The notes under the pieces: generated by a model
The model's input: the letters and a program-made list of their open reading frames with translations, nothing else
Database searches by the model: none
What the model was told of the DNA's origin: nothing
Position numbers and translations under genes: made by a program
Part shown: piece by piece, positions 1-32,000 of the stretch
How the letters are laid out: every line of letters begins with the position of its first letter
Numbering within the stretch: position 1 is the stretch's first letter
Assembly: GCA_021650915.1 (NCBI GenBank)
Contig: CP091279.1
Coordinates: 2,250,001 to 2,282,000, forward strand
Reading direction: 5' to 3'
Source: Candidatus Brocadia sp.
GTDB taxonomy: Bacteria > Planctomycetota > Brocadiia > Brocadiales > Brocadiaceae
DNA length: 32,000 nt

Positions 1-463
1 CGCAGAGGATGCAATCGATCAGCGCGTCCACCTTTGCTCTTTCTTCCGGACGCTGCAATCGTTCCCCACTTGCGGGAAACGGCTTACCGGGCATCAGGTA
101 CGGCTTCATCTGTTCATACTTTTCCCAGAACGATTTCATGTCCACCACCAGGTCTTTCACCAGCGGCATATGGGCAAGGGGACGAATGGTAATCTTGCCC
201 GATTTGAGTTTCAGTACCGGGGTATTGCAGGCAAGGCGATACTTTCCGTTGATATGCATGGCGCACGAACCACAGATGGCCGCCCGGCAGGAAGACCGGA
301 ACGCAAGTGAATCATCCAGCCGCTGCTGAATGTAGTAAAGCCCCTCTAATACCGTCAGGTCCTTCCGGAGAAAAGGGATTTCATATTCCTGAAAGTATGG
401 CTTCGCATCCTGTTCCGGATGAAACCGGAAAATCTGGAAAACAACCGTTTCGTGTGTTTGCAT
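1..463 (-). CDS. sdhB: succinate dehydrogenase/fumarate reductase iron-sulfur subunit, N-terminal part (gene runs off the window start)
   Basis: Absent from the ORF track because there is no stop in the window. My reverse-strand translation from ATG (463-461) gives MQTHETVVFQIFRFHPEQDAKPYFQEYEIPFLRKDLTVLEGLYYIQQRLDDSLAFRSSCRAAICGSCAMHINGKYRLACNT... It carries the C-x4-C-x2-C-x11-C 2Fe-2S motif typical of SdhB/FrdB. Confidence 0.85.
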   Translation of the reverse strand, partial: MQTHETVVFQIFRFHPEQDAKPYFQEYEIPFLRKDLTVLEGLYYIQQRLDDSLAFRSSCRAAICGSCAMHINGKYRLACNTPVLKLKSGKITIRPLAHMPLVKDLVVDMKSFWEKYEQMKPYLMPGKPFPASGERLQRPEERAKVDALIDCILC

Positions 464-467
464 GAGA

Positions 468-1808
468 TCACTCAAACAAGGCGTTTACAAAGGCGTCGGG
501 GTCGAATTTTTCTATATCATCCGCTTTTTCACCAATCCCGACGTATTTCACCGGGATGTTGATTTCATTCCGCATCCCCAGCACAAAACCACCCTTTGCC
601 GTGCCGTCCAGCTTTGCCAAAAATATCCCGGTAACGTCTACTGCCTGCTTAAACAGCTTTGCCTGGGAAAGCGCATTTTGTCCCGTGGTGGCATCGAGCA
701 CCATAAGCACCTCGTGAGGTGCGCCGGGAATCCTTTTGGAAATAACCCGCTTCATTTTGCTCAGCTCGTTCATAAGATTTTCATGAGTATGAAGACGCCC
801 TGCGGTGTCTACAATTACCACATCAATGCCCCGTGCAATGCTTGCCTCCAGAGCATCATACGCCACGGCAGCGGGATCAGAGCCGGTTTGGTGTTTCACA
901 ATCTCCGCCCCGATGCGCTTGCTCCAGATGTCCAGTTGCTCCACGGCAGCAGCCCGAAAGGTGTCGCTTGCGGCGACCATGACCTTCTTGCCGTCCTGAA
1001 TAAAGGTATTGGCGAGTTTAGCAATCGCCGTCGTCTTACCCACGCCATTAACCCCAACAACCAGAATAACGGTTGGGGGAGCGGGGGCATAATTGATGGT
1101 GGTTTGAAGGAACCGCAGACTTTCTTTCAATTTGTCTTTGATAAAATCATGTATCTGAGAGGTCTCCGTTATGGTCTTCGATTTCCACGCCTCGCGTAAC
1201 TCATGCATCAGGCTTTGAACCGCCTTTGCGCCAATGTCTGCACCGATCAGGATATCCTCTAATTCCTCAAGGACGGATTCATCGATCCCTCTCCTGAAGG
1301 CGAAGAGGCCTTTTAACCGTGACCAAAAACGGGTGCGGGTTTTCTCCAGGCTCTTTTTGAGTCTTTCTTCTACAACGGGAATTTCTTCCTGTATGGCAAC
1401 CGGCTCTTCTCCCAGGATGATTTCTGGCAACGGAAAAGCCAATTCTTCGGGAGTTATCAGGGTCTGGCTTCGCGCTTCACCTTTGTCATCTGGCGCTTCT
1501 GTGACGTCTACGGCCAATTCTTCCGTGGTTGCAGAGACGCCCTTTTCGGCTATCAGTATCTCTGTTTCCGAAGAAACAGAGACAAGTCGTATCGTGTCGC
1601 CTTCCACAATAACCTTTTTGGGAGGCTCAAAGGTAAACGTCTTAATTCTTGTCCAAAAACTCCGCCGGGGTTTTCCGGCGGCATTTCCCTGTTGTTGTGC
1701 TGCATCAGGCGATTGTTTTCTCCCGCTTTCCTGTGAAACAAGCGTCTTCGGTGTCTCTCGCTTTTTTTCTCCTGCGGTGTGTTTCTCTTTTTTTGACGGG
1801 TGTTCCAT
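468..1808 (-). CDS. ftsY: signal recognition particle receptor FtsY (acidic/disordered N-terminus plus NG GTPase domain)
   Basis: 446-aa ORF. P-loop [20 protein letters not shown] and [11 protein letters not shown] motifs are diagnostic of the SRP GTPase family. The stop lies 5 nt from the sdhB start. Confidence 0.92.
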
Positions 1809-1832
1809 CAGGGTGTTACCTCCATGATATTT

Positions 1833-3116
1833 TTAGCGGGCCGGGCATCTTTGTCTCAATTTATCAACTAGGTCGCCCGGGATGGTGATTTTGGCAATGG
1901 GACAGTCGAGCCTTCTCTCACCATGAAAATCCGAACCACCGGTTACTGCAAGGTCATATTTCTTTGCAACCTTAAGGTACTTCCTGACGGTCTGGGGGGA
2001 ATGCGAGGGATAATATACCTCAATCCCCTGCAAGCCGTATTGTACCAAATCTCCGATAATGTGGTCTCTTTGCGTGAGTCCCGGATGCGCCAGCACCGCC
2101 ACCCCGCCGGCATCCCTGATGAGTTCAATGGCCTGTTGCGACGTCAGGGTCTTTTTCGGGACATATGCGGGCTTGTTATCTCCTATATATTTGGTAAATG
2201 ATTCGATAATCGTCGCGCAATAGCCGTGTTTCCAGAGCGTTTCCGCCACGTGCATGCGACCCGGGGACCCTTGCCCGGCGAGGGCAAGAATTTCCTGCGC
2301 ATCAATATCAACGTGAAGCGCATGCAATTTGTCCACCATGTCGTGAATGCGATTCACACGATCATCGCGGGATTGTCGTATCATTTTTTGGAGGGAAATG
2401 TTATTCACATCGATAAAATAGCCCAGGATATGCACCTCGGACGGGCTGAGGTATGAAGAAAATTCTATACCGGAAATAATATGGATATTTTTCCCTTGTC
2501 CGTAACGAAGGGCAATGACAAGCCCATCAACGGTATCATGATCCGTAATCGAAATCGTAGAGACGCCGCGGCGCAGGGCGTCATCGACAACTTCTTCCGG
2601 TGTCATGGTGCCATCGGAATAATTGGTGTGGATATGGAGGTCGGCGTTCCCATACTGGACTTCCGATACATTCTGAAGAGGGGGAGGGCACGCTTCTCCC
2701 TTCACTTTTCCGTCTCCACCCTGGGTATAAATCTTATCTAGGATTCCGTTCACAAACGTTCCGGAGTTTTTAGTGCTGAATTTTTTGGCAAGCTCTATTG
2801 CCTCGTTAATTGACACCTTGGGGGGAATGTCGTTCCGGTACAATAATTCGTACACTCCCAAACGGAGAATGTTTTTGTCGATAATGGCCATGCGCCGCAA
2901 TTCCCAGTGCTCAGTAACCATCGATATTTTTTCATCAATTTCTTTCAGGTGTGACCGGCAACCGTTGGTGAGCGCTATCGCAAATTGGTAAACGTCATGC
3001 TTTTCCGTGCTCCTCTTACAAAAACTCTCTATCTCACCAAGGATTTCATCACCACGCAGATCAAGTTGATACAGGGCCTGAATGGCGAGTTCGCGTGCAA
3101 TTGTTCTATTGCGCAT
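1833..3116 (-). CDS. nusB: NusB antitermination factor fused to a PHP-family (TrpH/YciV-like) phosphoesterase domain
   Basis: 427-aa ORF. The N-terminal ~135 aa (RELAIQALYQLDLRG...AIELAKKF...FVNGILDKI) is NusB-like. Residues ~165-427 (DLHIHTNYSDGT...ISITDHDT...GIEFSS...AHPG...TGGSDFHG) carry PHP metal-binding motifs. It sits directly downstream of ribH, as in the classical ribH-nusB arrangement. Confidence 0.85.
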   Translation of the reverse strand: MRNRTIARELAIQALYQLDLRGDEILGEIESFCKRSTEKHDVYQFAIALTNGCRSHLKEIDEKISMVTEHWELRRMAIIDKNILRLGVYELLYRNDIPPKVSINEAIELAKKFSTKNSGTFVNGILDKIYTQGGDGKVKGEACPPPLQNVSEVQYGNADLHIHTNYSDGTMTPEEVVDDALRRGVSTISITDHDTVDGLVIALRYGQGKNIHIISGIEFSSYLSPSEVHILGYFIDVNNISLQKMIRQSRDDRVNRIHDMVDKLHALHVDIDAQEILALAGQGSPGRMHVAETLWKHGYCATIIESFTKYIGDNKPAYVPKKTLTSQQAIELIRDAGGVAVLAHPGLTQRDHIIGDLVQYGLQGIEVYYPSHSPQTVRKYLKVAKKYDLAVTGGSDFHGERRLDCPIAKITIPGDLVDKLRQRCPAR

Positions 3117-3191
3117 GGGTCATCTTTTTGTAAGAGTCCGAACTACGGAGTCACACAGGAGATCCGCTGAAATGAGCAGAAACCGAAGGGA

Positions 3192-3686
3192 TCATGGTTT
3201 TTTCGCCGTTTTTCCACCGGCTGATATCTGATCAATGAGATTTGCCATTTCTATTGCCGACAAAGCGGCTTCCGCCCCTTTGTTTCCCGTCTTTGCGCCA
3301 GCGCGGTTAATGGCCTGCTCCAGGGTTTCCGTAGTAATAACGCCATAAATGGTTGGAACACCCGTCGTCAGTCCCACGTGAGCAATGCCCTTGGCAGACT
3401 CGTTTGCGACATAGTCAAAATGGGGGGTTTCTCCACGAAGAATGGCGCCCAGACAAATCAATGCGTGATATTTGCGACTCTCCGCCGCCTTCAGCGCCGC
3501 AATAGGTATCTCACAGGCGCCCGGCACCCAAAAAATATCGATATCTTCATCTTTTACACCATGCCTGGTCAGACCATCAAGTGCGCCATCCAATAACCGC
3601 TGGGTGATGAAGTTATTGTATCGGCTAACGATGATGCCAAACACCTTTCCAGCGCCCAGTACATTTCCCTGAAATTCCTTTGCCAT
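3192..3686 (-). CDS. ribH: 6,7-dimethyl-8-ribityllumazine synthase
   Basis: 164-aa [23 protein letters not shown]...VPGACEIP...[15 protein letters not shown]... is canonical lumazine synthase sequence. Confidence 0.93.
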
Positions 3687-3706
3687 ACAAGGTCCTCAAG
3701 TTATGA

Positions 3707-3796
3707 GTAGGGTGGATTAAGGCGTTGGCTTTTACGCCGAATCCACCACAACTATTTCCTGGAAAGGTGGATTCGCTCTCGCTTAATCCACCCTAC
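3707..3796. repeat. REPIN-like double hairpin, family R1 (GTAGGGTGGATTAAGGCG...CGCCGAATCCACC / GGTGGATTCGC...GCTTAATCCACCCTAC)
   Basis: Two inverted REP-like units with terminal GTAG/CTAC heads. Related copies occur at 9766-9871 and as a half copy at 12501-12534. Confidence 0.8.
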
Positions 3797-3818
3797 CGTA
3801 AACCAGCTTAAATAAACT

Positions 3819-3870
3819 GAAAATTCCTATACACTCTAGTTAATTAGGCTGCCTTTAGCAACGACTTTTC
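3819..3870. repeat. partial copy of repeat family R3 (GAAAATTCCTATACA..TTAATTAGGCTGCCTT..)
   Basis: Aligns to the reverse complement of 6430-6484 and to 12637-12680. Confidence 0.6.
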
Positions 3871-4293
3871 AGCTCCCCTCTAAAAAGAAGGGCTGGGGGG
3901 GTTATGGTTACTTACACGCACCTAAATCCCCTCTCAAGGGGAAATCATCAGCTTGAAATTCTTCTGCATCCATATACATACAAATACCCCAATTTTTCAG
4001 CTAGACAGTGAAAAATAATAGCATAGACCAGCAAATCTTTCAAGGCTTTTCTGTCGGGCAACGCCCCCCAGCCGGTCACTCTGCGCAATGGAATGCTCAT
4101 TGTGCCGTTATCAGTCAATTCCTCATGGCAAACCGCCGAATTGTTCCTTGTAATTTGAGAAATATAGCGGTATGATACTACCTTTATTTTCGTACCGCAG
4201 GAATAATCATTCCGTATTGGCACAAAACCATGGGAACAGGATGTGGAAGAAACAAAGCCAGAAAACGCAGCATCTGAAACGGAAGGCTTGAGA

Positions 4294-5589
4294 ATGCCGC
4301 TAGGCGCGCATCTTGAAGAGTTGCGGCGCCGGGTCGTATATTCTCTTATCGCTATCATTCTCTGTTTTATCGTGTGCTGGTTTTTTAAAGTGCAGATACT
4401 GGACATGGCAAAGAGGCCCCATAAGTTTGCCATGGAAAAGGTTGGCCTCTCAACAGAATTGCAGGTGCTGAGCTATCAGGAGGGCTTCTATGCATATATG
4501 AAGCTGTGCTTCATAACGTCGGTTTTCTTCGCCTATCCCTTTGTGATATACCAGATATGGCAATTCGTGAGCGCCGGGCTCTACCAGCGAGAGCGACGGT
4601 ACGTGCTCTTGTTCCTCCCCGTTTCCTATGCAGCATTTGTGGTGGGAGGGCTTTTTGGCTATTTCCTGCTCATCCCCTTTGGTCTGCAGTTTTTGATCGG
4701 CATTCTTGGCCCCGGCATTCAGCCAATCATTACCATGCGGGACTACGTCTCATTTGTTTTCATGCTGACCGTGGCGCTGGGACTGGTATTCCAGTTGCCG
4801 CTCGTCATGCTGCTCCTCTCAAAGATCCGATTCATTACCCCGGATAAATTTATTGCATGGAGAAAGTATGCCATCCTGGCAATATTTATTATTGCCGCGA
4901 TCGTCACGCCGCCCGATCCTTTTACCCAGTCCATGACCGCCATTCCCATGATTGTCCTCTATGAATTGGGCATCCTCATTGCAAGGCCTACCAGGAAAGG
5001 ATTTTTCTTTTTAGGCGGCATCGTTGGGGGAGGGATCATGATATTGCTGGCGTTGTATTTTTATTTAACCTACAAGGGCGGTGACGTCAACCTGTTCGAT
5101 ACCCGGGGAGAGGTTCAATTTTTGTACCCGGAAGGGCAGGCATGGGAAGAGGTATCAAACCACAGCCATTTCCGGAACGGTATTACCCTGAAGACCGGCA
5201 GCGAAGGAAGAACTGCCCTGTCTACAAAGAAGGGAATTGACATGAGTATGGACGCAAATACCGAAGTGCATATTGCTGATTCCTTGAAGATAAGGCTCAA
5301 ATCAGGCCAAATCCTCGTCTCCGTGAAAGGGTCGGAAATACCCCTGGAAATCGATACACCAAATGGACGGATCAGAACCGAAAGGGGTACCTTGAACATT
5401 GTGGCGAAGGATTTTCTTACCGTCGTGACTGCAGTAAAGGGCGATGCCGTTCTGGTCATGGAAGGTGAAGAAAAAAAGTTGCTGGAGGGACGGCAGCATA
5501 AGATGTCCATCGGCGGTGAACCGGTCGACATCGGGGCGATTATCAATTGGTCTGAAGGAGTGCTCAACAAACCGGATGGAAAAGAATAA
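4294..5589 (+). CDS. tatC: Sec-independent translocase subunit TatC with an extra C-terminal TM segment and a FecR-like periplasmic domain
   Basis: The ORF track opens at GTG 4243. I prefer ATG 4294 (MPLGAHLEELRRR..., the typical TatC N-terminus, with GGAAGG 8 nt upstream). The first ~250 aa form the 6-TM TatC core. An extra TM follows (FFFLGGIVGGGIMILLALYFYL), then ~170 aa that are FecR-like (GITLKTGSEGRTALS...VHIADSLKIRLKSGQILVSV...IDTPNGRIRTERGTLNIV...VKGDAVLV). Confidence 0.85.
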   Translation: MPLGAHLEELRRRVVYSLIAIILCFIVCWFFKVQILDMAKRPHKFAMEKVGLSTELQVLSYQEGFYAYMKLCFITSVFFAYPFVIYQIWQFVSAGLYQRERRYVLLFLPVSYAAFVVGGLFGYFLLIPFGLQFLIGILGPGIQPIITMRDYVSFVFMLTVALGLVFQLPLVMLLLSKIRFITPDKFIAWRKYAILAIFIIAAIVTPPDPFTQSMTAIPMIVLYELGILIARPTRKGFFFLGGIVGGGIMILLALYFYLTYKGGDVNLFDTRGEVQFLYPEGQAWEEVSNHSHFRNGITLKTGSEGRTALSTKKGIDMSMDANTEVHIADSLKIRLKSGQILVSVKGSEIPLEIDTPNGRIRTERGTLNIVAKDFLTVVTAVKGDAVLVMEGEEKKLLEGRQHKMSIGGEPVDIGAIINWSEGVLNKPDGKE

Positions 5590-5592
5590 TAT

Positions 5593-5614
5593 TTAGCGCC
5601 TTGCAAGGCGCTAA
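5593..5614 (+). terminator. perfect palindromic hairpin immediately after the tatC stop
   Basis: TTAGCGCCTTGCAAGGCGCTAA starts 4 nt after the TAA at 5587-5589. There is no clear U-tract, so termination function is uncertain. Confidence 0.4.
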
Positions 5615-5706
5615 CAAACCGGGTATAGTGGTTGCATTGTTGGGAGCATCCAAGAAATACAGGAATCACTTCTTTCTCTGCATCATGAAAAATCGCGTAT
5701 CGCATT

Positions 5707-5767
5707 AAAAAGTGTGCCATGACACACTTATGTAACGTCACACAAGTGTGTCATGGCACACTTTTTT
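5707..5767. terminator. bidirectional intrinsic terminator-like hairpin
   Basis: AAAAAGTGTGCCATGACACACTT (5707-5729) pairs with AAGTGTGTCATGGCACACTTTTT (5744-5766). The 18-bp perfect stem is flanked by an A-run and a T-run. Confidence 0.65.
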
Positions 5768-5932
5768 ACGTATCTTTTCAACAAACCGCTCACCTCCATT
5801 TTTATCATTCAAATTACAACCTCAATTTAAAAAAGAGGTTACATCAAATATAACATTCACAGCATTTATTTATCTCTTTGCGGCATTTTGCTTGCTGTTT
5901 AATCAATAACTCAATTGAATAACCGTGTATAT

Positions 5933-6083
5933 CACGAAAAGGTAAACCCTGAGTGATCAGGGGGCGCAAAGTAAAGGATCTTCAATTGCGTTCTGAGTTT
6001 TGATTTTAGAAACGATTTGAGAAGATGGCCTTACTGCCGAAGATGTGTCGCACACTATCTTTGCAGTAAGGCCTTTGTTTTTT
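5933..6083 (+). promoter_or_regulatory. candidate c-di-GMP-I (GEMM-I) riboswitch aptamer plus intrinsic terminator expression platform
   Basis: 5937-5972 reads AAAAGGUAAACC-CUGA-GUGA-UCAGG-GGGCGCAAAGU. Compare the Vc2/Cd1 core GGCAAACC-helix-GNRA-helix-GGACGCAAAGC. A second long imperfect hairpin follows (AUCUUC 5978-5983 pairs with GAAGAU 6021-6026). The terminator is GGCCTTACTGC (6027-6037) / GCAGTAAGGCC (6063-6073) followed by TTTGTTTTTT. Confidence 0.55.
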
Positions 6084-6306
6084 AAAGGATGTTCGGCGGA
6101 TTGTGCTATACCGCAAAAAATCTTTCTTTTCCCCTTTTTATGGAGACATGTTTACAAGTTTTTCTACACCCCCACCTGACTTCGTCGTGAGCGCACAGTT
6201 GAACGACAGAGGGACATGGCGGTGGTGGTTTTGCTGCGTTATGGTTTTTTTCATAACTTTTCCGTATGCTACTAATTTTTTTCTCGTATTAGGAGTTTCA
6301 AGGTTT

Positions 6307-6375
6307 GAGATTCTTCGTCCGTTTCACTCCCTCAGAATGACACCGTTTGTCATTCTGCGGGAAGCGAAGAATCTC
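6307..6375. repeat. palindromic repeat (GAGATTCTTCG..CAGAATGAC / GTCATTCTG..CGAAGAATCTC)
   Basis: Imperfect inverted arms at 6307-6341 and 6349-6375. This produces the SLRMT..VILREAKNL pseudo-peptide in ORF 6103..6387. Confidence 0.7.
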
Positions 6376-6386
6376 ATTAATGTATA

Positions 6387-6484
6387 GAAATCTTAAAGTT
6401 GCGGTTGTAGGGCGACAAGGCTCGTCGCACTACCTTGAGAAAGTCGCCGAAGGCAGCCTAATTAAATGTATAGGAATTTCAATG
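6387..6484. repeat. repeat family R3, full copy (internal GTAGGGCGACAAGGCTCGTCGCACTAC hairpin plus GCCGAAGGCAGCCTAATTAA)
   Basis: About 85% identical to the reverse complement of 12631-12724. A partial copy is at 3819-3870 and a fragment at 6575-6600. Confidence 0.8.
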
Positions 6485-6490
6485 TTTGTT

Positions 6491-6565
6491 GTAGGGGCGA
6501 AGCATTTGCTGATATCAGATTTGAATGTCATCTTATATCCTGGACAGCAAATGCTTCGCCCCTAC
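6491..6565. repeat. repeat family R2 (GTAGGGGCGAAGCATTTGC - ~37 nt - GCAAATGCTTCGCCCCTAC)
   Basis: 19-bp perfect inverted arms. Other copies are at 14855-14928 and 31239-31309. Confidence 0.85.
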
Positions 6566-6616
6566 GTGTGATCGTAAACAAAGTAGCCGAAGGCCTAATT
6601 TAAGGATGGTTTAATT

Positions 6617-8602
6617 ATGAATACTATTTTATTATGTCTCTTCAGCCCAAAAAAGTATCTATGTCTCATCCTGCCGGTATTGTTATTCTGTCTTTTTGTC
6701 AACGCCTCTGCCCACCAGGAAATATCAAAAGAAAAGAACGCTGGCGGAGGACGATTTGCGCGGGACAGTTTGCCACCCAGGCAGTATTTTGAAGACCTTG
6801 CGATCCGGCGTTATGCGGTCGTAGTCGGCATATCAGATTACAAAGACCCGGGAATAGCCGATCTGAAATATGCGGATGCCGATGCGCAGGCATTTTATGA
6901 TTTTCTTACCAGCCCGGCCGGCGGTGATTTTCAGAAAGACCAGGTATTGCTTCTGAAGAATGAGCAGGCGACCCTGAAAAACGTTACCCTGGCCATCACC
7001 AATTTTCTTAAAAGGGCAAAAGACCCTGATTTTGTCGTCATTTTCATGGCATGTCACGGCGAGCCCGAACCAGACCGCCCCGGCAATCTCTACCTGCTTA
7101 TGCATGATTCCGAGCCCGGCAGCCTGTCTGCAACTGCCTATCACATGGAAAACGTCAATGCCGACATGAAACGATACGTTGCGGCAAAAAGACTGATTTT
7201 CTTTGCCGACGCCTGCCACAGTTCCGGGCTTACCGGGGAAATGACAAGCACCAGGGGAGGAGCAAATACGATTCATGCGGCGCTTTCCACCCTCAGGGCA
7301 ACGAGAGAGGGGTGGGGAATTGTCAGCGCAAGCAGGGCGCGCGAGGTCTCCGTAGAGTCCAGCCAGTTTGGCGGCGGTCACGGAGCATTCACCCATTACC
7401 TGCTCGAAGGATTAAAAGGAAAGGCCGACGCAGAAGGAAACAAAAACGGCATCGTTACCCTTGTGGAGGCATTCGATTTCGTAGAAGAAAACGTAAAGAA
7501 GGCAACGCACAACGCTCAGCACCCCGATATCTCGGGAAATTTTGACAACAACCTTCCCCTGGGATTCCCCGGGACAGGAACCGGCGCCAATGAAAGCGCC
7601 CAAAGCAGCGACACTCCACCCCTGGGAATTCTGAAGATTCACGGCGCACCTGAAGGGGCAACGGTATTTATCAAAGGGAAGGAAGTTGGCGCCGCGCCGC
7701 TGGACATAAAACTCGTAAGCGGGGCATATCCGGTTATGATAAAAACAAGAGGCGGCCGTGATGTGTCAGATACCGTATTTATCAATCCGGATGAAATAAC
7801 CGAAATCTGCGCCGAGCAATTCTTCGAACAGGTCTATTTTGGTGAAGACTCGGGCGCTTCCGGTAAAACGCTCCTGGCGTATTCAACCGCAGGCGGACCA
7901 TCGCAGGAATACCCAGGCTCCGGTAATGAAACGGGCGCGATGCCGTCAAAGAGTGAAAAGCCTGATGTTACAAAGACGGATGCCCCGTTGCCCGGCAGCG
8001 CCCTGGCCGTACCGGCAGAAATGATGCATAAGAAGACAGACGTGCAGAAAACAAAGGAAAATATCGATGCGCTTATTAAAGAATTGGAGATCATGGCCAG
8101 GCAGCAGGCCGGTGAAGAAAAACCCATGCCTGCCAAAAAGCCCGGAGAAAAGAGACCCGAATCCATAGCCGCTCCTCACGCCGTCCCCATATCACTGAAG
8201 GAATTTTGCGTAAAAATGGGTGCATTGCCCAGCAGGCACACCACCGTCATGCTCCGCCACAGGATTATCGACGCACTCCTGGCCCAAAACGGCTTGCTGG
8301 TGGTGGAAAGAGACTTGGAAATGCAGGAAGCAATCTTACGGGAACAGCGGCTCGGCGGCTCTGTCCTTGCCGATGAGATGTACAGAATAGGGCTGGGAAA
8401 GATACAAAGCGCCCAATTCCTTTTGTTCGGAGAAGTGTCTCAGGGAGAAAAGCCGGATCAAATCATGGTAAGAATAGAGATCGTTGACACGGCAACGACG
8501 CTCATCAACACGCTGGAACGCACCTTTCAGCGCGAAGAAAATCTGGGAGCCGTGGCGCACGATATCGCCGCAAAGATACGAGCAAAAATTATGGTTCAGT
8601 GA
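6617..8602 (+). CDS. secreted caspase-like cysteine peptidase (C14) with a PEGA domain, a disordered linker and a C-terminal CsgG/TolB-N-like domain
   Basis: 661-aa ORF with a signal peptide (LLFCLFVNASA|HQ). The C14 core is RYAVVVGISDYKD...FMACHGEP (His)...FFADACHSSG (Cys). The PEGA-like segment is LKIHGAPEGATVFIKGKEVGAAPLDIKLVSGAYPVMI. The C-terminus LLVVERDLEMQEAILREQRLGG...FLLFGEV...VRIEIVDTATT resembles the periplasmic CsgG/FlgO/LpoB-type fold. Confidence 0.85.
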   Translation: MNTILLCLFSPKKYLCLILPVLLFCLFVNASAHQEISKEKNAGGGRFARDSLPPRQYFEDLAIRRYAVVVGISDYKDPGIADLKYADADAQAFYDFLTSPAGGDFQKDQVLLLKNEQATLKNVTLAITNFLKRAKDPDFVVIFMACHGEPEPDRPGNLYLLMHDSEPGSLSATAYHMENVNADMKRYVAAKRLIFFADACHSSGLTGEMTSTRGGANTIHAALSTLRATREGWGIVSASRAREVSVESSQFGGGHGAFTHYLLEGLKGKADAEGNKNGIVTLVEAFDFVEENVKKATHNAQHPDISGNFDNNLPLGFPGTGTGANESAQSSDTPPLGILKIHGAPEGATVFIKGKEVGAAPLDIKLVSGAYPVMIKTRGGRDVSDTVFINPDEITEICAEQFFEQVYFGEDSGASGKTLLAYSTAGGPSQEYPGSGNETGAMPSKSEKPDVTKTDAPLPGSALAVPAEMMHKKTDVQKTKENIDALIKELEIMARQQAGEEKPMPAKKPGEKRPESIAAPHAVPISLKEFCVKMGALPSRHTTVMLRHRIIDALLAQNGLLVVERDLEMQEAILREQRLGGSVLADEMYRIGLGKIQSAQFLLFGEVSQGEKPDQIMVRIEIVDTATTLINTLERTFQREENLGAVAHDIAAKIRAKIMVQ

Positions 8603-8618
8603 AAGTGATCCCATCGTT

Positions 8619-9761
8619 ATGAAGAAAAATACCCGGTACACCATACCGCAGCGAAGCTGCAACCACGTCCCCCTTCATGAAGGGGACGGTCAAAACCCTT
8701 GCAAAAAAGGAAACGGTTTATACGGTACTACAATACTCAGATGCACACTGCTTATTGCAGGATTGGTATTTCCCCTGCTCAGCAGGGGAGCCCTTTCAGA
8801 CACCGCAAAGGATACCACACCACCGGTGGTGCACACGGATGTAACACCTGCGGTGGTGCATGATACCCACCTTTTTCTGAGCGGTGAGGCATGTGACAAC
8901 AACGGCATCGCACGGGTGCTGGTGAACGGATGTCCGCTGGAAATCCACACAGGAAGGCGCGTCTCTTTCAATCATCTCCTGCCCCTCAGAGAGGGAAGAA
9001 ATATCGTTACCGTCCAGGCCATTGATGCCAGCGGAAATGCGTCGGTCGTTTCGCCGGTGAAGATCACGAGAAAGGCCTTCGATCTGCCGGAAACCGTTTC
9101 CCGGTATGCCGTTGCCCTGCTTCCGGTCAAGTCCTCCCCGGCGCTTGATATGCCCGGGGAATCAATCCATTCCCTCTTCCTGAAGGCATTCGGCGAAGAA
9201 CCGCAGAGGTTCCATTTTGTGGAACGGGACCCGGCACGGCTTGAAGGAATCCTCCGTGAGCAACGGATCAGTAAAATCGGGCAGATATCCCCCGAAACGG
9301 TCATAAAGATCGGGAAGATCATTGCCGCAGAGGGGCTATTCCTGGTTACGATAGATGAAGACGTCAACGGCATCGGTATTACCCTGCGTCTGGTGGATAC
9401 GGAGACGGGTCGCATACGGGCGCAGGCAAGCGTGCATGATGCGGATAACGGCATGAAAAATCTCGAATGGCTTATCTATGGTCTGTCATTGAAGATCAAG
9501 CGACAGCTTCCCGCGGCGCAGGGGAACGTTATTCGGATTTCAGAAAACGGTTTTTATGTAAACACCGGCGCTGCTCATGGCATTGAGGTAGGGATGAAAT
9601 TATTGCTATTCCGTGAAATCAGGGAAGGGAATTTCGTCTTAAAAGAACCGCTTGACACGATTGCACGGGTGGAGCGGGTGCTGCCGCACATCTGTTTTGT
9701 TACCGTCAGCAGAGAGGGTATTTCCAGGGTGGAAAAAGGAGACCTTGTCCTTGCAAAGTAG
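8619..9761 (+). CDS. secreted Ig-like + CsgG/TolB-N-like + C-terminal beta-barrel domain protein (paralog of the 10061..12220 C-terminal half)
   Basis: The ORF track opens at 8484, overlapping the upstream gene. I prefer ATG 8619 (MKKNTRY...), though the start remains uncertain. A hydrophobic segment follows (LLIAGLVFPLLS). The Ig-like module is PPVVHTD...NGIARVLVNG...NIVTVQAIDASGN. The CsgG-like module is YAVALLPVKS...FHFVERDPARLEGILREQRI...LRLVDTETGRI. Confidence 0.75.
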   Translation: MKKNTRYTIPQRSCNHVPLHEGDGQNPCKKGNGLYGTTILRCTLLIAGLVFPLLSRGALSDTAKDTTPPVVHTDVTPAVVHDTHLFLSGEACDNNGIARVLVNGCPLEIHTGRRVSFNHLLPLREGRNIVTVQAIDASGNASVVSPVKITRKAFDLPETVSRYAVALLPVKSSPALDMPGESIHSLFLKAFGEEPQRFHFVERDPARLEGILREQRISKIGQISPETVIKIGKIIAAEGLFLVTIDEDVNGIGITLRLVDTETGRIRAQASVHDADNGMKNLEWLIYGLSLKIKRQLPAAQGNVIRISENGFYVNTGAAHGIEVGMKLLLFREIREGNFVLKEPLDTIARVERVLPHICFVTVSREGISRVEKGDLVLAK

Positions 9762-9765
9762 CAAA

Positions 9766-9871
9766 GCAGGGTGGATTAAGGCGCTTGTCTTTCAGCGCCG
9801 AATCCACCAAGATTATTAACCAGGCGGGTTCAGCAGCGTAAGGTGGATACGCTTCGCTTAATCCACCCTGC
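9766..9871. repeat. REPIN-like double hairpin, family R1
   Basis: GCAGGGTGGATTAAGGCGC..GCGCCGAATCCACC ... GGTGGATACGCTTCGCTTAATCCACCCTGC. It starts 5 nt after the stop at 9761. Confidence 0.8.
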
Positions 9872-10060
9872 TCCACGGAAAGAATATAGCCAGGGGTGAC
9901 AGCCCCTGGAAAAAGAAAAAGGATATAGCACCCATCGATGATTCTCTCTGCACTATTCAGATTCATAACGACGCATAGCCGCAACCATGTCCCCCTGCAG
10001 AAACGGGGTGAAGGGGGCGGTAAAAAGACCGGTAAAAAAAGCGGGATATTACGCGGTAAC

Positions 10061-12220
10061 ATGATAGCCATCCTGCCCCTATTTCTCCTGCCCTTTGCCG
10101 GCTGCACCACGACTTCCCGGATCGGCACGGACAACTGGCGGGATTATTTCAAGCCGGGGCATACCAAAGAGGAAATTGCCCGGGACTTTAATCTTTACCG
10201 GGGCAAGTGGTGGAACTACTACGTACGGGGCCGATGGTTTGCCGAGGGTGGTTTCTATGATGAGGCGGCTCAGGATTTCAGGAAGGCAATCAGCCTGCGC
10301 AGTCAGGATCAGCGTTCTGCCAGGAGCTACGGGATGCATTTCTGGGAATACTTTGCCCACCGCGAGCTGGGGGTTATCTATTATCACCAGGGCAAATACG
10401 AAGACGCCAAAAAGGAGCTTGAAATGTCCCGCTCTACGGCCGATTCTGCCAGGGCCAAGTATTACCTGAATAAAAGCAACGAGGCCATGATAAAGATGAC
10501 GAAGATGGATATCAAACCACCGGAGATCAGAATTACGTCACATACCAACGGCCAGGTTGTCAATACCCCGGCAGCGCACATCAGGGGGGTTGCCACCGAC
10601 GATGCCTACGTAAACGGCATGTCTATCCAGGGCAGAAGGCTGTTCATAGAACTTGCCGAACGGAATCTTTCCTTTGACGAAACCGTTTCCCTGCAGCGGG
10701 GAGAGAACGTGATCAGCATCGAGGCAACCGACCTTTCGGACAAAAGCGCCCGCCAGGATATGAAACTCATGCTCGACCTGCGCCCGCCGGTCTTGTATCT
10801 GGACGATATCCGGATCCAGAAGCGGGACGGACGCAATAGTGCAATTGTTACGGGAACCATCACGGACGACCATGGGGTACAACGCCTTTCAATAAATGAC
10901 ACCGAGATACCCATCACCCCAGGTAAGGAAGTGAAATTTCAGCATGAAATTGTCCTGACCGATGGCCATACCTTCTCCCTGAGGGCAGTCGACGTGGCCG
11001 GAAACGAAACACGGGGCGAAGAATCGTTAGACGTTAAGGCATCGCTCTGGCGCGGCGGCATATGGGATGGACATACCAGGCACATGCACCGGACAAAGGG
11101 TGCACCGGTCATGGTTGCGGCAGGCAAACTGGACAGGGCCGGCGTCAGGAGACTGCTGGCTGCTGGCGGGACAACCACCCAACCTTCCCCCGCAGGCGCT
11201 TCTCACGGGGGCACGGAAAATCCGGGAAAGGGATCAGGAGTGGCTTCTGGTTCGCACGAAACGGCAAGGGACACCATCCCGCCGGTGATCTATACGGATT
11301 TAAAATCTGCAATCGTCCATGATACAAACATCTTCTTCGGCATCCATGCGCACGACGATAACGGCATTGCAAGGCTCTTTGTCAATCAGCAGCCTTTGGA
11401 TATCCGGACTGCGAAGCACGTCTTCTTCAATCACCTGTTAACGCTCAACGAAGGAGAGAACACCGTCGTGGTAAAGGCCGTTGACAGGGAGGGAAACGAA
11501 ACGGAGCTTGCGCCGGTAAAGATTACCAAAAAGGCCTTTTATCTGCTGGAGACGGAGGCCCGGTATACCGTCGCCCTGCTTCCGTTCAGGACGTTTGAAG
11601 AAGACCAGGCGCTTACGGAAACCCTCTACTCCCTGTTGCTCAGGGCATTTGATGAAGAGCCGAAGCGGTTTAACTTTGTGGAACGCGACCTGACAAAACT
11701 GGAGGAGATCCTGCGCGAGCAAAAAATTGCCAACACGGAGCTCACCTCGCCCGACGCGGCCATAAAGGTCGGGAAGATCCGTGCGGCCGATGGCATGCTC
11801 TTTGGCGCGGTGGAGGAGGATTCCCGGGGCATCAGCGTCACCCTGCGGCTGGTCGATACGGAGACCACCCAGGTGCTGGTAAACGTCGATGTCTATGATG
11901 AAGACAAGAACGCGCAGAACCTCGCATGGCTGATGCACGGCCTGTCGCTCAAGGTGAAACGGCAATATCCCCTGGTGCAGGGCGGCGTCATCCGGATCGC
12001 AGGCAATGGATTCCACGTCGATGCCGGCGCAACGAGCGGGATGCTGGTCGGCATGAAACTGCTCATGTTCCGGGAGGTACCGGTGGGAAATCTTGCATTA
12101 AAGGAGCCCCTGTACAGTGTTGCCCGAATCGTGCAGGTGCAGCCAGACACCTCGTTTGCCCGGATAAGCACAAAGGGCATCAAGACGATAAAGAAGAAAG
12201 ACCTGGTTATAACGAAATGA
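10061..12220 (+). CDS. lipoprotein with TPR region, multiple Ig-like domains, a CsgG/TolB-N-like domain and a C-terminal beta-barrel domain
   Basis: The ORF track opens at 9938. I prefer ATG 10061, which gives a lipoprotein signal MIAILPLFLLPFAGC. The TPR-like segment is GGFYDEAAQDFRKAISL...YHQGKYEDAKKELE. There are repeated Ig-like modules (PPEIRITSH..., PPVLYLDD..., PPVIYTD...). The C-terminal ~330 aa is roughly half-identical (by eye) to 8619..9761 (FNFVERDLTKLEEILREQKI...LRLVDTETTQV). Confidence 0.8.
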   Translation: MIAILPLFLLPFAGCTTTSRIGTDNWRDYFKPGHTKEEIARDFNLYRGKWWNYYVRGRWFAEGGFYDEAAQDFRKAISLRSQDQRSARSYGMHFWEYFAHRELGVIYYHQGKYEDAKKELEMSRSTADSARAKYYLNKSNEAMIKMTKMDIKPPEIRITSHTNGQVVNTPAAHIRGVATDDAYVNGMSIQGRRLFIELAERNLSFDETVSLQRGENVISIEATDLSDKSARQDMKLMLDLRPPVLYLDDIRIQKRDGRNSAIVTGTITDDHGVQRLSINDTEIPITPGKEVKFQHEIVLTDGHTFSLRAVDVAGNETRGEESLDVKASLWRGGIWDGHTRHMHRTKGAPVMVAAGKLDRAGVRRLLAAGGTTTQPSPAGASHGGTENPGKGSGVASGSHETARDTIPPVIYTDLKSAIVHDTNIFFGIHAHDDNGIARLFVNQQPLDIRTAKHVFFNHLLTLNEGENTVVVKAVDREGNETELAPVKITKKAFYLLETEARYTVALLPFRTFEEDQALTETLYSLLLRAFDEEPKRFNFVERDLTKLEEILREQKIANTELTSPDAAIKVGKIRAADGMLFGAVEEDSRGISVTLRLVDTETTQVLVNVDVYDEDKNAQNLAWLMHGLSLKVKRQYPLVQGGVIRIAGNGFHVDAGATSGMLVGMKLLMFREVPVGNLALKEPLYSVARIVQVQPDTSFARISTKGIKTIKKKDLVITK

Positions 12221-12353
12221 AAGAGTTCTGGGATCCCGGATCGTGGATTTTGGATTGCGGATTTCGGATGGTTCGGCTTCGCTCTCCACGAGTTTTTGGT
12301 TTGCGGGTTGCGGGTTTGGGAGTTGAAAGTTTGGGATTTTGGATTTATGGCTG

Positions 12354-12440
12354 GTTCAGGCTTGCAGCCTGAACCGAAACGGTTTGGTTCAATCGTTCGG
12401 CTGAGCGCTCGCGGCGGGTTTGGGTTTGCAACCCAAACCC
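12354..12440. repeat. repeat family R4 (GGTTCAGGCTTGCAGCCTGAACCGAAACGG...) followed by the palindrome GGGTTTGGGTTTGCAACCCAAACCC
   Basis: Hairpin at 12354-12376. Related copies are at 12731-12761 and 20227-20322. Confidence 0.7.
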
Positions 12441-12500
12441 ATGATTTGATGGGGTATATTTATGCCAGAAATTGAATCGTATTCGTGCCAATCCGGCAGT

Positions 12501-12534
12501 GTAAGGCGGATACGCTTCGTTTAATCCACCCGGC
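12501..12534. repeat. half copy of family R1 (GTAAGGCGGATACGCTTCGTTTAATCCACCCGGC)
   Basis: Matches the right-hand unit of 9766-9871. Confidence 0.65.
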
Positions 12535-12630
12535 TCCACTTTTCAGATACAGGGGAAATGCCGGTTAAAAACAACCCTTGCCCCATTTCTTAAGGGGGAT
12601 TCAGGGGGCTGTCTGGTATGCTACGATACA

Positions 12631-12724
12631 AACTTTGAAATTCTTAACATTAATTAGGCCTTCGGCGATTTTCTCAATGTAAAGCGACGAGCCTCGTCGC
12701 TCTACAACTGCAACTTTGAAATTC
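12631..12724. repeat. repeat family R3, full copy, inverted relative to 6387-6484
   Basis: AACTTTGAAATTC occurs as a direct repeat at both ends (12631-12643 and 12712-12724). The internal hairpin is GCGACGAGCCTCGTCGC. Confidence 0.8.
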
Positions 12725-12730
12725 AATATA

Positions 12731-12761
12731 GGGTTCAGGCTTGTAGCCTGAACCGAGACGG
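12731..12761. repeat. repeat family R4 hairpin (GGGTTCAGGCTTGTAGCCTGAACCGAGACGG)
   Basis: Same hairpin as 12354-12376. Confidence 0.7.
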
Positions 12762-12859
12762 TAAAATACAAAAATAACCCGAAACTTGTGGTGAGCGAAG
12801 TCCCTCTCTGCCGTGCAGGCACAGGCAGGAGAACCACTCAAAACTCGAACGGTGAACCT

Positions 12860-14209
12860 ATGAAAACAAAACAAATCCTTTTTCTTATCATCCTATTTCT
12901 GCCCATCGCAGCGCCCTTCACAAAATCCTCTTTTGCTCAACAAGTACCTACCTCCATAAATGCGGTGCCTCTTCCTGTTGGCTCTGGCGCCAGGGCATTG
13001 GGCATGGGCGGCGCCTTTATTGCCGTCGCCGACGATGCCACTGCGGCATCGTGGAATCCCGGCGGCCTGACACAATTGGAAAGACCAGAACTCTCTGTGG
13101 TAGGTTCCTTCTTATCCACACACATGGATTTTGATCCTGGCAATACAGGTTTCTTCTCCCTTGGCAACGAGGATGTATCGCGGGGTGATCTGAATTATGC
13201 CAGTGTTGCATATCCATTCAAGGTGTTAGGAAAAAATCTGGTTGCTGCATTGAATTATCAACAGAAATACGATTTTCATATGAATGTTGATTTTGATTTG
13301 ACAGATGATAGTTTGGGAATTAATGAAGATATAAATATTGATTTTAAATCAAAAGGTGGAATAGGTGCCCTGACGCCTGCCATCGCCATGCAGGTGATGC
13401 CCAAACTATCCATAGGGGTAGCGGTAAATATCTTTACTGACGAATTTTTCGACGATTTTGCCTGGAAAGAAACATTGAAAATGTCAGGATTTGGTACCGA
13501 CGGAGTGGATACAATTAATGACACTGCAAAATCAGTTAGGGAATTCAAAAATTTTCAGGCAGTAAACGTAACGGCAGGCATGCTGTGGGATGTATGGGAA
13601 GAGGAGGAGAAGTGCCTTACCTTTGGCGCCGTGTATCATTCCCCATATACGGCAGATGTTGACCGTATTATAGATTCTCAAAGTACCAGCAATTTTTCAG
13701 GTTCAATTTCTACTTTTTCAAATCATATTAGGGAACATTTCGAGATAGACTATCCTATGTCTATTGGTGCTGGGTGGGGCTTCCGTTACAGCGATGCATT
13801 ATCCCTTTCTATGGATGTGACGTGGACGGATTGGTCTGAATATGAACAGGAGAATAAAGAAACCGGGGAAGAAACCCGTCCCCTGGGACTTGGTGTATCA
13901 ACTGACAGGGACATTGATGATACCTACGCTGTAAGGTTTGGCACAGAGTACCTGATTTTCCGGCAAAAGATGATTATCCCCGTACGGGGTGGACTTTTTT
14001 ACGAACCCCGTCCATCCCTGGATGACCCTACAGACGTATATGGCGTTAGTGTGGGGAGCGGCATTACCTTCAAGAGGTTCAGTATTGACGGTGCATATCA
14101 GTTCCGGTGGGCGAATGATGTGGACGGAGAAGATTTTGGTGAACTTCAAGGAACTCACTTTGATCTCCAGGAGCACCTGTTCCTGGCCTCCGTCATTGTC
14201 TATTTCTAA
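12860..14209 (+). CDS. outer-membrane beta-barrel protein, FadL/OmpP1/PorV-like
   Basis: I prefer ATG 12860 (MKTKQILFLIILFLPIAAPFTKSSFA|QQ signal peptide). The N-terminal plug-like motif GSGARALGMGGAFIAVADDATAASWNPGGL is typical of the FadL/PorV-type family. Amphipathic strands alternate throughout, and the C-terminus is aromatic (...ASVIVYF). Confidence 0.75.
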   Translation: MKTKQILFLIILFLPIAAPFTKSSFAQQVPTSINAVPLPVGSGARALGMGGAFIAVADDATAASWNPGGLTQLERPELSVVGSFLSTHMDFDPGNTGFFSLGNEDVSRGDLNYASVAYPFKVLGKNLVAALNYQQKYDFHMNVDFDLTDDSLGINEDINIDFKSKGGIGALTPAIAMQVMPKLSIGVAVNIFTDEFFDDFAWKETLKMSGFGTDGVDTINDTAKSVREFKNFQAVNVTAGMLWDVWEEEEKCLTFGAVYHSPYTADVDRIIDSQSTSNFSGSISTFSNHIREHFEIDYPMSIGAGWGFRYSDALSLSMDVTWTDWSEYEQENKETGEETRPLGLGVSTDRDIDDTYAVRFGTEYLIFRQKMIIPVRGGLFYEPRPSLDDPTDVYGVSVGSGITFKRFSIDGAYQFRWANDVDGEDFGELQGTHFDLQEHLFLASVIVYF

Positions 14210-14210
14210 G

Positions 14211-14272
14211 TTCCCCTCTAACAAGGGGTGTGTCATAGCTCCCCTCTATTAAGAGGGGTAACGGTGTGTGTC
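14211..14272. repeat. repeat family R5: tandem CCCCTCT-loop-AG(A)GGGG hairpins with GGTGTGTG flank
   Basis: CCCCTCTAACAAGGGG (14213-14228) and CCCCTCTATTAAGAGGGG (14241-14258). Related copies are at 15041-15085, 15268-15290 + 15543-15572, and 17844-17948. Confidence 0.75.
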
Positions 14273-14351
14273 TCGCAACTAAAAAAGGCATGGAGGGTGT
14301 ACTCCACCTTTATTCATACATACAAGGTTGAAAAGGAGGGAAAAAGTGAGT

Positions 14352-14750
14352 ATGAAAAATAGAAACGTGCGCTTTTATGGGCTGATGGCAGGATTCATTT
14401 TGTTCTTCAGCATATTAACCTGCGGGTGTATAACAATTACTATTTATGATAGTGATTGTTGTCAGTGTCCTCATGTAACCGGTGAAGGAATTCCAGGAGT
14501 TTATCCTATGGGAAGGATTTGGGGATATATCAAGAATAACTCGGGACAACCAATTGCTAACGCACAAATTACTATTACTCCTGGTACAGGAGTAAGTACT
14601 TCAAATTCGGCAGGAAAATATGTAACTTCTTTTGTAGATTACGGTTTGTATACATTAACAGTCACAGCTAATGGTTATCAACCTGGAGGGGGTCAAGTAA
14701 ACGTTAATGCTTTGTCAGTTCGGAAGGACTATACGCTAAATCCACAATAA
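14352..14750 (+). CDS. small membrane-anchored or lipoprotein-like protein with a CarboxypepD_reg-like beta-sandwich domain
   Basis: RBS AAGGAGG at 14333-14339. Candidate starts are GTG 14346 or ATG 14352; the track's TTG 14328 lies upstream of the RBS. Signal/anchor is FILFFSILTCGCITI. The domain reads GYIKNNSGQPIANAQITITPG...AGKYVTSFVDYGLYTLTVTANGYQP. Confidence 0.7.
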   Translation: MKNRNVRFYGLMAGFILFFSILTCGCITITIYDSDCCQCPHVTGEGIPGVYPMGRIWGYIKNNSGQPIANAQITITPGTGVSTSNSAGKYVTSFVDYGLYTLTVTANGYQPGGGQVNVNALSVRKDYTLNPQ

Positions 14751-14797
14751 CAGTAATCTTTAATCTCCACGTGGGTTCTGGGGGCTGGAGTTTAAAG

Positions 14798-14955
14798 TTT
14801 TGTAACACTTTAGTTTTTTGAAAAATTACAATAATAACGATGTTGCCGCACGGTGTAGGGGCGAAGCATTTGCCATACATTGGCATAAAGGTATTCACAC
14901 CCCAAGCAGGCAAATGCTTCGCCCCTACCTTTTCAAAAAACTAAAGTGTTACAAA
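14798..14955. repeat. 158-bp nested palindromic element: 27-bp outer inverted arms (1 mismatch) enclosing a family R2 unit
   Basis: Outer arms are TTTGTAACACTTTAGTTTTTTGAAAAA (14798-14824) and CTTTTCAAAAAACTAAAGTGTTACAAA (14929-14955). Inner arms are GTAGGGGCGAAGCATTTGCC / GGCAAATGCTTCGCCCCTAC (14855-14928). Confidence 0.85.
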
Positions 14956-15040
14956 GTTTTGTGTTTTGAGTTGTGGGTTGAGGTTAGATGTTGGAAATTG
15001 GAGGTTGGAGTTGAGAGTTACGAATTGTGTGTTCGGGAGT

Positions 15041-15085
15041 GTGTTATAGCTCCCCTCTATTAAGAGGGGGAAGGGGGTGTGTCTT
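15041..15085. repeat. repeat family R5 hairpin (CCCCTCTATTAAGAGGGG plus GGGGGTGTGT flank)
   Basis: Near-identical to 14236-14272. This explains the shared ..CVIAPLY ends of two spurious track ORFs. Confidence 0.75.
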
Positions 15086-15290
15086 ACAGAAGCCCGAAGG
15101 GCTGAAGGCATATAGAATATAGGGTTCAGGTTGCCTGTCTGTGTGCGGCCACGCACAGGCAAGCAAACCCGCAGCAGCGATGCATTTTGTGTTGAGCGCA
15201 TGTAGGGCAGGCATTGCCTGCCTTATGTCAATCTCAATTTTCGGTAGACGGTGCCTACACTGGCTAAACACACCCCCGGCCCCTCTTAGA

Positions 15291-15542
15291 AGCTTACTGT
15301 TGGACAAAATTTCGGCTGGACAAAATGACCCTAATTGGGCGATTATCATTTAAAACAGCTAATTTTACTGGTTTTTTCGCTATTGTTTTTCGAAATTTTA
15401 GTTTAATAGACTCAACACTTTGGTAAAAAACAAGTGCTTCGCAATAGAAAATTCAATGGATTAAATGTCGTAAGTCAAAGGACAATAAGATATTTACGGT
15501 TCCTTTAACTTGTCCGGCAAAAAAATTGTCCAACAGTAAGCT
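15291..15542. mobile_element. 252-bp MITE-like element with 17-bp perfect terminal inverted repeats (AGCTTACTGTTGGACAA), inserted into the loop of an R5 hairpin
   Basis: Left end 15291-15307; right end TTGTCCAACAGTAAGCT at 15526-15542. Subterminal GGACAAAAT/TTGTCC repeats are present. The interior is AT-rich and non-coding. The flanks ACACACCCCCGGCCCCTCTTAGA and TAATAGAGGGGAATAAAGGGGTGTGT are the two halves of an R5 unit. Confidence 0.75.
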
Positions 15543-15713
15543 TAATAGAGGGGAATAAAGGGGTGTGTACATCTGGCATAGCACACCCATAACCTCTCAG
15601 GTAGGTCAACCGTCCTCGGTTGACATCATAATGACAAGCGGGGACGTCTGAAGCGCTCAGCCAAACGGTTGCAAGCCTGAACCCGCGTAAAGAAAGAGAA
15701 AGGAGGAGACCAT

Positions 15714-16700
15714 ATGAAATATGTAATCCGGCGGCAATCATTCAAGGCACATGTTACGATGTGTCTGTTCATAACGTTAATTTCTACCTTGCCATTAATA
15801 GGTTCTGCATGTACTAAAGGAGCAAGTGAACCGCTAGCACCATCACCGGACAGCCCCGTGCCCAAAGAAACGCCCAGGGAAGGTGCTGTTGAACCAACGC
15901 AATCACAGGATACAACAAGTGTTGCGAGGCCAGCGCCATCAAAGCAACCAAAGGATTCAATCGATATGTCCTCTGAGGTTAAAAGCATTGGGGGCATTAC
16001 ATGGCAGGGAGATTCTCTCTGGGTGTTGGATGATGAGAGGAAAATAATCGATCGATTTGATACTACTTTAGAGGAACTTTCCCCTGACCATAAATATTCA
16101 ATTGATCTTACACAGTCAAGCGCTTTTAGTTTGAAAAAATTCAAAGGTCTGGCCTATGACAAAGAAGCCGAAGCACTCTGGGTTGCCGCTGAAGAGACAG
16201 ATATAGATCCGAAGAAAATGGTTCCGATGCTGATTAAGATTAATCTTGTCAACAGACAGACGGAACTTATAAAGATGGAGATTCCCGCAAAGAAAGGGTT
16301 TAAGTCCATTGAGGGCATTGCATGGGACAAGAAAAGAGAAAGCCTCTGGGTTGCCATTTACGCAGGATTTTCGAGCTCATTAAATCAGATCAATCCTAAA
16401 ACCAGACAAATCACAAAAAGTATCTTCTCTGATAGTTATCCCAAAGGTATTGCAACGGATGGAGAGCATCTTTGGAGTATTTGTTACAACGGAGAGGAAT
16501 TCCCTTCCGCAATAGATCAGAGAATAATACAGCCTGAAGAGCATAAAATGTTACGTTCGCGTGAATTTATTAAAGACATACCGGAAGCAGAACCCATTAG
16601 CCTTGTTTTTGATGGTAATGATCTCTGGTATGCAGATAAAAAAACAAAGCGTGTTATAAGGTTTATACAGCCCAATAAGAAACCTCTTCAATTGAAATAA
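15714..16700 (+). CDS. lipoprotein with a 5-bladed beta-propeller (glutamine cyclotransferase/NHL-like repeats)
   Basis: Strong RBS AAGGAGGAG before ATG 15714. Signal LPLIGSAC, then a Pro/Ser-rich linker. Five repeats end in an LW motif: DSLWVLD, EALWVAA, ESLWVAI, EHLWSIC, NDLWYAD. Confidence 0.75.
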   Translation: MKYVIRRQSFKAHVTMCLFITLISTLPLIGSACTKGASEPLAPSPDSPVPKETPREGAVEPTQSQDTTSVARPAPSKQPKDSIDMSSEVKSIGGITWQGDSLWVLDDERKIIDRFDTTLEELSPDHKYSIDLTQSSAFSLKKFKGLAYDKEAEALWVAAEETDIDPKKMVPMLIKINLVNRQTELIKMEIPAKKGFKSIEGIAWDKKRESLWVAIYAGFSSSLNQINPKTRQITKSIFSDSYPKGIATDGEHLWSICYNGEEFPSAIDQRIIQPEEHKMLRSREFIKDIPEAEPISLVFDGNDLWYADKKTKRVIRFIQPNKKPLQLK

Positions 16701-16729
16701 TTGCAAGCACCAAATAAGGAGAAAATATC

Positions 16730-17761
16730 ATGCAAAGATTTTTAAAGAGATTTTCCTATATCTTTATGATATGCCTTGTCCTTTCCGGAGGCTGTATCAC
16801 AGTTGAATACAGACGTGGACCTATTCCAGAACATCTGTCAATGGGGGAACATGCTCATAGTTGTTATTGTGGTTGTTGTGATATATCTGGACCTCGACCA
16901 CCACCTGTCCTATCACCCGCATCCGAATATAAACATGCCGTGTTAATCTGTGCAGGGGTAACGAATGCAGACCGACAAAGGTATAATTCAGCATATTGGT
17001 ATGATCTTATGAGTCAATATCTGATGCTGAGAGAGCGTGGGTTTAATGATGAGAATATTCATGTACTTTATGGTTATGATGGAGAAGATTACTATCCCGG
17101 ACTTTTAGATTATAACTCTGCACATTTGTTTGGTAAGAAAATTACTGATATGGCTATTTCTAAAGCGAATATTGAATCAGTATTCCAGGCATTAGGTGGT
17201 AAAAGAAGTGATGTAAATTGTGTAAGTCGTGCCCTAACTGATGAGGATTATTTGTATATCTGGTGGATGGGCCACGGCGGTTCTGATCCAGGTACTTGCA
17301 ATCTTTACTTGCCCATTAGTGTTACGGGTGAAGAATTTACTGACGTAGAATTGAGTAACTGTATTAATCAGGTTTCTCATTATAAAAAAAGAGTTGTCGC
17401 CGTAATGACCTGTTTCTCGAGTGGTATTCTCGATGATATGATAAACGAAAAAGGTGTTAATACAGTTACCCTTGCTTCATCATCCTGTGACGAATATTCA
17501 TATGATATCTGGCCGACCTGTGATCGCCGTCCTCATGCAGAATTTAATTATAAACTCACAGAGGCCATACGTCAGATGGATATATGCAATAAGCCACTTA
17601 AAAAAGATCCAGATACTAATCCAAAAGATGGTTATGTATCACTGGCGGAGGCATGTGATTATATTGCGCCGCCAATGAGAAACCCAACGGCCCCTCGCAA
17701 AATTAGTGACCCTGATAAGATAAGTGATTCGACTTATTTTAACGAGCCAAATACGCCTTAA
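16730..17761 (+). CDS. clan CD cysteine peptidase, legumain (C13)-like, lipoprotein-type signal
   Basis: 343-aa ORF with signal MICLVLSGGC. Candidate catalytic His is in YIWWMGHGGSD and Cys in VVAVMTCFSSG, in the His-then-Cys order and spacing typical of the caspase/legumain fold. HAVLICAGV matches the N-terminal beta-strand. Confidence 0.65.
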   Translation: MQRFLKRFSYIFMICLVLSGGCITVEYRRGPIPEHLSMGEHAHSCYCGCCDISGPRPPPVLSPASEYKHAVLICAGVTNADRQRYNSAYWYDLMSQYLMLRERGFNDENIHVLYGYDGEDYYPGLLDYNSAHLFGKKITDMAISKANIESVFQALGGKRSDVNCVSRALTDEDYLYIWWMGHGGSDPGTCNLYLPISVTGEEFTDVELSNCINQVSHYKKRVVAVMTCFSSGILDDMINEKGVNTVTLASSSCDEYSYDIWPTCDRRPHAEFNYKLTEAIRQMDICNKPLKKDPDTNPKDGYVSLAEACDYIAPPMRNPTAPRKISDPDKISDSTYFNEPNTP

Positions 17762-17843
17762 AGTTCACACGAGGGGGATGGAATAGAGTAGTTTTTAACA
17801 CAGCCCTTGATCTCTGCCAGCAAGGACGCACAAGAAACAGCTA

Positions 17844-17948
17844 ACACACCCCCGGCCCCTCTTTTTAGAGGGGAGGATAAAGAACACACCTCCGGCTCCT
17901 CTGCCTGTGCGTGTTCACACGCAGACAGGTCTTGATAGAGGGGAGATC
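17844..17948. repeat. composite of R5 hairpins, one carrying an inserted CCTGTGCGTG..CACGCAGACAGG hairpin
   Basis: CCCCTCTTTTTAGAGGGG (17857-17874), then CTCCTCT-[GCCTGTGCGTGTTCACACGCAGACAGGTCTTGAT]-AGAGGGGAG. Confidence 0.65.
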
Positions 17949-17993
17949 ATGGCGTTTCCCGTGTAATCTCATAAAACTCTTTTACGGGAGGGA

Positions 17994-18386
17994 ATGGATA
18001 TGAAGAGCAGATATGTGTTTTTTGTGGGGGGAGGTGTAGTCTTATGTTTGTTACTGAGTATGACAGTTGCGATTTCAAAGGCATACGCAATACCAGGAAC
18101 AGTTTCAGGAACAGTCAGGGATGACTTTGAGAAGGATGGATATGAAACAAGCGATCCTCCCTTATCACCGAACCCAGCCCTTAGGCCAAGTATGCGTCTT
18201 CTTATTGGTTCTAATGTCATTGCTGGCCCAGTTAATAGAACCCCTGAGGGGATGTATACGTTTGCAGCATTGCCAGGTAACTATACGGTAGAGGCCTCGT
18301 GTTCTGGTTTTGTGACACAGACTCAACCAGTAACAATAATTTCCGGCGGCGGTACAACAAAGAACTTTGGACTGCAACGTCCGTAG
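17994..18386 (+). CDS. small secreted protein with a CarboxypepD_reg-like beta-sandwich domain
   Basis: Signal peptide ...MTVAISKAYA|IPG. The second ATG at 18000 has better RBS spacing after GGGAGGG. The domain reads GTVSGTVRDD...EGMYTFAALPGNYTVEASCSGFVTQTQPVTI. Confidence 0.7.
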   Translation: MDMKSRYVFFVGGGVVLCLLLSMTVAISKAYAIPGTVSGTVRDDFEKDGYETSDPPLSPNPALRPSMRLLIGSNVIAGPVNRTPEGMYTFAALPGNYTVEASCSGFVTQTQPVTIISGGGTTKNFGLQRP

Positions 18387-18471
18387 TACCCGTTCGTTTT
18401 AGGCTACGGGTTTATTCACACAAATTTTTAAGCAGCATGATTCACCCACGAATAGGGGAAGGAGGAAAACC

Positions 18472-19572
18472 ATGAAACAATACTCTGAAAATGAACTAGA
18501 TGTTTTGTTGGACATCCTTGAAAGGTATGATAAGGAATTACAGGTTGAAGGTGTCTATTATATGGATGTTGGATACAGATTTAAAGATGGACAGCGGGAC
18601 GATCAACTAGTGTGCAGACATATTAATTACAAATTATATATTGTGGACAATTTTAGCTATATCGCGCCGTAAAACAGCATTTATATGTTTCGTTATTAAT
18701 ATGTCTCTACACTAGCAATACGTGTTCATACGAAGGCAAAACCGAGGAGTACCGTGGACGTGTCGAAACAGATCCCTGAAATAATAGAAGGACATCCTAC
18801 TTGCGTGATCAAATATAATTCTCAGACACCCCCAGTGGAAGTCCCTGCAGATGTGCGAATACGTGATATTCAAAATAATTGGCAAAGACGTAATCAGCGT
18901 TTTGAGACTTTAGTAGGGGGCATTGCAGTCTGGAATTCTCAATTCAAGCACGAGTGTCAAATCCCCGGTACGCTTGGAGCAATAGTCTTTCATGCTGCCA
19001 CCTCGCAATTTATGGGCTTATCAAACTATCATGTCCTCGTTCTCAATAAACAGGGAAAGGCAGAAGGGAAAAAAGGAGATACTATTATGCAGGGGAACTT
19101 TAATGAGTACCCCCCTAATCGGAATAATAGCATTGGCACTCTTTTCAAATGGAATAAGAAACTCGACTGCGCCATTTGTGCTTTAAGAGATTATTCGGAG
19201 GTGGGAGAGATTTTAGACTGTTCTAAGAGACCACAAGGGGCAATATCACCTCTGGTGGGGATGAAAGTCATCAAATCCGGCATGGCAACGGGACTTACCC
19301 GCGGGATTGTTGATGGTGTTAGCCGTACGGATAAATCATTTACCGTGATTCCTGATCCTGGTAATCCAAGTCCTACCGGTGAAATTAGCACTGGTGGGAA
19401 TTCTGGTTCTGTGTGGCTGGAATTTGAAAGTTTTTGTGCCGTAGGACTTCATTATGATGGAGAAAAGAACTCAGACCCAGGAGCTGAAAGAGCGTGGGCG
19501 AAGCAGATGACTGAGGTGGCGAAAGAGTTAGAGATTGAATTTACAACAGGGATCACAGAGATACGTGTATGA
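18472..19572 (+). pseudogene. chymotrypsin-fold (S1) serine protease interrupted by a 105-bp MITE insertion
   Basis: ORF 18472..18672 and ORF 18754..19572 share a frame. Deleting 105 bp (element plus one copy of the duplicated CTAG) joins ...YRFKDGQRDDQL to AIRVHTKAKPRSTVDVSKQIPEII... without a stop. Catalytic candidates are His in LSNYHVLV, Asp in LDCAICAL and Ser in GGNSGSVW. A GTG restart at 18754 could still yield a truncated product. Confidence 0.75.
18607..18715. mobile_element. 109-bp MITE-like element, copy 1 (21-bp terminal inverted repeats CTAGTGTGCAGACATATTAAT / ATTAATATGTCTCTACACTAG)
   Basis: The reverse complement matches 22352-22460 at 103 of 109 positions. It is flanked by, or ends in, CTAG. 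It supplies the premature TAA (18670-18672) that truncates the protease ORF. Confidence 0.85.
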
Positions 19573-19905
19573 AGAACAAACGTGTCCTGAGCGTGCCTCA
19601 TGCGGGTTCTGGTTTGTCTGCCTGTGCCTGCACGGCAGACAGAAGGCGGCTCTTACCATAAAAGTCGTTGCCAACCAGCCCTGACAGGGTTGATTCACGA
19701 CAGCCCCCTATTTTCCCCCCATTTCTCCGAGTACTCCGTGTCCTCTGTGTGAGTTGCTACAAATAAGTATATCATTACCCGATGATGGGAACACATCTTG
19801 ACTTTACCTTCTGTTTCTGATACTTTTGCTTCTGGCAATGGTTTTCATTTTTAGTCTTGCAACAAGTATGATAACAGCTATAGTGAAAGACAAAAATAAG
19901 TCCTC

Positions 19906-19990
19906 ATGCGATGAGCGGAGCGACGAAGCAATCGCTGTAATAGATTGCTTTGCTGTCGTTCGCAATGACAATGCATGTATACTTATTTAA
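19906..19990. repeat. repeat family R6 (..GAAGCAATCGCTGTAATAGATTGCTTTGCTGTCGTTCGCAATGACA..ACTTATTTAA)
   Basis: A related copy is at 23722-23835 (GCCGTCGTTCGCAATAACA...ACTTATTTAA). Confidence 0.6.
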
Positions 19991-20021
19991 AACGCTGCTT
20001 ATAATAAAAAAGGCCGGATAG

Positions 20022-20201
20022 ATGGGTAAACAACAATTTTTAAGGCAGATAAGAAGTTTTGAAGACCTTATTCTCAAGCATACCGAAAAGATGGAAAAGG
20101 AAAAGGCTAAACCGGTACCATACGATTCGGTTTCACCGCTGCCTTTTTTCGCTCCGCATTTCTCTCCGGTAATCAAAAAGGTTCTTACCGTTTTCCTTTA
20201 A
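20022..20201 (+). CDS. hypothetical 59-aa protein (below the ORF-track length cutoff)
   Basis: My translation: MGKQQFLRQIRSFEDLILKHTEKMEKEKAKPVPYDSVSPLPFFAPHFSPVIKKVLTVFL. The RBS is weak and I recognise no family. It may be non-coding. Confidence 0.25.
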   Translation: MGKQQFLRQIRSFEDLILKHTEKMEKEKAKPVPYDSVSPLPFFAPHFSPVIKKVLTVFL

Positions 20202-20226
20202 AAATCATCTGATAATTACCCCACGC

Positions 20227-20322
20227 TGGTTCAGACTTTGCCACGCATGCCCGGCAGAGCGATTGGCAGCCTGAACCGAAACGGCATGATTCACTCGTTC
20301 GACTCTGTGCTCACGACGAAGT
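20227..20322. repeat. repeat family R4 copy (..CAGCCTGAACCGAAACGG..TCGTTCGACTCTGTGCTCACGACGAAGTC)
   Basis: Parallels 12354-12417. The CTGTGCTCACGACGAAGTC part also occurs inverted at 6178-6200. Confidence 0.6.
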
Positions 20323-20329
20323 CTGCACG

Positions 20330-22351
20330 GTGATAACCAGTTGAGGGAGGCGTGCCTTGAAGTATGGGATACCTAAGTGGTTGAAAATATCACCTCTGCG
20401 AGCCTAAATCCTCGTAGAGAAGTTTGTACCTATGCGTATACAAAGGAGCAATCCGTATGCGGAGAAAGATGGCGTATTCCCGTGAAGGGTATGACGGAGT
20501 TACGAGGTACAGACGACCTTTTGGGGTGTATGAGTATGGCGTGTTAGTTCGTGCCAACTGCCCCTTCTCAGTAAAGCACTGACAAATGTCCTTGTTGGAG
20601 ATGATGCAAGCGATTCGGTGAAAACATCTCTGGATAATGCGTTTGAACATACATCACGAAGGGAAAAGGGGTAATCCATATGACCGGGGGAGGACTTACG
20701 TCTTGGGAAGAAATTCCCTAACAGCGAGGTATAAGGGAAATCCGAAATCCAAGCTGTATGAGATGGTGACGGACGACTGGCTCTCACAGGTCTGTCTTTG
20801 AAGTCGTCAGCATTGCTCATAATAGTTTCTGGTGTGTACCAGGAATGAAGGGGCATAACCGTAGTGGAGTTGATGAAACGTGGTAGATTGAATACGTTCC
20901 ATGAGAAAAGAGACTCTTTGCATGGGCAAGTAGTAGCAAGAGACTCTCTTGTTTTGCCTCTGTCAGGAGGAATCTCGACTCAGGAAACACGATTGACAAG
21001 TCTATTATCCGGAATCAATCAAAAGGAACATATCGGGAGATGCTTAAGTATCATTCTTTAAGAGACAAGGTATTCAGTCTGAGAAACCTTTATGCGGCTT
21101 TTGGGCACGTAAAGAAGAATAAAGGCAAGGCTGGTCTCGACAGGGTAAGTATTAAGCAGTTTGAAAGTGACCTTGAGAATAATCTACAAGCTATTCACAA
21201 GGAACTGAAAACCGCCATATACAACCCTGCGCCCGTCTTAAGGGTCTACATTCCCAAAGGCAGGCATGGCAAGAGACCTCTTGGCATTCCCATTGTCAAG
21301 GACAGGGTAGTACAGCAGGCGTTCAGACAAATCATAGAGCCAATATTCGAGAAAGAATTCTCGGATAACAGCTTTGGATTTCGTCCAAACAGATGCTGTC
21401 ATGATGCTATCAAACGGATTGAACAGTATAAGCAGCAAGGGTATCGGAACATTTTGGACGCCGATATAAAGGCGTTCTATGACACCATACCTCACAAGCT
21501 TATCATGAACTCCTTGCGTGAGAAAATCGCTGACGGATGGGTTTTGAACAGTATCGAGAACATGCTCAAGGCAGGGGTCATGGAGAACGGCATCGTGCAC
21601 GAGACAAATCAAGGCACTCCGCAAGGAGGCGTCATATCCCCCTTGCTTGCAAACCTTATCGGTGACATCATCGACAAGGAGCTTGAAAAGGCAGGATATA
21701 AATTTGTCCGCTATGCCGATGACTTCGTTGTCATGACTAAAACGAAAGAAGAACTCCCTGCCGCCCTTCAGTACGTCAAAGAAATCATTGAAGGGAAACT
21801 TGAAATGAAGCTGCGCGAGGATAAAACCAGGCTCACCAACTTCAAACGAGGCTTCCGGTTTCTTGGATATAATTTCATGGGCAAGAACAAGGGTGTAAGC
21901 ATGAAATCCCTGGACAAACTCAAGGACGCCGTCAGAGACATCACCAAACGCACACAAGGCGTCAACCTGCAAGCCGTCATTGATACATTAAATCCTGTCA
22001 TAAGGGGACATGTCAACTATTTTCGGCTGGGCAATGTACAAACGGTATATCGCTCGTTAGACTGCTGGGTACGCATGAGACTGAGAAGTTTCAAGTTTTC
22101 GAGAAAATGGAAAACTGACAACAAACGTTTCCCGGTACACCGATTCTTTAAGATGGGGTTACTCTCATTTGAAAGAGAATTTCTTAAGGCACGTGCGAAG
22201 GCATGATAGTTTACTTTTCTCTGCTCCAGAGCAACACTATGGGGTCGCTAACTACGGGAAAGCCGTATGGTTTAAAAGGATACTTTGTCACGTTGTCCAA
22301 AGTATCTGGCGACGATTGGGGGTTGGAGGCGATTCGCCTCCTTCCTACCAG
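20330..22351 (+). mobile_element. group II intron (ribozyme domains I-IV upstream of the RT ORF, short 3' tail); boundaries approximate
   Basis: About 700 nt of non-coding sequence precedes the RT. It has segments resembling group II domain I/III strings remembered from Ll.LtrB (GGUAUAAG; GUAGUAG...CAUGGGCAA). A ~145-nt structured tail follows the ORF (hairpins at 22273-22306 and 22325-22341). I could not fold a canonical domain V or place GUGYG / AY ends confidently. Confidence 0.6.
21040..22206 (+). CDS. group II intron reverse transcriptase/maturase, lacking the En (HNH) domain
   Basis: 388-aa ORF. RT motifs: RVYIPKGRHGKRPLGIP, FGFRP, DADIKAFYDTI, GTPQGGVISPLLANL, the YADDFVV active site, and the X/maturase motif LNPVIRGHVNYF. 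There is no C-terminal zinc-finger/HNH. Confidence 0.9.
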   Translation: MLKYHSLRDKVFSLRNLYAAFGHVKKNKGKAGLDRVSIKQFESDLENNLQAIHKELKTAIYNPAPVLRVYIPKGRHGKRPLGIPIVKDRVVQQAFRQIIEPIFEKEFSDNSFGFRPNRCCHDAIKRIEQYKQQGYRNILDADIKAFYDTIPHKLIMNSLREKIADGWVLNSIENMLKAGVMENGIVHETNQGTPQGGVISPLLANLIGDIIDKELEKAGYKFVRYADDFVVMTKTKEELPAALQYVKEIIEGKLEMKLREDKTRLTNFKRGFRFLGYNFMGKNKGVSMKSLDKLKDAVRDITKRTQGVNLQAVIDTLNPVIRGHVNYFRLGNVQTVYRSLDCWVRMRLRSFKFSRKWKTDNKRFPVHRFFKMGLLSFEREFLKARAKA

Positions 22352-22460
22352 CTAGTGTAGAGACATATTAATAACGAAACATATAAATGCTGTTTTGCAG
22401 CACTATATAACTATAATTGTCCACAATATATAATTTGTAATTAATATGTCTGCACACTAG
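22352..22460. mobile_element. 109-bp MITE-like element, copy 2, inverted relative to copy 1
   Basis: The outer 45 and 41 nt are 100% identical to the reverse complement of 18607-18715. All 6 differences fall in the central 18 nt. It ends 68 nt upstream of the rlmN start. Confidence 0.85.
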
Positions 22461-22527
22461 TCGCACTGCCGGGCGGATTTACCTTTGCCCTACGCAATGA
22501 AGGTTCTGGTTGCAATGGCGCTACGCT

Positions 22528-23604
22528 ATGGATAAAACAAAGTTATTATCAATTACCAATATGTCTTTATCGGAACTGGAGGCATGGTGCACCTCTCTGG
22601 GGGAACCTACTTACCGGGCGAAACAGATGCTTTCATGGGTTTATGATAAGGGGGCAATGGCCTTTGACCAGATGTCTAACCTGCCTAAAAATTTTCAAAA
22701 ACACCTGGCCGGGCAGCGCCGGGTCTTTCAGACGAGCATTAGCGACATTACACAAACTGCCTATGGCACAGAGAAGTTCCTGGTGCATGTATCCGATGGA
22801 AATGTGATCGAATGTGTATTGCTCAGGGAAGGCAAAAGGACCACGGTGTGCATCTCAACCCAGGTAGGATGCGCCATGGCGTGCCAGTTCTGTGCCAGCG
22901 GTCTCCCTGGTCTTGAAAGGAACCTTACCACCGGTGAGATCGTTGAACAGGCACTCCATGTGAAAAATCATCTTCCCCGGGAAGAACGCATTACCAACAT
23001 TGTCTTTATGGGTATTGGCGAGCCGCTCATGAACTATGATAACGTTATCAAGGCTGCCCGGATTATGAATGCCGAATGGGGATTCGGCATCGGGGCGCGT
23101 CATATTACGATTTCAACGGTGGGTATTATCGACGGTATCCGCCGGCTGGCGCATGAAGGGCTTCAGATAAATCTGGCAATATCCCTTCATGCGCCCGACG
23201 ATAGGATACGGTCGAAGATAATCCCATCGAATAAAAAAATCGGCGTTAAAAATCTCATAGCGGCGGCCAGGGAATATTTCGAAACTACGCGACGGGATAT
23301 CAGCTTTGAATATCTCTTGATCGATGGCGTCAATGCATCCCGACAGGACGCAGAGTCCCTGGCACGATTGCTGAAAGGCATGCAATGCAACATAAACGTT
23401 CTCCCCGTGAATCCCGTTGAAGAATTTCACTGGCGGCCGCCTTCCCGTGAAACGATTGAAACCTTTTGCAGAATGCTGGAAAACCATGGCCTCGTCGTTA
23501 CGCTCCGGAAGAAAAAGGGAAGCCACATTAACGCGGCATGTGGTCAGCTCCGTCTGCAACGGCAGAAATTTTTATGGAAAAACCAGGAACATTGTGTTAA
23601 ATAA
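22528..23604 (+). CDS. rlmN: 23S rRNA (adenine2503-C2)/tRNA methyltransferase, radical SAM
   Basis: I prefer ATG 22528 (MDKTKLLSITNMSLSELEAWC..). Hallmarks are YRAKQMLSWVY, the radical SAM cluster motif CAMACQFCASG, GIGEPLMN and a C-terminal ACGQL. Confidence 0.92.
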   Translation: MDKTKLLSITNMSLSELEAWCTSLGEPTYRAKQMLSWVYDKGAMAFDQMSNLPKNFQKHLAGQRRVFQTSISDITQTAYGTEKFLVHVSDGNVIECVLLREGKRTTVCISTQVGCAMACQFCASGLPGLERNLTTGEIVEQALHVKNHLPREERITNIVFMGIGEPLMNYDNVIKAARIMNAEWGFGIGARHITISTVGIIDGIRRLAHEGLQINLAISLHAPDDRIRSKIIPSNKKIGVKNLIAAAREYFETTRRDISFEYLLIDGVNASRQDAESLARLLKGMQCNINVLPVNPVEEFHWRPPSRETIETFCRMLENHGLVVTLRKKKGSHINAACGQLRLQRQKFLWKNQEHCVK

Positions 23605-23721
23605 AAGGGAGCGGTTTTTTTTGAAAAACCCCCATAATGACAATATTTATCATGCGGGTACAGGAAAAGCATGGGTCAGTTTGGGTATGAAGTATTTATA
23701 TCTATCGTAAACGCAAAAAGA

Positions 23722-23835
23722 AAGTTGTCATTGTAAGGGCGTTAGCCCAAAGCAATCTCAAGAATGGGACTGTTTCGCCGTCGTTCGCAATAACACGCTT
23801 TTTCATAGATGACTATCGCATGTCAACTTATTTAA
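23722..23835. repeat. repeat family R6 copy
   Basis: GTCATTGTAAGGGCGTTAGCCCAAAGCAATCTC...GCCGTCGTTCGCAATAACA...ACTTATTTAA. Compare 19906-19990. Confidence 0.55.
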
Positions 23836-24007
23836 GGCGTTTCCGATATGTATAACAAATATTTCATCCTTGCTTTTTCCAAAAGTAAAACGGGTACTAA
23901 TTTTTTTACCATTTCCAGGGAAAGGAGGGGTGGGTCGGAGTCGGTTGTCTTTTCTGTATAACGAGGGTTTCGTACACTTTGAGATATAAAGAATAAGGAG
24001 AAGAAAT

Positions 24008-24196
24008 ATGCGAGCAAAAGTAGATCCTGATATCTGTACGGGCTGTGAACTTTGCACCCAAACGTGTCCTGAAGTTTTTTATATGAAAGGAGACGTGGCT
24101 GAAGCGAAAAATGCCGACGTGCCTGCTGGAAGTGAAGATCTTTGCAGACAGGCGGCTGAGGAATGCCCGGTAGAAGCAATAATCATTCAAGATTAA
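24008..24196 (+). CDS. small single-cluster ferredoxin
   Basis: 62-aa ORF MRAKVDPDICTGCELCTQTCPEVF...CRQAAEECPVEAIIIQD. The CxxCxxC...CP pattern matches small Fe-S ferredoxins. Confidence 0.85.
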   Translation: MRAKVDPDICTGCELCTQTCPEVFYMKGDVAEAKNADVPAGSEDLCRQAAEECPVEAIIIQD

Positions 24197-24205
24197 TGAA
24201 ACGGT

Positions 24206-24252
24206 AAAAAAAAGACCTTACATAACCTTGTTGCGATATGTAAGGTCTTTTT
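24206..24252. terminator. bidirectional intrinsic terminator shared by the convergent ferredoxin and rpmH genes
   Basis: AAAAAAAA-GACCTTACATA (24214-24224), 12-nt loop, TATGTAAGGTC (24237-24247)-TTTTT. Confidence 0.75.
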
Positions 24253-24351
24253 ATCGTAGTGTTGCACATCTGTTTCTTTTTGAGGTGTGTTTTTTTAATA
24301 CTCTCTTCAACCTCTTTCCAGCGGTGGCTATGAGGCACTCCGTATCACGTG

Positions 24352-24489
24352 CTATACATCGAGAAGAGGCCTTCTGCCGATTCTTCTTCTTCTCTTTAAA
24401 ATTGCCCTGCCACCCTTGGTACGCATTCTTTTTCGGAAGCCGCACATTTTTTTGTGTTTTATAGAACTTTTTCTGATATTGACCTTCAT
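24352..24489 (-). CDS. rpmH: 50S ribosomal protein L34
   Basis: Not in the ORF track (45 aa). My reverse-strand translation is MKVNIRKSSIKHKKMCGFRKRMRTKGGRAILKRRRRIGRRPLLDV. It matches the L34 pattern (..HGFRxRMxTxxGRxVLxRRRxKGRxxL). Confidence 0.85.
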   Translation of the reverse strand: MKVNIRKSSIKHKKMCGFRKRMRTKGGRAILKRRRRIGRRPLLDV

Positions 24490-24652
24490 GCCTGTATATC
24501 TCCTCAAAATTTTTAAGAGACTTAAAAATAAATTCTATCGGTTATACAATATAATATTTATTCATCTTTTGTCAAGACATTTTGAAATGCGTTTGAGTTA
24601 AAGTGTTTTTCCTGCTGCTTAAATTTAGACCTCAAAAAGTGTTAAAATCGTA

Positions 24653-24681
24653 TTGACATTAATCTTTTGAATTGATAATAT
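24653..24681 (+). promoter_or_regulatory. sigma70-type promoter candidate for the IHF/HU-like operon
   Basis: TTGACA (24653-24658), exactly 17 nt of spacer, then TAATAT (24676-24681). It lies ~170 nt upstream of ATG 24850 in an AT-rich gap. Confidence 0.5.
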
Positions 24682-24849
24682 GTCGCAATTAATCATAAAT
24701 AATATGTCTGGAAATTAGTTAAGACTACGGCACATTTTCTTGCTTTCCTTCTGAAACAAAGGGGTTGATATTTTGTTTTGAATGGCCATCCGTATGGATC
24801 TTCCATAAAACTACCACCACATATCTATCGTTATAAAAGGAGAATTGTA

Positions 24850-25167
24850 ATGCAAACAACGACAAAAAGAGACCTATGCGAGAAGATTGCCCGAAGAACG
24901 GATAACACCCATATGGTCGTAAAGAAAACGATCCAGATGTTTTTGGACGAGATTATCAGTGAGCTTGCACAAGGCAATCGTATCGAACTCCGTGATTTCG
25001 GGGTTTTCGAAATACGGCAACGCGCCGCGCGGAAGGCAAGGAACCCGAGAACCGGTGAGGTAGCTTTTGTGCCAGCCAAAAATGTGGTGGTATTTAAAGT
25101 TGGAAAATTGATGCGGGAAAAGGTTGGTGGCCCAACCCAGGCACAACAACCTACCCAAGGAACTTAA
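24850..25167 (+). CDS. HU/IHF-family DNA-binding protein
   Basis: I prefer ATG 24850, after AAAGGAG. TKRDLCEKIARRT....VKKTIQMFLDEIISELAQGNRIELRDFGVFEIRQRAARKARNPRTGEVAFVPAKNVVVFKVGKLM has the canonical IHF/HU arm (R-N-P-x-T). Confidence 0.88.
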   Translation: MQTTTKRDLCEKIARRTDNTHMVVKKTIQMFLDEIISELAQGNRIELRDFGVFEIRQRAARKARNPRTGEVAFVPAKNVVVFKVGKLMREKVGGPTQAQQPTQGT

Positions 25168-25171
25168 GGTG

Positions 25172-25651
25172 ATGGTATCTGACCTATTTAAACAAAAAGA
25201 GCGTTTTGAAAAGGGTATCGTCAGACGTCTGAATGGCAGCTACGCAACGGTGGAAATCCTAAGGAAGAATTCACCGGAATGCACAAACTGCAGCAGTTGT
25301 GCAGGGGCTGATGACAAACCCCAGCTTTTCGAGGTTAAGGCATTTCCCGGTTTGAAGGCGGGTGAGCGCGTAACGCTTCAAACAATCGGGCATTCTCCTT
25401 ATACGGGCATGATTCTCATTTTCATCCTTCCGCTTGTTAGCCTTGTAATGGGCAGTTTCCTAGGGAGAAAATGGCATTTTCTCTATCCTAATTCGTCCGA
25501 TGTCAGAATGATCAGTTGCGGTTTCATCTTTTTTCTGTTGTCCCTTGTGGCGGTAAGTATCTACGAAAAAACGATGCGACATCAGAAACGAATAGGGCGG
25601 AAAATCATCTCCAGAGACACGCGGGATAGCATCAATCTAATTCCAGGCTAG
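25172..25651 (+). CDS. RseC/MucC-family membrane protein (SoxR-reducing system RseC-like)
   Basis: I prefer ATG 25172 (MVSDLFKQ..). The N-terminal OB-like part has a Cys cluster (ECTNCSSCAG), followed by two TM helices (GMILIFILPLVSLVMGSFL; CGFIFFLLSLVAVSIY). Confidence 0.65.
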   Translation: MVSDLFKQKERFEKGIVRRLNGSYATVEILRKNSPECTNCSSCAGADDKPQLFEVKAFPGLKAGERVTLQTIGHSPYTGMILIFILPLVSLVMGSFLGRKWHFLYPNSSDVRMISCGFIFFLLSLVAVSIYEKTMRHQKRIGRKIISRDTRDSINLIPG

Positions 25652-25720
25652 CAGCCATATCTTTCACCATTGTCTCTGAATTCTATAATCTCGTATTACC
25701 TTTTTCATCAGCGTGCATTT

Positions 25721-27877
25721 ATGGAAAGTAGACTAGATTTAGATACAGAATTTGGAAATCTTGCCATTTCTGAAGGATTCATAACACCAGCGCAGGCATC
25801 TTCCTGTCAGCGCATTGCTGATACCTTTGGGGGTGAATACTCACGAAATAGCCTTGATGCCGTCATGGTAGAACGTGGTTATATCACACCGGAACAAAGG
25901 GATAGCCTCTTAAAAATTCTGGGAATTACCTTCGTTTTCTGTCCCTATTGTAAAAAAGGGTTCAAAGAGGCAGACACCGACATTCAGGAGATCATGTATT
26001 GCAAACATTGCGAGAAAAGCTTTGAATACCAACATGCCGACCAGATGGACATGCATCAGGCATCGATAACATCCGGAAAAACCCTCGCCTCTTTTCATCA
26101 GCAAACCTGCGATTTTTATATTGGTAAATTGTTGGGGGATAAATATGAAATCGTGGAAAAAATTGCGGTGGGAGGCTGGAGTACCATCTATAAGGCCAAG
26201 AGAAAGATGCTGGACATTGATGACGTTGTCGCAATGAAAATATTGCACGTAAACCTGAGAGAAAACCCCCAGGATATCAAACGATTTTATAATGAAGCAG
26301 CGACGATCTGTGAACTACGCCACCCCAATGCTATTTATCTGTATGATTTTGACCGGGACGCACAGGGCACGATTTATATGGCAATGGAGTTTGTCCATGG
26401 TAAAAATCTGAAGGAAATCATCAGAGATAACGGCCCAATCACGGTGGCAAGAATGTTGCACATTATTTTCCAGGTATGTGATGTTATATCGGCAGCTCAC
26501 AAACACCCAAAAAAGATCATCCATCGGGATATTACTCCCCAGAATATCATGTTATCCCGGGTGGGAGAGGCGGACGATTTTGTAAAAGTCCTGGATTTTG
26601 GAATAGCAAAACTTTGGTTGCACGACCATGTATCTCTCACCGGAAGCATTGTAGGAACCCCCCTTTATATGGCGCCTGAGCAATGGGAGGGCGGGTGCGA
26701 TGAAAGGACGGATATCTATTCTCTGGGAATCATTATGTATGAAATGTTAACGGGAGAAACGCCCTTTCAAGGCGATCAGGTAGTATTAATGAATAAACAC
26801 TTACATGCAAAACCACTACCTTTCCGGAGGTTAAACAAAAAATTAGCGGTGCCCCCCTACATCGAACGCATTATTCTCAAATGTTTGGAAAAAAATAAGG
26901 ACAAGAGACCCCAATCGGTAGATGAGCTAAAATCATTGCTACAAAATGAGCAAAGCAGCACAACATCAATATTCTCAACGTACCCCAGCCGAACCGTTCT
27001 GGTTATGATACTTATCCTTCTCCTGATCCCCCTCACACTTTACCCGTTCTTTTGGCCTGGCAGAGATAAGAAAGATATCCCGTCCCTCACGGAAAGTGTT
27101 TCCACCCACAAGGAATCTTCCCAGAAAATACTGGCATTCCAGAAGAACGATAGCGGCAACAGGTATAAAGTCCCGGATAACGCCGGAGAACTCTTTTTCA
27201 GTGAAGAGTTCAATAGAGCCTATGAATTCTACAAGACATGCTTCAGTCAAAAACCCGTTCTCACTCCACCGGATAACAACAATAACGGCTCCAAACACAT
27301 CGTGGCCACGAAGCTCCTCAACAAAGATTCTCCAGACAAAGGGATCGACCTGGTTCAAGAATATGACCCCGGTGCAGATTATAAAAAACCAGTACCGGAC
27401 ACGAACGAACCCATAAAAAATGAAATACAAGAGTGGTTGCAGAATTATAAAAAGGCATGGGAAATGGCAGACATTGAAGCCTTAAAAGAACTGGGAGAGA
27501 TCTCTTCAAAAAAGGAGGAAAAGAAGCTGAGGAAGCATTATTCCTATGTGAACTATGTTACCGTCTCCATTCAAAATGTAGTAATCGATGTACAGGAGGA
27601 TGGCTGTCAGGCTGTCATTAGTTTTGACCAGGAGGACGAATGGACCGACGAAAAAAGCAACCGGCACAGAAAAGTTCCGCCAAGGATAACAAAAATCCTT
27701 CGAAAGGAAGATGGCGCATGGAAAATCGAGAAAATAACGGATCAGACGAGTAGACAGGCAATGCTGTATAAAAAATATAAACACCTTTGGGATGGTATTG
27801 CCCTGAGATATGATAATTTCAAGAAAAGGGTCAAGCTCTCATTGCTACAGCCAGAAAGAACGAATCGCAGCAATTGA
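25721..27877 (+). CDS. membrane Ser/Thr protein kinase with an N-terminal zinc-ribbon region and a C-terminal extracytoplasmic NTF2/SnoaL-like domain
   Basis: I prefer ATG 25721. Zinc ribbon: CPYCKKGF...CKHCEKSF. Hanks kinase motifs: VAMKIL, HRDITPQNIML, DFGIAK, MAPEQ. TM segment: VLVMILILLLIPLTLYPFFW. C-terminus: IQEWLQNYKKAWEMADIEALKEL...DGAWKIEKI is NTF2-like. Confidence 0.88.
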   Translation: MESRLDLDTEFGNLAISEGFITPAQASSCQRIADTFGGEYSRNSLDAVMVERGYITPEQRDSLLKILGITFVFCPYCKKGFKEADTDIQEIMYCKHCEKSFEYQHADQMDMHQASITSGKTLASFHQQTCDFYIGKLLGDKYEIVEKIAVGGWSTIYKAKRKMLDIDDVVAMKILHVNLRENPQDIKRFYNEAATICELRHPNAIYLYDFDRDAQGTIYMAMEFVHGKNLKEIIRDNGPITVARMLHIIFQVCDVISAAHKHPKKIIHRDITPQNIMLSRVGEADDFVKVLDFGIAKLWLHDHVSLTGSIVGTPLYMAPEQWEGGCDERTDIYSLGIIMYEMLTGETPFQGDQVVLMNKHLHAKPLPFRRLNKKLAVPPYIERIILKCLEKNKDKRPQSVDELKSLLQNEQSSTTSIFSTYPSRTVLVMILILLLIPLTLYPFFWPGRDKKDIPSLTESVSTHKESSQKILAFQKNDSGNRYKVPDNAGELFFSEEFNRAYEFYKTCFSQKPVLTPPDNNNNGSKHIVATKLLNKDSPDKGIDLVQEYDPGADYKKPVPDTNEPIKNEIQEWLQNYKKAWEMADIEALKELGEISSKKEEKKLRKHYSYVNYVTVSIQNVVIDVQEDGCQAVISFDQEDEWTDEKSNRHRKVPPRITKILRKEDGAWKIEKITDQTSRQAMLYKKYKHLWDGIALRYDNFKKRVKLSLLQPERTNRSN

Positions 27878-27906
27878 CACCAGGAAGAATTTCCGTAAAC
27901 AATAGA

Positions 27907-27936
27907 AATCCTTGCGGCAAAGGATTACCTTTTTTG
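27907..27936 (+). terminator. intrinsic terminator for the kinase gene, overlapping the shc stop codon
   Basis: AATCCTT (27907-27913), loop GCGGCA, AAGGATT (27920-27926), then ACCTTTTTT. Confidence 0.5.
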
Positions 27937-29976
27937 AAGGGCATTGCGGTATTTGCTCAACGCGAGAAGAGGAAAATAGGTGCAGTACATATGATATTTC
28001 AGATAAAAGACCTTGGGGAAACCCGTTGCCGTAAATTCCGTTTCATCCCAGCTTCCGTCTTCTTTTTGAGTCGCCAGGAGGAATTTAATTCCCTTTTCCA
28101 GGGCATCAGGTCTCGTCTCCCCACCTGCAAGTAAGGCTAACAAAGCCCATGCCGTTTGTGAAGGCGTGCTCTTCCCAATTGCCTTGAGGAATGGATCATC
28201 ATAGGACTGAATGGTCTCACCCCATCCGCCATCAGAATTCTGAACACTTTTCAACCACTCCATAGCGCGCCGGATATAGGGCATAGTCATGTCTTCCCCA
28301 ATCGCAGAAAGTCCGGAAAGTACGGACCACGTACCATAAATATAATTTGCGCCCCAGCGGCCAAACCACGAACCGTCTTTTTCCTGCTCTTTCCGGAGAA
28401 ACGCTACTGCCTTTTGGATATCCTGAGAGGACTTGCCAAACCCTATGCGGCCTAAAAAGTCGATACACCGGGCGGTAACGTCACTCGTGCTCGGATCCAA
28501 TAAAGCATTAAAATCTGCAAACGGAATATGATTTAAAAGGGTCTTGTTGTTGTTGCGGTCAAATGCACCCCACCCACCGTCATCGCATTGCATCGCCAGA
28601 ATCCATCGCATTCCGCGCAAAAACGAAGACTCTTTGCGAGCGGTTTCCGGCAGTGATACCCGTTGTAATGCCATGAGGACAGCGGCGCTGTCATCGGTAT
28701 CGGGGTAAAACTCATTTGCATATTGAAAGTACCAGCCGCTTGGCTCGTCGACCTTGCATTTCAAAGCCCAATCACCGAAATTCCTCACTTCCTTGCTGAG
28801 AAGCCACCGTCCAGCCCTTTGTAACGCAGGATCAATGCTGGGAACCCCGGATTCATGGAGCGCAATAATCGCCCATGCGGTATCCCATACCGGCGATACG
28901 CACGGTTGCAGGTACAGCCTGTCGCCCTCGCAGACAACCAGATTTTCTATATCTTTCAGCTGCTTTGCCAGCGCCGGATGATCATCCGGATAGCCAAGAC
29001 ACTTCATGGCAAAAATCGAGTTAATAATTGCCGGCCAGATAGCGCCAAGTCCGCCAGATTTCTCCAGATGATCCAGCATCCATCTTTCCGCTTTGCGAAG
29101 GGCAACTCTCCGAATGCATTGAATGGGTTGTTGTTCGTAGCGTCTGAAAATACTGTCAGCGTCAATAAAGAAATTACGCCAGCTCAAACCCGCTTGATCC
29201 CGCTTAATGCGGTAAACAACCTTTTCGCGCGGCACGACGTAGAGCTCTTTCAGCAAATCATCCCCAACGGGAATATGAGGTTTTTTTGCTATGGCAATAG
29301 AGAGCGGCACCACAATGCATCTCGACCAGTAAGACATCTCATAAATACTAAAGTAAAATCCGGGGGGAAACAGGATCATTTCAGCAGGAACGGCGGGCAC
29401 AGCCCGCCAGTCAACCTGCCCAAACATGGCAAGGTAAATCTTCGTGAAGCAGTTGGCCTTCATAATGCCTCCCTTATCGAGAATGCATCTTCTGGCCCTC
29501 TGCATGAAAGGTTCGTCTGCGGGATACCCCGCCAATTTCAGGGCAAAATACGCTTTTACCGAAGCGCTGATTTCACTAGGACCCCCGTAGTAAATATTCC
29601 AGCCACCGTCGGGAAGTTGATGGTCTCTGAGGAGATGCGCAGCCATTTTTTGTTTCTCATGATCTATCTTCCCAAGAAAATGCATGAGCATAATATAATC
29701 TGACGTTATGGTTGTGTCCGCTTCTAAAATTCCTACCCAATGCCCATCGGACCGATCTTGCTTCCTGAGAAGGTACTGCTGCGATCTGATGATTCCCGTA
29801 TCCAAAGGATTTTTTCCTGCCAACGGCGGAGTGATGCTTGTCCTTACCGGCATACTTTCAAATCGTAAATTCTCCTTCGGTAATTCAGGAACGGGATGCT
29901 TCCCGTTTCCGTTTCCATTGAATTTATAAATACTTGTTTCTAATCGCTCAAACAGGTTTAATAAAAAATTTCTCAT
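27925..29976 (-). CDS. shc: squalene-hopene cyclase
   Basis: 683-aa ORF with repeated QW motifs (e.g. QxxDGGWG, QNSDGGWGE, QKEDGSW) and the catalytic DxDD motif in YPDTDDSAAVL. Confidence 0.93.
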   Translation of the reverse strand: MRNFLLNLFERLETSIYKFNGNGNGKHPVPELPKENLRFESMPVRTSITPPLAGKNPLDTGIIRSQQYLLRKQDRSDGHWVGILEADTTITSDYIMLMHFLGKIDHEKQKMAAHLLRDHQLPDGGWNIYYGGPSEISASVKAYFALKLAGYPADEPFMQRARRCILDKGGIMKANCFTKIYLAMFGQVDWRAVPAVPAEMILFPPGFYFSIYEMSYWSRCIVVPLSIAIAKKPHIPVGDDLLKELYVVPREKVVYRIKRDQAGLSWRNFFIDADSIFRRYEQQPIQCIRRVALRKAERWMLDHLEKSGGLGAIWPAIINSIFAMKCLGYPDDHPALAKQLKDIENLVVCEGDRLYLQPCVSPVWDTAWAIIALHESGVPSIDPALQRAGRWLLSKEVRNFGDWALKCKVDEPSGWYFQYANEFYPDTDDSAAVLMALQRVSLPETARKESSFLRGMRWILAMQCDDGGWGAFDRNNNKTLLNHIPFADFNALLDPSTSDVTARCIDFLGRIGFGKSSQDIQKAVAFLRKEQEKDGSWFGRWGANYIYGTWSVLSGLSAIGEDMTMPYIRRAMEWLKSVQNSDGGWGETIQSYDDPFLKAIGKSTPSQTAWALLALLAGGETRPDALEKGIKFLLATQKEDGSWDETEFTATGFPKVFYLKYHMYCTYFPLLALSKYRNALQKR

Positions 29977-30185
29977 CCCTCAACAACCCTCACGGTAGTA
30001 ATAGTACACTATATTAAGTTGACAATTATCATTACGTTACGTAAGCAGTAACGCAATAAAATACCACATTTAGAAGGCAATTTCAAGGAAAACTTGCCTG
30101 ATGATGGTTCCATTTTTGACCGGATAATTTTTTTCGATATGATTTTCTCTTTTGAAATCACGGGTACGCATCCATACCTGCTATT

Positions 30186-31040
30186 TTAAAAAAATCCATC
30201 TCTTTTTACCTCCTCAATCTCAAACCGCTCATCCACTTTTTTCAAGTAACCCATGCACAACGCAGGGTCATGCTGAAAGATCAGGAGCCAGTGCTCTTCA
30301 AACGCCTGTTGCAGTATTTTCTTTTTGTTCTCCAGGGTTTCCAGGGGGAATAAATCGTATCCAGAAATGTAGGGATACTGAAGATGTGCTGTGGTGGGGA
30401 TGAGATCAGCCAGAAAAAATGCTATGCCTCCCTGGGATTCGATTTTTACACACTGATGATGACGGGTATGCCCTCCTGTTTTTATAAGCGAGACACCCAT
30501 ATCCACCTCTATGATCTCTTCTTGTACGACAGAGAGCAACCCGGCGTCGGCTAATGGCAAAAAGTCTTCGGCCAGATAACTTGCCCTGGTCCTTTCATTG
30601 GAGTTTATAGCAGCATCCATCTCGCCTTTCTGGACAAGATATCTTGCCTTTGGAAAGGTGGGTACAATTCCTTTTTTTTTATCCATGGTTGTATTGCCAC
30701 CGGCATGGTCAAAATGGAGGTGGGTATTGATGACGATATCGATGTTTTCAGGTCGATAGCCAACGTGTTTAAGCGATTCCAACAAATGATATCCTTTATC
30801 AATCCCATACCTTTGACAAAATTTTTCATCATGCTTTGATCCAATTCCCGTGTCGATCAGGATGTTATGGTGTCCAGTTGCAATCAAGAGGCAATGAAGC
30901 GATAACCGTATCCTGTTCTTACTGTCGGGAGGATAAACCTTTTCCCATAGAACACGAGGTACAATCCCAAAAACCGCCCCGCCGTCCAGATACAGATCGC
31001 TATCATTTACCGGATAAATTGTAAATGTGCCCAGCTTCAT
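30186..31040 (-). CDS. MBL-fold metallo-hydrolase
   Basis: The track ORF opens at GTG 31145. I prefer ATG 31040 (MKLGTFTIYPV.., after GGGAGAAGGGGA). The HxHxDH motif is in INTHLHFDHAGGN, with downstream His residues (TGGHTRHH). Confidence 0.85.
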   Translation of the reverse strand: MKLGTFTIYPVNDSDLYLDGGAVFGIVPRVLWEKVYPPDSKNRIRLSLHCLLIATGHHNILIDTGIGSKHDEKFCQRYGIDKGYHLLESLKHVGYRPENIDIVINTHLHFDHAGGNTTMDKKKGIVPTFPKARYLVQKGEMDAAINSNERTRASYLAEDFLPLADAGLLSVVQEEIIEVDMGVSLIKTGGHTRHHQCVKIESQGGIAFFLADLIPTTAHLQYPYISGYDLFPLETLENKKKILQQAFEEHWLLIFQHDPALCMGYLKKVDERFEIEEVKRDGFF

Positions 31041-31238
31041 CTTTCCCCTTCTCCCTGAGGCGTGTACTCCTGCCAAGATAATATCCTGATAAAACCGGCT
31101 TGGGTCAGAACCGTGATGACTACGAATGGCCGGTCGTGTTAACACGATCTCCGGTACGACACCATGCCCAGAAATACAAATCCCTTGTTGGGCACCGGAG
31201 ATTGAAACTTTCCGGTAACCCTTACGTTTTGAAAAAAA

Positions 31239-31309
31239 GCAGGGGCGAAGTTTTTGCCAGTATGAACACGCACATATCCATACCGATTATGGCAAATGCT
31301 TCGCCCCTG
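31239..31309. repeat. repeat family R2 copy (GCAGGGGCGAAGTTTTTGCC ... GGCAAATGCTTCGCCCCTG)
   Basis: A variant of the 6491-6565 and 14855-14928 units, with a GCAG head instead of GTAG. Confidence 0.75.
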
Positions 31310-31448
31310 TGAGTAAGGTTTTCATACCTCTCCTTCATTCCCTCATCGAGAATGAGGGGAGAGAGGGCTGATTATGTTGATTGTGGCTTCGCGGTATCAA
31401 ATAAAAGTATGATTTTTCTAAGAAAAACACACCGTTTTAAGCATATTT

Positions 31449-32000
31449 TTATTTTCTGCATGCCGTCAGATAGGAATCACTGTAAAGATGCTGATTCATG
31501 ATAATCTCTGCGGTTATTGCGGCGTCCATTAAGTCCTTGTCAAGCACGTCCATGACTGCCGCATCCAGTCCGTAGGAGATTCCCATCGTCAGGAACACCC
31601 GAGCCAAAAGCCGCTTTTCCTTTGTTCCCTGCGAAAAGTTGCTCAACCCTACGTTCCTGTGTGGCGGCGGGTCAGAAATCATCTTAATCTGATTGAAGAT
31701 ATCAAACATGAGCGCTGGTTGCTTCTGATCAACATTAATAGGGAAAAGTATGGGATCAATGTATACCTTAGACAGCTCATATTCGTGCTCCACGGCCTTT
31801 TCAACAATCTTCATGGCAAATTCCATGCGACGTTCGACGTCCTGCGGAATGCCGGTTTTGTCCATGGTCAGACATATCAGTGATGCATTATATTCCTTGG
31901 CTATGGACATGAATTTATCCAATTCTTCCGGGTCCCCTTTTGAAGAATTGATTAAGATTTCGTTCTTTGCAACCGACAACCCTGCCTTTACCACATCAAA
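31449..32000 (-). CDS. acsE: pterin-binding methyltransferase, methyltetrahydrofolate:corrinoid/Fe-S protein methyltransferase (AcsE/MeTr)-like; C-terminal part, gene continues beyond the window end
   Basis: The frame stays open to position 32000; the track's start at 31994 is an internal GTG. GLSNFSQGTKEKRLLARVFLTMGISYGLDAAVMDVLDKDLMDAA resembles the MeTr/MetH pterin-binding barrel (GLSNxSFG motif). Confidence 0.7.
   Translation of the reverse strand, partial: FDVVKAGLSVAKNEILINSSKGDPEELDKFMSIAKEYNASLICLTMDKTGIPQDVERRMEFAMKIVEKAVEHEYELSKVYIDPILFPINVDQKQPALMFDIFNQIKMISDPPPHRNVGLSNFSQGTKEKRLLARVFLTMGISYGLDAAVMDVLDKDLMDAAITAEIIMNQHLYSDSYLTACRK

Follow-up and report, generated by a model that had tools for sequence, protein, structure and literature searches.

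The window, the whole 32-kb stretch of Candidatus Brocadia DNA analyzed here, carries on its forward strand a gene coding for a secreted orthocaspase-PEGA protein, preceded by a leader that harbors a promoter-like motif, an aptamer of the c-di-GMP-I (GEMM-I) class, an intrinsic terminator, and an insertion of hairpin repeats (Table 1). The protein has a signal peptide and invariant His and Cys-His motifs, and matches a Candidatus Brocadia sp. protein at 100% identity; a Protein Data Bank search with it returned no match. The genes that follow (8619..14750, +) are probably the rest of one operon with it, and their order is kept in the orthologous loci. The operon has an envelope function, and envelope functions are usual for the c-di-GMP-I riboswitch class.

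Table 1. Features of the leader and of the predicted operon (window positions)
Feature	Position	Strand	Detail or basis
Sigma-54-type -24/-12 promoter-like motif GGCAT-N5-TTGCT	5882..5896	+	GG 5882-5883, GC 5894-5895
c-di-GMP-I (GEMM-I) aptamer	5931..6044	+	RF01051 score, RF03167 alignments, pairing, covariation in 12 orthologues
Aptamer P1	5931-5936 / 6038-6044	+	Seen in RF03167 alignments of orthologues
Aptamer junction pairs	5942-5943 / 5966-5967	+	G5942-C5967, U5943·G5966; Rfam alignments
Aptamer first hairpin	5947-5962	+	GUGA cap at 5953-5956
Aptamer second helix (P3)	5970-5983 / 6021-6035	+	Rfam alignments and pairing check; bulged A5974, GG bulge 6027-6028, variable distal insert 5984-6020 (37 nt)
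Vc2 G20 equivalent	5941	+	G; RF01051 model position 11; contacts one c-di-GMP guanine in Vc2
Vc2 A47 equivalent	5968	+	A; RF03167 consensus has G in the same column
Presumed Vc2 C92 equivalent	6037	+	C; aligned to consensus GCcgaag; inside terminator 5′ arm
Intrinsic terminator	6027..6083	+	Hairpin 6027-6073, U-tract 6074-6083
Displaced copy of ancestral ribosome-binding region AAAGGATG	6084..6091	+	Junctions aligned with compact leaders
Strain-specific insertion, ~517 nt	6092..6601	+	Absent from 12 orthologous leaders
Functional ribosome-binding site AAGGATG (6602-6608) and ATG (6617)	6602..6619	+	Leader alignment
Secreted orthocaspase-PEGA gene, first regulated gene (predicted)	6617..8602	+	Peptidase_C14, PEGA, C-terminal CsgG/LpoB-like region
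CsgG-like protein gene	8619-9761	+	Probable operon member
TPR/Glucodextran_B/CsgG-LpoB-like protein gene	9938-12220	+	Probable operon member
FadL/PorV/BamG-like outer-membrane barrel gene	12788-14209	+	Probable operon member
CarboxypepD_reg-domain protein gene	14328-14750	+	Probable operon member; small protein, domain also present in anammox S-layer glycoprotein (weak similarity)

The surroundings of the operon hold further features. The gene upstream (4243-5589, +) codes for TatC fused to a C-terminal FecR-like domain, an unusual fusion, and is followed at 5707-5766 by a near-perfect palindrome with 30-nt arms and flanking runs of A and T. This palindrome resembles a bidirectional terminator hairpin and gives spurious matches to microRNA models in Rfam at relaxed thresholds. 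On the opposite strand, an ORF at 1833-3116 codes for both a NusB and a PHP phosphoesterase domain. Downstream of the operon, 15714-17761 (+) holds genes for an SdiA-regulated-like protein and for a second cysteine protease (Peptidase_C13, legumain-like).

Class membership and fold of the aptamer

When both strands of the window were scanned against 4227 Rfam families, the sole match at or above its gathering score was to RF01051 (c-di-GMP-I), at 5931-6041 (+). At 53.5 bits, the match exceeded the gathering score of 35 (E = 6e-8, computed for the whole window and all families), and the model was matched over its full length (1-87). RF01786, included as a control, gave no match in these all-family scans. 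The initial annotation had recognized a GEMM-I core at 5937-5972; the sequence it quoted was correct on re-reading, and its class assignment agrees with the Rfam result. As a curated model of a known class detects it, we regard the element, on its sequence, as a bona fide class-I c-di-GMP riboswitch.

The anatomy of the aptamer was obtained by mapping the window onto the Rfam alignments. P1 and two hairpin helices, all of them pairable, form a three-way junction in which every consensus pair is canonical (26/26), and the 155-nt element folds with z = -4.4 relative to dinucleotide shuffles. Two pairings that had been noticed before are real, yet they belong elsewhere. The pairing of AUCUUC (5978-5983) with GAAGAU (6021-6026) is not a separate second hairpin, as had been thought, but the distal part of the aptamer's second helix, and that of GUAAAGG with CCUUAC is not an alternative to the aptamer but the proximal part of the same helix.

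Like Vibrio cholerae Vc2 and Vc1 (RF01051), the Brocadia aptamer has a three-helix junction with the G20/A47/C92 triad, G21-C46-type junction pairs, and a GNRA-capped first hairpin. C5965 lies where the interhelical C is expected, 3 nt before the A47 equivalent, as C36 lies before A39 in Vc1. A tertiary Watson-Crick pair between the two hairpin helices could form from C5965 and G6028, one of the two bulged bases in the second helix, where the consensus has 'AG'. The differences are a junction pair that is U-G and not C-G and a bulge that is GGC and not GAC (relative to the consensus, Vc2, and Vc1), a 37-nt distal insert in the second helix, and a planctomycete host. In addition, the tetraloop is GUGA, of the GYRA type, and not GAAA as in Vc2 and Vc1, and the second helix lacks the 11-nt receptor, being simply Watson-Crick paired. 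A tetraloop without an 11-nt receptor characterizes the 'type 2' architecture of GEMM-I (PMC11218506), to which the Brocadia aptamer accordingly belongs.

The leader in orthologous loci and its repeat insertion

A scan of species-representative genomes identified 25 anammox loci with an orthologous caspase-PEGA gene. Directly upstream of this gene, RF01051 or RF03167 was matched in 12 other contiguous Brocadia-clade loci (L001-L004, L017, L018, L208-L212, and L214, which make 13 with the window), with aptamer scores of 37.5-63.5 bits. In these 12 loci the aptamer ends ~55-60 nt before the ATG and the leader has the same layout, namely, aptamer, terminator, U-tract, AAAGGATG, 8-10 nt, and ATG. 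The gene upstream differs from locus to locus (TatC, a DinB-like polymerase, or a divergent Rce1-like gene), and because the layout nevertheless stays constant, the riboswitch travels with the caspase operon. The initial annotation had left the regulatory link uncertain; as 12 other loci have the aptamer immediately ahead of the orthologous gene, the question is settled in favor of regulation, and the riboswitch is predicted to control the operon of the caspase-like gene. Orthologous operons in other anammox lineages, including Jettenia, Kuenenia, and Anammoxibacter, were scanned with nhmmer and Rfam and have no aptamer at the gathering score; a second Rfam scan of nine non-Brocadia anammox loci at E <= 1 gave none either. 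Control by the aptamer thus seems dispensable, since these orthologous operons do without it.

The conserved halves of the 12 orthologues were aligned to look for covariation, as had been advised at the outset. In this alignment, 97% of the cells in paired columns are paired; sliding the 3′ partners by 1-3 columns lowers the value to 26-49%. Both partners differ in four pairs: one in P1 (C-G to U-A), one in the first hairpin (C-G to A-U), and two in the second helix (A-U to G-C and U-A to C-G), which places compensatory changes in all three long helices. One junction pair also varies among the orthologues (U·G, C-G, or U-A), and the covariation score was equaled in 0/500 shuffles. Because the clade is narrow (93% mean column identity) and the events are few and non-independent, we take the covariation as supportive rather than strong.

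An alignment of the sequences upstream of the aptamer (58% identity) has a single invariant block, (T)GGCAT-N5-TTGCT, whose GG and TTGC columns are invariant or near-invariant. The window reads cGGCAT-TTTGC-TTGCT at 5881-5896, which fits the sigma-54 -24/-12 consensus in the register TGGCAC-N5-TTGCW. The motif, with a background rate of 0.0025 per 100 nt, is present in 13/13 loci; its distance to the aptamer is 45-60 nt in 12 of these and 134 nt in L214, where a repeat insertion accounts for the difference. In the window alone the sigma-54 pattern is not significant (3 matches vs 1.1 expected). A sigma-70 promoter scan of 5767-6616 (+) found none. Transcription from sigma-54 promoters starts ~12 nt downstream, and we infer that the conserved motif is a sigma-54 promoter from which transcripts begin near 5907 (5906-5908). 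Its conservation suggests that enhancer-dependent transcription is combined with riboswitch control. According to a citation in PMC3343278, rpoN is known in another planctomycete.

The window differs from the compact leaders in the 535 nt that separate its terminator from the gene, a gap explained by the insertion of ~517 nt of dispersed hairpin repeats. The interval had indeed been described as filled with repeats and free of credible ORFs, and both statements stand: no Pfam-supported ORF lies in 6084-6616, and a 94-aa ORF in the repeats (6103-6387) has no family match. AAGGATG occurs twice, at 6085-6091 and 6602-6608, flanking the insertion, and the ancestral ribosome-binding region now displaced to the far side lies 8-10 nt before the ATG in other species. 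The insertion consists of three tandem units (heads at 6290, 6383, and 6469), each made of a conserved head TAGGARTTTCAARGTTTG, a unit-specific hairpin (6306-6376, ~6406-6433, and 6491-6565), and a conserved tail AAAGTNGCCGAAGGC..CCTAATTAA. Compared with Rfam, it gave no family match beyond chance hairpin matches, and related units or arms lie in the window at ~3.8, 12.7, 14.9, and 31.3 kb.

These repeats (6290-6603; 12620-12760 and 3800-3870 on the minus strand; 14855-14928; 31239-31310) form a REP/BIME- or MITE-like family with a conserved head and tail around a variable palindromic hairpin, arranged in intergenic tandem clusters. In L214, from another Brocadia species, a single unit of the same family (L214 1085-1170) separates the promoter motif from the aptamer. 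This unit would be an independent insertion, and the family would thus be mobile and have entered the leader at least twice.

Two conspecific contigs (L079 and L080, 99.6-99.7% identical) share the ~517-nt insertion, and short-read contigs stop at 6538-6545, inside the perfect palindrome 6491-6565. A third, the 3.25-Mb conspecific contig L081 (JAJTXD010000001.1), seemed to represent a riboswitch-less allele, a reading that we rejected, as a run of N (L081 2230-2389) lies just upstream of its caspase gene and hides the riboswitch. Through this run the caspase gene is placed next to a SIR2-CHAT gene, which is an artefact of scaffolding across the repeat. The 67 nt at 20349-20415 of the window, just upstream of a group II intron reverse transcriptase/maturase gene (21040-22206, +), are 100% identical to a flank of this scaffold gap; the group II intron is probably multi-copy, since the segment recurs there.

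The position of the insertion, exactly between the terminator with the old ribosome-binding site and the ATG, raises the question of whether the switch still acts on the gene in this genome. The leader including the insertion is very stably folded (z = -6.7) and has a weak terminator-like hairpin at 6219-6237, features that may weaken read-through or change the coupling. It is nevertheless unlikely, in our judgment, that the aptamer is real but uncoupled, with the insertion blocking read-through or supplying its own promoter and the riboswitch surviving as a recent relic. Aptamer, terminator, and even the displaced ribosome-binding site have stayed intact, with every consensus pair canonical, and L214 tolerates a related unit between its promoter and its aptamer. 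Moreover, the only conspecific assembly apparently devoid of the riboswitch has its run of N at that very place. Neither sigma-70-like nor sigma-54-like motifs were found on the + strand of the insertion in consensus scans, which may miss an internal promoter, as planctomycete promoters are poorly known.

Switching logic and proposed mechanism

The strong intrinsic terminator reported in the initial annotation is borne out: its arms (6027-6037 / 6063-6073) are complementary at 11/11 positions, an inner stem extends the hairpin, and the U-tract reads TTTGTTTTTT. On its own, the hairpin 6027-6073 folds at -29.6 kcal/mol, and its 3′ arm GCAGUAAGGC and the U-tract are kept in all orthologues. The mutually exclusive design of aptamer and terminator proposed there also stands. 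The 3′ strand of P3, the C92 equivalent, and the 3′ strand of P1 together make up the terminator 5′ arm (6027-6044), so that an expression platform in the 5′ leader overlaps the aptamer. The minimum-energy fold at full length contains the terminator (-52.6 kcal/mol, against -29.9 kcal/mol for the aptamer-enforced fold), and a transcript ending at 6045 folds into the GNRA-capped first hairpin and the second helix/P3. The leader anatomy contains no separate anti-terminator. Since the terminator 5′ arm is built from 3′ strands of the aptamer, termination should be prevented once the ligand binds, and because the two folds exclude each other, an ON switch is predicted from the anatomy (the initial annotation had left the direction open), with termination at ~6083 as the likely default state.

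Both polarities occur in the c-di-GMP-I class, and C. difficile Cd1 is reported to be an OFF switch. An OFF switch, or control exerted mainly on translation, appears very unlikely here: in the compact orthologues only ~5 nt lie between the end of the terminator and the ribosome-binding site, and the hairpin could affect ribosome access, but that site is unpaired in both the terminator and the aptamer folds, the functional one lies 517 nt away in this genome, and no distinct anti-terminator would relieve the exclusion between the aptamer 3′ strands and the terminator. Cd1 and Bacillus thuringiensis Bc1, from Firmicutes, likewise combine an aptamer of this class with an intrinsic terminator in the 5′ leaders of genes for the cell surface or motility; the Bc1 terminator is dual, and translation is affected as well (PMC11218506). 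Unlike in Cd1 and Bc1, the 3′ strands of the Brocadia aptamer themselves constitute the terminator 5′ arm, which argues for the transcriptional ON switch.

The three positions expected to contact the ligand (Table 1) are invariant across the 12 orthologues. C92 is the Watson-Crick partner of the second c-di-GMP guanine, and we take C6037 to be its probable equivalent. In Vc2, the contacts to c-di-GMP are made by G20, A47, and C92 (PMC4744006, PMC5888326). The 27 nt between the G20 and A47 equivalents match the spacing in Vc2 (20/47) and Vc1 (12/39).

Two variant groups share this scaffold. RF03167 (c-di-GMP-I-GGC) has the same overall fold, and it is the best-scoring family for five orthologues, at 61-63.5 bits, above its gathering score of 59, an advantage that stems from its modeled P1 stem; the window RNA reaches 54 bits. 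The RF03167 consensus reads GACGC-G-AA, with G at position 47, and the 'GGC' of its name would denote G20, G47, and C92. The GGC that replaces the usual GAC bulge in most Brocadia copies is a different feature, namely an A-to-G substitution at position 43, in a three-base bulge outside the listed ligand contacts, and two orthologues (L209 and L212) keep the standard GAC. The Geobacter GEMM-Ib riboswitches also control envelope or extracellular genes. GEMM-Ib riboswitches of the cGAMP type carry A at position 20, where G5941 and its counterparts are invariant. The existence of cGAMP variants of GEMM-Ib is documented (PMC7266159). Despite the RF03167 scores and the GGC bulge, it is extremely improbable that the RNA is a specificity variant of either kind with a ligand other than c-di-GMP: the G47 that the RF03167 variant requires is A in every Brocadia copy, the window RNA stays under the RF03167 gathering score, and G rather than A at position 20 speaks against the cGAMP type.

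With c-di-GMP as the probable ligand, the following mechanism can be proposed. Transcription would start ~25 nt upstream of the aptamer, at the conserved sigma-54-type promoter, and the three-helix aptamer (5931-6044) would fold as it is transcribed. In the absence of ligand, the far more stable terminator hairpin (6027-6073, then UUUGUUUUUU) would displace the P3 and P1 3′ strands and end transcription near 6083. With c-di-GMP bound at the junction (G5941, A5968, and C6037), these strands would be held in the aptamer, the terminator could not nucleate, and RNA polymerase would read through into the caspase-PEGA/CsgG-like/FadL-like operon, the ON state. Read-through in this genome would additionally have to traverse the 517-nt repeat insertion.

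Taken as a whole, we consider it likely that a class-I c-di-GMP riboswitch in the 5′ leader of this Ca. Brocadia envelope operon acts as a transcriptional ON switch. A wider reading is more tentative: the sigma-54 promoter and the riboswitch may together form a two-input gate on the envelope operon of the Brocadia clade, in a leader that is a recurrent landing site of a mobile repeat family, which perhaps retunes the switch. If true, such a gate would connect c-di-GMP directly, at the RNA level, with the cell-surface or aggregation phenotype of these anammox organisms. The granulation and aggregation of anammox biomass are often explained by invoking c-di-GMP. In the literature searched, no c-di-GMP riboswitch was described for anammox bacteria, and the present analysis names one concrete Brocadia operon as an expected direct responder, which would offer a testable handle in organisms that are not genetically manipulable. 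As RNA biology the element is routine, since a curated model detects it; more original are the sigma-54 motif, the invasion of the leader by mobile repeats, and a gain of the switch restricted to one clade.

A search of metagenomes with the pattern GGTAAACC..GNRA..GGGGCGCAA returned at least 119 matches, and among those listed, none lies upstream of homologues of the window proteins. The core GGUAAACC..GNRA..GGGGCGCAA, with U at 22 and G at 43, is thus widespread in metagenome contigs (L089-L168), so that the subtype with a GGC bulge is not special to Brocadia. The loops among the matches listed are GAAA (48), GUGA (24), GUAA (22), and GCGA (18).

Follow-up and report, generated by a model that had tools for sequence, protein, structure and literature searches.

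A gene cluster in the anammox bacterium Candidatus Brocadia probably encodes a signal-controlled protease machine of the cell envelope. It lies in a 32,000-nucleotide stretch of genomic DNA (the window), in which ten plus-strand open reading frames at positions 6617–19572 correspond to the nine genes (g1–g9) counted in an initial annotation. Judged from sequence comparison, the cluster is restricted to anammox bacteria, and its core comprises a C14–PEGA protease, a scaffold lipoprotein and a FadL-type barrel. We compared about 30 Brocadiales loci, with relatives represented throughout by metagenome-assembled genomes, and assigned leaders (signal-peptide and lipobox calls) by eye and by conservation. 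A literature search found no papers on this cluster.

Core genes

The first gene, g1 (6617–8602, plus strand), encodes a predicted secreted caspase-like peptidase in which a signal peptide is followed by C14 and PEGA domains, a conserved helical linker and a FlgT-N/LpoB-like C-terminal domain. Its annotation as a C14 peptidase is well founded: Pfam Peptidase_C14 scores 63.9 bits (gathering cutoff, GA, 21.4), PEGA is also matched, and the His147/Cys200 dyad is invariant across 16 homologues. Ca. Brocadia has a 100% identical protein, and full-length members of the family are found in Brocadiales only. The caspase domain is nearest to NCBIfam caspase_w_EACC1 (97.6 bits, cutoff 140) and also matches the PADLOC ‘caspase’ model, as a caspase-based cell-death or anti-phage module might. 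We consider such a module highly improbable, as g1 and its orthologues have signal peptides at the N terminus and domains of periplasmic type, defence partners such as EACC1 or an NTPase are missing from the cluster (PADLOC matches none of its proteins besides g1), and the cluster is conserved vertically over one order rather than being patchy.

In every locus the C14 gene is followed by g3 (10061–12220, plus strand), whose family is also found in Brocadiales only. Pfam, an AlphaFold model (pLDDT 85) and Foldseek describe a putative outer-membrane lipoprotein with a lipobox (LPFAGC), TPR, three Ig-like Glucodextran_B domains and a FlgT-like two-domain module. Between g1 and g3 in the window lies g2 (8619–9761, plus strand), a partial g3 paralogue found in riboswitch-type Brocadia loci only, with an Ig-like domain and a FlgT-like module 51% identical to the C-terminal module of g3. 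Both had been annotated as CsgG-like lipoproteins. The lipobox of g3 bears this out, whereas g2, whose start codon is uncertain, has no lipobox; its leader, preceded by a long N-region, resembles those cleaved by signal peptidase I. The CsgG likeness survives at the superfamily level: the Pfam CsgG match is partial (24.1 bits for g2), spanning profile positions 34–100 of 210, and Foldseek places FlgT first for the g3 model (E = 1e-13), followed by TolB-N, GNA1162, PelC, LpoB and CsgG. Given these results and a g3 model in which no transmembrane hairpins were found, we reject identity with the CsgG channel; the modelled domains are best described as FlgT/PelC/LpoB-like periplasmic scaffold modules. 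FlgT, PelC and CsgG, which have related folds, form rings under the outer membrane. The scaffold fold equally fits non-proteolytic roles.

The third core gene, g4 (12860–14209, plus strand), keeps its position after g3 in all genera. It encodes a FadL-family outer-membrane β-barrel that matches Pfam Toluene_X/FadL (67.2 bits, GA 29.7) and a Pseudomonas aeruginosa FadL homologue (PDB 3dwo, E = 2.9e-4) and ends in Phe. An outer-membrane export gate for a matrix polymer or protein could be assembled from such parts, with a TPR scaffold, a PelC/FlgT-like ring and a barrel as in PelBC, and with the protease as an accessory maturation factor. Besides FlgT, the C-terminal module of g3 has PelC and the PelBC complex among its matches (E = 1e-5), TPRs occur in g3 as in PelB, a barrel gene follows g3, and Pel production is under c-di-GMP control. 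This reading is nonetheless unlikely: FlgT is a far better structural match to g3 than PelC, FadL barrels (plugged, 14-stranded channels for hydrophobic molecules) differ in architecture from the PelB porin, and no glycosyltransferase, polymerase or inner-membrane export component was found at any locus examined.

Accessory genes

The remaining genes vary among genomes. Two of them encode the small CarboxypepD_reg proteins that had been annotated, both above the Pfam GA of 32.3 bits: g5 (14352–14750, plus strand; 47.1 bits), a lipoprotein with one β-sandwich domain that comes after FadL in Brocadia and Jettenia, and its secreted paralogue g8 (17994–18386, plus strand; 34.3 bits), whose Jettenia ecosi orthologue is a lipoprotein directly 3′ of FadL. 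The g5 lipobox (CGC) is kept in orthologues. An unusual ‘GCIT’ junction noted in two leaders amounts to the lipobox Cys plus β-branched residues and is only semi-conserved in orthologues, most of which approximate GC[ITF]T[IVF] (g5 of locus L005 is one exception).

Next to g5 in the window is g6 (15714–16700, plus strand), a secreted β-propeller protein of the SdiA-regulated/YjiK type (Pfam 26.5 bits, GA 21). It is a lipoprotein here, as annotated, and of signal-peptidase-I type in several orthologues; the Jettenia orthologue weakly matches SGL and Glu_cyclase_2 propellers. It is always paired with g7 (16730–17761, plus strand), a lipoprotein peptidase whose legumain-like (C13) assignment is upheld by Pfam Peptidase_C13 (37.7 bits, GA 22.8) and by plant legumains in the PDB (E = 3.5e-6). 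Residues His182 and Cys228 and the lipobox Cys22 are invariant in 6 orthologues of this very narrow family (6 clusters). Some Brocadia and Jettenia caeni have the propeller–C13 pair, which is inverted at L016 and L030 and was not found at the L011, Kuenenia and Anammoxibacter loci.

The last gene, g9 (18472–19572, plus strand), is disrupted, as had been recognized: its two parts (18472–18672 and 18754–19572) share one frame around a 109-bp terminal-inverted-repeat element (18607–18715; inverted repeat I6), and J. ecosi (L028) has an intact 318-amino-acid orthologue with the motifs SNHHV, LDCAV and GGDSGS. These His/Asp/Ser motifs point to the trypsin-like (S1) serine peptidase that had been proposed, although the Trypsin_2 match is sub-threshold (E = 0.074). 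Contrary to the claim that all nine genes carry leaders, neither g9 nor its intact orthologue has a signal peptide by our calls, and lipoboxes were seen in g3, g5, g6 and g7 only. Genes g8–g9 adjoin the cluster in the window and J. ecosi only and appear loosely associated with it; g5 and g6–g7 look like lineage-specific add-ons.

The initial annotation had likened the cluster to type IX secretion (T9SS), with its PorU peptidase and PorV barrel. The barrel would then present cargo, a clan CD peptidase (C14 or C13) would cleave a sorting signal and attach the cargo, with the CarboxypepD_reg proteins serving as cargo or adaptors. Two clan CD peptidases with intact dyads are indeed encoded, the C13 family includes transpeptidase-type enzymes, and g4 has matches to PorV/PorQ and BamG models, all below threshold. 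Large CarboxypepD_reg surface proteins adjoin the cluster in some genomes (giant ones flank it at L009 and L012), and one domain of an anammox S-layer protein model bears a weak resemblance to that of g5/g8. The FadL half of the barrel's ‘FadL/PorV-like’ label stands, but PorV_fam reaches 51.9 bits against a cutoff of 90, over about 45 N-terminal residues of g4 only, and T9SS_OM_PorV reaches 20 bits against 250. PorU is a C25-type peptidase, unlike the C14 and C13 enzymes here, and most genera with the core have no C13 gene. No other T9SS components were found in the window or the roughly 30 loci, and the neighbouring proteins showed no C-terminal sorting domain in common. The analogy fails on these points, and we doubt that sorting of this kind is what the cluster does.

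Conservation and two forms of the core

The core order (C14–PEGA, g3, FadL) is found in Brocadia, Jettenia, Kuenenia, Anammoxibacter and groundwater Brocadiales, and in about 25 further Brocadiales genomes, flanked by different genes in each locus. The gene order first described is retained in part: the conserved unit is three or four genes, not nine. The window genes are set apart by long repeat-filled spacers and the accessory genes differ among genomes, as expected if unrelated envelope genes without a common function had come together by chance. This reading is very improbable and, as regards the core, already contradicted, given that four or more genera share the core order in genomic surroundings that are unrelated and that reading frames overlap or abut at many loci.

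The core takes two forms. In one, a CHASE2 nucleotide cyclase gene lies directly upstream and the protease has an extra N-terminal β-domain; in the other, a single Brocadia locus set that includes the window, both are absent. The domain is present at all of the loci with an adjacent CHASE2 cyclase (at least 15), and the cyclase is absent from all loci without the domain; g1 of the window lacks the domain that cyclase-linked orthologues have. Domain-less C14 forms keep the signal peptide, so the domain was lost through an internal deletion, an event distinct from the loss of the cyclase gene. In cyclase-type loci the cyclase–C14 and C14–g3 spacings are mostly −62 to +62 nt, which suggests one operon, with 100–270 nt in several loci and 871 and 1,237 nt in two. 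Four groundwater loci have the N-terminal domain and no cyclase within 3–5 kb upstream, and in Jettenia neither cyclase nor riboswitch was found at the cluster.

On a less probable reading, the cluster is not an effector but a trans-envelope sensing device. The barrel would admit a hydrophobic or peptide signal, and the protease and scaffold would process or relay it to the CHASE2 cyclase, which would then make a cyclic nucleotide; this Brocadia clade would have lost the receptor and brought the remainder under c-di-GMP control. In most lineages the gene immediately upstream encodes the cyclase, whose presence co-varies with the extra periplasmic domain on the protease, and secreted C14/CHAT genes adjoin CHASE2 cyclases in Ignavibacteria and Acidobacteriota too. 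Elsewhere, CHASE2 sensors are encoded beside periplasmic partners, such as the LysM–FecR protein of a Burkholderia biofilm operon (PMC5192318), and fused C14–CHASE2 proteins have been reported from cyanobacteria (PMC3501461). Against sensing, CHASE2 domains are not known to respond to any signal or ligand, no FecR identity was detectable in the N-terminal β-domain, and loci without the cyclase keep the whole cluster and its conserved catalytic residues, so that it must have a receptor-independent function.

Leader RNA

The c-di-GMP riboswitch suspected upstream is a c-di-GMP-I (GEMM-I) aptamer at 5931–6042 on the plus strand (Rfam RF01051, 53.5 bits, GA 35). Its ligand is probably c-di-GMP, with some uncertainty, as the GGC variant model RF03167 matches the aptamer just as well (54 bits, under its GA of 59). 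Homologous aptamers lie 5′ of the C14 gene at L010, L011, L013–L016, L029 and L030; the first hairpin has a compensatory change in L013, and L015 has the C-to-A half of the same pair alone. All nine Brocadia loci without the cyclase have a riboswitch at or above the Rfam GA, with a terminator, directly before the C14 gene, and no riboswitch precedes C14 in the cyclase-type loci scanned. In cyclase-type Brocadia, a neighbouring gene for a secreted surface protein of the choice-of-anchor L type is under the control of a homologous riboswitch.

The expression platform (6029–6096, plus strand) is an intrinsic terminator hairpin (GGCCUUACUGC...GCAGUAAGGCC) with a U-tract, and overlaps the aptamer in that its 5′ arm is the aptamer's 3′ strand. 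All 10 leaders in the alignment retain it, L012 with one compensatory pair, and at −31 kcal/mol (z = −4.2) the hairpin is more stable than any of 200 shuffles. In the minimum-free-energy fold of the full leader the terminator forms and the aptamer P2 stem does not. We infer an ON switch: the terminator would form when ligand is absent, and ligand binding would let the aptamer sequester the terminator 5′ arm, so that transcription proceeds into g1.

An insertion of about 510 nt of interspersed repeats (6097–6608), bordered by duplicated TTTAA(A)GGATG, separates the terminator from the start codon of g1; the T-run lies 520 nt from the ATG in the window and about 15–20 nt from it in L010 and L011. 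Its repeats recur in other cluster spacers (I1, I7, I9/I10 and I11). Because repeat insertions occupy all large window spacers (terminator–g1, 520 nt; g3–g4, 640 nt; g5–g6, 960 nt), read-through from the riboswitch into downstream genes is uncertain.

Proposed function

Our leading interpretation, held tentatively and at slightly less than even confidence, is that the cluster builds an outer-membrane-anchored, second-messenger-gated protease complex that remodels the cell surface. From their domains and leaders, we infer that its components are the secreted peptidase g1, the lipoprotein g3, the barrel g4 and, as a type-specific g3 paralogue, g2. The peptidase may dock onto g2 and g3 through the FlgT-N/LpoB-like domain common to all three. 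In favour of this interpretation are also the riboswitch-controlled choice-of-anchor L surface protein of cyclase-type Brocadia, the giant CarboxypepD_reg proteins beside the cluster at L009 and L012, and the C14/CHAT–CHASE2 neighbours in other phyla; Jettenia, the four groundwater loci and a scaffold fold that suits non-proteolytic roles tell against it.

The most informative feature, absent from the initial annotation, is the CHASE2 sensor cyclase before the core in most anammox lineages; there the core genes follow the gene for this class-III nucleotide cyclase in frames that often overlap or nearly abut. Because either a riboswitch (this Brocadia clade) or a CHASE2 cyclase gene (most others) precedes the core, the module is consistently linked to signalling by nucleotide second messengers, with Jettenia, which has neither, as the exception. 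Proteolysis at the interface of periplasm and outer membrane may thereby remodel surface or matrix proteins as anammox cells switch between free-living and aggregated states.

A three-gene core shared among anammox bacteria

The window comes from the anammox planctomycete Candidatus Brocadia, and every credible gene between 6617 and 19572 lies on the plus strand. These nine plus-strand genes, here g1 to g9, carry the following Pfam matches: Peptidase_C14 and PEGA with a weak partial CsgG match in g1 (6617–8602); an Ig-like domain and partial CsgG in g2 (8619–9761); TPR, three Glucodextran_B/Ig-like domains and partial CsgG/LpoB in g3 (10061–12220); FadL/Toluene_X in g4 (12860–14209); CarboxypepD_reg in g5 (14352–14750); an SdiA-regulated-type propeller in g6 (15714–16700); Peptidase_C13 in g7 (16730–17761); CarboxypepD_reg in g8 (17994–18386); and a weak trypsin-like signal only in g9 (18472–19572). 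Pfam upheld the majority of the calls that the initial annotation had made from the sequence alone.

That annotation had treated the nine genes as one co-directional cluster. We surveyed gene order in about 30 Brocadiales loci, gathered by homologue look-ups and a one-genome-per-species scan and annotated by tblastn. Full-length relatives of g1 and g3 occurred in Brocadiales only. The order C14–PEGA protease, g3 and FadL barrel is kept in Brocadia, Jettenia, Kuenenia, Anammoxibacter and groundwater Brocadiales while the flanking genes differ at every locus, which argues that this core is a functional unit rather than a chance clustering of unrelated genes. The remaining genes are distributed more narrowly. 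In Brocadia and Jettenia, FadL is followed by a gene for a small CarboxypepD_reg lipoprotein, and Jettenia ecosi has a g8-like lipoprotein and an intact g9 after FadL. The propeller and C13 genes are always adjacent and tightly spaced, and are found only in some Brocadia and in Jettenia caeni; the pair is inverted at two loci (L016 and L030) and absent from a third (L011), from Kuenenia and from Anammoxibacter. A search for wider relatives of the C13 gene yielded six clusters only, all Brocadia or Jettenia-like. The nine genes are a three-gene core with accessory modules: synteny holds for the core order, and the full set is not one invariant unit.

Giant predicted surface proteins of up to 2739 residues, with beta-helix/NosD or PQQ-propeller domains plus CarboxypepD_reg domains, flank the cluster in an Anammoxibacter locus (L009, 14935–16186) and in one Brocadia (L012, 1–7824).

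An identical copy of the C13 protein is encoded by Ca. Brocadia assembly GCA_000987375.1 and by Brocadia sp. UTAMX2, and a Ca. Brocadia protein from a 3.25-Mb contig shares 100% identity with the C14 protein. The upstream flank holds the housekeeping genes FtsY, NusB–PHP (NusB fused to a PHP-domain protein; 1833–3116, minus strand), RibH and TatC–FecR. The last of these (4243–5589, plus strand) encodes TatC (222 bits) with a fused C-terminal FecR/DUF7354-like domain (FecR, 28.8 bits) and lies directly upstream of the riboswitch, an adjacency that is not kept in relatives. Just after TatC, a near-perfect 30-nt palindrome between A and T runs (5707–5766) looks like a bidirectional terminator and yields spurious microRNA-family hits. 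Downstream of the cluster are a group II intron-type reverse transcriptase/maturase open reading frame (RVT_1 and GIIM; 21040–22206, plus strand), RlmN, RseC, a Ser/Thr kinase and squalene–hopene cyclase; Rfam reported no group II intron RNA domains in the window at the gathering score.

Predicted proteases and exported small proteins

Both g1 and g7 are assigned to cysteine protease families by profile and catalytic dyad. The g1 product is a member of the C14 family (PF00656, 63.9 bits against a gathering score of 21.4) and a predicted peptidase, with H147 (ACHGE) and C200 (DACHS) invariant in 16 sequences. For g7, membership of the C13 (legumain) family is indicated by PF01650 (37.7 bits against 22.8), by H182 and C228, which are invariant in six orthologues, and by a PDB match to plant legumain structures (E 3.5e-6). 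PDB sequence searches with g1, g3, g6 and g9 returned nothing useful. The caspase-like fold of C14 invites the rival reading of a cell-death or defence module; PADLOC returned generic caspase and cyclase domain hits only, and we rejected the defence reading.

The initial annotation had described g9 as a disrupted S1 protease. The disruption is clear: g9 is one reading frame broken by a 109-bp element (18607–18715) with 34-nt terminal inverted repeats (82% complementary), inserted in frame position. The identical split, into 66 and about 270 residues, occurs in Brocadia assembly GCA_000987375.1. The family assignment is less firm. An intact orthologue of 318 amino acids in Jettenia ecosi has His, Asp and Ser motifs (SNHHV, LDCAV and GGDSGS; the window has GGNSGS in place of the last) and matches Trypsin_2 across the whole profile below threshold (E 0.074; 14.2 bits against 27.6), and the window copy matches Nal1_C (E 0.0023, Pfam).

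Export signals, judged by pattern, are of several kinds. A lipobox, with Cys after a hydrophobic leader, is present in g3, g5, g6 and g7 only. That of g3 reads LPFAGC, with SC kept in the orthologue consensus; the CGC of g5 is conserved in six of seven orthologues, G21–C22 of g7 is invariant and the g6 Cys is present in just three of seven. Leaders of the signal-peptidase-I type are found in g1, g4 and g8, and in g2 after a long N-region and with no lipobox. The earlier statement that all nine products carry leaders fails for g9, which has no signal peptide in either the window or its intact orthologue. A GCIT junction said to be shared by two leaders is present, as a lipobox Cys followed by beta-branched residues, and is just semi-conserved. 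The g5 and g8 products match CarboxypepD_reg (PF13620; 47.1 and 34.3 bits against 32.3). With the NCBIfam model of the anammox S-layer glycoprotein Kustd1514, their domains also show a weak likeness in its C-terminal part, far below the cutoff of 1400 bits (28 bits for g5 and 16.5 for g8).

A FlgT-like scaffold and a FadL-type barrel

Two of the products had been labelled CsgG-like, and this label proved misleading. The Pfam CsgG match covers profile positions 34–100 of 210 only, and in g1 it falls under the gathering score (17.9 against 20.8). We modelled the C-terminal module of g3 from a 25-sequence alignment (pLDDT 85, pTM 0.77) and compared it with the PDB using Foldseek. FlgT of the Vibrio flagellar H-ring was the best match by far (8z5n, E 8e-14; 3w1e, E 2e-13), with alignments of 307–320 columns that span both subdomains, the TolB-N-like alpha/beta domain and the beta-domain. 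TolB-N, GNA1162, PelC/PelBC, LpoB and CsgG followed at E values of 1e-6 to 1e-3. The model has no transmembrane hairpins. Because profile coverage is partial, FlgT is the best match and hairpins are absent from the model, we rejected identity with the CsgG curli channel; the module is predicted to be an outer-membrane-associated periplasmic scaffold fold whose relatives often form rings. The g2 product, a partial duplicate of g3 (51% identity), has the whole FlgT-like module, and g1 has only the first, alpha/beta half.

FlgT, PelC, LpoB, TolB-N and CsgG are all periplasmic and outer-membrane-associated, and several form rings. The g3 module, common to g2 and in part to g1, shares the alpha/beta fold and beta-domain of FlgT but is joined here either to TPR and Ig domains or to a caspase. 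The surroundings of the cluster hold no flagellar, Pel or curli genes. The likeness to FlgT is one of fold only and, as flagellar context is absent, the module is not a functional FlgT. The PelC/PelBC matches count in favour of a PelBC-like export gate, another rival reading.

By profile (PF03349, 67.2 bits against 29.7, residues 50–421), signal peptide and C-terminal aromatic residue (Phe), and with a PDB match to 3dwo, g4 is a predicted outer-membrane transporter of the FadL/OMPP1/TodX family. A FadL-superfamily barrel beside clan CD peptidases and beta-sandwich proteins also recalls PorU and PorV of type IX secretion (T9SS), and a T9SS-like sorting logic had been proposed for the cluster. 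In the comparisons made here the analogy fails because g4 scores far below the PorV models (PorV_fam, 51.9 bits against 90; T9SS_OM_PorV, 20.1 against 250; NCBIfam) and matches them through N-terminal residues only, because the peptidase families differ and because the C13 gene lies outside the core. Neither T9SS core genes nor cargo with the C-terminal sorting domain were found in the window or the fetched loci.

A c-di-GMP-I riboswitch precedes the protease gene

The c-di-GMP riboswitch candidate of the initial annotation was borne out by Rfam: a c-di-GMP-I aptamer (RF01051, GEMM-I) lies at 5931–6041 with 53.5 bits against a gathering score of 35, and ten related loci score 37.5–63 bits. The predicted ligand is c-di-GMP, with the qualification that the aptamer fits the c-di-GMP-I-GGC variant model (RF03167, 54–63 bits) equally well. 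Compensatory events are few in all. The first aptamer hairpin, CCCUGA/UCAGGG in most leaders, is CCAUGA/UCAUGG in L013, and a G–C terminator pair is A–U in L012; L015 has the C-to-A half of the hairpin change only.

The 3′ strand of the aptamer (GGCCUUACUGCC) doubles as the 5′ arm of a long hairpin followed by a U-tract (6029–6096). Hairpin and T-run are kept in all ten aligned leaders, and the hairpin folds at −31 kcal/mol (z −4.2; 0 of 200 shuffles equally stable). In the minimum-energy fold of the whole leader, the terminator forms instead of the aptamer P2 stem. Because the two structures compete for a shared strand, we infer that ligand binding should block termination, that is, an ON switch. 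In relatives the start codon lies about 15–20 nt after the T-run; in the window, a block of interspersed repeats of about 510 nt (6097–6608), flanked by duplicated TTTAA(A)GGATG, is inserted before g1.

The repeat families of this block are not limited to the leader. Each of the large spacers of the cluster (6097–6608, 9770–10060, 12230–12860, 14760–15710, 17770–17990 and 19600–20330) is packed with short interspersed repeats of several families and with long hairpins; one repeat, GTAGGGGCGAAGCATTTGC, forms 21-nt perfect arms at 6491–6565 and recurs at 14855–14928. They look like MITE/REP-type elements that loosened a once-compact operon. The initial annotation had recognized that such hairpins, if they acted as terminators, would speak against a common unit. 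A consensus scan gave 25 terminator-like sites against 17.2 ± 4.4 expected, with none in the plus-strand spacers that combines a strong stem with a T-run, and the long perfect hairpins at 6491–6565 and 14855–14928 have no T-tracts. The lack of a convincing plus-strand terminator in the cluster spacers would allow one shared transcript but does not establish it. In the g3–FadL spacer of a related Brocadia locus, Rfam detected an Acido-Lenti-1 RNA (L010, 15869–15914, minus strand; 44.9 bits against 37).

Riboswitch and cyclase alternate upstream of the core

The core occurs in two main forms. Kuenenia, Anammoxibacter, groundwater lineages and some Brocadia share one form, in which the immediately preceding gene, on the same strand, encodes a CHASE2 class-III nucleotide cyclase and the protease has, behind its signal peptide, an additional beta-rich domain of about 90 residues. 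Spacings from cyclase to C14 and from C14 to g3 are −62 to +62 nt in most loci, 100–270 nt in several and 871 and 1237 nt in two. In the other form, represented by the window, L010, L011, L013–L016, L029 and L030, there is no cyclase, the protease has lost its N-terminal domain but kept its signal peptide, g2 is present and a c-di-GMP-I riboswitch directly precedes the protease gene (9/9 loci). No scanned cyclase-type locus has a riboswitch at that position. The N-terminal domain is present wherever there is a cyclase, and loci without the domain all lack the cyclase as well; four groundwater loci have the domain and no cyclase within 3–5 kb upstream. Jettenia has neither cyclase nor riboswitch: no riboswitch was found at the gathering score in Jettenia, Kuenenia or Anammoxibacter, nor in Jettenia caeni at E values up to 0.1.

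Two cyclase-type Brocadia carry a homologous riboswitch with the same terminator after the FadL gene (L023, 16149–16262; L012, 16572–16685), where it precedes a secreted surface protein with a choice-of-anchor L domain (L023, 16452–17996; 264.7 bits). In a neighbour-joining tree, the domain-less proteases were monophyletic in only 4–9 of 100 bootstraps, with short internal branches and in conflict with the clearly homologous riboswitch leaders; for these reasons we dropped an attempt to count how often cyclase and N-terminal domain were lost independently.

The N-terminal domain of the cyclase-type orthologues was modelled with confidence (pLDDT 86). Its only notable PDB match was 5ix9 (E 0.019, TM 0.68/0.78, rmsd 1.1 Å over 66 columns). 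This structure is the N-terminal domain of MpIBP, an ice-binding adhesin of Marinomonas, and was used as a template for the retention module with which LapA plugs a pore in the outer membrane (bioRxiv 10.1101/198937). We treat this possible likeness to a retention domain as a lead only. A FecR identity was rejected: Pfam gave a weak DUF7354 match only (E 0.005), hhalign against the FecR domain of the window TatC–FecR gave a probability of 0.2% and a PDB profile search gave nothing significant.

Secreted C14/CHAT genes also adjoin CHASE2 cyclases outside anammox bacteria, in Ignavibacteria (WD40–Ig–C14, DUF4384, then CHASE2 cyclase; L040, 8330–13428) and Acidobacteriota (C14/CHAT, CHASE2 cyclase, then DUF928; L046, 9524–13579). 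Fused C14–CHASE2 proteins have been reported in cyanobacteria (PMC3501461), and Burkholderia pairs CHASE2 kinases with LysM–FecR proteins (PMC5192318). The cyclase-type anammox clusters resemble such pairings of CHASE2 with periplasmic caspase/CHAT, DUF4384, DUF928 or FecR proteins in placing the cyclase beside a secreted C14 protein; they differ in adding PEGA and FlgT-like domains, the g3 lipoprotein and the FadL barrel, and the window form has lost the CHASE2 partner. We know of no CHASE2–caspase/CHAT-type gene association with a known mechanism. A rival account of the adjacency in the cyclase type is a sensing device that works from the outside in and feeds the CHASE2 cyclase; the riboswitch type keeps the core with no cyclase to feed.

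Relation to known systems and proposed role

Second-messenger control of envelope proteolysis has precedents, and the parts of the cluster belong to known families. In the Lap system of Pseudomonas and relatives (LapD/LapG/LapA), a c-di-GMP-tied periplasmic cysteine protease at the outer membrane likewise controls adhesin display, and the N-terminal domain of the cyclase-type orthologues, which g1 of the window lacks, resembles the MpIBP/LapA-type retention domain 5ix9. However, the protease here is C14 caspase-like rather than C93/BTLCP, and control is transcriptional, by riboswitch, or passes through a CHASE2 cyclase rather than through protease sequestration. LapG (C93), LapD, an RTX adhesin and a type I secretion system are absent from the window and the fetched loci. 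The resemblance is one of function alone.

Riboswitch-controlled protease and adhesin genes are exemplified by Clostridioides difficile Zmp1/PPEP-1 and its substrates. There, too, class I c-di-GMP riboswitches with a terminator-type platform precede genes for secreted proteases and surface proteins, as the homologous Brocadia riboswitch precedes a choice-of-anchor L protein. The system described here differs in phylum (Planctomycetota), in its protease families and in a regulated unit that includes an outer-membrane scaffold and barrel. We found no paper on the cluster, or on caspases, CHASE2 or c-di-GMP riboswitches in anammox bacteria, including through the Kuenenia FadL. No earlier description appears to exist of this combination of parts, of its confinement to anammox bacteria or of the riboswitch/cyclase swap.

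In the best-supported reading, g1, g2, g3 and g4 would form a periplasmic protease complex that is anchored at the outer membrane and linked to nucleotide second messengers, in the clade of the window by a c-di-GMP ON riboswitch and elsewhere by a co-encoded CHASE2 cyclase. The likely role of this complex is the remodelling of surface or matrix proteins. Weak hints of such a role come from the S-layer model likeness of g5 and g8, the giant CarboxypepD_reg proteins in two genomes and the sister riboswitch at a surface protein gene. A bolder version, which we consider rather improbable, is a new envelope machine in which a periplasmic caspase, tethered by FlgT-like scaffolds to a FadL-type barrel and coupled to second messengers (physically to the CHASE2 cyclase via the retention-module-like domain, or via the c-di-GMP ON riboswitch), would cleave S-layer or adhesin proteins and thereby set the choice between a planktonic and a granular mode of growth. 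If true, this would give a first mechanistic handle on the widespread, unexplained CHASE2–caspase/CHAT gene pairs.

Anammox bacteria grow slowly and have not been brought into pure culture, and nitrogen removal from wastewater relies on their formation of granules. Aggregation of anammox bacteria has been linked to c-di-GMP, and our literature search turned up no genetic target in them reported to respond directly to c-di-GMP. The cluster is a concrete candidate for a c-di-GMP riboswitch regulon in Brocadia, one that encodes envelope proteases and scaffolds. Caspase homologues with an envelope rather than a cell-death function are poorly understood. The alternation of riboswitch and CHASE2 cyclase, co-varying with one protease domain, is a natural experiment that could reveal the roles of CHASE2 receptors and periplasmic bacterial caspases.

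Follow-up and report, generated by a model that had tools for sequence, protein, structure and literature searches.

A predicted secreted caspase-fold protease of anammox bacteria with a CsgG/LpoB-like module, encoded beside an outer-membrane barrel and behind a candidate c-di-GMP riboswitch

Bacterial caspase homologues are mostly treated as cytoplasmic proteases of cell death or defence. What, then, would be the role of a caspase-fold protein that appears to be secreted and is encoded among envelope lipoproteins and an outer-membrane β-barrel, as in the 32,000-nt stretch of Candidatus Brocadia DNA analysed here (the window)? The protein combines, in order, a signal peptide, a C14 caspase core, a PEGA domain, a linker with a helix and a CsgG/PelC/LpoB-like module (Table 1), and the Pfam scan, orthologue alignment and structure model together bear out the four-part polypeptide that a sequence-only reading of this DNA had proposed. 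The structure models are of moderate quality only (mean pLDDT about 60, cores 70-90). A 100%-identical protein is recorded for Candidatus Brocadia fulgida/sp., in agreement with the Planctomycetota to which the earlier reading had pointed, and the public names are 'hypothetical', 'caspase family' or 'PEGA domain-containing' protein; given these generic names, and with no paper found that characterises either the domain combination or the system, the earlier description of the combination as uncharacterised stands.

Table 1 Features of the caspase-module locus (positions in the window)
Feature	Position (nt)	Strand	Basis
Leader aptamer of the caspase-module gene, c-di-GMP-I riboswitch class	5931..6041	+	Rfam RF01051
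Terminator-type expression platform (hairpin 6027-6073, then T-run)	6027..6084	+	Folding, Rfam alignment, conservation
Insertion of repeat elements (~500 nt) between riboswitch and start codon	6097..6600	.	Absent from orthologous leaders
Caspase-module CDS, 661 aa	6617..8602	+	ORF ends exact; domain scan, orthologue alignment, structure model
Sec-type signal peptide, residues 1-32	6617..6712	+	KK, hydrophobic core YLCLILPVLLFCLFV, NASA/HQ junction; SPI-type
Peptidase_C14 caspase-fold domain, residues ~64-317	6806..7567	+	Pfam, invariant columns, Foldseek, AtMC4 alignment
Catalytic His147 (FMACHGEP)	7055-7057	+	Invariant in orthologues
Catalytic Cys200 (FFADACHSSG)	7214-7216	+	Invariant in orthologues
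PEGA β-sandwich, residues ~336-399	7622..7813	+	Pfam PF08308; model strands; MALT1 co-alignment
Linker, residues 400-520	7814..8176	+	Orthologue alignment and model
CsgG/PelC/LpoB/TolB-N-like module, residues 521-661 (~140 aa)	8177..8599	+	Pfam, AF2/Foldseek, profiles
Gene 2: secreted, Ig-like domain, module (nt ~9096-9518), C-terminal β domain	8619..9761	+	Pfam, BLASTP
Gene 3: lipoprotein (lipobox LPFAGC), TPR, three Ig-like domains (Glucodextran_B/Big_13), module, C-terminal β domain	10061..12220	+	Pfam, lipobox
Module within gene 3	~11555-11977	+	Pfam/BLASTP
FadL/Toluene_X-type outer-membrane β-barrel, signal peptide	12860..14209	+	Pfam Toluene_X PF03349, E 1.5e-18
Small probable lipoprotein, CarboxypepD_reg-like β-sandwich, type-B accessory (weakly supported)	14328..14750	+	Sequence; counterparts in L004, L006
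Probable lipoprotein, β-propeller-like (SdiA-regulated-like), type-B accessory	15714..16700	+	Pfam, E 4.4e-6
Probable lipoprotein, Peptidase_C13 (legumain-like, clan CD), type-B accessory	16730..17761	+	Pfam, E 2.2e-9

The domain scan supported the Peptidase_C14 assignment above the curated threshold (PF00656, residues 64-307, E 2.3e-17, 63.9 bits against a cut-off of 21.4). Both members of the dyad are invariant in 20 orthologues of 42-75% identity and align with the catalytic His and Cys of Arabidopsis metacaspase-4 (AtMC4), which confirms that the active site is intact, as had been claimed. No PDB match at the sequence level was better than E 0.028; a Foldseek search with the full-length model, in which the caspase core has a pLDDT of 75-95, returned the caspase-hemoglobinase fold with MALT1 caspase-Ig3 as the best match (E 2.4e-9, ~400 columns), followed by GSU0716 (3e-8), Yca1, AtMC4 and caspases. 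With orthocaspases and metacaspases such as AtMC4, Yca1 and Geobacter GSU0716 the protein shares this fold, the His-Cys dyad and the D-x-C-H-S-G motif, its catalytic Cys lying in a metacaspase-type DACHSSG that aligns with DSCHSGG of AtMC4; both are single chains with a conserved Arg in the loop past the Cys, here the near-invariant Arg213. The best reading of the gene product is a secreted caspase-fold cysteine protease of orthocaspase/metacaspase type, its activity being predicted from these features. The Asp two residues ahead of the Cys in D-x-C-H-S-G suggests basic P1 specificity, and so cleavage after Arg or Lys; orthocaspases are described as cutting after basic residues (PMC6426788). 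Those that have been characterised are cytoplasmic, whereas the Brocadia protein is predicted to be secreted and adds PEGA and a putative envelope-docking module.

The claim of secretion was upheld by the prediction of a signal peptide, whose cleavage point we read by eye and whose equivalent is found at the N-termini of the aligned orthologues. It is the sole hydrophobic segment, leaving the protein with no membrane anchor of its own, and inspection of the N-terminus revealed no lipobox. Signal peptides of anammox bacteria serve anammoxosome targeting too, so that the predicted periplasmic placement rests on the lipoprotein and β-barrel neighbours.

The PEGA-type sandwich was likewise recovered above its Pfam cut-off (PF08308, residues 337-397, E 2.1e-8, 34.4 bits against 20.8), with seven β strands at residues 336-399 of the model and a literal PEGA motif (APEGATV). 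Caspase and sandwich align jointly with the caspase-Ig3 tandem of MALT1, an Arg-specific protease activated by oligomerisation on a scaffold. MALT1 differs in being eukaryotic and cytoplasmic with death and Ig domains, and the match has 12-15% identity and a poorly fitting domain orientation (rmsd ~20 Å). The segment that follows had been described as a low-complexity linker of ~130 aa, and it is a linker but not of uniform low complexity: residues ~401-467 are disordered and include a ~60-aa insert specific to this Brocadia subclade, residues 468-497 (nt 8018-8107) form a conserved helix, QKTKENIDALIKELE, and residues 498-520 are a spacer rich in Lys, Pro and Glu.

At the C-terminus a CsgG/TolB-N-like domain had been proposed, of which the fold and the transitive homology held, whereas strict CsgG membership did not: PF03783 matches residues 550-609 at 17.9 bits, below the cut-off of 20.8, and covers only profile positions 44-100 of 210. 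The AF2 model of the module has a β-α-β-α-β3-α topology with a core pLDDT of 70-89, and its best PDB matches by Foldseek are PelC (E 2.5e-5), GNA1162, CsgG (pre-pore), LpoB, TolB and PqiC. An exhaustive profile search gave 5,595 cluster representatives, the nearest non-anammox module proteins scoring strongly for Pfam CsgG, LpoB and FlgO and the multi-module proteins reaching 1e-20 to 1e-58 for the same families, to which the VERD...ILREQ...GK motif region also matches; a profile built from the caspase-family modules alone matches all 111 partner-family modules. By three independent lines the module belongs to the CsgG/LpoB/FlgO/PelC/TolB-N-like fold superfamily, where it is a short soluble domain of PelC/LpoB/FlgO type. 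A curli-type CsgG channel is ruled out by the partial match below cut-off and by the absence from the protein of a lipobox and hairpin insertions. With the lipoprotein domains of PelC, CsgG, LpoB, FlgO, TolB-N and PqiC, several of which oligomerise beneath outer-membrane proteins, the module shares its fold and a predicted periplasmic site close to the outer membrane; unlike them it stands at the C-terminus of a non-lipidated enzyme without polysaccharide, curli or PBP partner genes. Because these homologues range from ring-forming (PelC, CsgG, PqiC) to monomeric (LpoB, TolB-N), the fold does not imply oligomerisation.

That the module recurs in the next two genes proved correct, with BLASTP matches of E 8e-6 in gene 2 (37% over 67 aa) and E 2e-11 in gene 3 (35% over 96 aa) and Pfam CsgG above threshold in both (23.6 and 29.3 bits). 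Gene 2, whose start we infer at ATG 8619, shares 52% identity with gene 3 over 320 aa and is confined to the closest Brocadia loci; on this sequence evidence it is a partial copy of gene 3 that is specific to Brocadia. The family of gene 3 is widespread and conserves the lipobox 'GC' in its consensus, and proteins of this type are the universal partner. Further downstream, the SdiA-regulated-like and Peptidase_C13 genes are both syntenic in L004, L006, L010, L011 and L023.

Across the Brocadiales, in all anammox genera sampled, we found the gene order caspase-module, TPR-Ig-module lipoprotein, FadL-like outer-membrane protein (OMP). About 40 loci show this order with or without a CHASE2-cyclase gene in front, and a single well-flanked anammox-type locus (L112) lacks the caspase gene. 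The cyclase lies upstream in a sister anammox cluster (type A), while the type found in the window (type B) has a c-di-GMP-I riboswitch instead. Outside anammox we anchored 53 loci on the lipoprotein family, 13 of them with at least 3.5 kb on both sides; a second module-bearing protein lies within 5 kb in 11 of these 13, and a FadL-like OMP within 6 kb also in 11 of 13. The second proteins have the architectures Guanylate_cyc+CHAT+TPR+module, Guanylate_cyc+TPR+module, CHAT+TPR+module and Pkinase (Ser/Thr kinase)+TPR+module, and all 29 with a cytoplasmic output are predicted to cross the membrane once, by a TM helix that separates the cytoplasmic domain(s) from TPR+module, one of them (L158) with an extra weak second TM prediction inside the module. 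By this predicted topology, receptor-type cyclases, CHAT peptidases and kinases of other phyla end in the periplasm with the module. Two further independent clan-CD cases, L007/P0285 (C14+module) and L090 (CHAT/C25+module), each adjoin a lipoprotein gene and have an ECF sigma factor near.

The cluster in the window has the same pairing, with adjacent genes for a TPR-Ig-module lipoprotein and a FadL/Toluene_X-type OMP, and its caspase represents a topological variant that lacks TPR and has its enzyme domain on the predicted periplasmic side, as does L007/P0285. Most relatives outside anammox have their clan-CD domain in the cytoplasm; the anammox topology would thus be a rearrangement, and function may not transfer. 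On comparative grounds the gene is the anammox version of a widespread, uncharacterised gene set for predicted cross-envelope signalling. Brocadiales synteny and the 11 of 13 foreign loci lend strong support to the earlier idea that the module proteins belong to one envelope structure, and the caspase probably docks onto an outer-membrane complex through the module that it has in common with the neighbouring lipoproteins. What the comparison brings to light is a large family, so far uncharacterised, in which receptor-type cyclases, CHAT proteases and kinases share a periplasmic CsgG/LpoB-like module and are paired with a dedicated lipoprotein and a FadL-like barrel. The lipoprotein/barrel pairing offers a concrete model for how signals could cross the outer membrane to receptors, and the swappable outputs are natural controls for mechanism.

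A clan-CD caspase-like domain in the periplasm also occurs in the anti-sigma factor DdvA, whose TPR-CHAT domain has been proposed as a site-1 protease (PMC11506125). DdvA and the Brocadia protein have in common a link to cross-envelope signalling and a proposed role as a signal-induced protease, and ECF sigma factors are also encoded at the related loci L007 and L090. DdvA, by contrast, is anchored in the membrane, its anti-sigma domain binds zinc and its active site is incomplete; it comes without a CsgG-like module, a lipoprotein partner or a FadL-like OMP. The Brocadia protein is soluble and of C14 rather than CHAT type. A DdvA-like TPR-CHAT anti-sigma factor was rejected for the latter: Pfam and sequence inspection detected neither an anti-sigma domain nor TPR within it and no sigma factor near it, and its CHAT profile match, beneath that to C14, reaches only E 0.016.

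The candidate riboswitch in the leader scores 53.5 bits with the Rfam covariance model RF01051 (gathering score 35) over the full model (1-87) and is conserved in the alignment of Brocadia leaders. Five of six type-B loci have a homologous aptamer whose end lies 55-90 nt ahead of the orthologous gene; no riboswitch was detectable at the orthologous Jettenia locus (L004). The terminator hairpin (-33.7 kcal/mol, z = -6.2) and its T-run are kept in six Brocadia loci, and by the Rfam alignment the 5′ arm of the hairpin is the 3′ strand of an aptamer helix, making aptamer and terminator mutually exclusive. This geometry suggests an ON switch with c-di-GMP as the predicted ligand. In the orthologous leaders of L006, L009, L010, L011 and L023 the ATG lies ~20 nt past the T-run; in the window ~500 nt of repeats, with repeats or palindromes at 6379-6486 and 6491-6565, separate riboswitch and gene, and control may thus be weakened here. 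Genes for surface, adhesion and motility functions are over-represented in the known c-di-GMP-I riboswitch regulons, and Clostridioides difficile has a secreted, adhesin-trimming protease under such control. The Brocadia leader resembles these c-di-GMP-I (GEMM-I) regulons in its aptamer above the gathering score and its terminator-type platform, and departs from them in that two of the orthologous aptamers fit the variant model RF03167 better than RF01051, which makes the ligand class of those two less certain. A c-di-GMP riboswitch ahead of a caspase-family gene is not known to have been reported before. The riboswitch provides a direct experimental handle on the system. The industrial value of anammox bacteria is largely due to their growth as aggregates and granules. 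In such granules c-di-GMP correlates with matrix production (PMC11224092).

With moderate confidence we favour a c-di-GMP-induced periplasmic protease of Arg/Lys type docked at the outer membrane as effector or transducer, with activity, co-assembly and substrates all predicted. High c-di-GMP, in the aggregated or biofilm state, would relieve termination and turn the operon on, and the protease would be exported to the periplasm, where the flexible linker and C-terminal module would let it bind the homologous module of the lipoprotein that would sit in the outer membrane next to the FadL-like barrel. Bringing protease domains together on this scaffold, with PEGA packed like Ig3 of MALT1, may also activate it, and self-cleavage after the conserved Arg213 is conceivable. 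Once docked it would cut envelope or surface proteins, the output of the window cluster being periplasmic proteolysis and not a cytoplasmic signal. A secreted, envelope-docked, second-messenger-controlled caspase in every anammox genus would point to a job other than death or defence, such as envelope remodelling or signalling.

Instead, the modules could assemble below an outer-membrane pore into a ring like that of PelC or CsgG, scaffolded by the TPR lipoprotein (cf. PelB/PelC and CsgG/CsgE/CsgF), and the caspase could mature an exported polymer or giant surface protein. Such a secretion or assembly machine would fit PelC and PelBC as top structural matches of the module, the TPR protein and barrel in the cluster, the very large surface-type proteins near loci L005, L003, L007, L125 and L126 and the c-di-GMP control typical for matrix export systems. 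We consider it unlikely, as the barrel is of FadL/Toluene_X type (plugged small-molecule channels) and not a Pel, curli or Wza-type exporter, the module lacks the transmembrane hairpins of CsgG and matches that profile at positions 44-100 of 210 only, Pfam searches of the cluster found no glycosyltransferase, amyloid subunit or ATPase genes, and the cyclase, kinase and CHAT outputs of the partners elsewhere indicate signalling and not export. A sortase-like attachment complex analogous to the T9SS, in which a PorU-like clan-CD peptidase held by a PorV/PorQ-like barrel cleaves and re-attaches surface proteins and the C13 lipoprotein is a second transpeptidase, seems improbable. Two clan-CD peptidases (C14 and C13) do share the cluster, the partners in L090 and L149 weakly match Peptidase_C25, and the barrel has partial NCBIfam matches to PorV_fam, PorV2 and BamG; the PorV, PorQ and BamG scores however lie far under their cut-offs (51.6 bits against 90 for PorV_fam; 70 against 250; T9SS_OM_PorV 19.9 against 250; PorQ 17.8 against 220), Pfam scans of the window turned up no further T9SS gene, none of the neighbours showed a recognisable C-terminal sorting domain, and the modules point to the periplasmic face rather than the cell surface.

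Synteny might also reflect co-regulation only, the protein being a free periplasmic housekeeping or quality-control protease whose module binds peptidoglycan or another envelope component. LpoB and TolB-N homologues do act as monomers binding other envelope proteins, and in the profile search the module is fused to many unrelated domains (FGE-sulfatase, FG-GAP, β-helix). This we judge somewhat less likely again than the secretion machine, because the pairing of enzyme, TPR-Ig lipoprotein and FadL-like OMP recurs across phyla with differing enzymes, because lipoprotein and FadL-like neighbours are missing from all of the 60 closest caspase loci outside anammox, which are without the module, and because the riboswitch and cyclase links point to a conditional role. 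A programmed-cell-death or anti-phage caspase, like the EACC1-type caspases, craspases and gasdermin-activating proteases, is disfavoured as very improbable. The NCBIfam match to caspase_w_EACC1 (NF047832), at 97.6 bits, stays below the cut-off of 140 and has no EACC1-type neighbour, and the generic PADLOC 'caspase' match (E 3.4e-14) is limited to the caspase core (positions 3-165 of 453), and PADLOC matched none of the neighbours. The TPR-CHAT domain of DdvA does control a defence island, but the Brocadia protein is predicted to be secreted and has no NTPase, gasdermin, TIR or nuclease partner, and unlike defence islands, which are patchy, its cluster is conserved by vertical descent in all anammox genera.

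Returning to the outer-membrane-docked protease, the lipoprotein/barrel partners with cyclase, CHAT or kinase domains in foreign loci and the CHASE2-cyclase of the sister cluster make the complex best seen as a cross-envelope sensing and relay device. A bolder extension, tentative and rather doubtful, is that barrel, TPR-Ig-module lipoprotein and module partner make up an undescribed phylum-spanning cross-envelope signalling apparatus whose outputs are interchangeable (cNMP synthesis, CHAT proteolysis, Ser/Thr phosphorylation). Anammox bacteria would have rewired it to a periplasmic caspase docked at the outer membrane, activated by clustering and cutting a target in the periplasm; for the sister cluster this target would be CHASE2 of the cyclase encoded next to it. 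If so, it would be the first case of proteolysis relaying a signal from the outer membrane to a nucleotide cyclase, and the first of a c-di-GMP riboswitch controlling a gene of the caspase family. In Sinorhizobium meliloti the outer-membrane barrel NsrA acts upstream of CHASE2 cyclases (PMC7529298), being required upstream of the inner-membrane receptor cyclases CyaD1, CyaD2 and CyaK, with CHASE2 domains in two of these. The pathway as described includes neither a protease nor a CsgG-like module, NsrA is much larger and a different barrel, and the window cluster is without a cyclase; the anammox type-A cluster, like the NsrA pathway, joins an outer-membrane barrel with a CHASE2-cyclase.

The protein encoded by the window ORF is secreted and of caspase fold, and its catalytic dyad is intact and conserved. 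It has a PelC/LpoB-fold module in common with the adjacent lipoproteins and is conserved in its linkage to a FadL-like outer membrane protein (OMP). A Pfam scan identified the C14 peptidase and PEGA domains clearly, in agreement with the caspase core and PEGA-type beta-sandwich proposed from the sequence alone, and CsgG only as a partial match below cut-off. An NCBIfam scan added a single match, to an EACC1-type caspase model, which was sub-threshold (97.6 vs 140). Across 20 orthologues aligned at full length (Brocadiales only, 42-75% identity), His147 and Cys200 do not vary, nor do Gly148, Asp198 and His201, and the orthologue profile places the dyad on the catalytic His/Cys of Arabidopsis metacaspase-4 ('achGePeP' aligned with 'SGHGTRLP' and 'DaChsagl' with 'DSCHSGGL'). 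The loop following Cys200 (201-235) is of low model confidence and includes a nearly invariant Arg213-Gly214; by analogy with autoprocessing orthocaspases Arg213 is a candidate self-cleavage site. The sole hydrophobic segment lies at the N-terminus (residues 14-28, then NASA/HQ), which is predicted to be a Sec-type signal peptide with no lipobox.

Features of the window and of the caspase protein (nucleotide positions unless marked as residues)
Feature	Position	Strand	Description
TatC-FecR ORF	4243-5589	+	TatC (six TM helices, E 9.5e-66) with C-terminal FecR-like domain (E 1.8e-6)
Palindrome	5707-5766		30+30 nt, near-perfect, no spacer, flanking A/T runs; directly after TatC-FecR gene
c-di-GMP-I aptamer	5931-6041	+	Rfam 53.5 bits vs gathering 35
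Leader hairpin	6027-6073		-33.7 kcal/mol, z = -6.2; U-run after
MITE-like repeats	6097-6600, 14209-14273, 14794-14960, 15036-15084		first block (~500 nt) bordered by TTTAAAGGATG / TTTAAGGATGG
Repeated palindrome	6491-6565, 14855-14928		GTAGGGGCGAAGCATTTGC(N33-34)GCAAATGCTTCGCCCCTAC
49-nt direct repeat	copies at 14225 and 15036		
Caspase ORF	6617-8602	+	661 aa
Peptidase_C14	residues 64-307		Pfam E 2.3e-17, 63.9 bits vs cut-off 21.4
PEGA	residues 337-397		Pfam E 2.1e-8
Linker part 1	residues 401-467		disordered; holds ~60-aa insert
Linker part 2	residues 468-497		conserved helix, QKTKENIDALIKELE
Linker part 3			spacer rich in Lys/Pro/Glu
CsgG, partial weak match	residues 550-609		Pfam 17.9 bits, below 20.8 cut-off; profile positions 44-100 of 210
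Gene 2	8619-9761		Brocadia-specific duplicate of gene 3 C-terminal half; 52% identity over 320 aa
Gene 3	10061-12220		lipoprotein, lipobox LPFAGC: TPR repeats, three Ig-like domains, module, ~80-aa C-terminal beta domain
FadL-like OMP	12860-14209		
Propeller-like (SdiA-regulated-like)	15714-16700		probable lipoprotein; syntenic with type B clusters only
Peptidase_C13, legumain-like	16730-17761		probable lipoprotein, predicted peptidase; syntenic with type B clusters only
GNSGS-motif ORF	18754-19572	+	272 aa
Group II intron-type reverse transcriptase/maturase	21040-22206	+	RVT_1 E 2.6e-40, GIIM E 1e-16
Ser/Thr protein kinase	25670-27877	+	735 aa; long unannotated C-terminal half
Squalene-hopene cyclase	27925-29976	-	adjoins Ser/Thr kinase gene

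The full-length AF2 model of the protein was of moderate quality (mean pLDDT 59.6; caspase core 75-95, PEGA sandwich ~75). Its best PDB matches were MALT1 paracaspase 'caspase-Ig3' constructs (E 2.4e-9), in an alignment of ~400 columns spanning the caspase and the beta-sandwich after it, and these were followed by Geobacter GSU0716, yeast Yca1, AtMC4 and animal caspases. Queried by sequence with the caspase domain, or with profiles of the module and of the full-length protein, the PDB yielded no significant match (best AtMC4, E 0.028), so the likeness is one of fold comparison alone. The ~130-aa low-complexity linker of the sequence-only reading held in part: a disordered stretch and a Lys/Pro/Glu spacer are present, but the region is heterogeneous with a conserved helix inside it. 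Its ~60-aa insert is restricted to the Brocadia subclade of the window.

Modelled separately, residues 476-661 gave a core pLDDT of 70-89 and a beta-alpha-beta-alpha-beta3-alpha topology with structural matches to the PelC dodecamer (E 2.5e-5), GNA1162, the pre-pore form of CsgG, PelBC, LpoB, CT253, TolB and PqiC. A word-indexed search seeded with the module alignment returned almost solely anammox fragments and was replaced by an exhaustive profile search, run over 1.84 billion representatives. It identified 5,595 proteins (E ≤ 1e-3), of which 275 reach E ≤ 1e-10; the nearest non-anammox matches fit the Pfam models CsgG, LpoB and FlgO at 1e-20 to 1e-58. Fold and profile matches uphold the CsgG/TolB-N-like assignment at the superfamily level, but a curli-type channel is excluded because the module is short, soluble, free of transmembrane hairpins and C-terminal on a non-lipidated protein. 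Recurrence of the module in the next two genes was borne out by BLASTP (E 8e-6 and 2e-11). Other fusion partners include FGE-sulfatase and FG-GAP/beta-helix domains, and multi-module arrays also occur; judged by such sequences the module appears to behave as a general envelope-docking adaptor. As a possible clue to its origin, the module of the caspase protein was compared with those of the signalling partners and of the lipoproteins; median scores were close, at 32 and 34 bits respectively, and 41 bits against the anammox lipoproteins. Two proteins from the exhaustive search (P0142, P0234) carry FGE-sulfatase domains fused to arrays of the CsgG/LpoB-like module. Bacterial caspase domains are often fused to FGE-sulfatase (PMC3501461), and P0118 is another example; together these hint at a common envelope context for these domain families.

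Neighbourhood look-ups and two collection scans, with genes labelled by local HMMs, identified two paralogous cluster types. Type A, found in Kuenenia, Brocadia, Anammoxibacter and groundwater Brocadiales, runs in the order CHASE2-nucleotide cyclase, C14-PEGA-module, TPR-Ig-module lipoprotein and FadL/Toluene_X-type OMP, and its caspase protein (~720-750 aa) has an additional N-terminal beta domain. Type B, found in the window, other Brocadia and Jettenia, is devoid of the cyclase and runs C14-PEGA-module (~645-665 aa), optionally gene 2, gene 3, FadL-like OMP and three lipoproteins, which are in order small CarboxypepD_reg-like, propeller-like and Peptidase_C13. The caspase gene was missing from only one (L112) of the gene-3-anchored anammox-type loci with adequate upstream sequence.

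The type A N-terminal domain is a conserved, beta-rich region of ~100 aa (GKVWL...ELKKGD.LEV...TIVYF; residues ~60-160 of the type A orthologue P0068, alignment A4) with no convincing Pfam match, and it always co-occurs with the neighbouring CHASE2-cyclase. A FecR-like identity for this domain, which would link it to the known CHASE2-FecR operons (PMC5192318), was unsupported (hhalign probability 0.2 against the FecR domain of the window; stray weak matches in Pfam). The TatC-FecR ORF, an unusual translocase-sensor fusion with more predicted hydrophobic segments between its two parts, also lies upstream of the type B cluster in the three most closely related Brocadia genomes (L009, L010, L023), not in Jettenia. 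The C13 protein would be a second clan-CD peptidase within one operon-like array, which is unusual. Another Brocadia locus (L006) has an Acido-Lenti-1 sRNA match at 15869-15914 (-) between its gene-3 orthologue and FadL-like gene (44.9 bits vs 37), with no equivalent match in the window.

Full-length relatives of the caspase protein were found in Brocadiales only, and elsewhere the caspase core alone was recovered from many phyla (40-48% identity). Neither module nor FadL-like OMP was detected near the closest non-anammox caspases (0/60 loci), and therefore caspase core and envelope context were joined specifically in Brocadiales. About 60 of the top 150 module representatives have the gene-3 architecture, under public labels such as hypothetical, TPR, 'TolB-like' or 'CsgG/HfaB family' protein (e.g. 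in Nitrospirae and Kiritimatiellae). A metagenome scan identified 53 non-anammox loci with a full-length gene-3 family member (31-35% identity), 13 of them well flanked (≥ 3.5 kb each side). Within this subset a second module-bearing protein lies within 5 kb in 11/13 and a FadL-like OMP within 6 kb in 11/13. By Pfam the commonest second protein (~1,070 aa) is Guanylate_cyc + CHAT + TPR + module, and Guanylate_cyc, CHAT or Pkinase also occur singly before TPR + module. In 29 of 30 second proteins a single predicted TM helix stands between the leading cytoplasmic domain or domains and the TPR + module part (the protein from L158 has an additional weak TM match within the module), as expected of N-in single-pass signalling proteins with the module as their predicted periplasmic end. 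The exception, P0285 of locus L007, and a protein of L090 represent two more independent lineages in which a clan-CD peptidase is fused to the module beside the gene-3-type lipoprotein gene. P0285 has a C14 domain and a hydrophobic segment at its N-terminus, which would make its caspase periplasmic like that of anammox bacteria, and a FadL-like OMP and an ECF sigma factor are encoded nearby; L090 has a CHAT/C25 peptidase, also near an ECF sigma factor.

The only element identified by an Rfam scan of the window was the c-di-GMP-I aptamer in the leader of the caspase gene. Homologous aptamers, ending 55-90 nt upstream of the caspase gene, are present in all five Brocadia type B loci examined (L006, L009, L010, L011, L023), two of them fitting the variant model RF03167 best; none was detected in the Jettenia locus L004 or upstream of type A clusters. 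The 3' strand of the aptamer helix (GGCCUUACU) doubles as the 5' arm of the leader hairpin, so aptamer and terminator are mutually exclusive, and the shared strand, hairpin and U-run are all conserved. Such a geometry suggests a ligand-dependent ON switch. Orthologous leaders have ~20 nt between the T-run and the ATG, where the window has ~500 nt of inserted repeat elements, and riboswitch control may therefore be attenuated in this strain. A correlation between c-di-GMP levels and matrix production has been reported for anammox granules (PMC11224092). Two Brocadia type A loci have another c-di-GMP-I riboswitch, located downstream of their FadL-like gene (L005, 16572-16685; L017, 16149-16262). 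The one in L017 precedes a secreted protein of 514 aa whose C-terminal region is surface-protein-like; type A clusters are therefore also flanked by c-di-GMP-controlled surface genes.

Linkage to cyclic-nucleotide signalling is conserved: type A has a CHASE2-cyclase, type B has a c-di-GMP riboswitch, and other phyla have fused cyclases. For activity, assembly, localisation and substrates we infer a sensing or relay apparatus, in which the module would dock the protease to the lipoprotein on the inner side of the outer membrane, clustering on this scaffold would activate it, and it would cleave envelope or surface proteins after basic residues; in type A the CHASE2 receptor may be a target. DdvA provides a precedent for a clan-CD domain on the periplasmic side in envelope signalling (PMC11506125), and NsrA-CyaD1/D2/K one for an outer membrane barrel that acts upstream of CHASE2 cyclases (PMC7529298).

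A Pel/curli-like export machine would accommodate the PelC and CsgG matches of the module, but we rank it lower, the main argument for a sensing/relay apparatus being that the cytoplasmic outputs are swappable. We also place below it a T9SS-like attachment complex and a protease acting freely in a housekeeping role. A defence or cell-death caspase is likewise ranked lower, as PADLOC gives a generic caspase-core match only. The parts of the preferred sensing/relay apparatus are all of known kinds (orthocaspase, PEGA, CsgG/LpoB-like module, FadL-like OMP, GEMM-I riboswitch). Nothing relevant was found in the literature on anammox caspases or on PEGA-caspase, CsgG-metacaspase or COG5616/TolB-like-cyclase combinations, and we found no paper describing the domain combination, the periplasmic topology or riboswitch control of the caspase, or the broader three-gene apparatus from which it derives. 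This agrees with the earlier view that the combination is not a characterised system; public names are generic, with identical proteins in Candidatus Brocadia fulgida/sp. annotated as 'hypothetical protein', 'caspase family protein' or 'putative peptidase', an origin that bears out the phylum guessed in the sequence-only reading.

Among the remaining features, the repeat block before the caspase gene is absent from orthologous leaders, and the palindrome after the TatC-FecR gene resembles an intrinsic terminator acting in both directions. Within the window no RNA family of group II introns scored as high as the gathering threshold of Rfam, and local HMMs did not detect the module in the Ser/Thr kinase. 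The GNSGS motif of the 272-aa ORF, which has no Pfam match, PADLOC match or signal peptide, recalls the GDSGG of chymotrypsin-type serine proteases.

Follow-up and report, generated by a model that had tools for sequence, protein, structure and literature searches.

Introduction

MITEs derived from IS630-type elements include RUP of Streptococcus pneumoniae and Nezha of cyanobacteria, and their eukaryotic Tc1/mariner equivalent is Stowaway. The Candidatus Brocadia element described here resembles the IS630-derived MITEs in that it is about 100 bp long, AT-rich, non-coding, present in multiple copies and able to form a long hairpin, and it also has IS630-family terminal repeats and a TA-containing target. 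It differs from them in that all of its sites are CTAG, which is stricter than plain TA. The presumed parent insertion sequence is similar to IS630 of Shigella sonnei and ISY100 of Synechocystis, both of the IS630/Tc1/mariner family, with regard to its HTH and DDE_3 domains and its length of ~1.15 kb, and, like IS630 according to published work, it probably inserts at the TA within CTAG. In contrast to IS630 and ISY100, its transposase is encoded, in the contigs seen, by two overlapping ORFs (163 and 179 aa) and its terminal repeat is lineage-specific. IS630-family elements insert at TA with duplication of the TA (PMC2170065) and the preference of IS630 is reported to be the TA in 5'-CTAG-3' (Tenzen & Ohtsubo 1991, as cited in PMC2170065). 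Elements of this family have been reported in anammox genomes (PMC7814187). Our literature search returned no paper linking MITEs to Brocadia, and both the MITE sequence family and its insertion sequence partner appear to be undescribed in the searchable literature.

The gene that is interrupted by the MITE in the case presented here has its closest described counterpart in a plant. The predicted protease shares with rice NARROW LEAF 1 (NAL1; PDB 7Y77, 8PMG, 8HAU) the order His-Asp-Ser and a motif of the GDSGS type, but it is bacterial, shorter (331 vs 582 aa) and only ~17% identical, and its serine motif is GNSGS, as against GDSGS in the family. It also shares the double beta-barrel and the order of the triad with the S1 enzymes alpha-lytic protease and Streptomyces griseus protease B, from which it differs by having no secretion signal or pro-region and by an extra NAL1-type N-terminal domain of ~105 residues. 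That IS630-derived MITEs can disrupt genes is well known, and the case leaves the knowledge of MITE mechanism unchanged; what is defined here is a MITE family with an IS630-type partner in Ca. Brocadia, in a case that is useful for annotation.

Results and Discussion

Removal of a CTAG-flanked element restores the protease gene

The sequence analysed (the window) is a stretch of 32,000 nucleotides from Ca. Brocadia sp. (contig CP091279.1). The native ATG of the protease gene at 18472 is preceded at a distance of 6 nt by a Shine-Dalgarno sequence read directly from the DNA (AGGAGG, 18460..18465, + strand). From this ATG one ORF of 66 aa extends over 18472..18672 and a second ORF of 272 aa, in the same frame, covers 18754..19572. 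Between the start of the first and the start of the second lies copy A of the element (18607..18715, + strand), which measures 109 bp including a CTAG at either end (18607-18610 and 18712-18715), exactly as the original prediction had described it. When 105 bp were deleted, corresponding to the element and one copy of the duplication, an uninterrupted ORF of 996 nt (331 codons and a stop) was obtained in which the motif D-x-LAIRVH is intact at the junction, and the claim that excision restores the frame was thus borne out. The 5' fragment of the gene (18472..18606, + strand) supplies codons 1-45 (MKQYSE...GQRDDQ) and the 3' fragment (18712..19572, + strand) codons 46-331 and the stop; the reconstructed empty junction reads GGACAGCGGGACGATCAACTAGCAATACGTGTTCATACG.

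The element carries an in-frame TAA (18670..18672, + strand) that terminates a predicted chimera of 66 aa, consisting of 46 native and 20 foreign residues (peptide ...DDQLVCRHINYK...). The residues added by the MITE are VCRHINYKLYIVDNFSYIAP, followed by the TAA. It had been proposed that the element contributes 21 foreign codons. This number is one too high, because it includes the leucine of the first CTA, which is not foreign: it is the native Leu46, restored when the target was duplicated.

A search with the reconstructed 331-aa protein found 169 relatives, most of which cover 97-99% of its length, and more than 100 homologs could be aligned end to end. BLASTP against the closest full-length relative (P0002) gave an alignment that was ungapped from residue 1 across the junction (51% identity, E=3e-113), and the 66-aa upstream ORF by itself matched the N-terminus of this intact homolog up to the junction (E=3e-21) and was divergent thereafter. 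The 5' fragment was colinear both in an alignment of the closest 18 sequences and in one of 51 sequences. In the alignments the junction ...GQRDDQ/LAIRVHTKA... corresponds without any gap to the family consensus G-x-P-T-D-x-LAIRVHV, so that the conserved motif D-x-LAIRVH straddles the point of excision exactly, and Leu46, Ala47, Ile48, Arg49 and His51 are each at least 90% conserved among the 51 sequences. The colinearity anticipated by the original prediction is therefore present right through the junction. Homologs do carry the segment encoded by 18472-18606, and there is no sign of the 109 bp being conserved as coding sequence in relatives. Given that removal on paper restores the gene exactly, the split represents a clean but ordinary transposon disruption.

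Anatomy of the element and of a second copy in the window

The left terminal inverted repeat of copy A is CTAGTGTGCAGACATATTAAT (18607..18627, + strand) and the right one is CTAGTGTAGAGACATATTAAT (18695..18715, - strand). These repeats are 21 nt long with 2 mismatches and can be extended to 34 nt at 82%. When the window was searched with the 21-mer allowing up to 3 mismatches, four matches were obtained whereas none were expected (100 shuffles), and these four were the two ends each of copy A and of a second copy, B. The GC content of copy A is 30% as compared to 46.5% for the window. It has stops in all six frames and is, as is typical of MITEs, small (below ~300 bp) and without coding capacity. 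As a single strand it is predicted to fold into a long hairpin (-31.3 kcal/mol, z = -5.5). Searches against Rfam (the window and 19500-22600) gave no match in or adjoining the MITE, and a promoter and terminator scan of 18300-19800 yielded counts no higher than in shuffled sequences; neither of the terminator-like sites falls in the MITE and the one promoter-like match within it (9/12, 18615-18642) is unremarkable.

Copy B (22352..22460, - strand) is inverted relative to copy A and differs from it by 6 internal substitutions. It is intergenic, ~5-7 nt 3' of the end of a group II intron and upstream of rlmN. As two inverted copies that are 95% complementary and 3,634 nt apart could form the ends of a single composite element of 3.85 kb with the 3' ORF as its cargo, we considered this arrangement, but the protease is colinear from just outside to just inside copy A, copies A and B are each bounded by a separate pair of terminal repeats and by separate CTAGs, and single 109-bp copies are present at 12 other sites. 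A composite transposon would have foreign inner sequence and duplications at the outer ends alone, and such a structure was not seen; because the gene runs colinearly across copy A alone it was excluded, and we regard its probability as negligible. A possible third copy at 24696-24720 was rejected as a mere partial resemblance of 25 nt with the second end absent.

The RNA of the group II intron gave no Rfam match, though its reverse transcriptase ORF is clear, and a tRNA scan found no tRNA genes.

The element is present at many unrelated sites

Public metagenome contigs were scanned for exact occurrences of the terminal repeat without the CTAG, which returned 63 loci. BLAST of the 109-bp element against these 63 loci identified full-length copies on 14 contigs, all of them from the two assemblies WBZY01 and WBZR01, with identities of 88-100%. 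After duplicates had been merged, the two copies in the window and those on the anammox metagenome contigs amounted to 14 distinct flanking contexts. CTAG was found on both sides at all 14 sites with a single exception: on its right side, the most diverged copy has CCAG instead. As expected for a MITE, the copies are thus found at unrelated loci (14 contexts), each with a target duplication. One copy at an unrelated site was 100% identical to copy A, which indicated that the family has transposed recently, and one of the copies splits a cas9-like gene of a related contig, likewise in-frame, so the family has disrupted at least two genes. The claim that the element transposed is well supported by the 14 different flanks, the CTAG target and the ends that it has in common with an IS630-family insertion sequence (see below).

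The nucleotides just outside the CTAGs are shared by both window copies (A...C); they are not kept at the other 12 sites and the agreement is therefore due to chance. A scan of 185,579 species-representative genomes with GTGTRSAGACATATTAAT gave 8 single matches in unrelated taxa and none in Brocadia, and given that these matches were single, in unrelated taxa and without a second repeat nearby they were taken as chance matches, with no copy of the element in any of these genomes.

An IS630-type insertion sequence has the same ends

On three of the contigs only one end of the MITE was found and this end was located beside transposase genes. Two of them (L034 and L070) represent two insertion sites of one insertion sequence of ~1.15 kb, the terminal repeat of which is exactly CTAGTGTAGAGACATATTAAT, that is, identical to the right repeat of copy A, and the end of which matches the MITE for ~40 nt. 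This insertion sequence codes for a protein of 163 aa with HTH_32/HTH_23 domains and an overlapping DDE_3 protein of 171-179 aa, and in the contigs seen the transposase is divided over two overlapping ORFs. The Pfam matches (DDE_3, E=2.4e-24; HTH_32, E=2.2e-13; HTH_23, E=2.9e-09) are those of an IS630 transposase, and by exact look-up the NCBI name of these ORFs is 'IS630 family transposase [Candidatus Brocadia sp.]'. Members of the transposase cluster (UJS19081 and UJS19082) are encoded on the same contig of 4,046,273 bp as the product of the split gene (UJS19270). The MITE therefore has a putative autonomous partner with the same ends, as judged by the identical 21-nt repeat and the HTH and DDE_3 ORFs. 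In the third contig (L056), a second DDE_3 transposase is represented by its C-terminus; next to it lies an end with ~60 nt in common with the MITE, and this related end is flanked by ACAC-TA-C instead of TAG. From its sequence, copy A is thus best classified as a MITE with an IS630-type insertion sequence as its parent.

With regard to the target, a duplication of either CTAG or TA had been proposed. CTAG flanks were indeed found and both lengths are formally possible, since a TA duplication and a 4-bp CTAG duplication look the same at these sites because CTAG is palindromic. The IS630 parentage favours duplication of TA within CTAG over duplication of 4 bp, and the flank of the related end (ACAC-TA-C) is a single hint in the same direction. 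According to the IS630 model the element proper would comprise the 103 bp at 18610-18712, with the duplicated TA at 18608-18609 and 18713-18714. The other possibility is that the MITE belongs to an IS5-like CTAG family that duplicates 4 bp and is not an IS630 derivative. IS5 targets CTAG-like sites, and CTAG on both sides of the insertions fits a 4-bp duplication equally well. However, the only transposase-encoding elements found with these repeats carry HTH and DDE_3 domains and are assigned by NCBI to the IS630 family, and one related end is flanked by TA-C, not TAG, and an IS5-like origin is in our judgement very unlikely.

The interrupted gene encodes a predicted NAL1-like serine protease

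The original prediction classified the product as an S1 protease. When tested against Pfam, the protein from the window gave only a sub-threshold match to Nal1_C (16.9 bits vs the cut-off of 26.1), and no curated S1/trypsin model was matched above threshold; among its homologs NAL1_N was matched by 35/51 and Trypsin_2 by 7/51. An AlphaFold model based on the 51 sequences (pLDDT 90.5, pTM 0.90) has two beta-barrels. Within residues 1-105 the model shows a helix, then a beta-hairpin made of strands 28-38 and 41-52, then a further strand and a second helix, and the two-barrel domain comes next. In a Foldseek search against the PDB the top match was rice NAL1 over the whole length (E=2e-15, TM 0.66-0.69), alpha-lytic protease and Streptomyces proteases ranked next (E ~1e-9), and the probability was 1.00 for both NAL1 and alpha-lytic protease. 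At the level of profiles the protease family matched NAL1 with E=7e-15 over positions 33-138, an alignment that runs across the junction stretch and includes the junction strand, and matched alpha-lytic protease with ~1e-5 (8e-6) in the C-terminal half.

The candidate catalytic residues are His152 (19030-19032), Asp197 (19165-19167) and Ser276 (19402-19404), in the order His-Asp-Ser and with the serine in a G-x-S-G motif (GNSGS here, GDSGS in the family). His152 and Asp197 are invariant in the closest 18 sequences as well as in the 51; Ser276 is invariant among the 18 and at least 90% conserved among the 51. An N-terminal domain of the NAL1_N type followed by a protease domain is the arrangement of the NAL1-like family. 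Based on the model and these matches, the predicted product is a NAL1-like serine protease of the chymotrypsin fold (clan PA) and the insertion is located in its putative NAL1_N-like domain. The fold and the catalytic type originally proposed are thus retained but the exact family is NAL1-like and not generic S1. The proposed location in an N-terminal beta-hairpin agrees with the model, in which the junction lies in strand 41-52, the second strand of the hairpin.

The insertion is found in all conspecific assemblies examined and its site appears empty in orthologs

Across 5.5 kb, 99.96% identity was found between the window and a contig (LAQJ01000307) of Ca. Brocadia fulgida, the anammox bacterium to which the split gene is assigned; this contig has the same element at the same place, and a metagenome contig with 99.7% identity (L066) also holds the insertion. 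It was present in every conspecific assembly examined. An assembly artefact, in which a repeat is wrongly threaded into the gene, might be suspected from one Logan contig (L010) in which the left flank comes from another MITE site and the right flank from the site studied here. Despite this chimera an artefact could be excluded, and its likelihood is minimal, as three independent assemblies (the window, LAQJ01000307 and WBZY01031256) read through the filled site and cross both junctions identically, and separate contigs from many runs enter the element by 27-29 nt from either side. Specifically, several independent runs yielded Logan contigs that end at 18635, 29 nt inside the left end of the MITE, and others begin 27-29 nt within its right end (18687-18689). 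This pattern of breaks is characteristic of a site occupied by a repeat, and given that short-read contigs break exactly in the MITE repeats, the family explains some assembly gaps. Insertions of the MITE could also mark strains in anammox reactors.

The original prediction suggested a survey of strains and metagenomes for the empty site. Neither an intact nor an empty-site conspecific allele was found among the ~15 billion proteins or the contig end-points examined; at 90% identity the downstream product clusters only with proteins of 245-272 aa, and the next best of the ~15 billion proteins is 51% identical. On the other hand, the site appears empty in orthologs. Uninterrupted syntenic orthologs, 49-51% identical to the split protein, are present in Ca. 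Jettenia ecosi (318 aa) and in another anammox contig (329 aa), and the latter has at the same codons GAT CGA CTA GCT ATA CGT, i.e. an unoccupied CTAG at Leu-Ala. At the sequence level, mobility at this particular site is suggested by these 49-51%-identical orthologs together with the many other sites of the element.

A disrupted gene is the most probable outcome

The explanation that we favour, to which we assign a probability of about 0.88 on the basis of the sequence comparisons, is that a non-autonomous IS630-family MITE inserted into a NAL1-like protease gene. The transposase acting in trans would have been of the IS630 family and encoded at another place in the same Ca. Brocadia genome, and it would have moved the MITE by cut-and-paste into the TA of the CTAG formed by the codons of Leu46 (CTA) and Ala47 (GCA). 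The net insertion of 105 bp would consist of the 103-bp element and, if the duplication is that of TA, 2 bp of target. As the net insertion corresponds to 35 codons the frame is preserved, and since the MITE in this orientation has an in-frame TAA, translation is expected to halt once 46 native and 20 foreign residues have been joined. This would deprive the other 286 codons, which include those of the candidate catalytic His, Asp and Ser, of their native start.

In our judgement the most likely state of the gene is that of a null allele, fixed in this Ca. Brocadia species, with probable loss of function. In the only variant allele found (L066) the downstream ORF has 3 non-synonymous and 0 synonymous changes, and the split protein departs from 7/64 columns that are at least 90% conserved, as compared to a median of 2 and to 3 for its nearest relatives; one of the 7 departures is D275N in the GDSGS motif. 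These are weak signs of relaxed constraint. It had been suggested that the gene was recently inactivated. Inactivation is thus the most likely state, but the word recently has to be qualified because the insertion is in every conspecific assembly examined.

The split gene could instead still be functional, either through a shortened protease or with the MITE acting as a switch that is reversible by precise excision. A restart product from an internal GTG is plausible from the sequence, as an SD-like GAGGAG (18744-18749, + strand) lies 4-10 nt upstream of both GTG 18754, which would give the 272-aa ORF, and GTG 18760, which would give the 270 aa of the public annotation. His152, Asp197 and Ser276 are intact, every population sampled has the insertion, and most of these populations carry a downstream ORF that is 100% identical. 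A switch would be compatible with the strong hairpin of the MITE between direct repeats, and a hairpin flanked by direct repeats is a geometry that favours slippage deletions. Against continued function, the restart product would be without residues 1-59, i.e. the helix and the beta-hairpin of the NAL1_N-like domain. When rice NAL1 is deprived of its N-terminal region, hexamers no longer assemble, and the trimers that remain have a mis-set catalytic triad and are inactive in cells (PMC12012508); this bears on the restart product by analogy. The excess of non-synonymous changes in the variant allele (3 to 0), the loss of 7/64 conserved columns against a median of 2, with D275N among them, and the finding that no empty-site allele occurs among the ~15 billion proteins or the contigs examined also argue against it. 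We therefore consider it unlikely that the split gene is still functional, and even when a functional remnant and a switch are taken together their combined probability is low. It is likewise improbable that the insertion represents a fixed and possibly selected change of a NAL1-like cage protease, resulting in a short enzyme with altered assembly or in an on/off switch through precise, low-frequency excision of the hairpin-forming MITE.

The two 'hypothetical proteins' listed here in public records (BROFUL_03357/03358 in one record, L3J18_10095 in another) are halves of one NAL1-like protease gene and the annotation should read disrupted gene.

The protease as last gene of a conserved cluster

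The corresponding genes of Ca. Jettenia ecosi follow in the order C14 caspase-PEGA, CsgG-like, FadL/Toluene_X porin, CarboxypepD_reg and intact protease, which mirrors the cluster at 6617 to 19572 in the window. This synteny supports the earlier assignment of the protease as the last gene of the cluster, and a conserved cluster of anammox bacteria thus ends with bacterial relatives of NAL1, a yield gene of rice. A c-di-GMP riboswitch is located upstream of this conserved cluster.

Copies of the 109-bp MITE in metagenome contigs

A further copy of the 109-bp MITE, 99% identical, was found at positions 1324-1432 of the public metagenome contig L076 (WBZR01003960.1), inside a minus-strand, cas9-like gene located at about 750-2560. 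As in the NAL1-like protease gene, the interruption is in frame: once 105 bp are deleted, the gene again encodes a 567-aa N-terminal portion (MEKYILGLDVGTNSIG...), in which the Pfam domain Cas9_a (E = 5e-17) runs unbroken across the MITE junction. The same gene carries a second truncation farther downstream. A hybrid MITE was present at positions 567-675 of metagenome contig L010 (a Logan contig from SRR28201750), where it connects the left flank of the MITE site in contig L022 with the sequence lying to the right of the MITE in the protease gene. This junction could have arisen as a de Bruijn graph chimera or through genuine MITE-MITE recombination.

Other mobile elements and repeats

The window also contains a 151-bp MITE-like element (14802-14952), which belongs to a family unrelated to the 109-bp MITE and has perfect terminal repeats of 23 nt (GTAACACTTTAGTTTTTTGAAAA). 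It is bracketed by 8-bp direct repeats (AAAGTTTT) at 14794-14801 and 14953-14960, and the 94% identical copy held by L022 has a different 8-bp flanking repeat (GATTCTGT). The palindrome GTAGGGGCGAAGCATTTGC inside the element was seen again at 6490-6565 and 31238-31310. More short dispersed repeats were located at 3697-3833, at 12353-12416, 12732-12762 and 20255-20318, and at 12581-12674, and these recur both among sites in the window and in metagenome contigs (L028, 96%; L064, 86%). Small repeats appear to be abundant in the genome.

A group II intron occupies approximately 20351-22346 on the plus strand, with a reverse transcriptase/maturase ORF at 21040-22206 that contains the domains RVT_1 (E = 3e-40) and GIIM (E = 1e-16). 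Both its 5' and 3' ends were found again in metagenome contigs L022, L044 and L060; the intron RNA itself was not detected by Rfam. Only about 5-7 nt separate the 3' end of the intron from MITE copy B.

The protease and its gene cluster

At 5931-6041 on the plus strand, about 575 nt upstream of C14-PEGA (6617-8602), the first gene of the protease cluster, lies a riboswitch of the c-di-GMP-I class (Rfam RF01051, 53.5 bits, E = 6e-8). The entire cluster lies on the same strand as the riboswitch and comprises C14 caspase-PEGA, CsgG-like, FadL-like porin, CarboxypepD_reg, C13 peptidase and NAL1-like protease.

The protease carries seven substitutions (V52T, D76C, D139H, P173G, R191K, R207S and D275N) in the 64 columns that are highly conserved among its relatives, the last of them, at codon 275 (19399-19401), giving GNSGS versus GDSGS in more than 90% of the relatives. 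Among the homologs found with the reconstructed protease as query, some family members have extra domains (lectin, FG-GAP and others), and several bacterial members carry the JGI label 'endonuclease G', which looks like an annotation error.

Follow-up and report, generated by a model that had tools for sequence, protein, structure and literature searches.

The window analyzed here is a 32,000-nt stretch of the closed, 4.05-Mb genome of a Candidatus Brocadia sp. (contig CP091279.1) that is ~99.97% identical to B. fulgida. On its forward strand, a gene of the NAL1-like, trypsin-fold serine protease family (18472-19572) is followed by a small 59-aa ORF (20022-20201), which other assemblies annotate as a gene and which gave no family match, and by a copy of a dispersed repeat (20255-20323) that lies just upstream of the insertion site of an intron. 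This multicopy group II (IIC-like) intron of 2004 nt (20350-22353, forward strand) encodes a 388-aa reverse transcriptase/maturase without an endonuclease domain (UJS19272.1, 21040-22206, forward strand), and beyond it lies rlmN (22510-23604, forward strand), a radical SAM 23S rRNA/tRNA methyltransferase gene with the Pfam domains RlmN_N and Radical_SAM. Other copies of the dispersed repeat are found at 12353-12416 and 12732-12762, with an inverted one at 6178-6206, and a sequence resembling it is also present in the L027/L009 flank.

The body of the protease gene, the small ORF and the intron with its reverse transcriptase are bracketed by two inverted 109-bp repeats, and the content of this segment had been described correctly in an earlier note on this DNA. 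Copy A occupies 18607-18715 on the forward strand and copy B 22352-22460 on the reverse strand. Direct reading and pairwise alignment give 103/109 identical positions between copy A and the reverse complement of copy B, and a repeat finder returned inverted arms of 111 nt that are 95% complementary and 3634 nt apart, confirming the pair as it had been reported. Such a pair is far above chance level; the 18-nt terminal motif occurs four times in the window, where 0.10 occurrences are expected. The six differences between the copies (element positions 47, 51, 57, 59, 62 and 64) do all fall inside a central 18-nt core, as had been claimed, in which the copies read TTAGCTATATCGCGCCGT and ATAGTTATATAGTGCTGC (strings as given in the earlier note, on the opposite strand), and the probability of finding them within 18 nt under uniform placement is ~3e-4. 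The outer blocks had been given as identical over 45 nt and 41 nt; the identity is perfect, but the measured lengths are 46 nt and 45 nt.

The element proper spans 18610-18712 (103 nt) in copy A and 22355-22457 in copy B, with presumed TA duplications at 18608-9 and 18713-4 in the former and at 22353-4 and 22458-9 in the latter, and CTAG borders both copies on each side. In both, the terminal inverted repeats are 34 nt long and imperfect (82% complementary), and folding predicts long hairpins from either strand. Copy A has stops in all three forward frames, and the element, at 103-109 nt, is without coding capacity. These features, together with the multiple copies and the partner insertion sequence (IS) described below, bear out the identification of the repeats as a MITE.

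The MITE family and its partner insertion sequence

A scan of related metagenome assemblies (WBZY01/WBZR01 contigs) recovered at least 11 further solo copies of the 109-nt element, all with unrelated flanks and all in the form CTAG...CTAG. At least 13 distinct sites have been found so far, and every full-length copy has CTAG (TA) on both sides. The exact sequence of copy A recurs at an unrelated site, L013 (109/109), as does that of copy B at L019 (109/109), and all six differences between A and B are polymorphisms of the family, each common to 2-9 other copies. The arms vary as well across the family, at positions 6, 8, 25 and 102, and at 21/45 informative pairs of sites all four gametes are present. 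Copy B combines A-type arms with a core as in L009. Judged by these sequences, A and B fall into different subfamilies, an A-type and a B-type mosaic one.

A scan of GTDB representative genomes with the terminal 18-mer yielded nothing beyond single chance matches in unrelated taxa. Rfam has no family for the MITE, which drew one weak miRNA-like hairpin match, and we found no report of MITEs in Brocadia in the literature searched. A scan for sigma-70 promoters and terminators over 18300-22700 stayed at background level (10 sites vs 7.8 expected), and a weak site within the MITE gives no indication of an outward promoter.

The earlier note had also suggested looking for an IS with matching ends as the autonomous partner, and an element of the IS630 family answers this description. 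It is 1,154 bp long, is found in L011, L023 and L042, and has a perfect 21-bp terminal inverted repeat, CTAGTGTAGAGACATATTAAT. Its ends, GTGTAGAGACATATTAAT, match one MITE arm at 18/18 positions and the other at 16/18; one arm agrees with the left end of the IS at 34/35 positions, and the other with the right end at 21/23. The ORFs of the IS carry the Pfam domains HTH_32/HTH_23 and DDE_3. On the NF033545 profile ('IS630 family transposase', cutoff 100), an intact relative of ORF2, 219 aa long, reaches 131.8 bits, and ORF1 reaches 66.9 bits over profile positions 2-107. Two proteins encoded in the window's own 4,046,273-bp genome, UJS19081.1 and UJS19082.1, fall in the same 90% clusters as the proteins of the IS. 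Because in the sampled copies (L011, L023 and L042) ORF1 and ORF2 are separated by a break and the frame is shifted a second time near the C-terminus, the partner IS may be defective, or dependent on programmed frameshifting.

CTAG flanks the partner IS at every site examined. At the MITE sites, all of which are CTAG, duplications of 2 bp and 4 bp look alike. A remnant of the IS in L017 ends ...CACTA|C, with TA followed by C and not CTAG on this single flank, which would favor duplication of TA; the assignment of TA as the duplicated unit comes from this one flank and from the precedent of the IS630/ISY100 family. An IS5-type 4-bp duplication of CTAG was rejected, given the IS630/DDE_3 type of the partner transposase and the TA|C flank in L017.

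The insertion sites of copies A and B

Copy A breaks the protease gene after codon 45-46 and contains an in-frame stop, and the annotated remnant of the gene is its C-terminal 270-aa ORF (L3J18_10095). When 105 nt are deleted at A, a 331-aa ORF and a single CTAG are restored. The restored ORF aligns over 97-99% of length with intact homologues of 318-329 aa, its two halves are collinear and in frame, and the junction falls within a conserved LAIRVH motif; the family profile matches NARROW LEAF 1 structures with E ~4e-9. As the restored reading frame indicates, copy A is a simple insertion into the protease gene, and the gene is already a pseudogene, broken by this copy. An inversion of the bracketed segment had been expected to detach the protease body from its 5' end, but with the gene already broken by copy A it would separate nothing functional.

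The boundaries of the intron were defined from nine copies, which have GCGUGCC at the 5' end and CUACCAGCU at the 3' end in common, followed by unrelated flanks. The base after the 3' end is A in 7/9 copies, and the junction reads CTAG in 4/9. The left CTAG of copy B consists of the last 2 nt of the intron and the first 2 nt of the exon, and copy B is a clean insertion into this CTAG, at the 3' junction of an intron that was already in place. The order of events can be read from this junction: the intron came before copy B, because the CTAG used by B exists only with the intron present. We rejected the reverse order, in which the intron would have had to supply the left CT of the MITE by chance, also because the structured target of IIC-type introns lies in the 5' exon, not in the 3' exon.

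A DVI-like hairpin places its bulged A at 22347, 6 nt from the end of the intron. Across eight copies the fold of the 3' region has 96.3% of cells paired and eight compensatory pairs, with 0/500 shuffles as good, and a DV-like bulged hairpin seems to belong to a three-way junction that includes an extra hairpin. The Rfam Intron_gpII and D1-D4 models gave no match to the intron RNA even at E<=10. The reverse transcriptase matches the Pfam families RVT_1 (2.6e-40) and GIIM (1e-16) and scores 400.6 bits on TIGR04416 (cutoff 300), and the solved structures closest to it are group IIC reverse transcriptases. Of the 58 members of its 90% cluster, at least 15 belong to the window's own genome. A literature search on introns of Brocadia gave nothing relevant. 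On the other side of copy B, rlmN starts 50-68 nt downstream of the MITE, and the junction between the two is also found in B. fulgida LAQJ01000232 and in one Logan contig.

Origin of the inverted bracket

We consider it likely, with a probability of about 0.87, that A and B are separate insertions of one ~103-bp IS630-derived MITE family and not parts of one unit. The family would have arisen by internal deletion from a 1.15-kb IS of the IS630/Tc1-mariner family. An IS630-type transposase, presumably provided in trans by the partner, would recognize the conserved terminal inverted repeats of the MITE, excise it and, by a cut-and-paste chemistry analogous to that of IS630 and ISY100, insert it into TA (here always in CTAG), which would be duplicated. 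Copy A landed in the CTA-GCA (Leu-Ala) codons of the NAL1-like protease gene, truncating it, and copy B, from the other subfamily, where the end of the intron (...CCAGCU) meets the 3' exon (AG...), ~50 nt upstream of rlmN. The inverted orientation of the two copies and the 3.6 kb between them are incidental in a genome rich in repeats; chance alone is expected to give 0.14-0.8 pairs within 3.7 kb for 13-30 copies in 4.05 Mb.

It is extremely unlikely that A, B and the intervening 3.6 kb move, or once moved, as a composite transposon through their two outer ends. The DNA inside the bracket belongs to the surrounding sequence, as the protease gene has its 5' part outside A and its 3' part within the bracket and is in frame when 105 nt are taken out, even though a copy of one and the same mobile element stands on either side and the geometry fits, both outer ends being of the same arm type (GTGTGCAGACATATTAAT) and arranged inward to outward as in a composite. 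There are precedents, in that IS630-flanked composites are known to transpose (Tenzen & Ohtsubo 1991, cited in PMC2170065) and MITE-flanked composite-like structures exist (PMC6382973), but here the inner flank of copy B is the intron junction, which accounts for its own target site, and the two copies come from different subfamilies. No second MITE-bounded copy of the block occurs among the retrieved loci, and L022, which holds part of it, has boundaries (window positions 18526 and 19771) that are not MITE ends. With the protease gene continuous across A, B seated in the intron-junction CTAG and no second block, the earlier suggestion that the bracket could act as a composite element is not borne out. 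The outer TA duplications say nothing on this question, as they are present at every copy. We also regard as quite improbable an invertible segment, in which RecA-dependent recombination between the 46- and 45-nt blocks would flip 18716-22351 in part of the population and affect the regulation of rlmN or the reverse transcriptase. At 94.5% identity, and with two perfect blocks that each reach 45 nt or more, the copies are long enough in principle for homologous recombination, but both window junctions are exactly as simple insertions predict, so that no inversion has been fixed, and the protease gene is a pseudogene already. The proposed search for both orientations of the segment returned, at the level of assembled sequence, only that of the window, which is kept by 4/4 contigs spanning a copy and both window flanks, including B. 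fulgida LAQJ01000307 (L026) and WBZY01031256 (L022) across A and LAQJ01000232 (L051) across B.

In one Logan contig, L027, the L009 MITE locus is connected by its flank, via a hybrid MITE, to the protease body, and this join, if real, would show exchange between MITEs. However, the switch in L027 falls within 36 nt that do not differ between copies, a stretch longer than the likely k-mer of the assembler, which we take to be 31; eight other Logan contigs break at the same stretch, and L027 is without the rlmN flank expected from an inversion between A and B. We judged it a probable de Bruijn chimera, given the switch within this shared stretch, and rejected it as a case of inter-MITE recombination. 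It is quite improbable that A and B recombine at low frequency in Brocadia populations and that L027 is a real product at another copy pair; if this were true, a 3.6-kb flip would make the intron with its reverse transcriptase and the protease remnant change strand beside rlmN, a MITE-driven structural polymorphism. The confinement of divergence to the core had seemed odd in the earlier note, and the clustering is real (P ~3e-4), but it is a family-wide, mosaic subfamily pattern and not specific to this pair. That gene conversion between the neighbors A and B homogenized their arms, or that selection acted on the pair, would agree with this clustering and with the mosaic make-up of the family and of copy B, yet it is very unlikely: the exact sequences of B and A occur at the unrelated loci L019 and L013, and no local event between A and B is needed because both already existed as transposing lineages. 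Moreover, the arms are not invariant across the family. Of the six differences, which lie in a CG-rich core, four are C/T transitions, so that recurrent mutation is an alternative to recombination. The four-gamete result is compatible with recombination or gene conversion among family copies having shaped the core pattern. Under the preferred reading of two separate insertions, the bracket is ordinary mobile-element litter and not a special invertible or composite element; the earlier note had held that many solo copies and no orientation variant would argue that it is coincidental, and this is largely what was found.

Comparison with known elements

In its features, although presumably not in its sequence, the Brocadia element resembles RUP of pneumococcus, a non-coding element of ~107 bp with many copies, a TA target and terminal inverted repeats like those of an IS630-family IS, for which mobilization by IS630-Spn1 has been proposed and which tends to be inserted within or beside other mobile elements (PMC2229807). 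The Brocadia MITE has a similar length (103-109 bp), IS630-like ends and a TA/CTAG target, and one of its two copies in the window likewise abuts a mobile intron. It differs in its planctomycete, not firmicute, host, in its longer terminal inverted repeats (21 bp in common with the IS, 34 bp and imperfect within the MITE) and in the number of sites, at least 13 so far vs 108 for RUP. IS630 itself inserts at TA in CTAG with duplication of TA (Tenzen & Ohtsubo 1991, cited in PMC2170065), and ISY100 transposes in vitro by cut and paste, with TA as its target (PMC2170065 and references therein). The partner IS is like these in its size (~1.15 kb), its transposase with HTH and DDE_3 domains and its CTAG flanks, whereas the window holds only the non-autonomous derivative, and the transposase genes of the sampled Brocadia IS are both split and frameshifted.

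Pairs of MITEs surround class 1 integrons in Acinetobacter, and MITE-297 surrounds a 76-kb region (PMC6382973). As in those cases, two copies of one MITE bracket several kb in Brocadia, but there the DNA between the copies is cargo that occurs in several contexts, whereas here it runs on into the surrounding sequence and a target site of its own explains each MITE. The intron resembles group IIC introns such as GsI-IIC and the Eubacterium rectale IIC intron in its short reverse transcriptase without an endonuclease domain, and it is likewise compact (2.0 kb), multicopy and intergenic, with 5'-exon stem-loops at some copies. Unlike introns of the GsI-IIC/E. rectale type, it has no Rfam group II match and seems to have its DV-like hairpin in a three-way junction; its 5' end is GCGUG and not GUGYG.

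These findings leave the general understanding of the MITE mechanism unchanged, but they bring to the inventory of mobile elements in anammox bacteria an IS630-derived MITE family not described before, together with its parent IS, and they account for the annotation of the NAL1-like protease as a mere 270-aa fragment. The 109-bp repeats and the 2-kb intron are points at which short-read Brocadia assemblies break or are mis-joined, which matters for MAG quality. The locus is also a case of nested mobile elements, in which the 3' junction of the intron, often CU|AG, gives rise to the CTAG preferred by the MITE as its target.

The inverted pair and its surroundings

Direct reading of the window reveals a 109-nt sequence in two inverted copies, copy A at 18607-18715 (+) and copy B at 22352-22460 (-). 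A repeat finder returns the pair as arms of 111 nt with 95% complementarity, separated by 3634 nt, and in a pairwise alignment 103 of 109 positions are identical, with the likeness ending one base beyond a CTAG on each side. The inverted repeat described in the earlier note is thus borne out by all three approaches. Its identical outer blocks are also real, but they are 46 and 45 nt long, where the note had 45 and 41. The six mismatches fall at element positions 47, 51, 57, 59, 62 and 64 and are, as claimed, confined to the core. The repeat finder also shows a separate imperfect terminal inverted repeat of 34 nt in each copy, and long hairpins are predicted for both strands of each as single-stranded DNA. 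An 18-nt terminal motif is present at four places in the window, where 0.10 would be expected.

The reverse transcriptase (RT) and protease fragment encoded here (UJS19272.1 and L3J18_10095) belong to a closed 4,046,273-bp 'Candidatus Brocadia sp.' genome. Two contigs of the Ca. Brocadia fulgida assembly GCA_000987375.1 closely match the window: L026 (window 14893-20401, 99.96% identity) and L051 (window 22329-28605, 99.98%).

Other repeats are present in the window. A second MITE-like element of ~167 nt (14794-14960; 31-nt terminal inverted repeats, 94% complementary) has a 94% identical copy on another retrieved contig (L009 5858-6009). A dispersed repeat at 3697-3833 has a 96% copy at L010 7375-7511 and a 95% partial copy at L017 462-518, the latter adjoining an IS630 remnant. 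Short G/C-clamped hairpin repeats (AGCTCCCCTCTATTAAGAGGGG...) lie in both orientations at the intergenic positions 3871-3900, 14225-14273, 15036-15084 and 17846-17875; similar CCCCC...GGGGG hairpins stand ahead of the intron insertion site in L040. A 97-nt direct repeat of 76% identity (9033-9129 and 11492-11588, 2.5 kb apart), within a G+C-richer stretch, probably marks paralogous gene segments. The sole Rfam match at the gathering threshold is a c-di-GMP-I riboswitch aptamer (RF01051; 5931-6041, + strand; 53.5 bits, gathering 35).

The insertion sites of copies A and B

The ORF at 18472-18672 enters copy A and terminates inside it, and the protease body follows as a separate ORF at 18754-19572. 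When 105 nt are deleted, corresponding to the element and one copy of the duplication, the two ORFs fuse in frame to give a protein of 331 aa. This restored protein is matched by 169 database proteins, and intact homologues of 318-329 aa, one of them from Ca. Jettenia, span 97-99% of it; in the alignment the deletion junction lands in a conserved LAIRVH motif (codons CAA-CTA-GCA-ATA). Judged from these reading frames, copy A is a simple insertion that broke the gene. The name 'protease' for the body is reasonable because the family profile hits structures of NARROW LEAF 1 serine proteases with E about 4e-9; alpha-lytic protease is matched weakly. It had been proposed that an inversion would detach the protease from its 5' end, but since copy A had already inactivated the gene, nothing functional would be left to detach. 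A 1,492-nt contig (L022, WBZY01031256.1) holds window 18526-19771 at 99.7%, including part of the protease gene and copy A, between flanks that are unrelated on both sides, with breakpoints away from the MITE ends; it may represent a second genomic context, a strain rearrangement or a chimera.

Copy B adjoins a group II intron that extends from 20350 (GCGUGCC...) to 22353 (...CUACCAGCU). Its RT ORF (21040-22206; RVT_1 and GIIM domains) scores 400.6 bits against TIGR04416 (cutoff 300), has group IIC RTs as its best solved relatives, and falls in a 90% cluster of 58 members, at least 15 of which come from the window's own genome. We compared nine intron copies in different flanks, the sources listed being the window, L009 (two), L013, L019, L037, L038, L040, L041, L052 and L053. 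The limits of the intron given above are those defined by this comparison. The base after the intron end is A in seven of the nine, and the junction reads CTAG in four. At copy B, the intron-side CTAG consists of the last CU of the intron and the AG of the exon, and deletion of the MITE gives ...CCAGCU|AGUCGCACUG. Because the CTAG is composed in this way, the intron was the earlier arrival and created the target that the MITE prefers. A TA duplication keeps the intron whole and leaves a single base of the original exon following it. A dispersed repeat, in which TTCAATCGTTCGGCTGAGCGCTC follows a GGTTCAGGC...GCCTGAACC hairpin, occurs at 12353-12416, 12732-12762, 20255-20323 and 6178-6206; the intron 5' end is 27 nt downstream of one copy, and a related copy is found in the flank shared by L027 and L009.

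Rfam gives no group II hit for the intron RNA, including in a search of the last 186 nt alone at E<=10, and none for four related intron copies. A conserved 3' fold (window 22242-22353, also in L037, L038, L040, L041, L052, L053 and L013) is nevertheless backed by eight intron copies, with 96.3% of cells paired and 8 compensatory pairs; none of 500 shuffles was as good, and slid controls were 34-47% paired. It comprises a closing stem (GUCGCUA/UGGCGAC), a domain V-like hairpin (GAAAG loop, 2-nt bulge), an additional hairpin whose GUUGUC loop is conserved, and a domain VI-like hairpin with a bulged A22347, 6 nt before the intron end. In this covariation-supported fold the bulged domain V-like hairpin appears to belong to a three-way junction with the additional hairpin. 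If the closing stem stacks on the domain V-like hairpin, the strand lengths would be 14 and 16 nt, as in a canonical domain V, and the 3' RNA may represent an interrupted domain V whose 3' strand carries about 35 inserted nt.

Orientation, subfamilies and the pair as a unit

The earlier note suggested that the pair could bracket a composite or invertible 3.85-kb segment. This view is unsupported, and as an account of how the locus originated it is contradicted. Every contig that spans a copy together with both window flanks has the same junctions as the window, as seen across A in L026 and L022 and across B in L051. Eight Logan contigs stop about 28 nt from copy A's inner end, and L036 does so 28 nt from the end of copy B facing rlmN; all are uninformative as to orientation. 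Given 13-30 copies in 4.05 Mb, chance alone predicts 0.14-0.8 pairs at so short a distance. One contig departs from this arrangement: L027 (Logan SRR28201750), in which positions 1-700 connect the L009 flank to the protease body by way of a hybrid MITE (left arm and core L009-type, right end A-type), and which is 100% identical to the window outside the MITE. Recombination between MITEs is a possible origin, but as the switch point lies inside a 36-nt stretch common to both copies, L027 is most likely a de Bruijn assembly chimera; its junction also differs from the product of an A x B inversion. Rare recombination between copies A and B is possible.

The core-only divergence, which had been called odd, is real (clustering P about 3e-4) but is in no way specific to this pair. 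Copy A is identical to the copy in L013 and copy B to that in L019, two loci that are unrelated, and copy B combines A-type arms with a core as in L009. Because all six differences are family-wide polymorphisms, each common to 2-9 other copies, the pattern reflects mosaic subfamilies and nothing peculiar to the locus. The four-gamete test is failed by 21 of 45 informative site pairs, and the mosaics stem from recombination among copies or from recurrent C/T change in the CG-rich core.

The MITE family and its IS630 partner

A terminal-motif scan of metagenomes gave 17 loci, almost all from WBZY01 or WBZR01, and 14 of these contain a full-length MITE, representing 12 distinct sites. Counting and aligning further copies, as the earlier note had advised, thereby yielded 11 sites whose flanks are unrelated to the window, the twelfth (L022) being the window's own copy A. 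CTAG borders both sides of every copy examined, and with multiple solo copies at unrelated sites the label MITE is correct.

The autonomous partner that had been sought, or its remnant, is present at three loci. Both L011 and L023 encode an IS630-type transposase (ORF1, HTH_32/HTH_23; ORF2, DDE_3), whose gene starts 43 nt within an IS end that matches one MITE arm at 34/35 positions. L042 holds a complete IS of 1,154 bp, counting the CTAG flanks, with a 21-bp perfect terminal inverted repeat (CTAGTGTAGAGACATATTAAT) and a right end that matches the other MITE arm at 21/23. An intact 219-aa relative of ORF2 scores 131.8 bits against the NCBIfam IS630 cutoff of 100, and the 90% protein clusters of the partner include UJS19081.1 and UJS19082.1 (the latter annotated 'IS630 family transposase') from the window's own genome. 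Remoter IS relatives (transposase identity 86-90%) also have CTAG flanks. The IS remnant in L017 terminates ...CACTA|C, which suggests that the duplication consists of TA.

One break between ORF1 and ORF2, at an A-rich run (FLKK/NDCKPWRK), is shared by L011 833-1977, L023 1-1145 and L042 1-1154, and all three sampled IS copies have a second frameshift near the C-terminus; these breaks may reflect programmed frameshifting combined with decay, or else mark a defective lineage that nonetheless provides the ends. A related IS630 element (ORF2 86%) lies between repeated GTTTCAATTCCTTATAGGTTCAATGAGAC units in ENA ERZ136929xx contigs (L045-L050), in what looks like an insertion into the CRISPR array of another organism.

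The target pattern of the Brocadia MITE and IS fits what is established for IS630 and ISY100, which insert into TA by cut-and-paste (PMC2170065); according to the statement there that refers to Tenzen & Ohtsubo 1991, IS630 favours TA inside CTAG. The closest described analogue of the MITE is RUP of S. pneumoniae, a 107-bp element with IS630-Spn1-like ends and a TA target that frequently lands in other mobile elements (PMC2229807).
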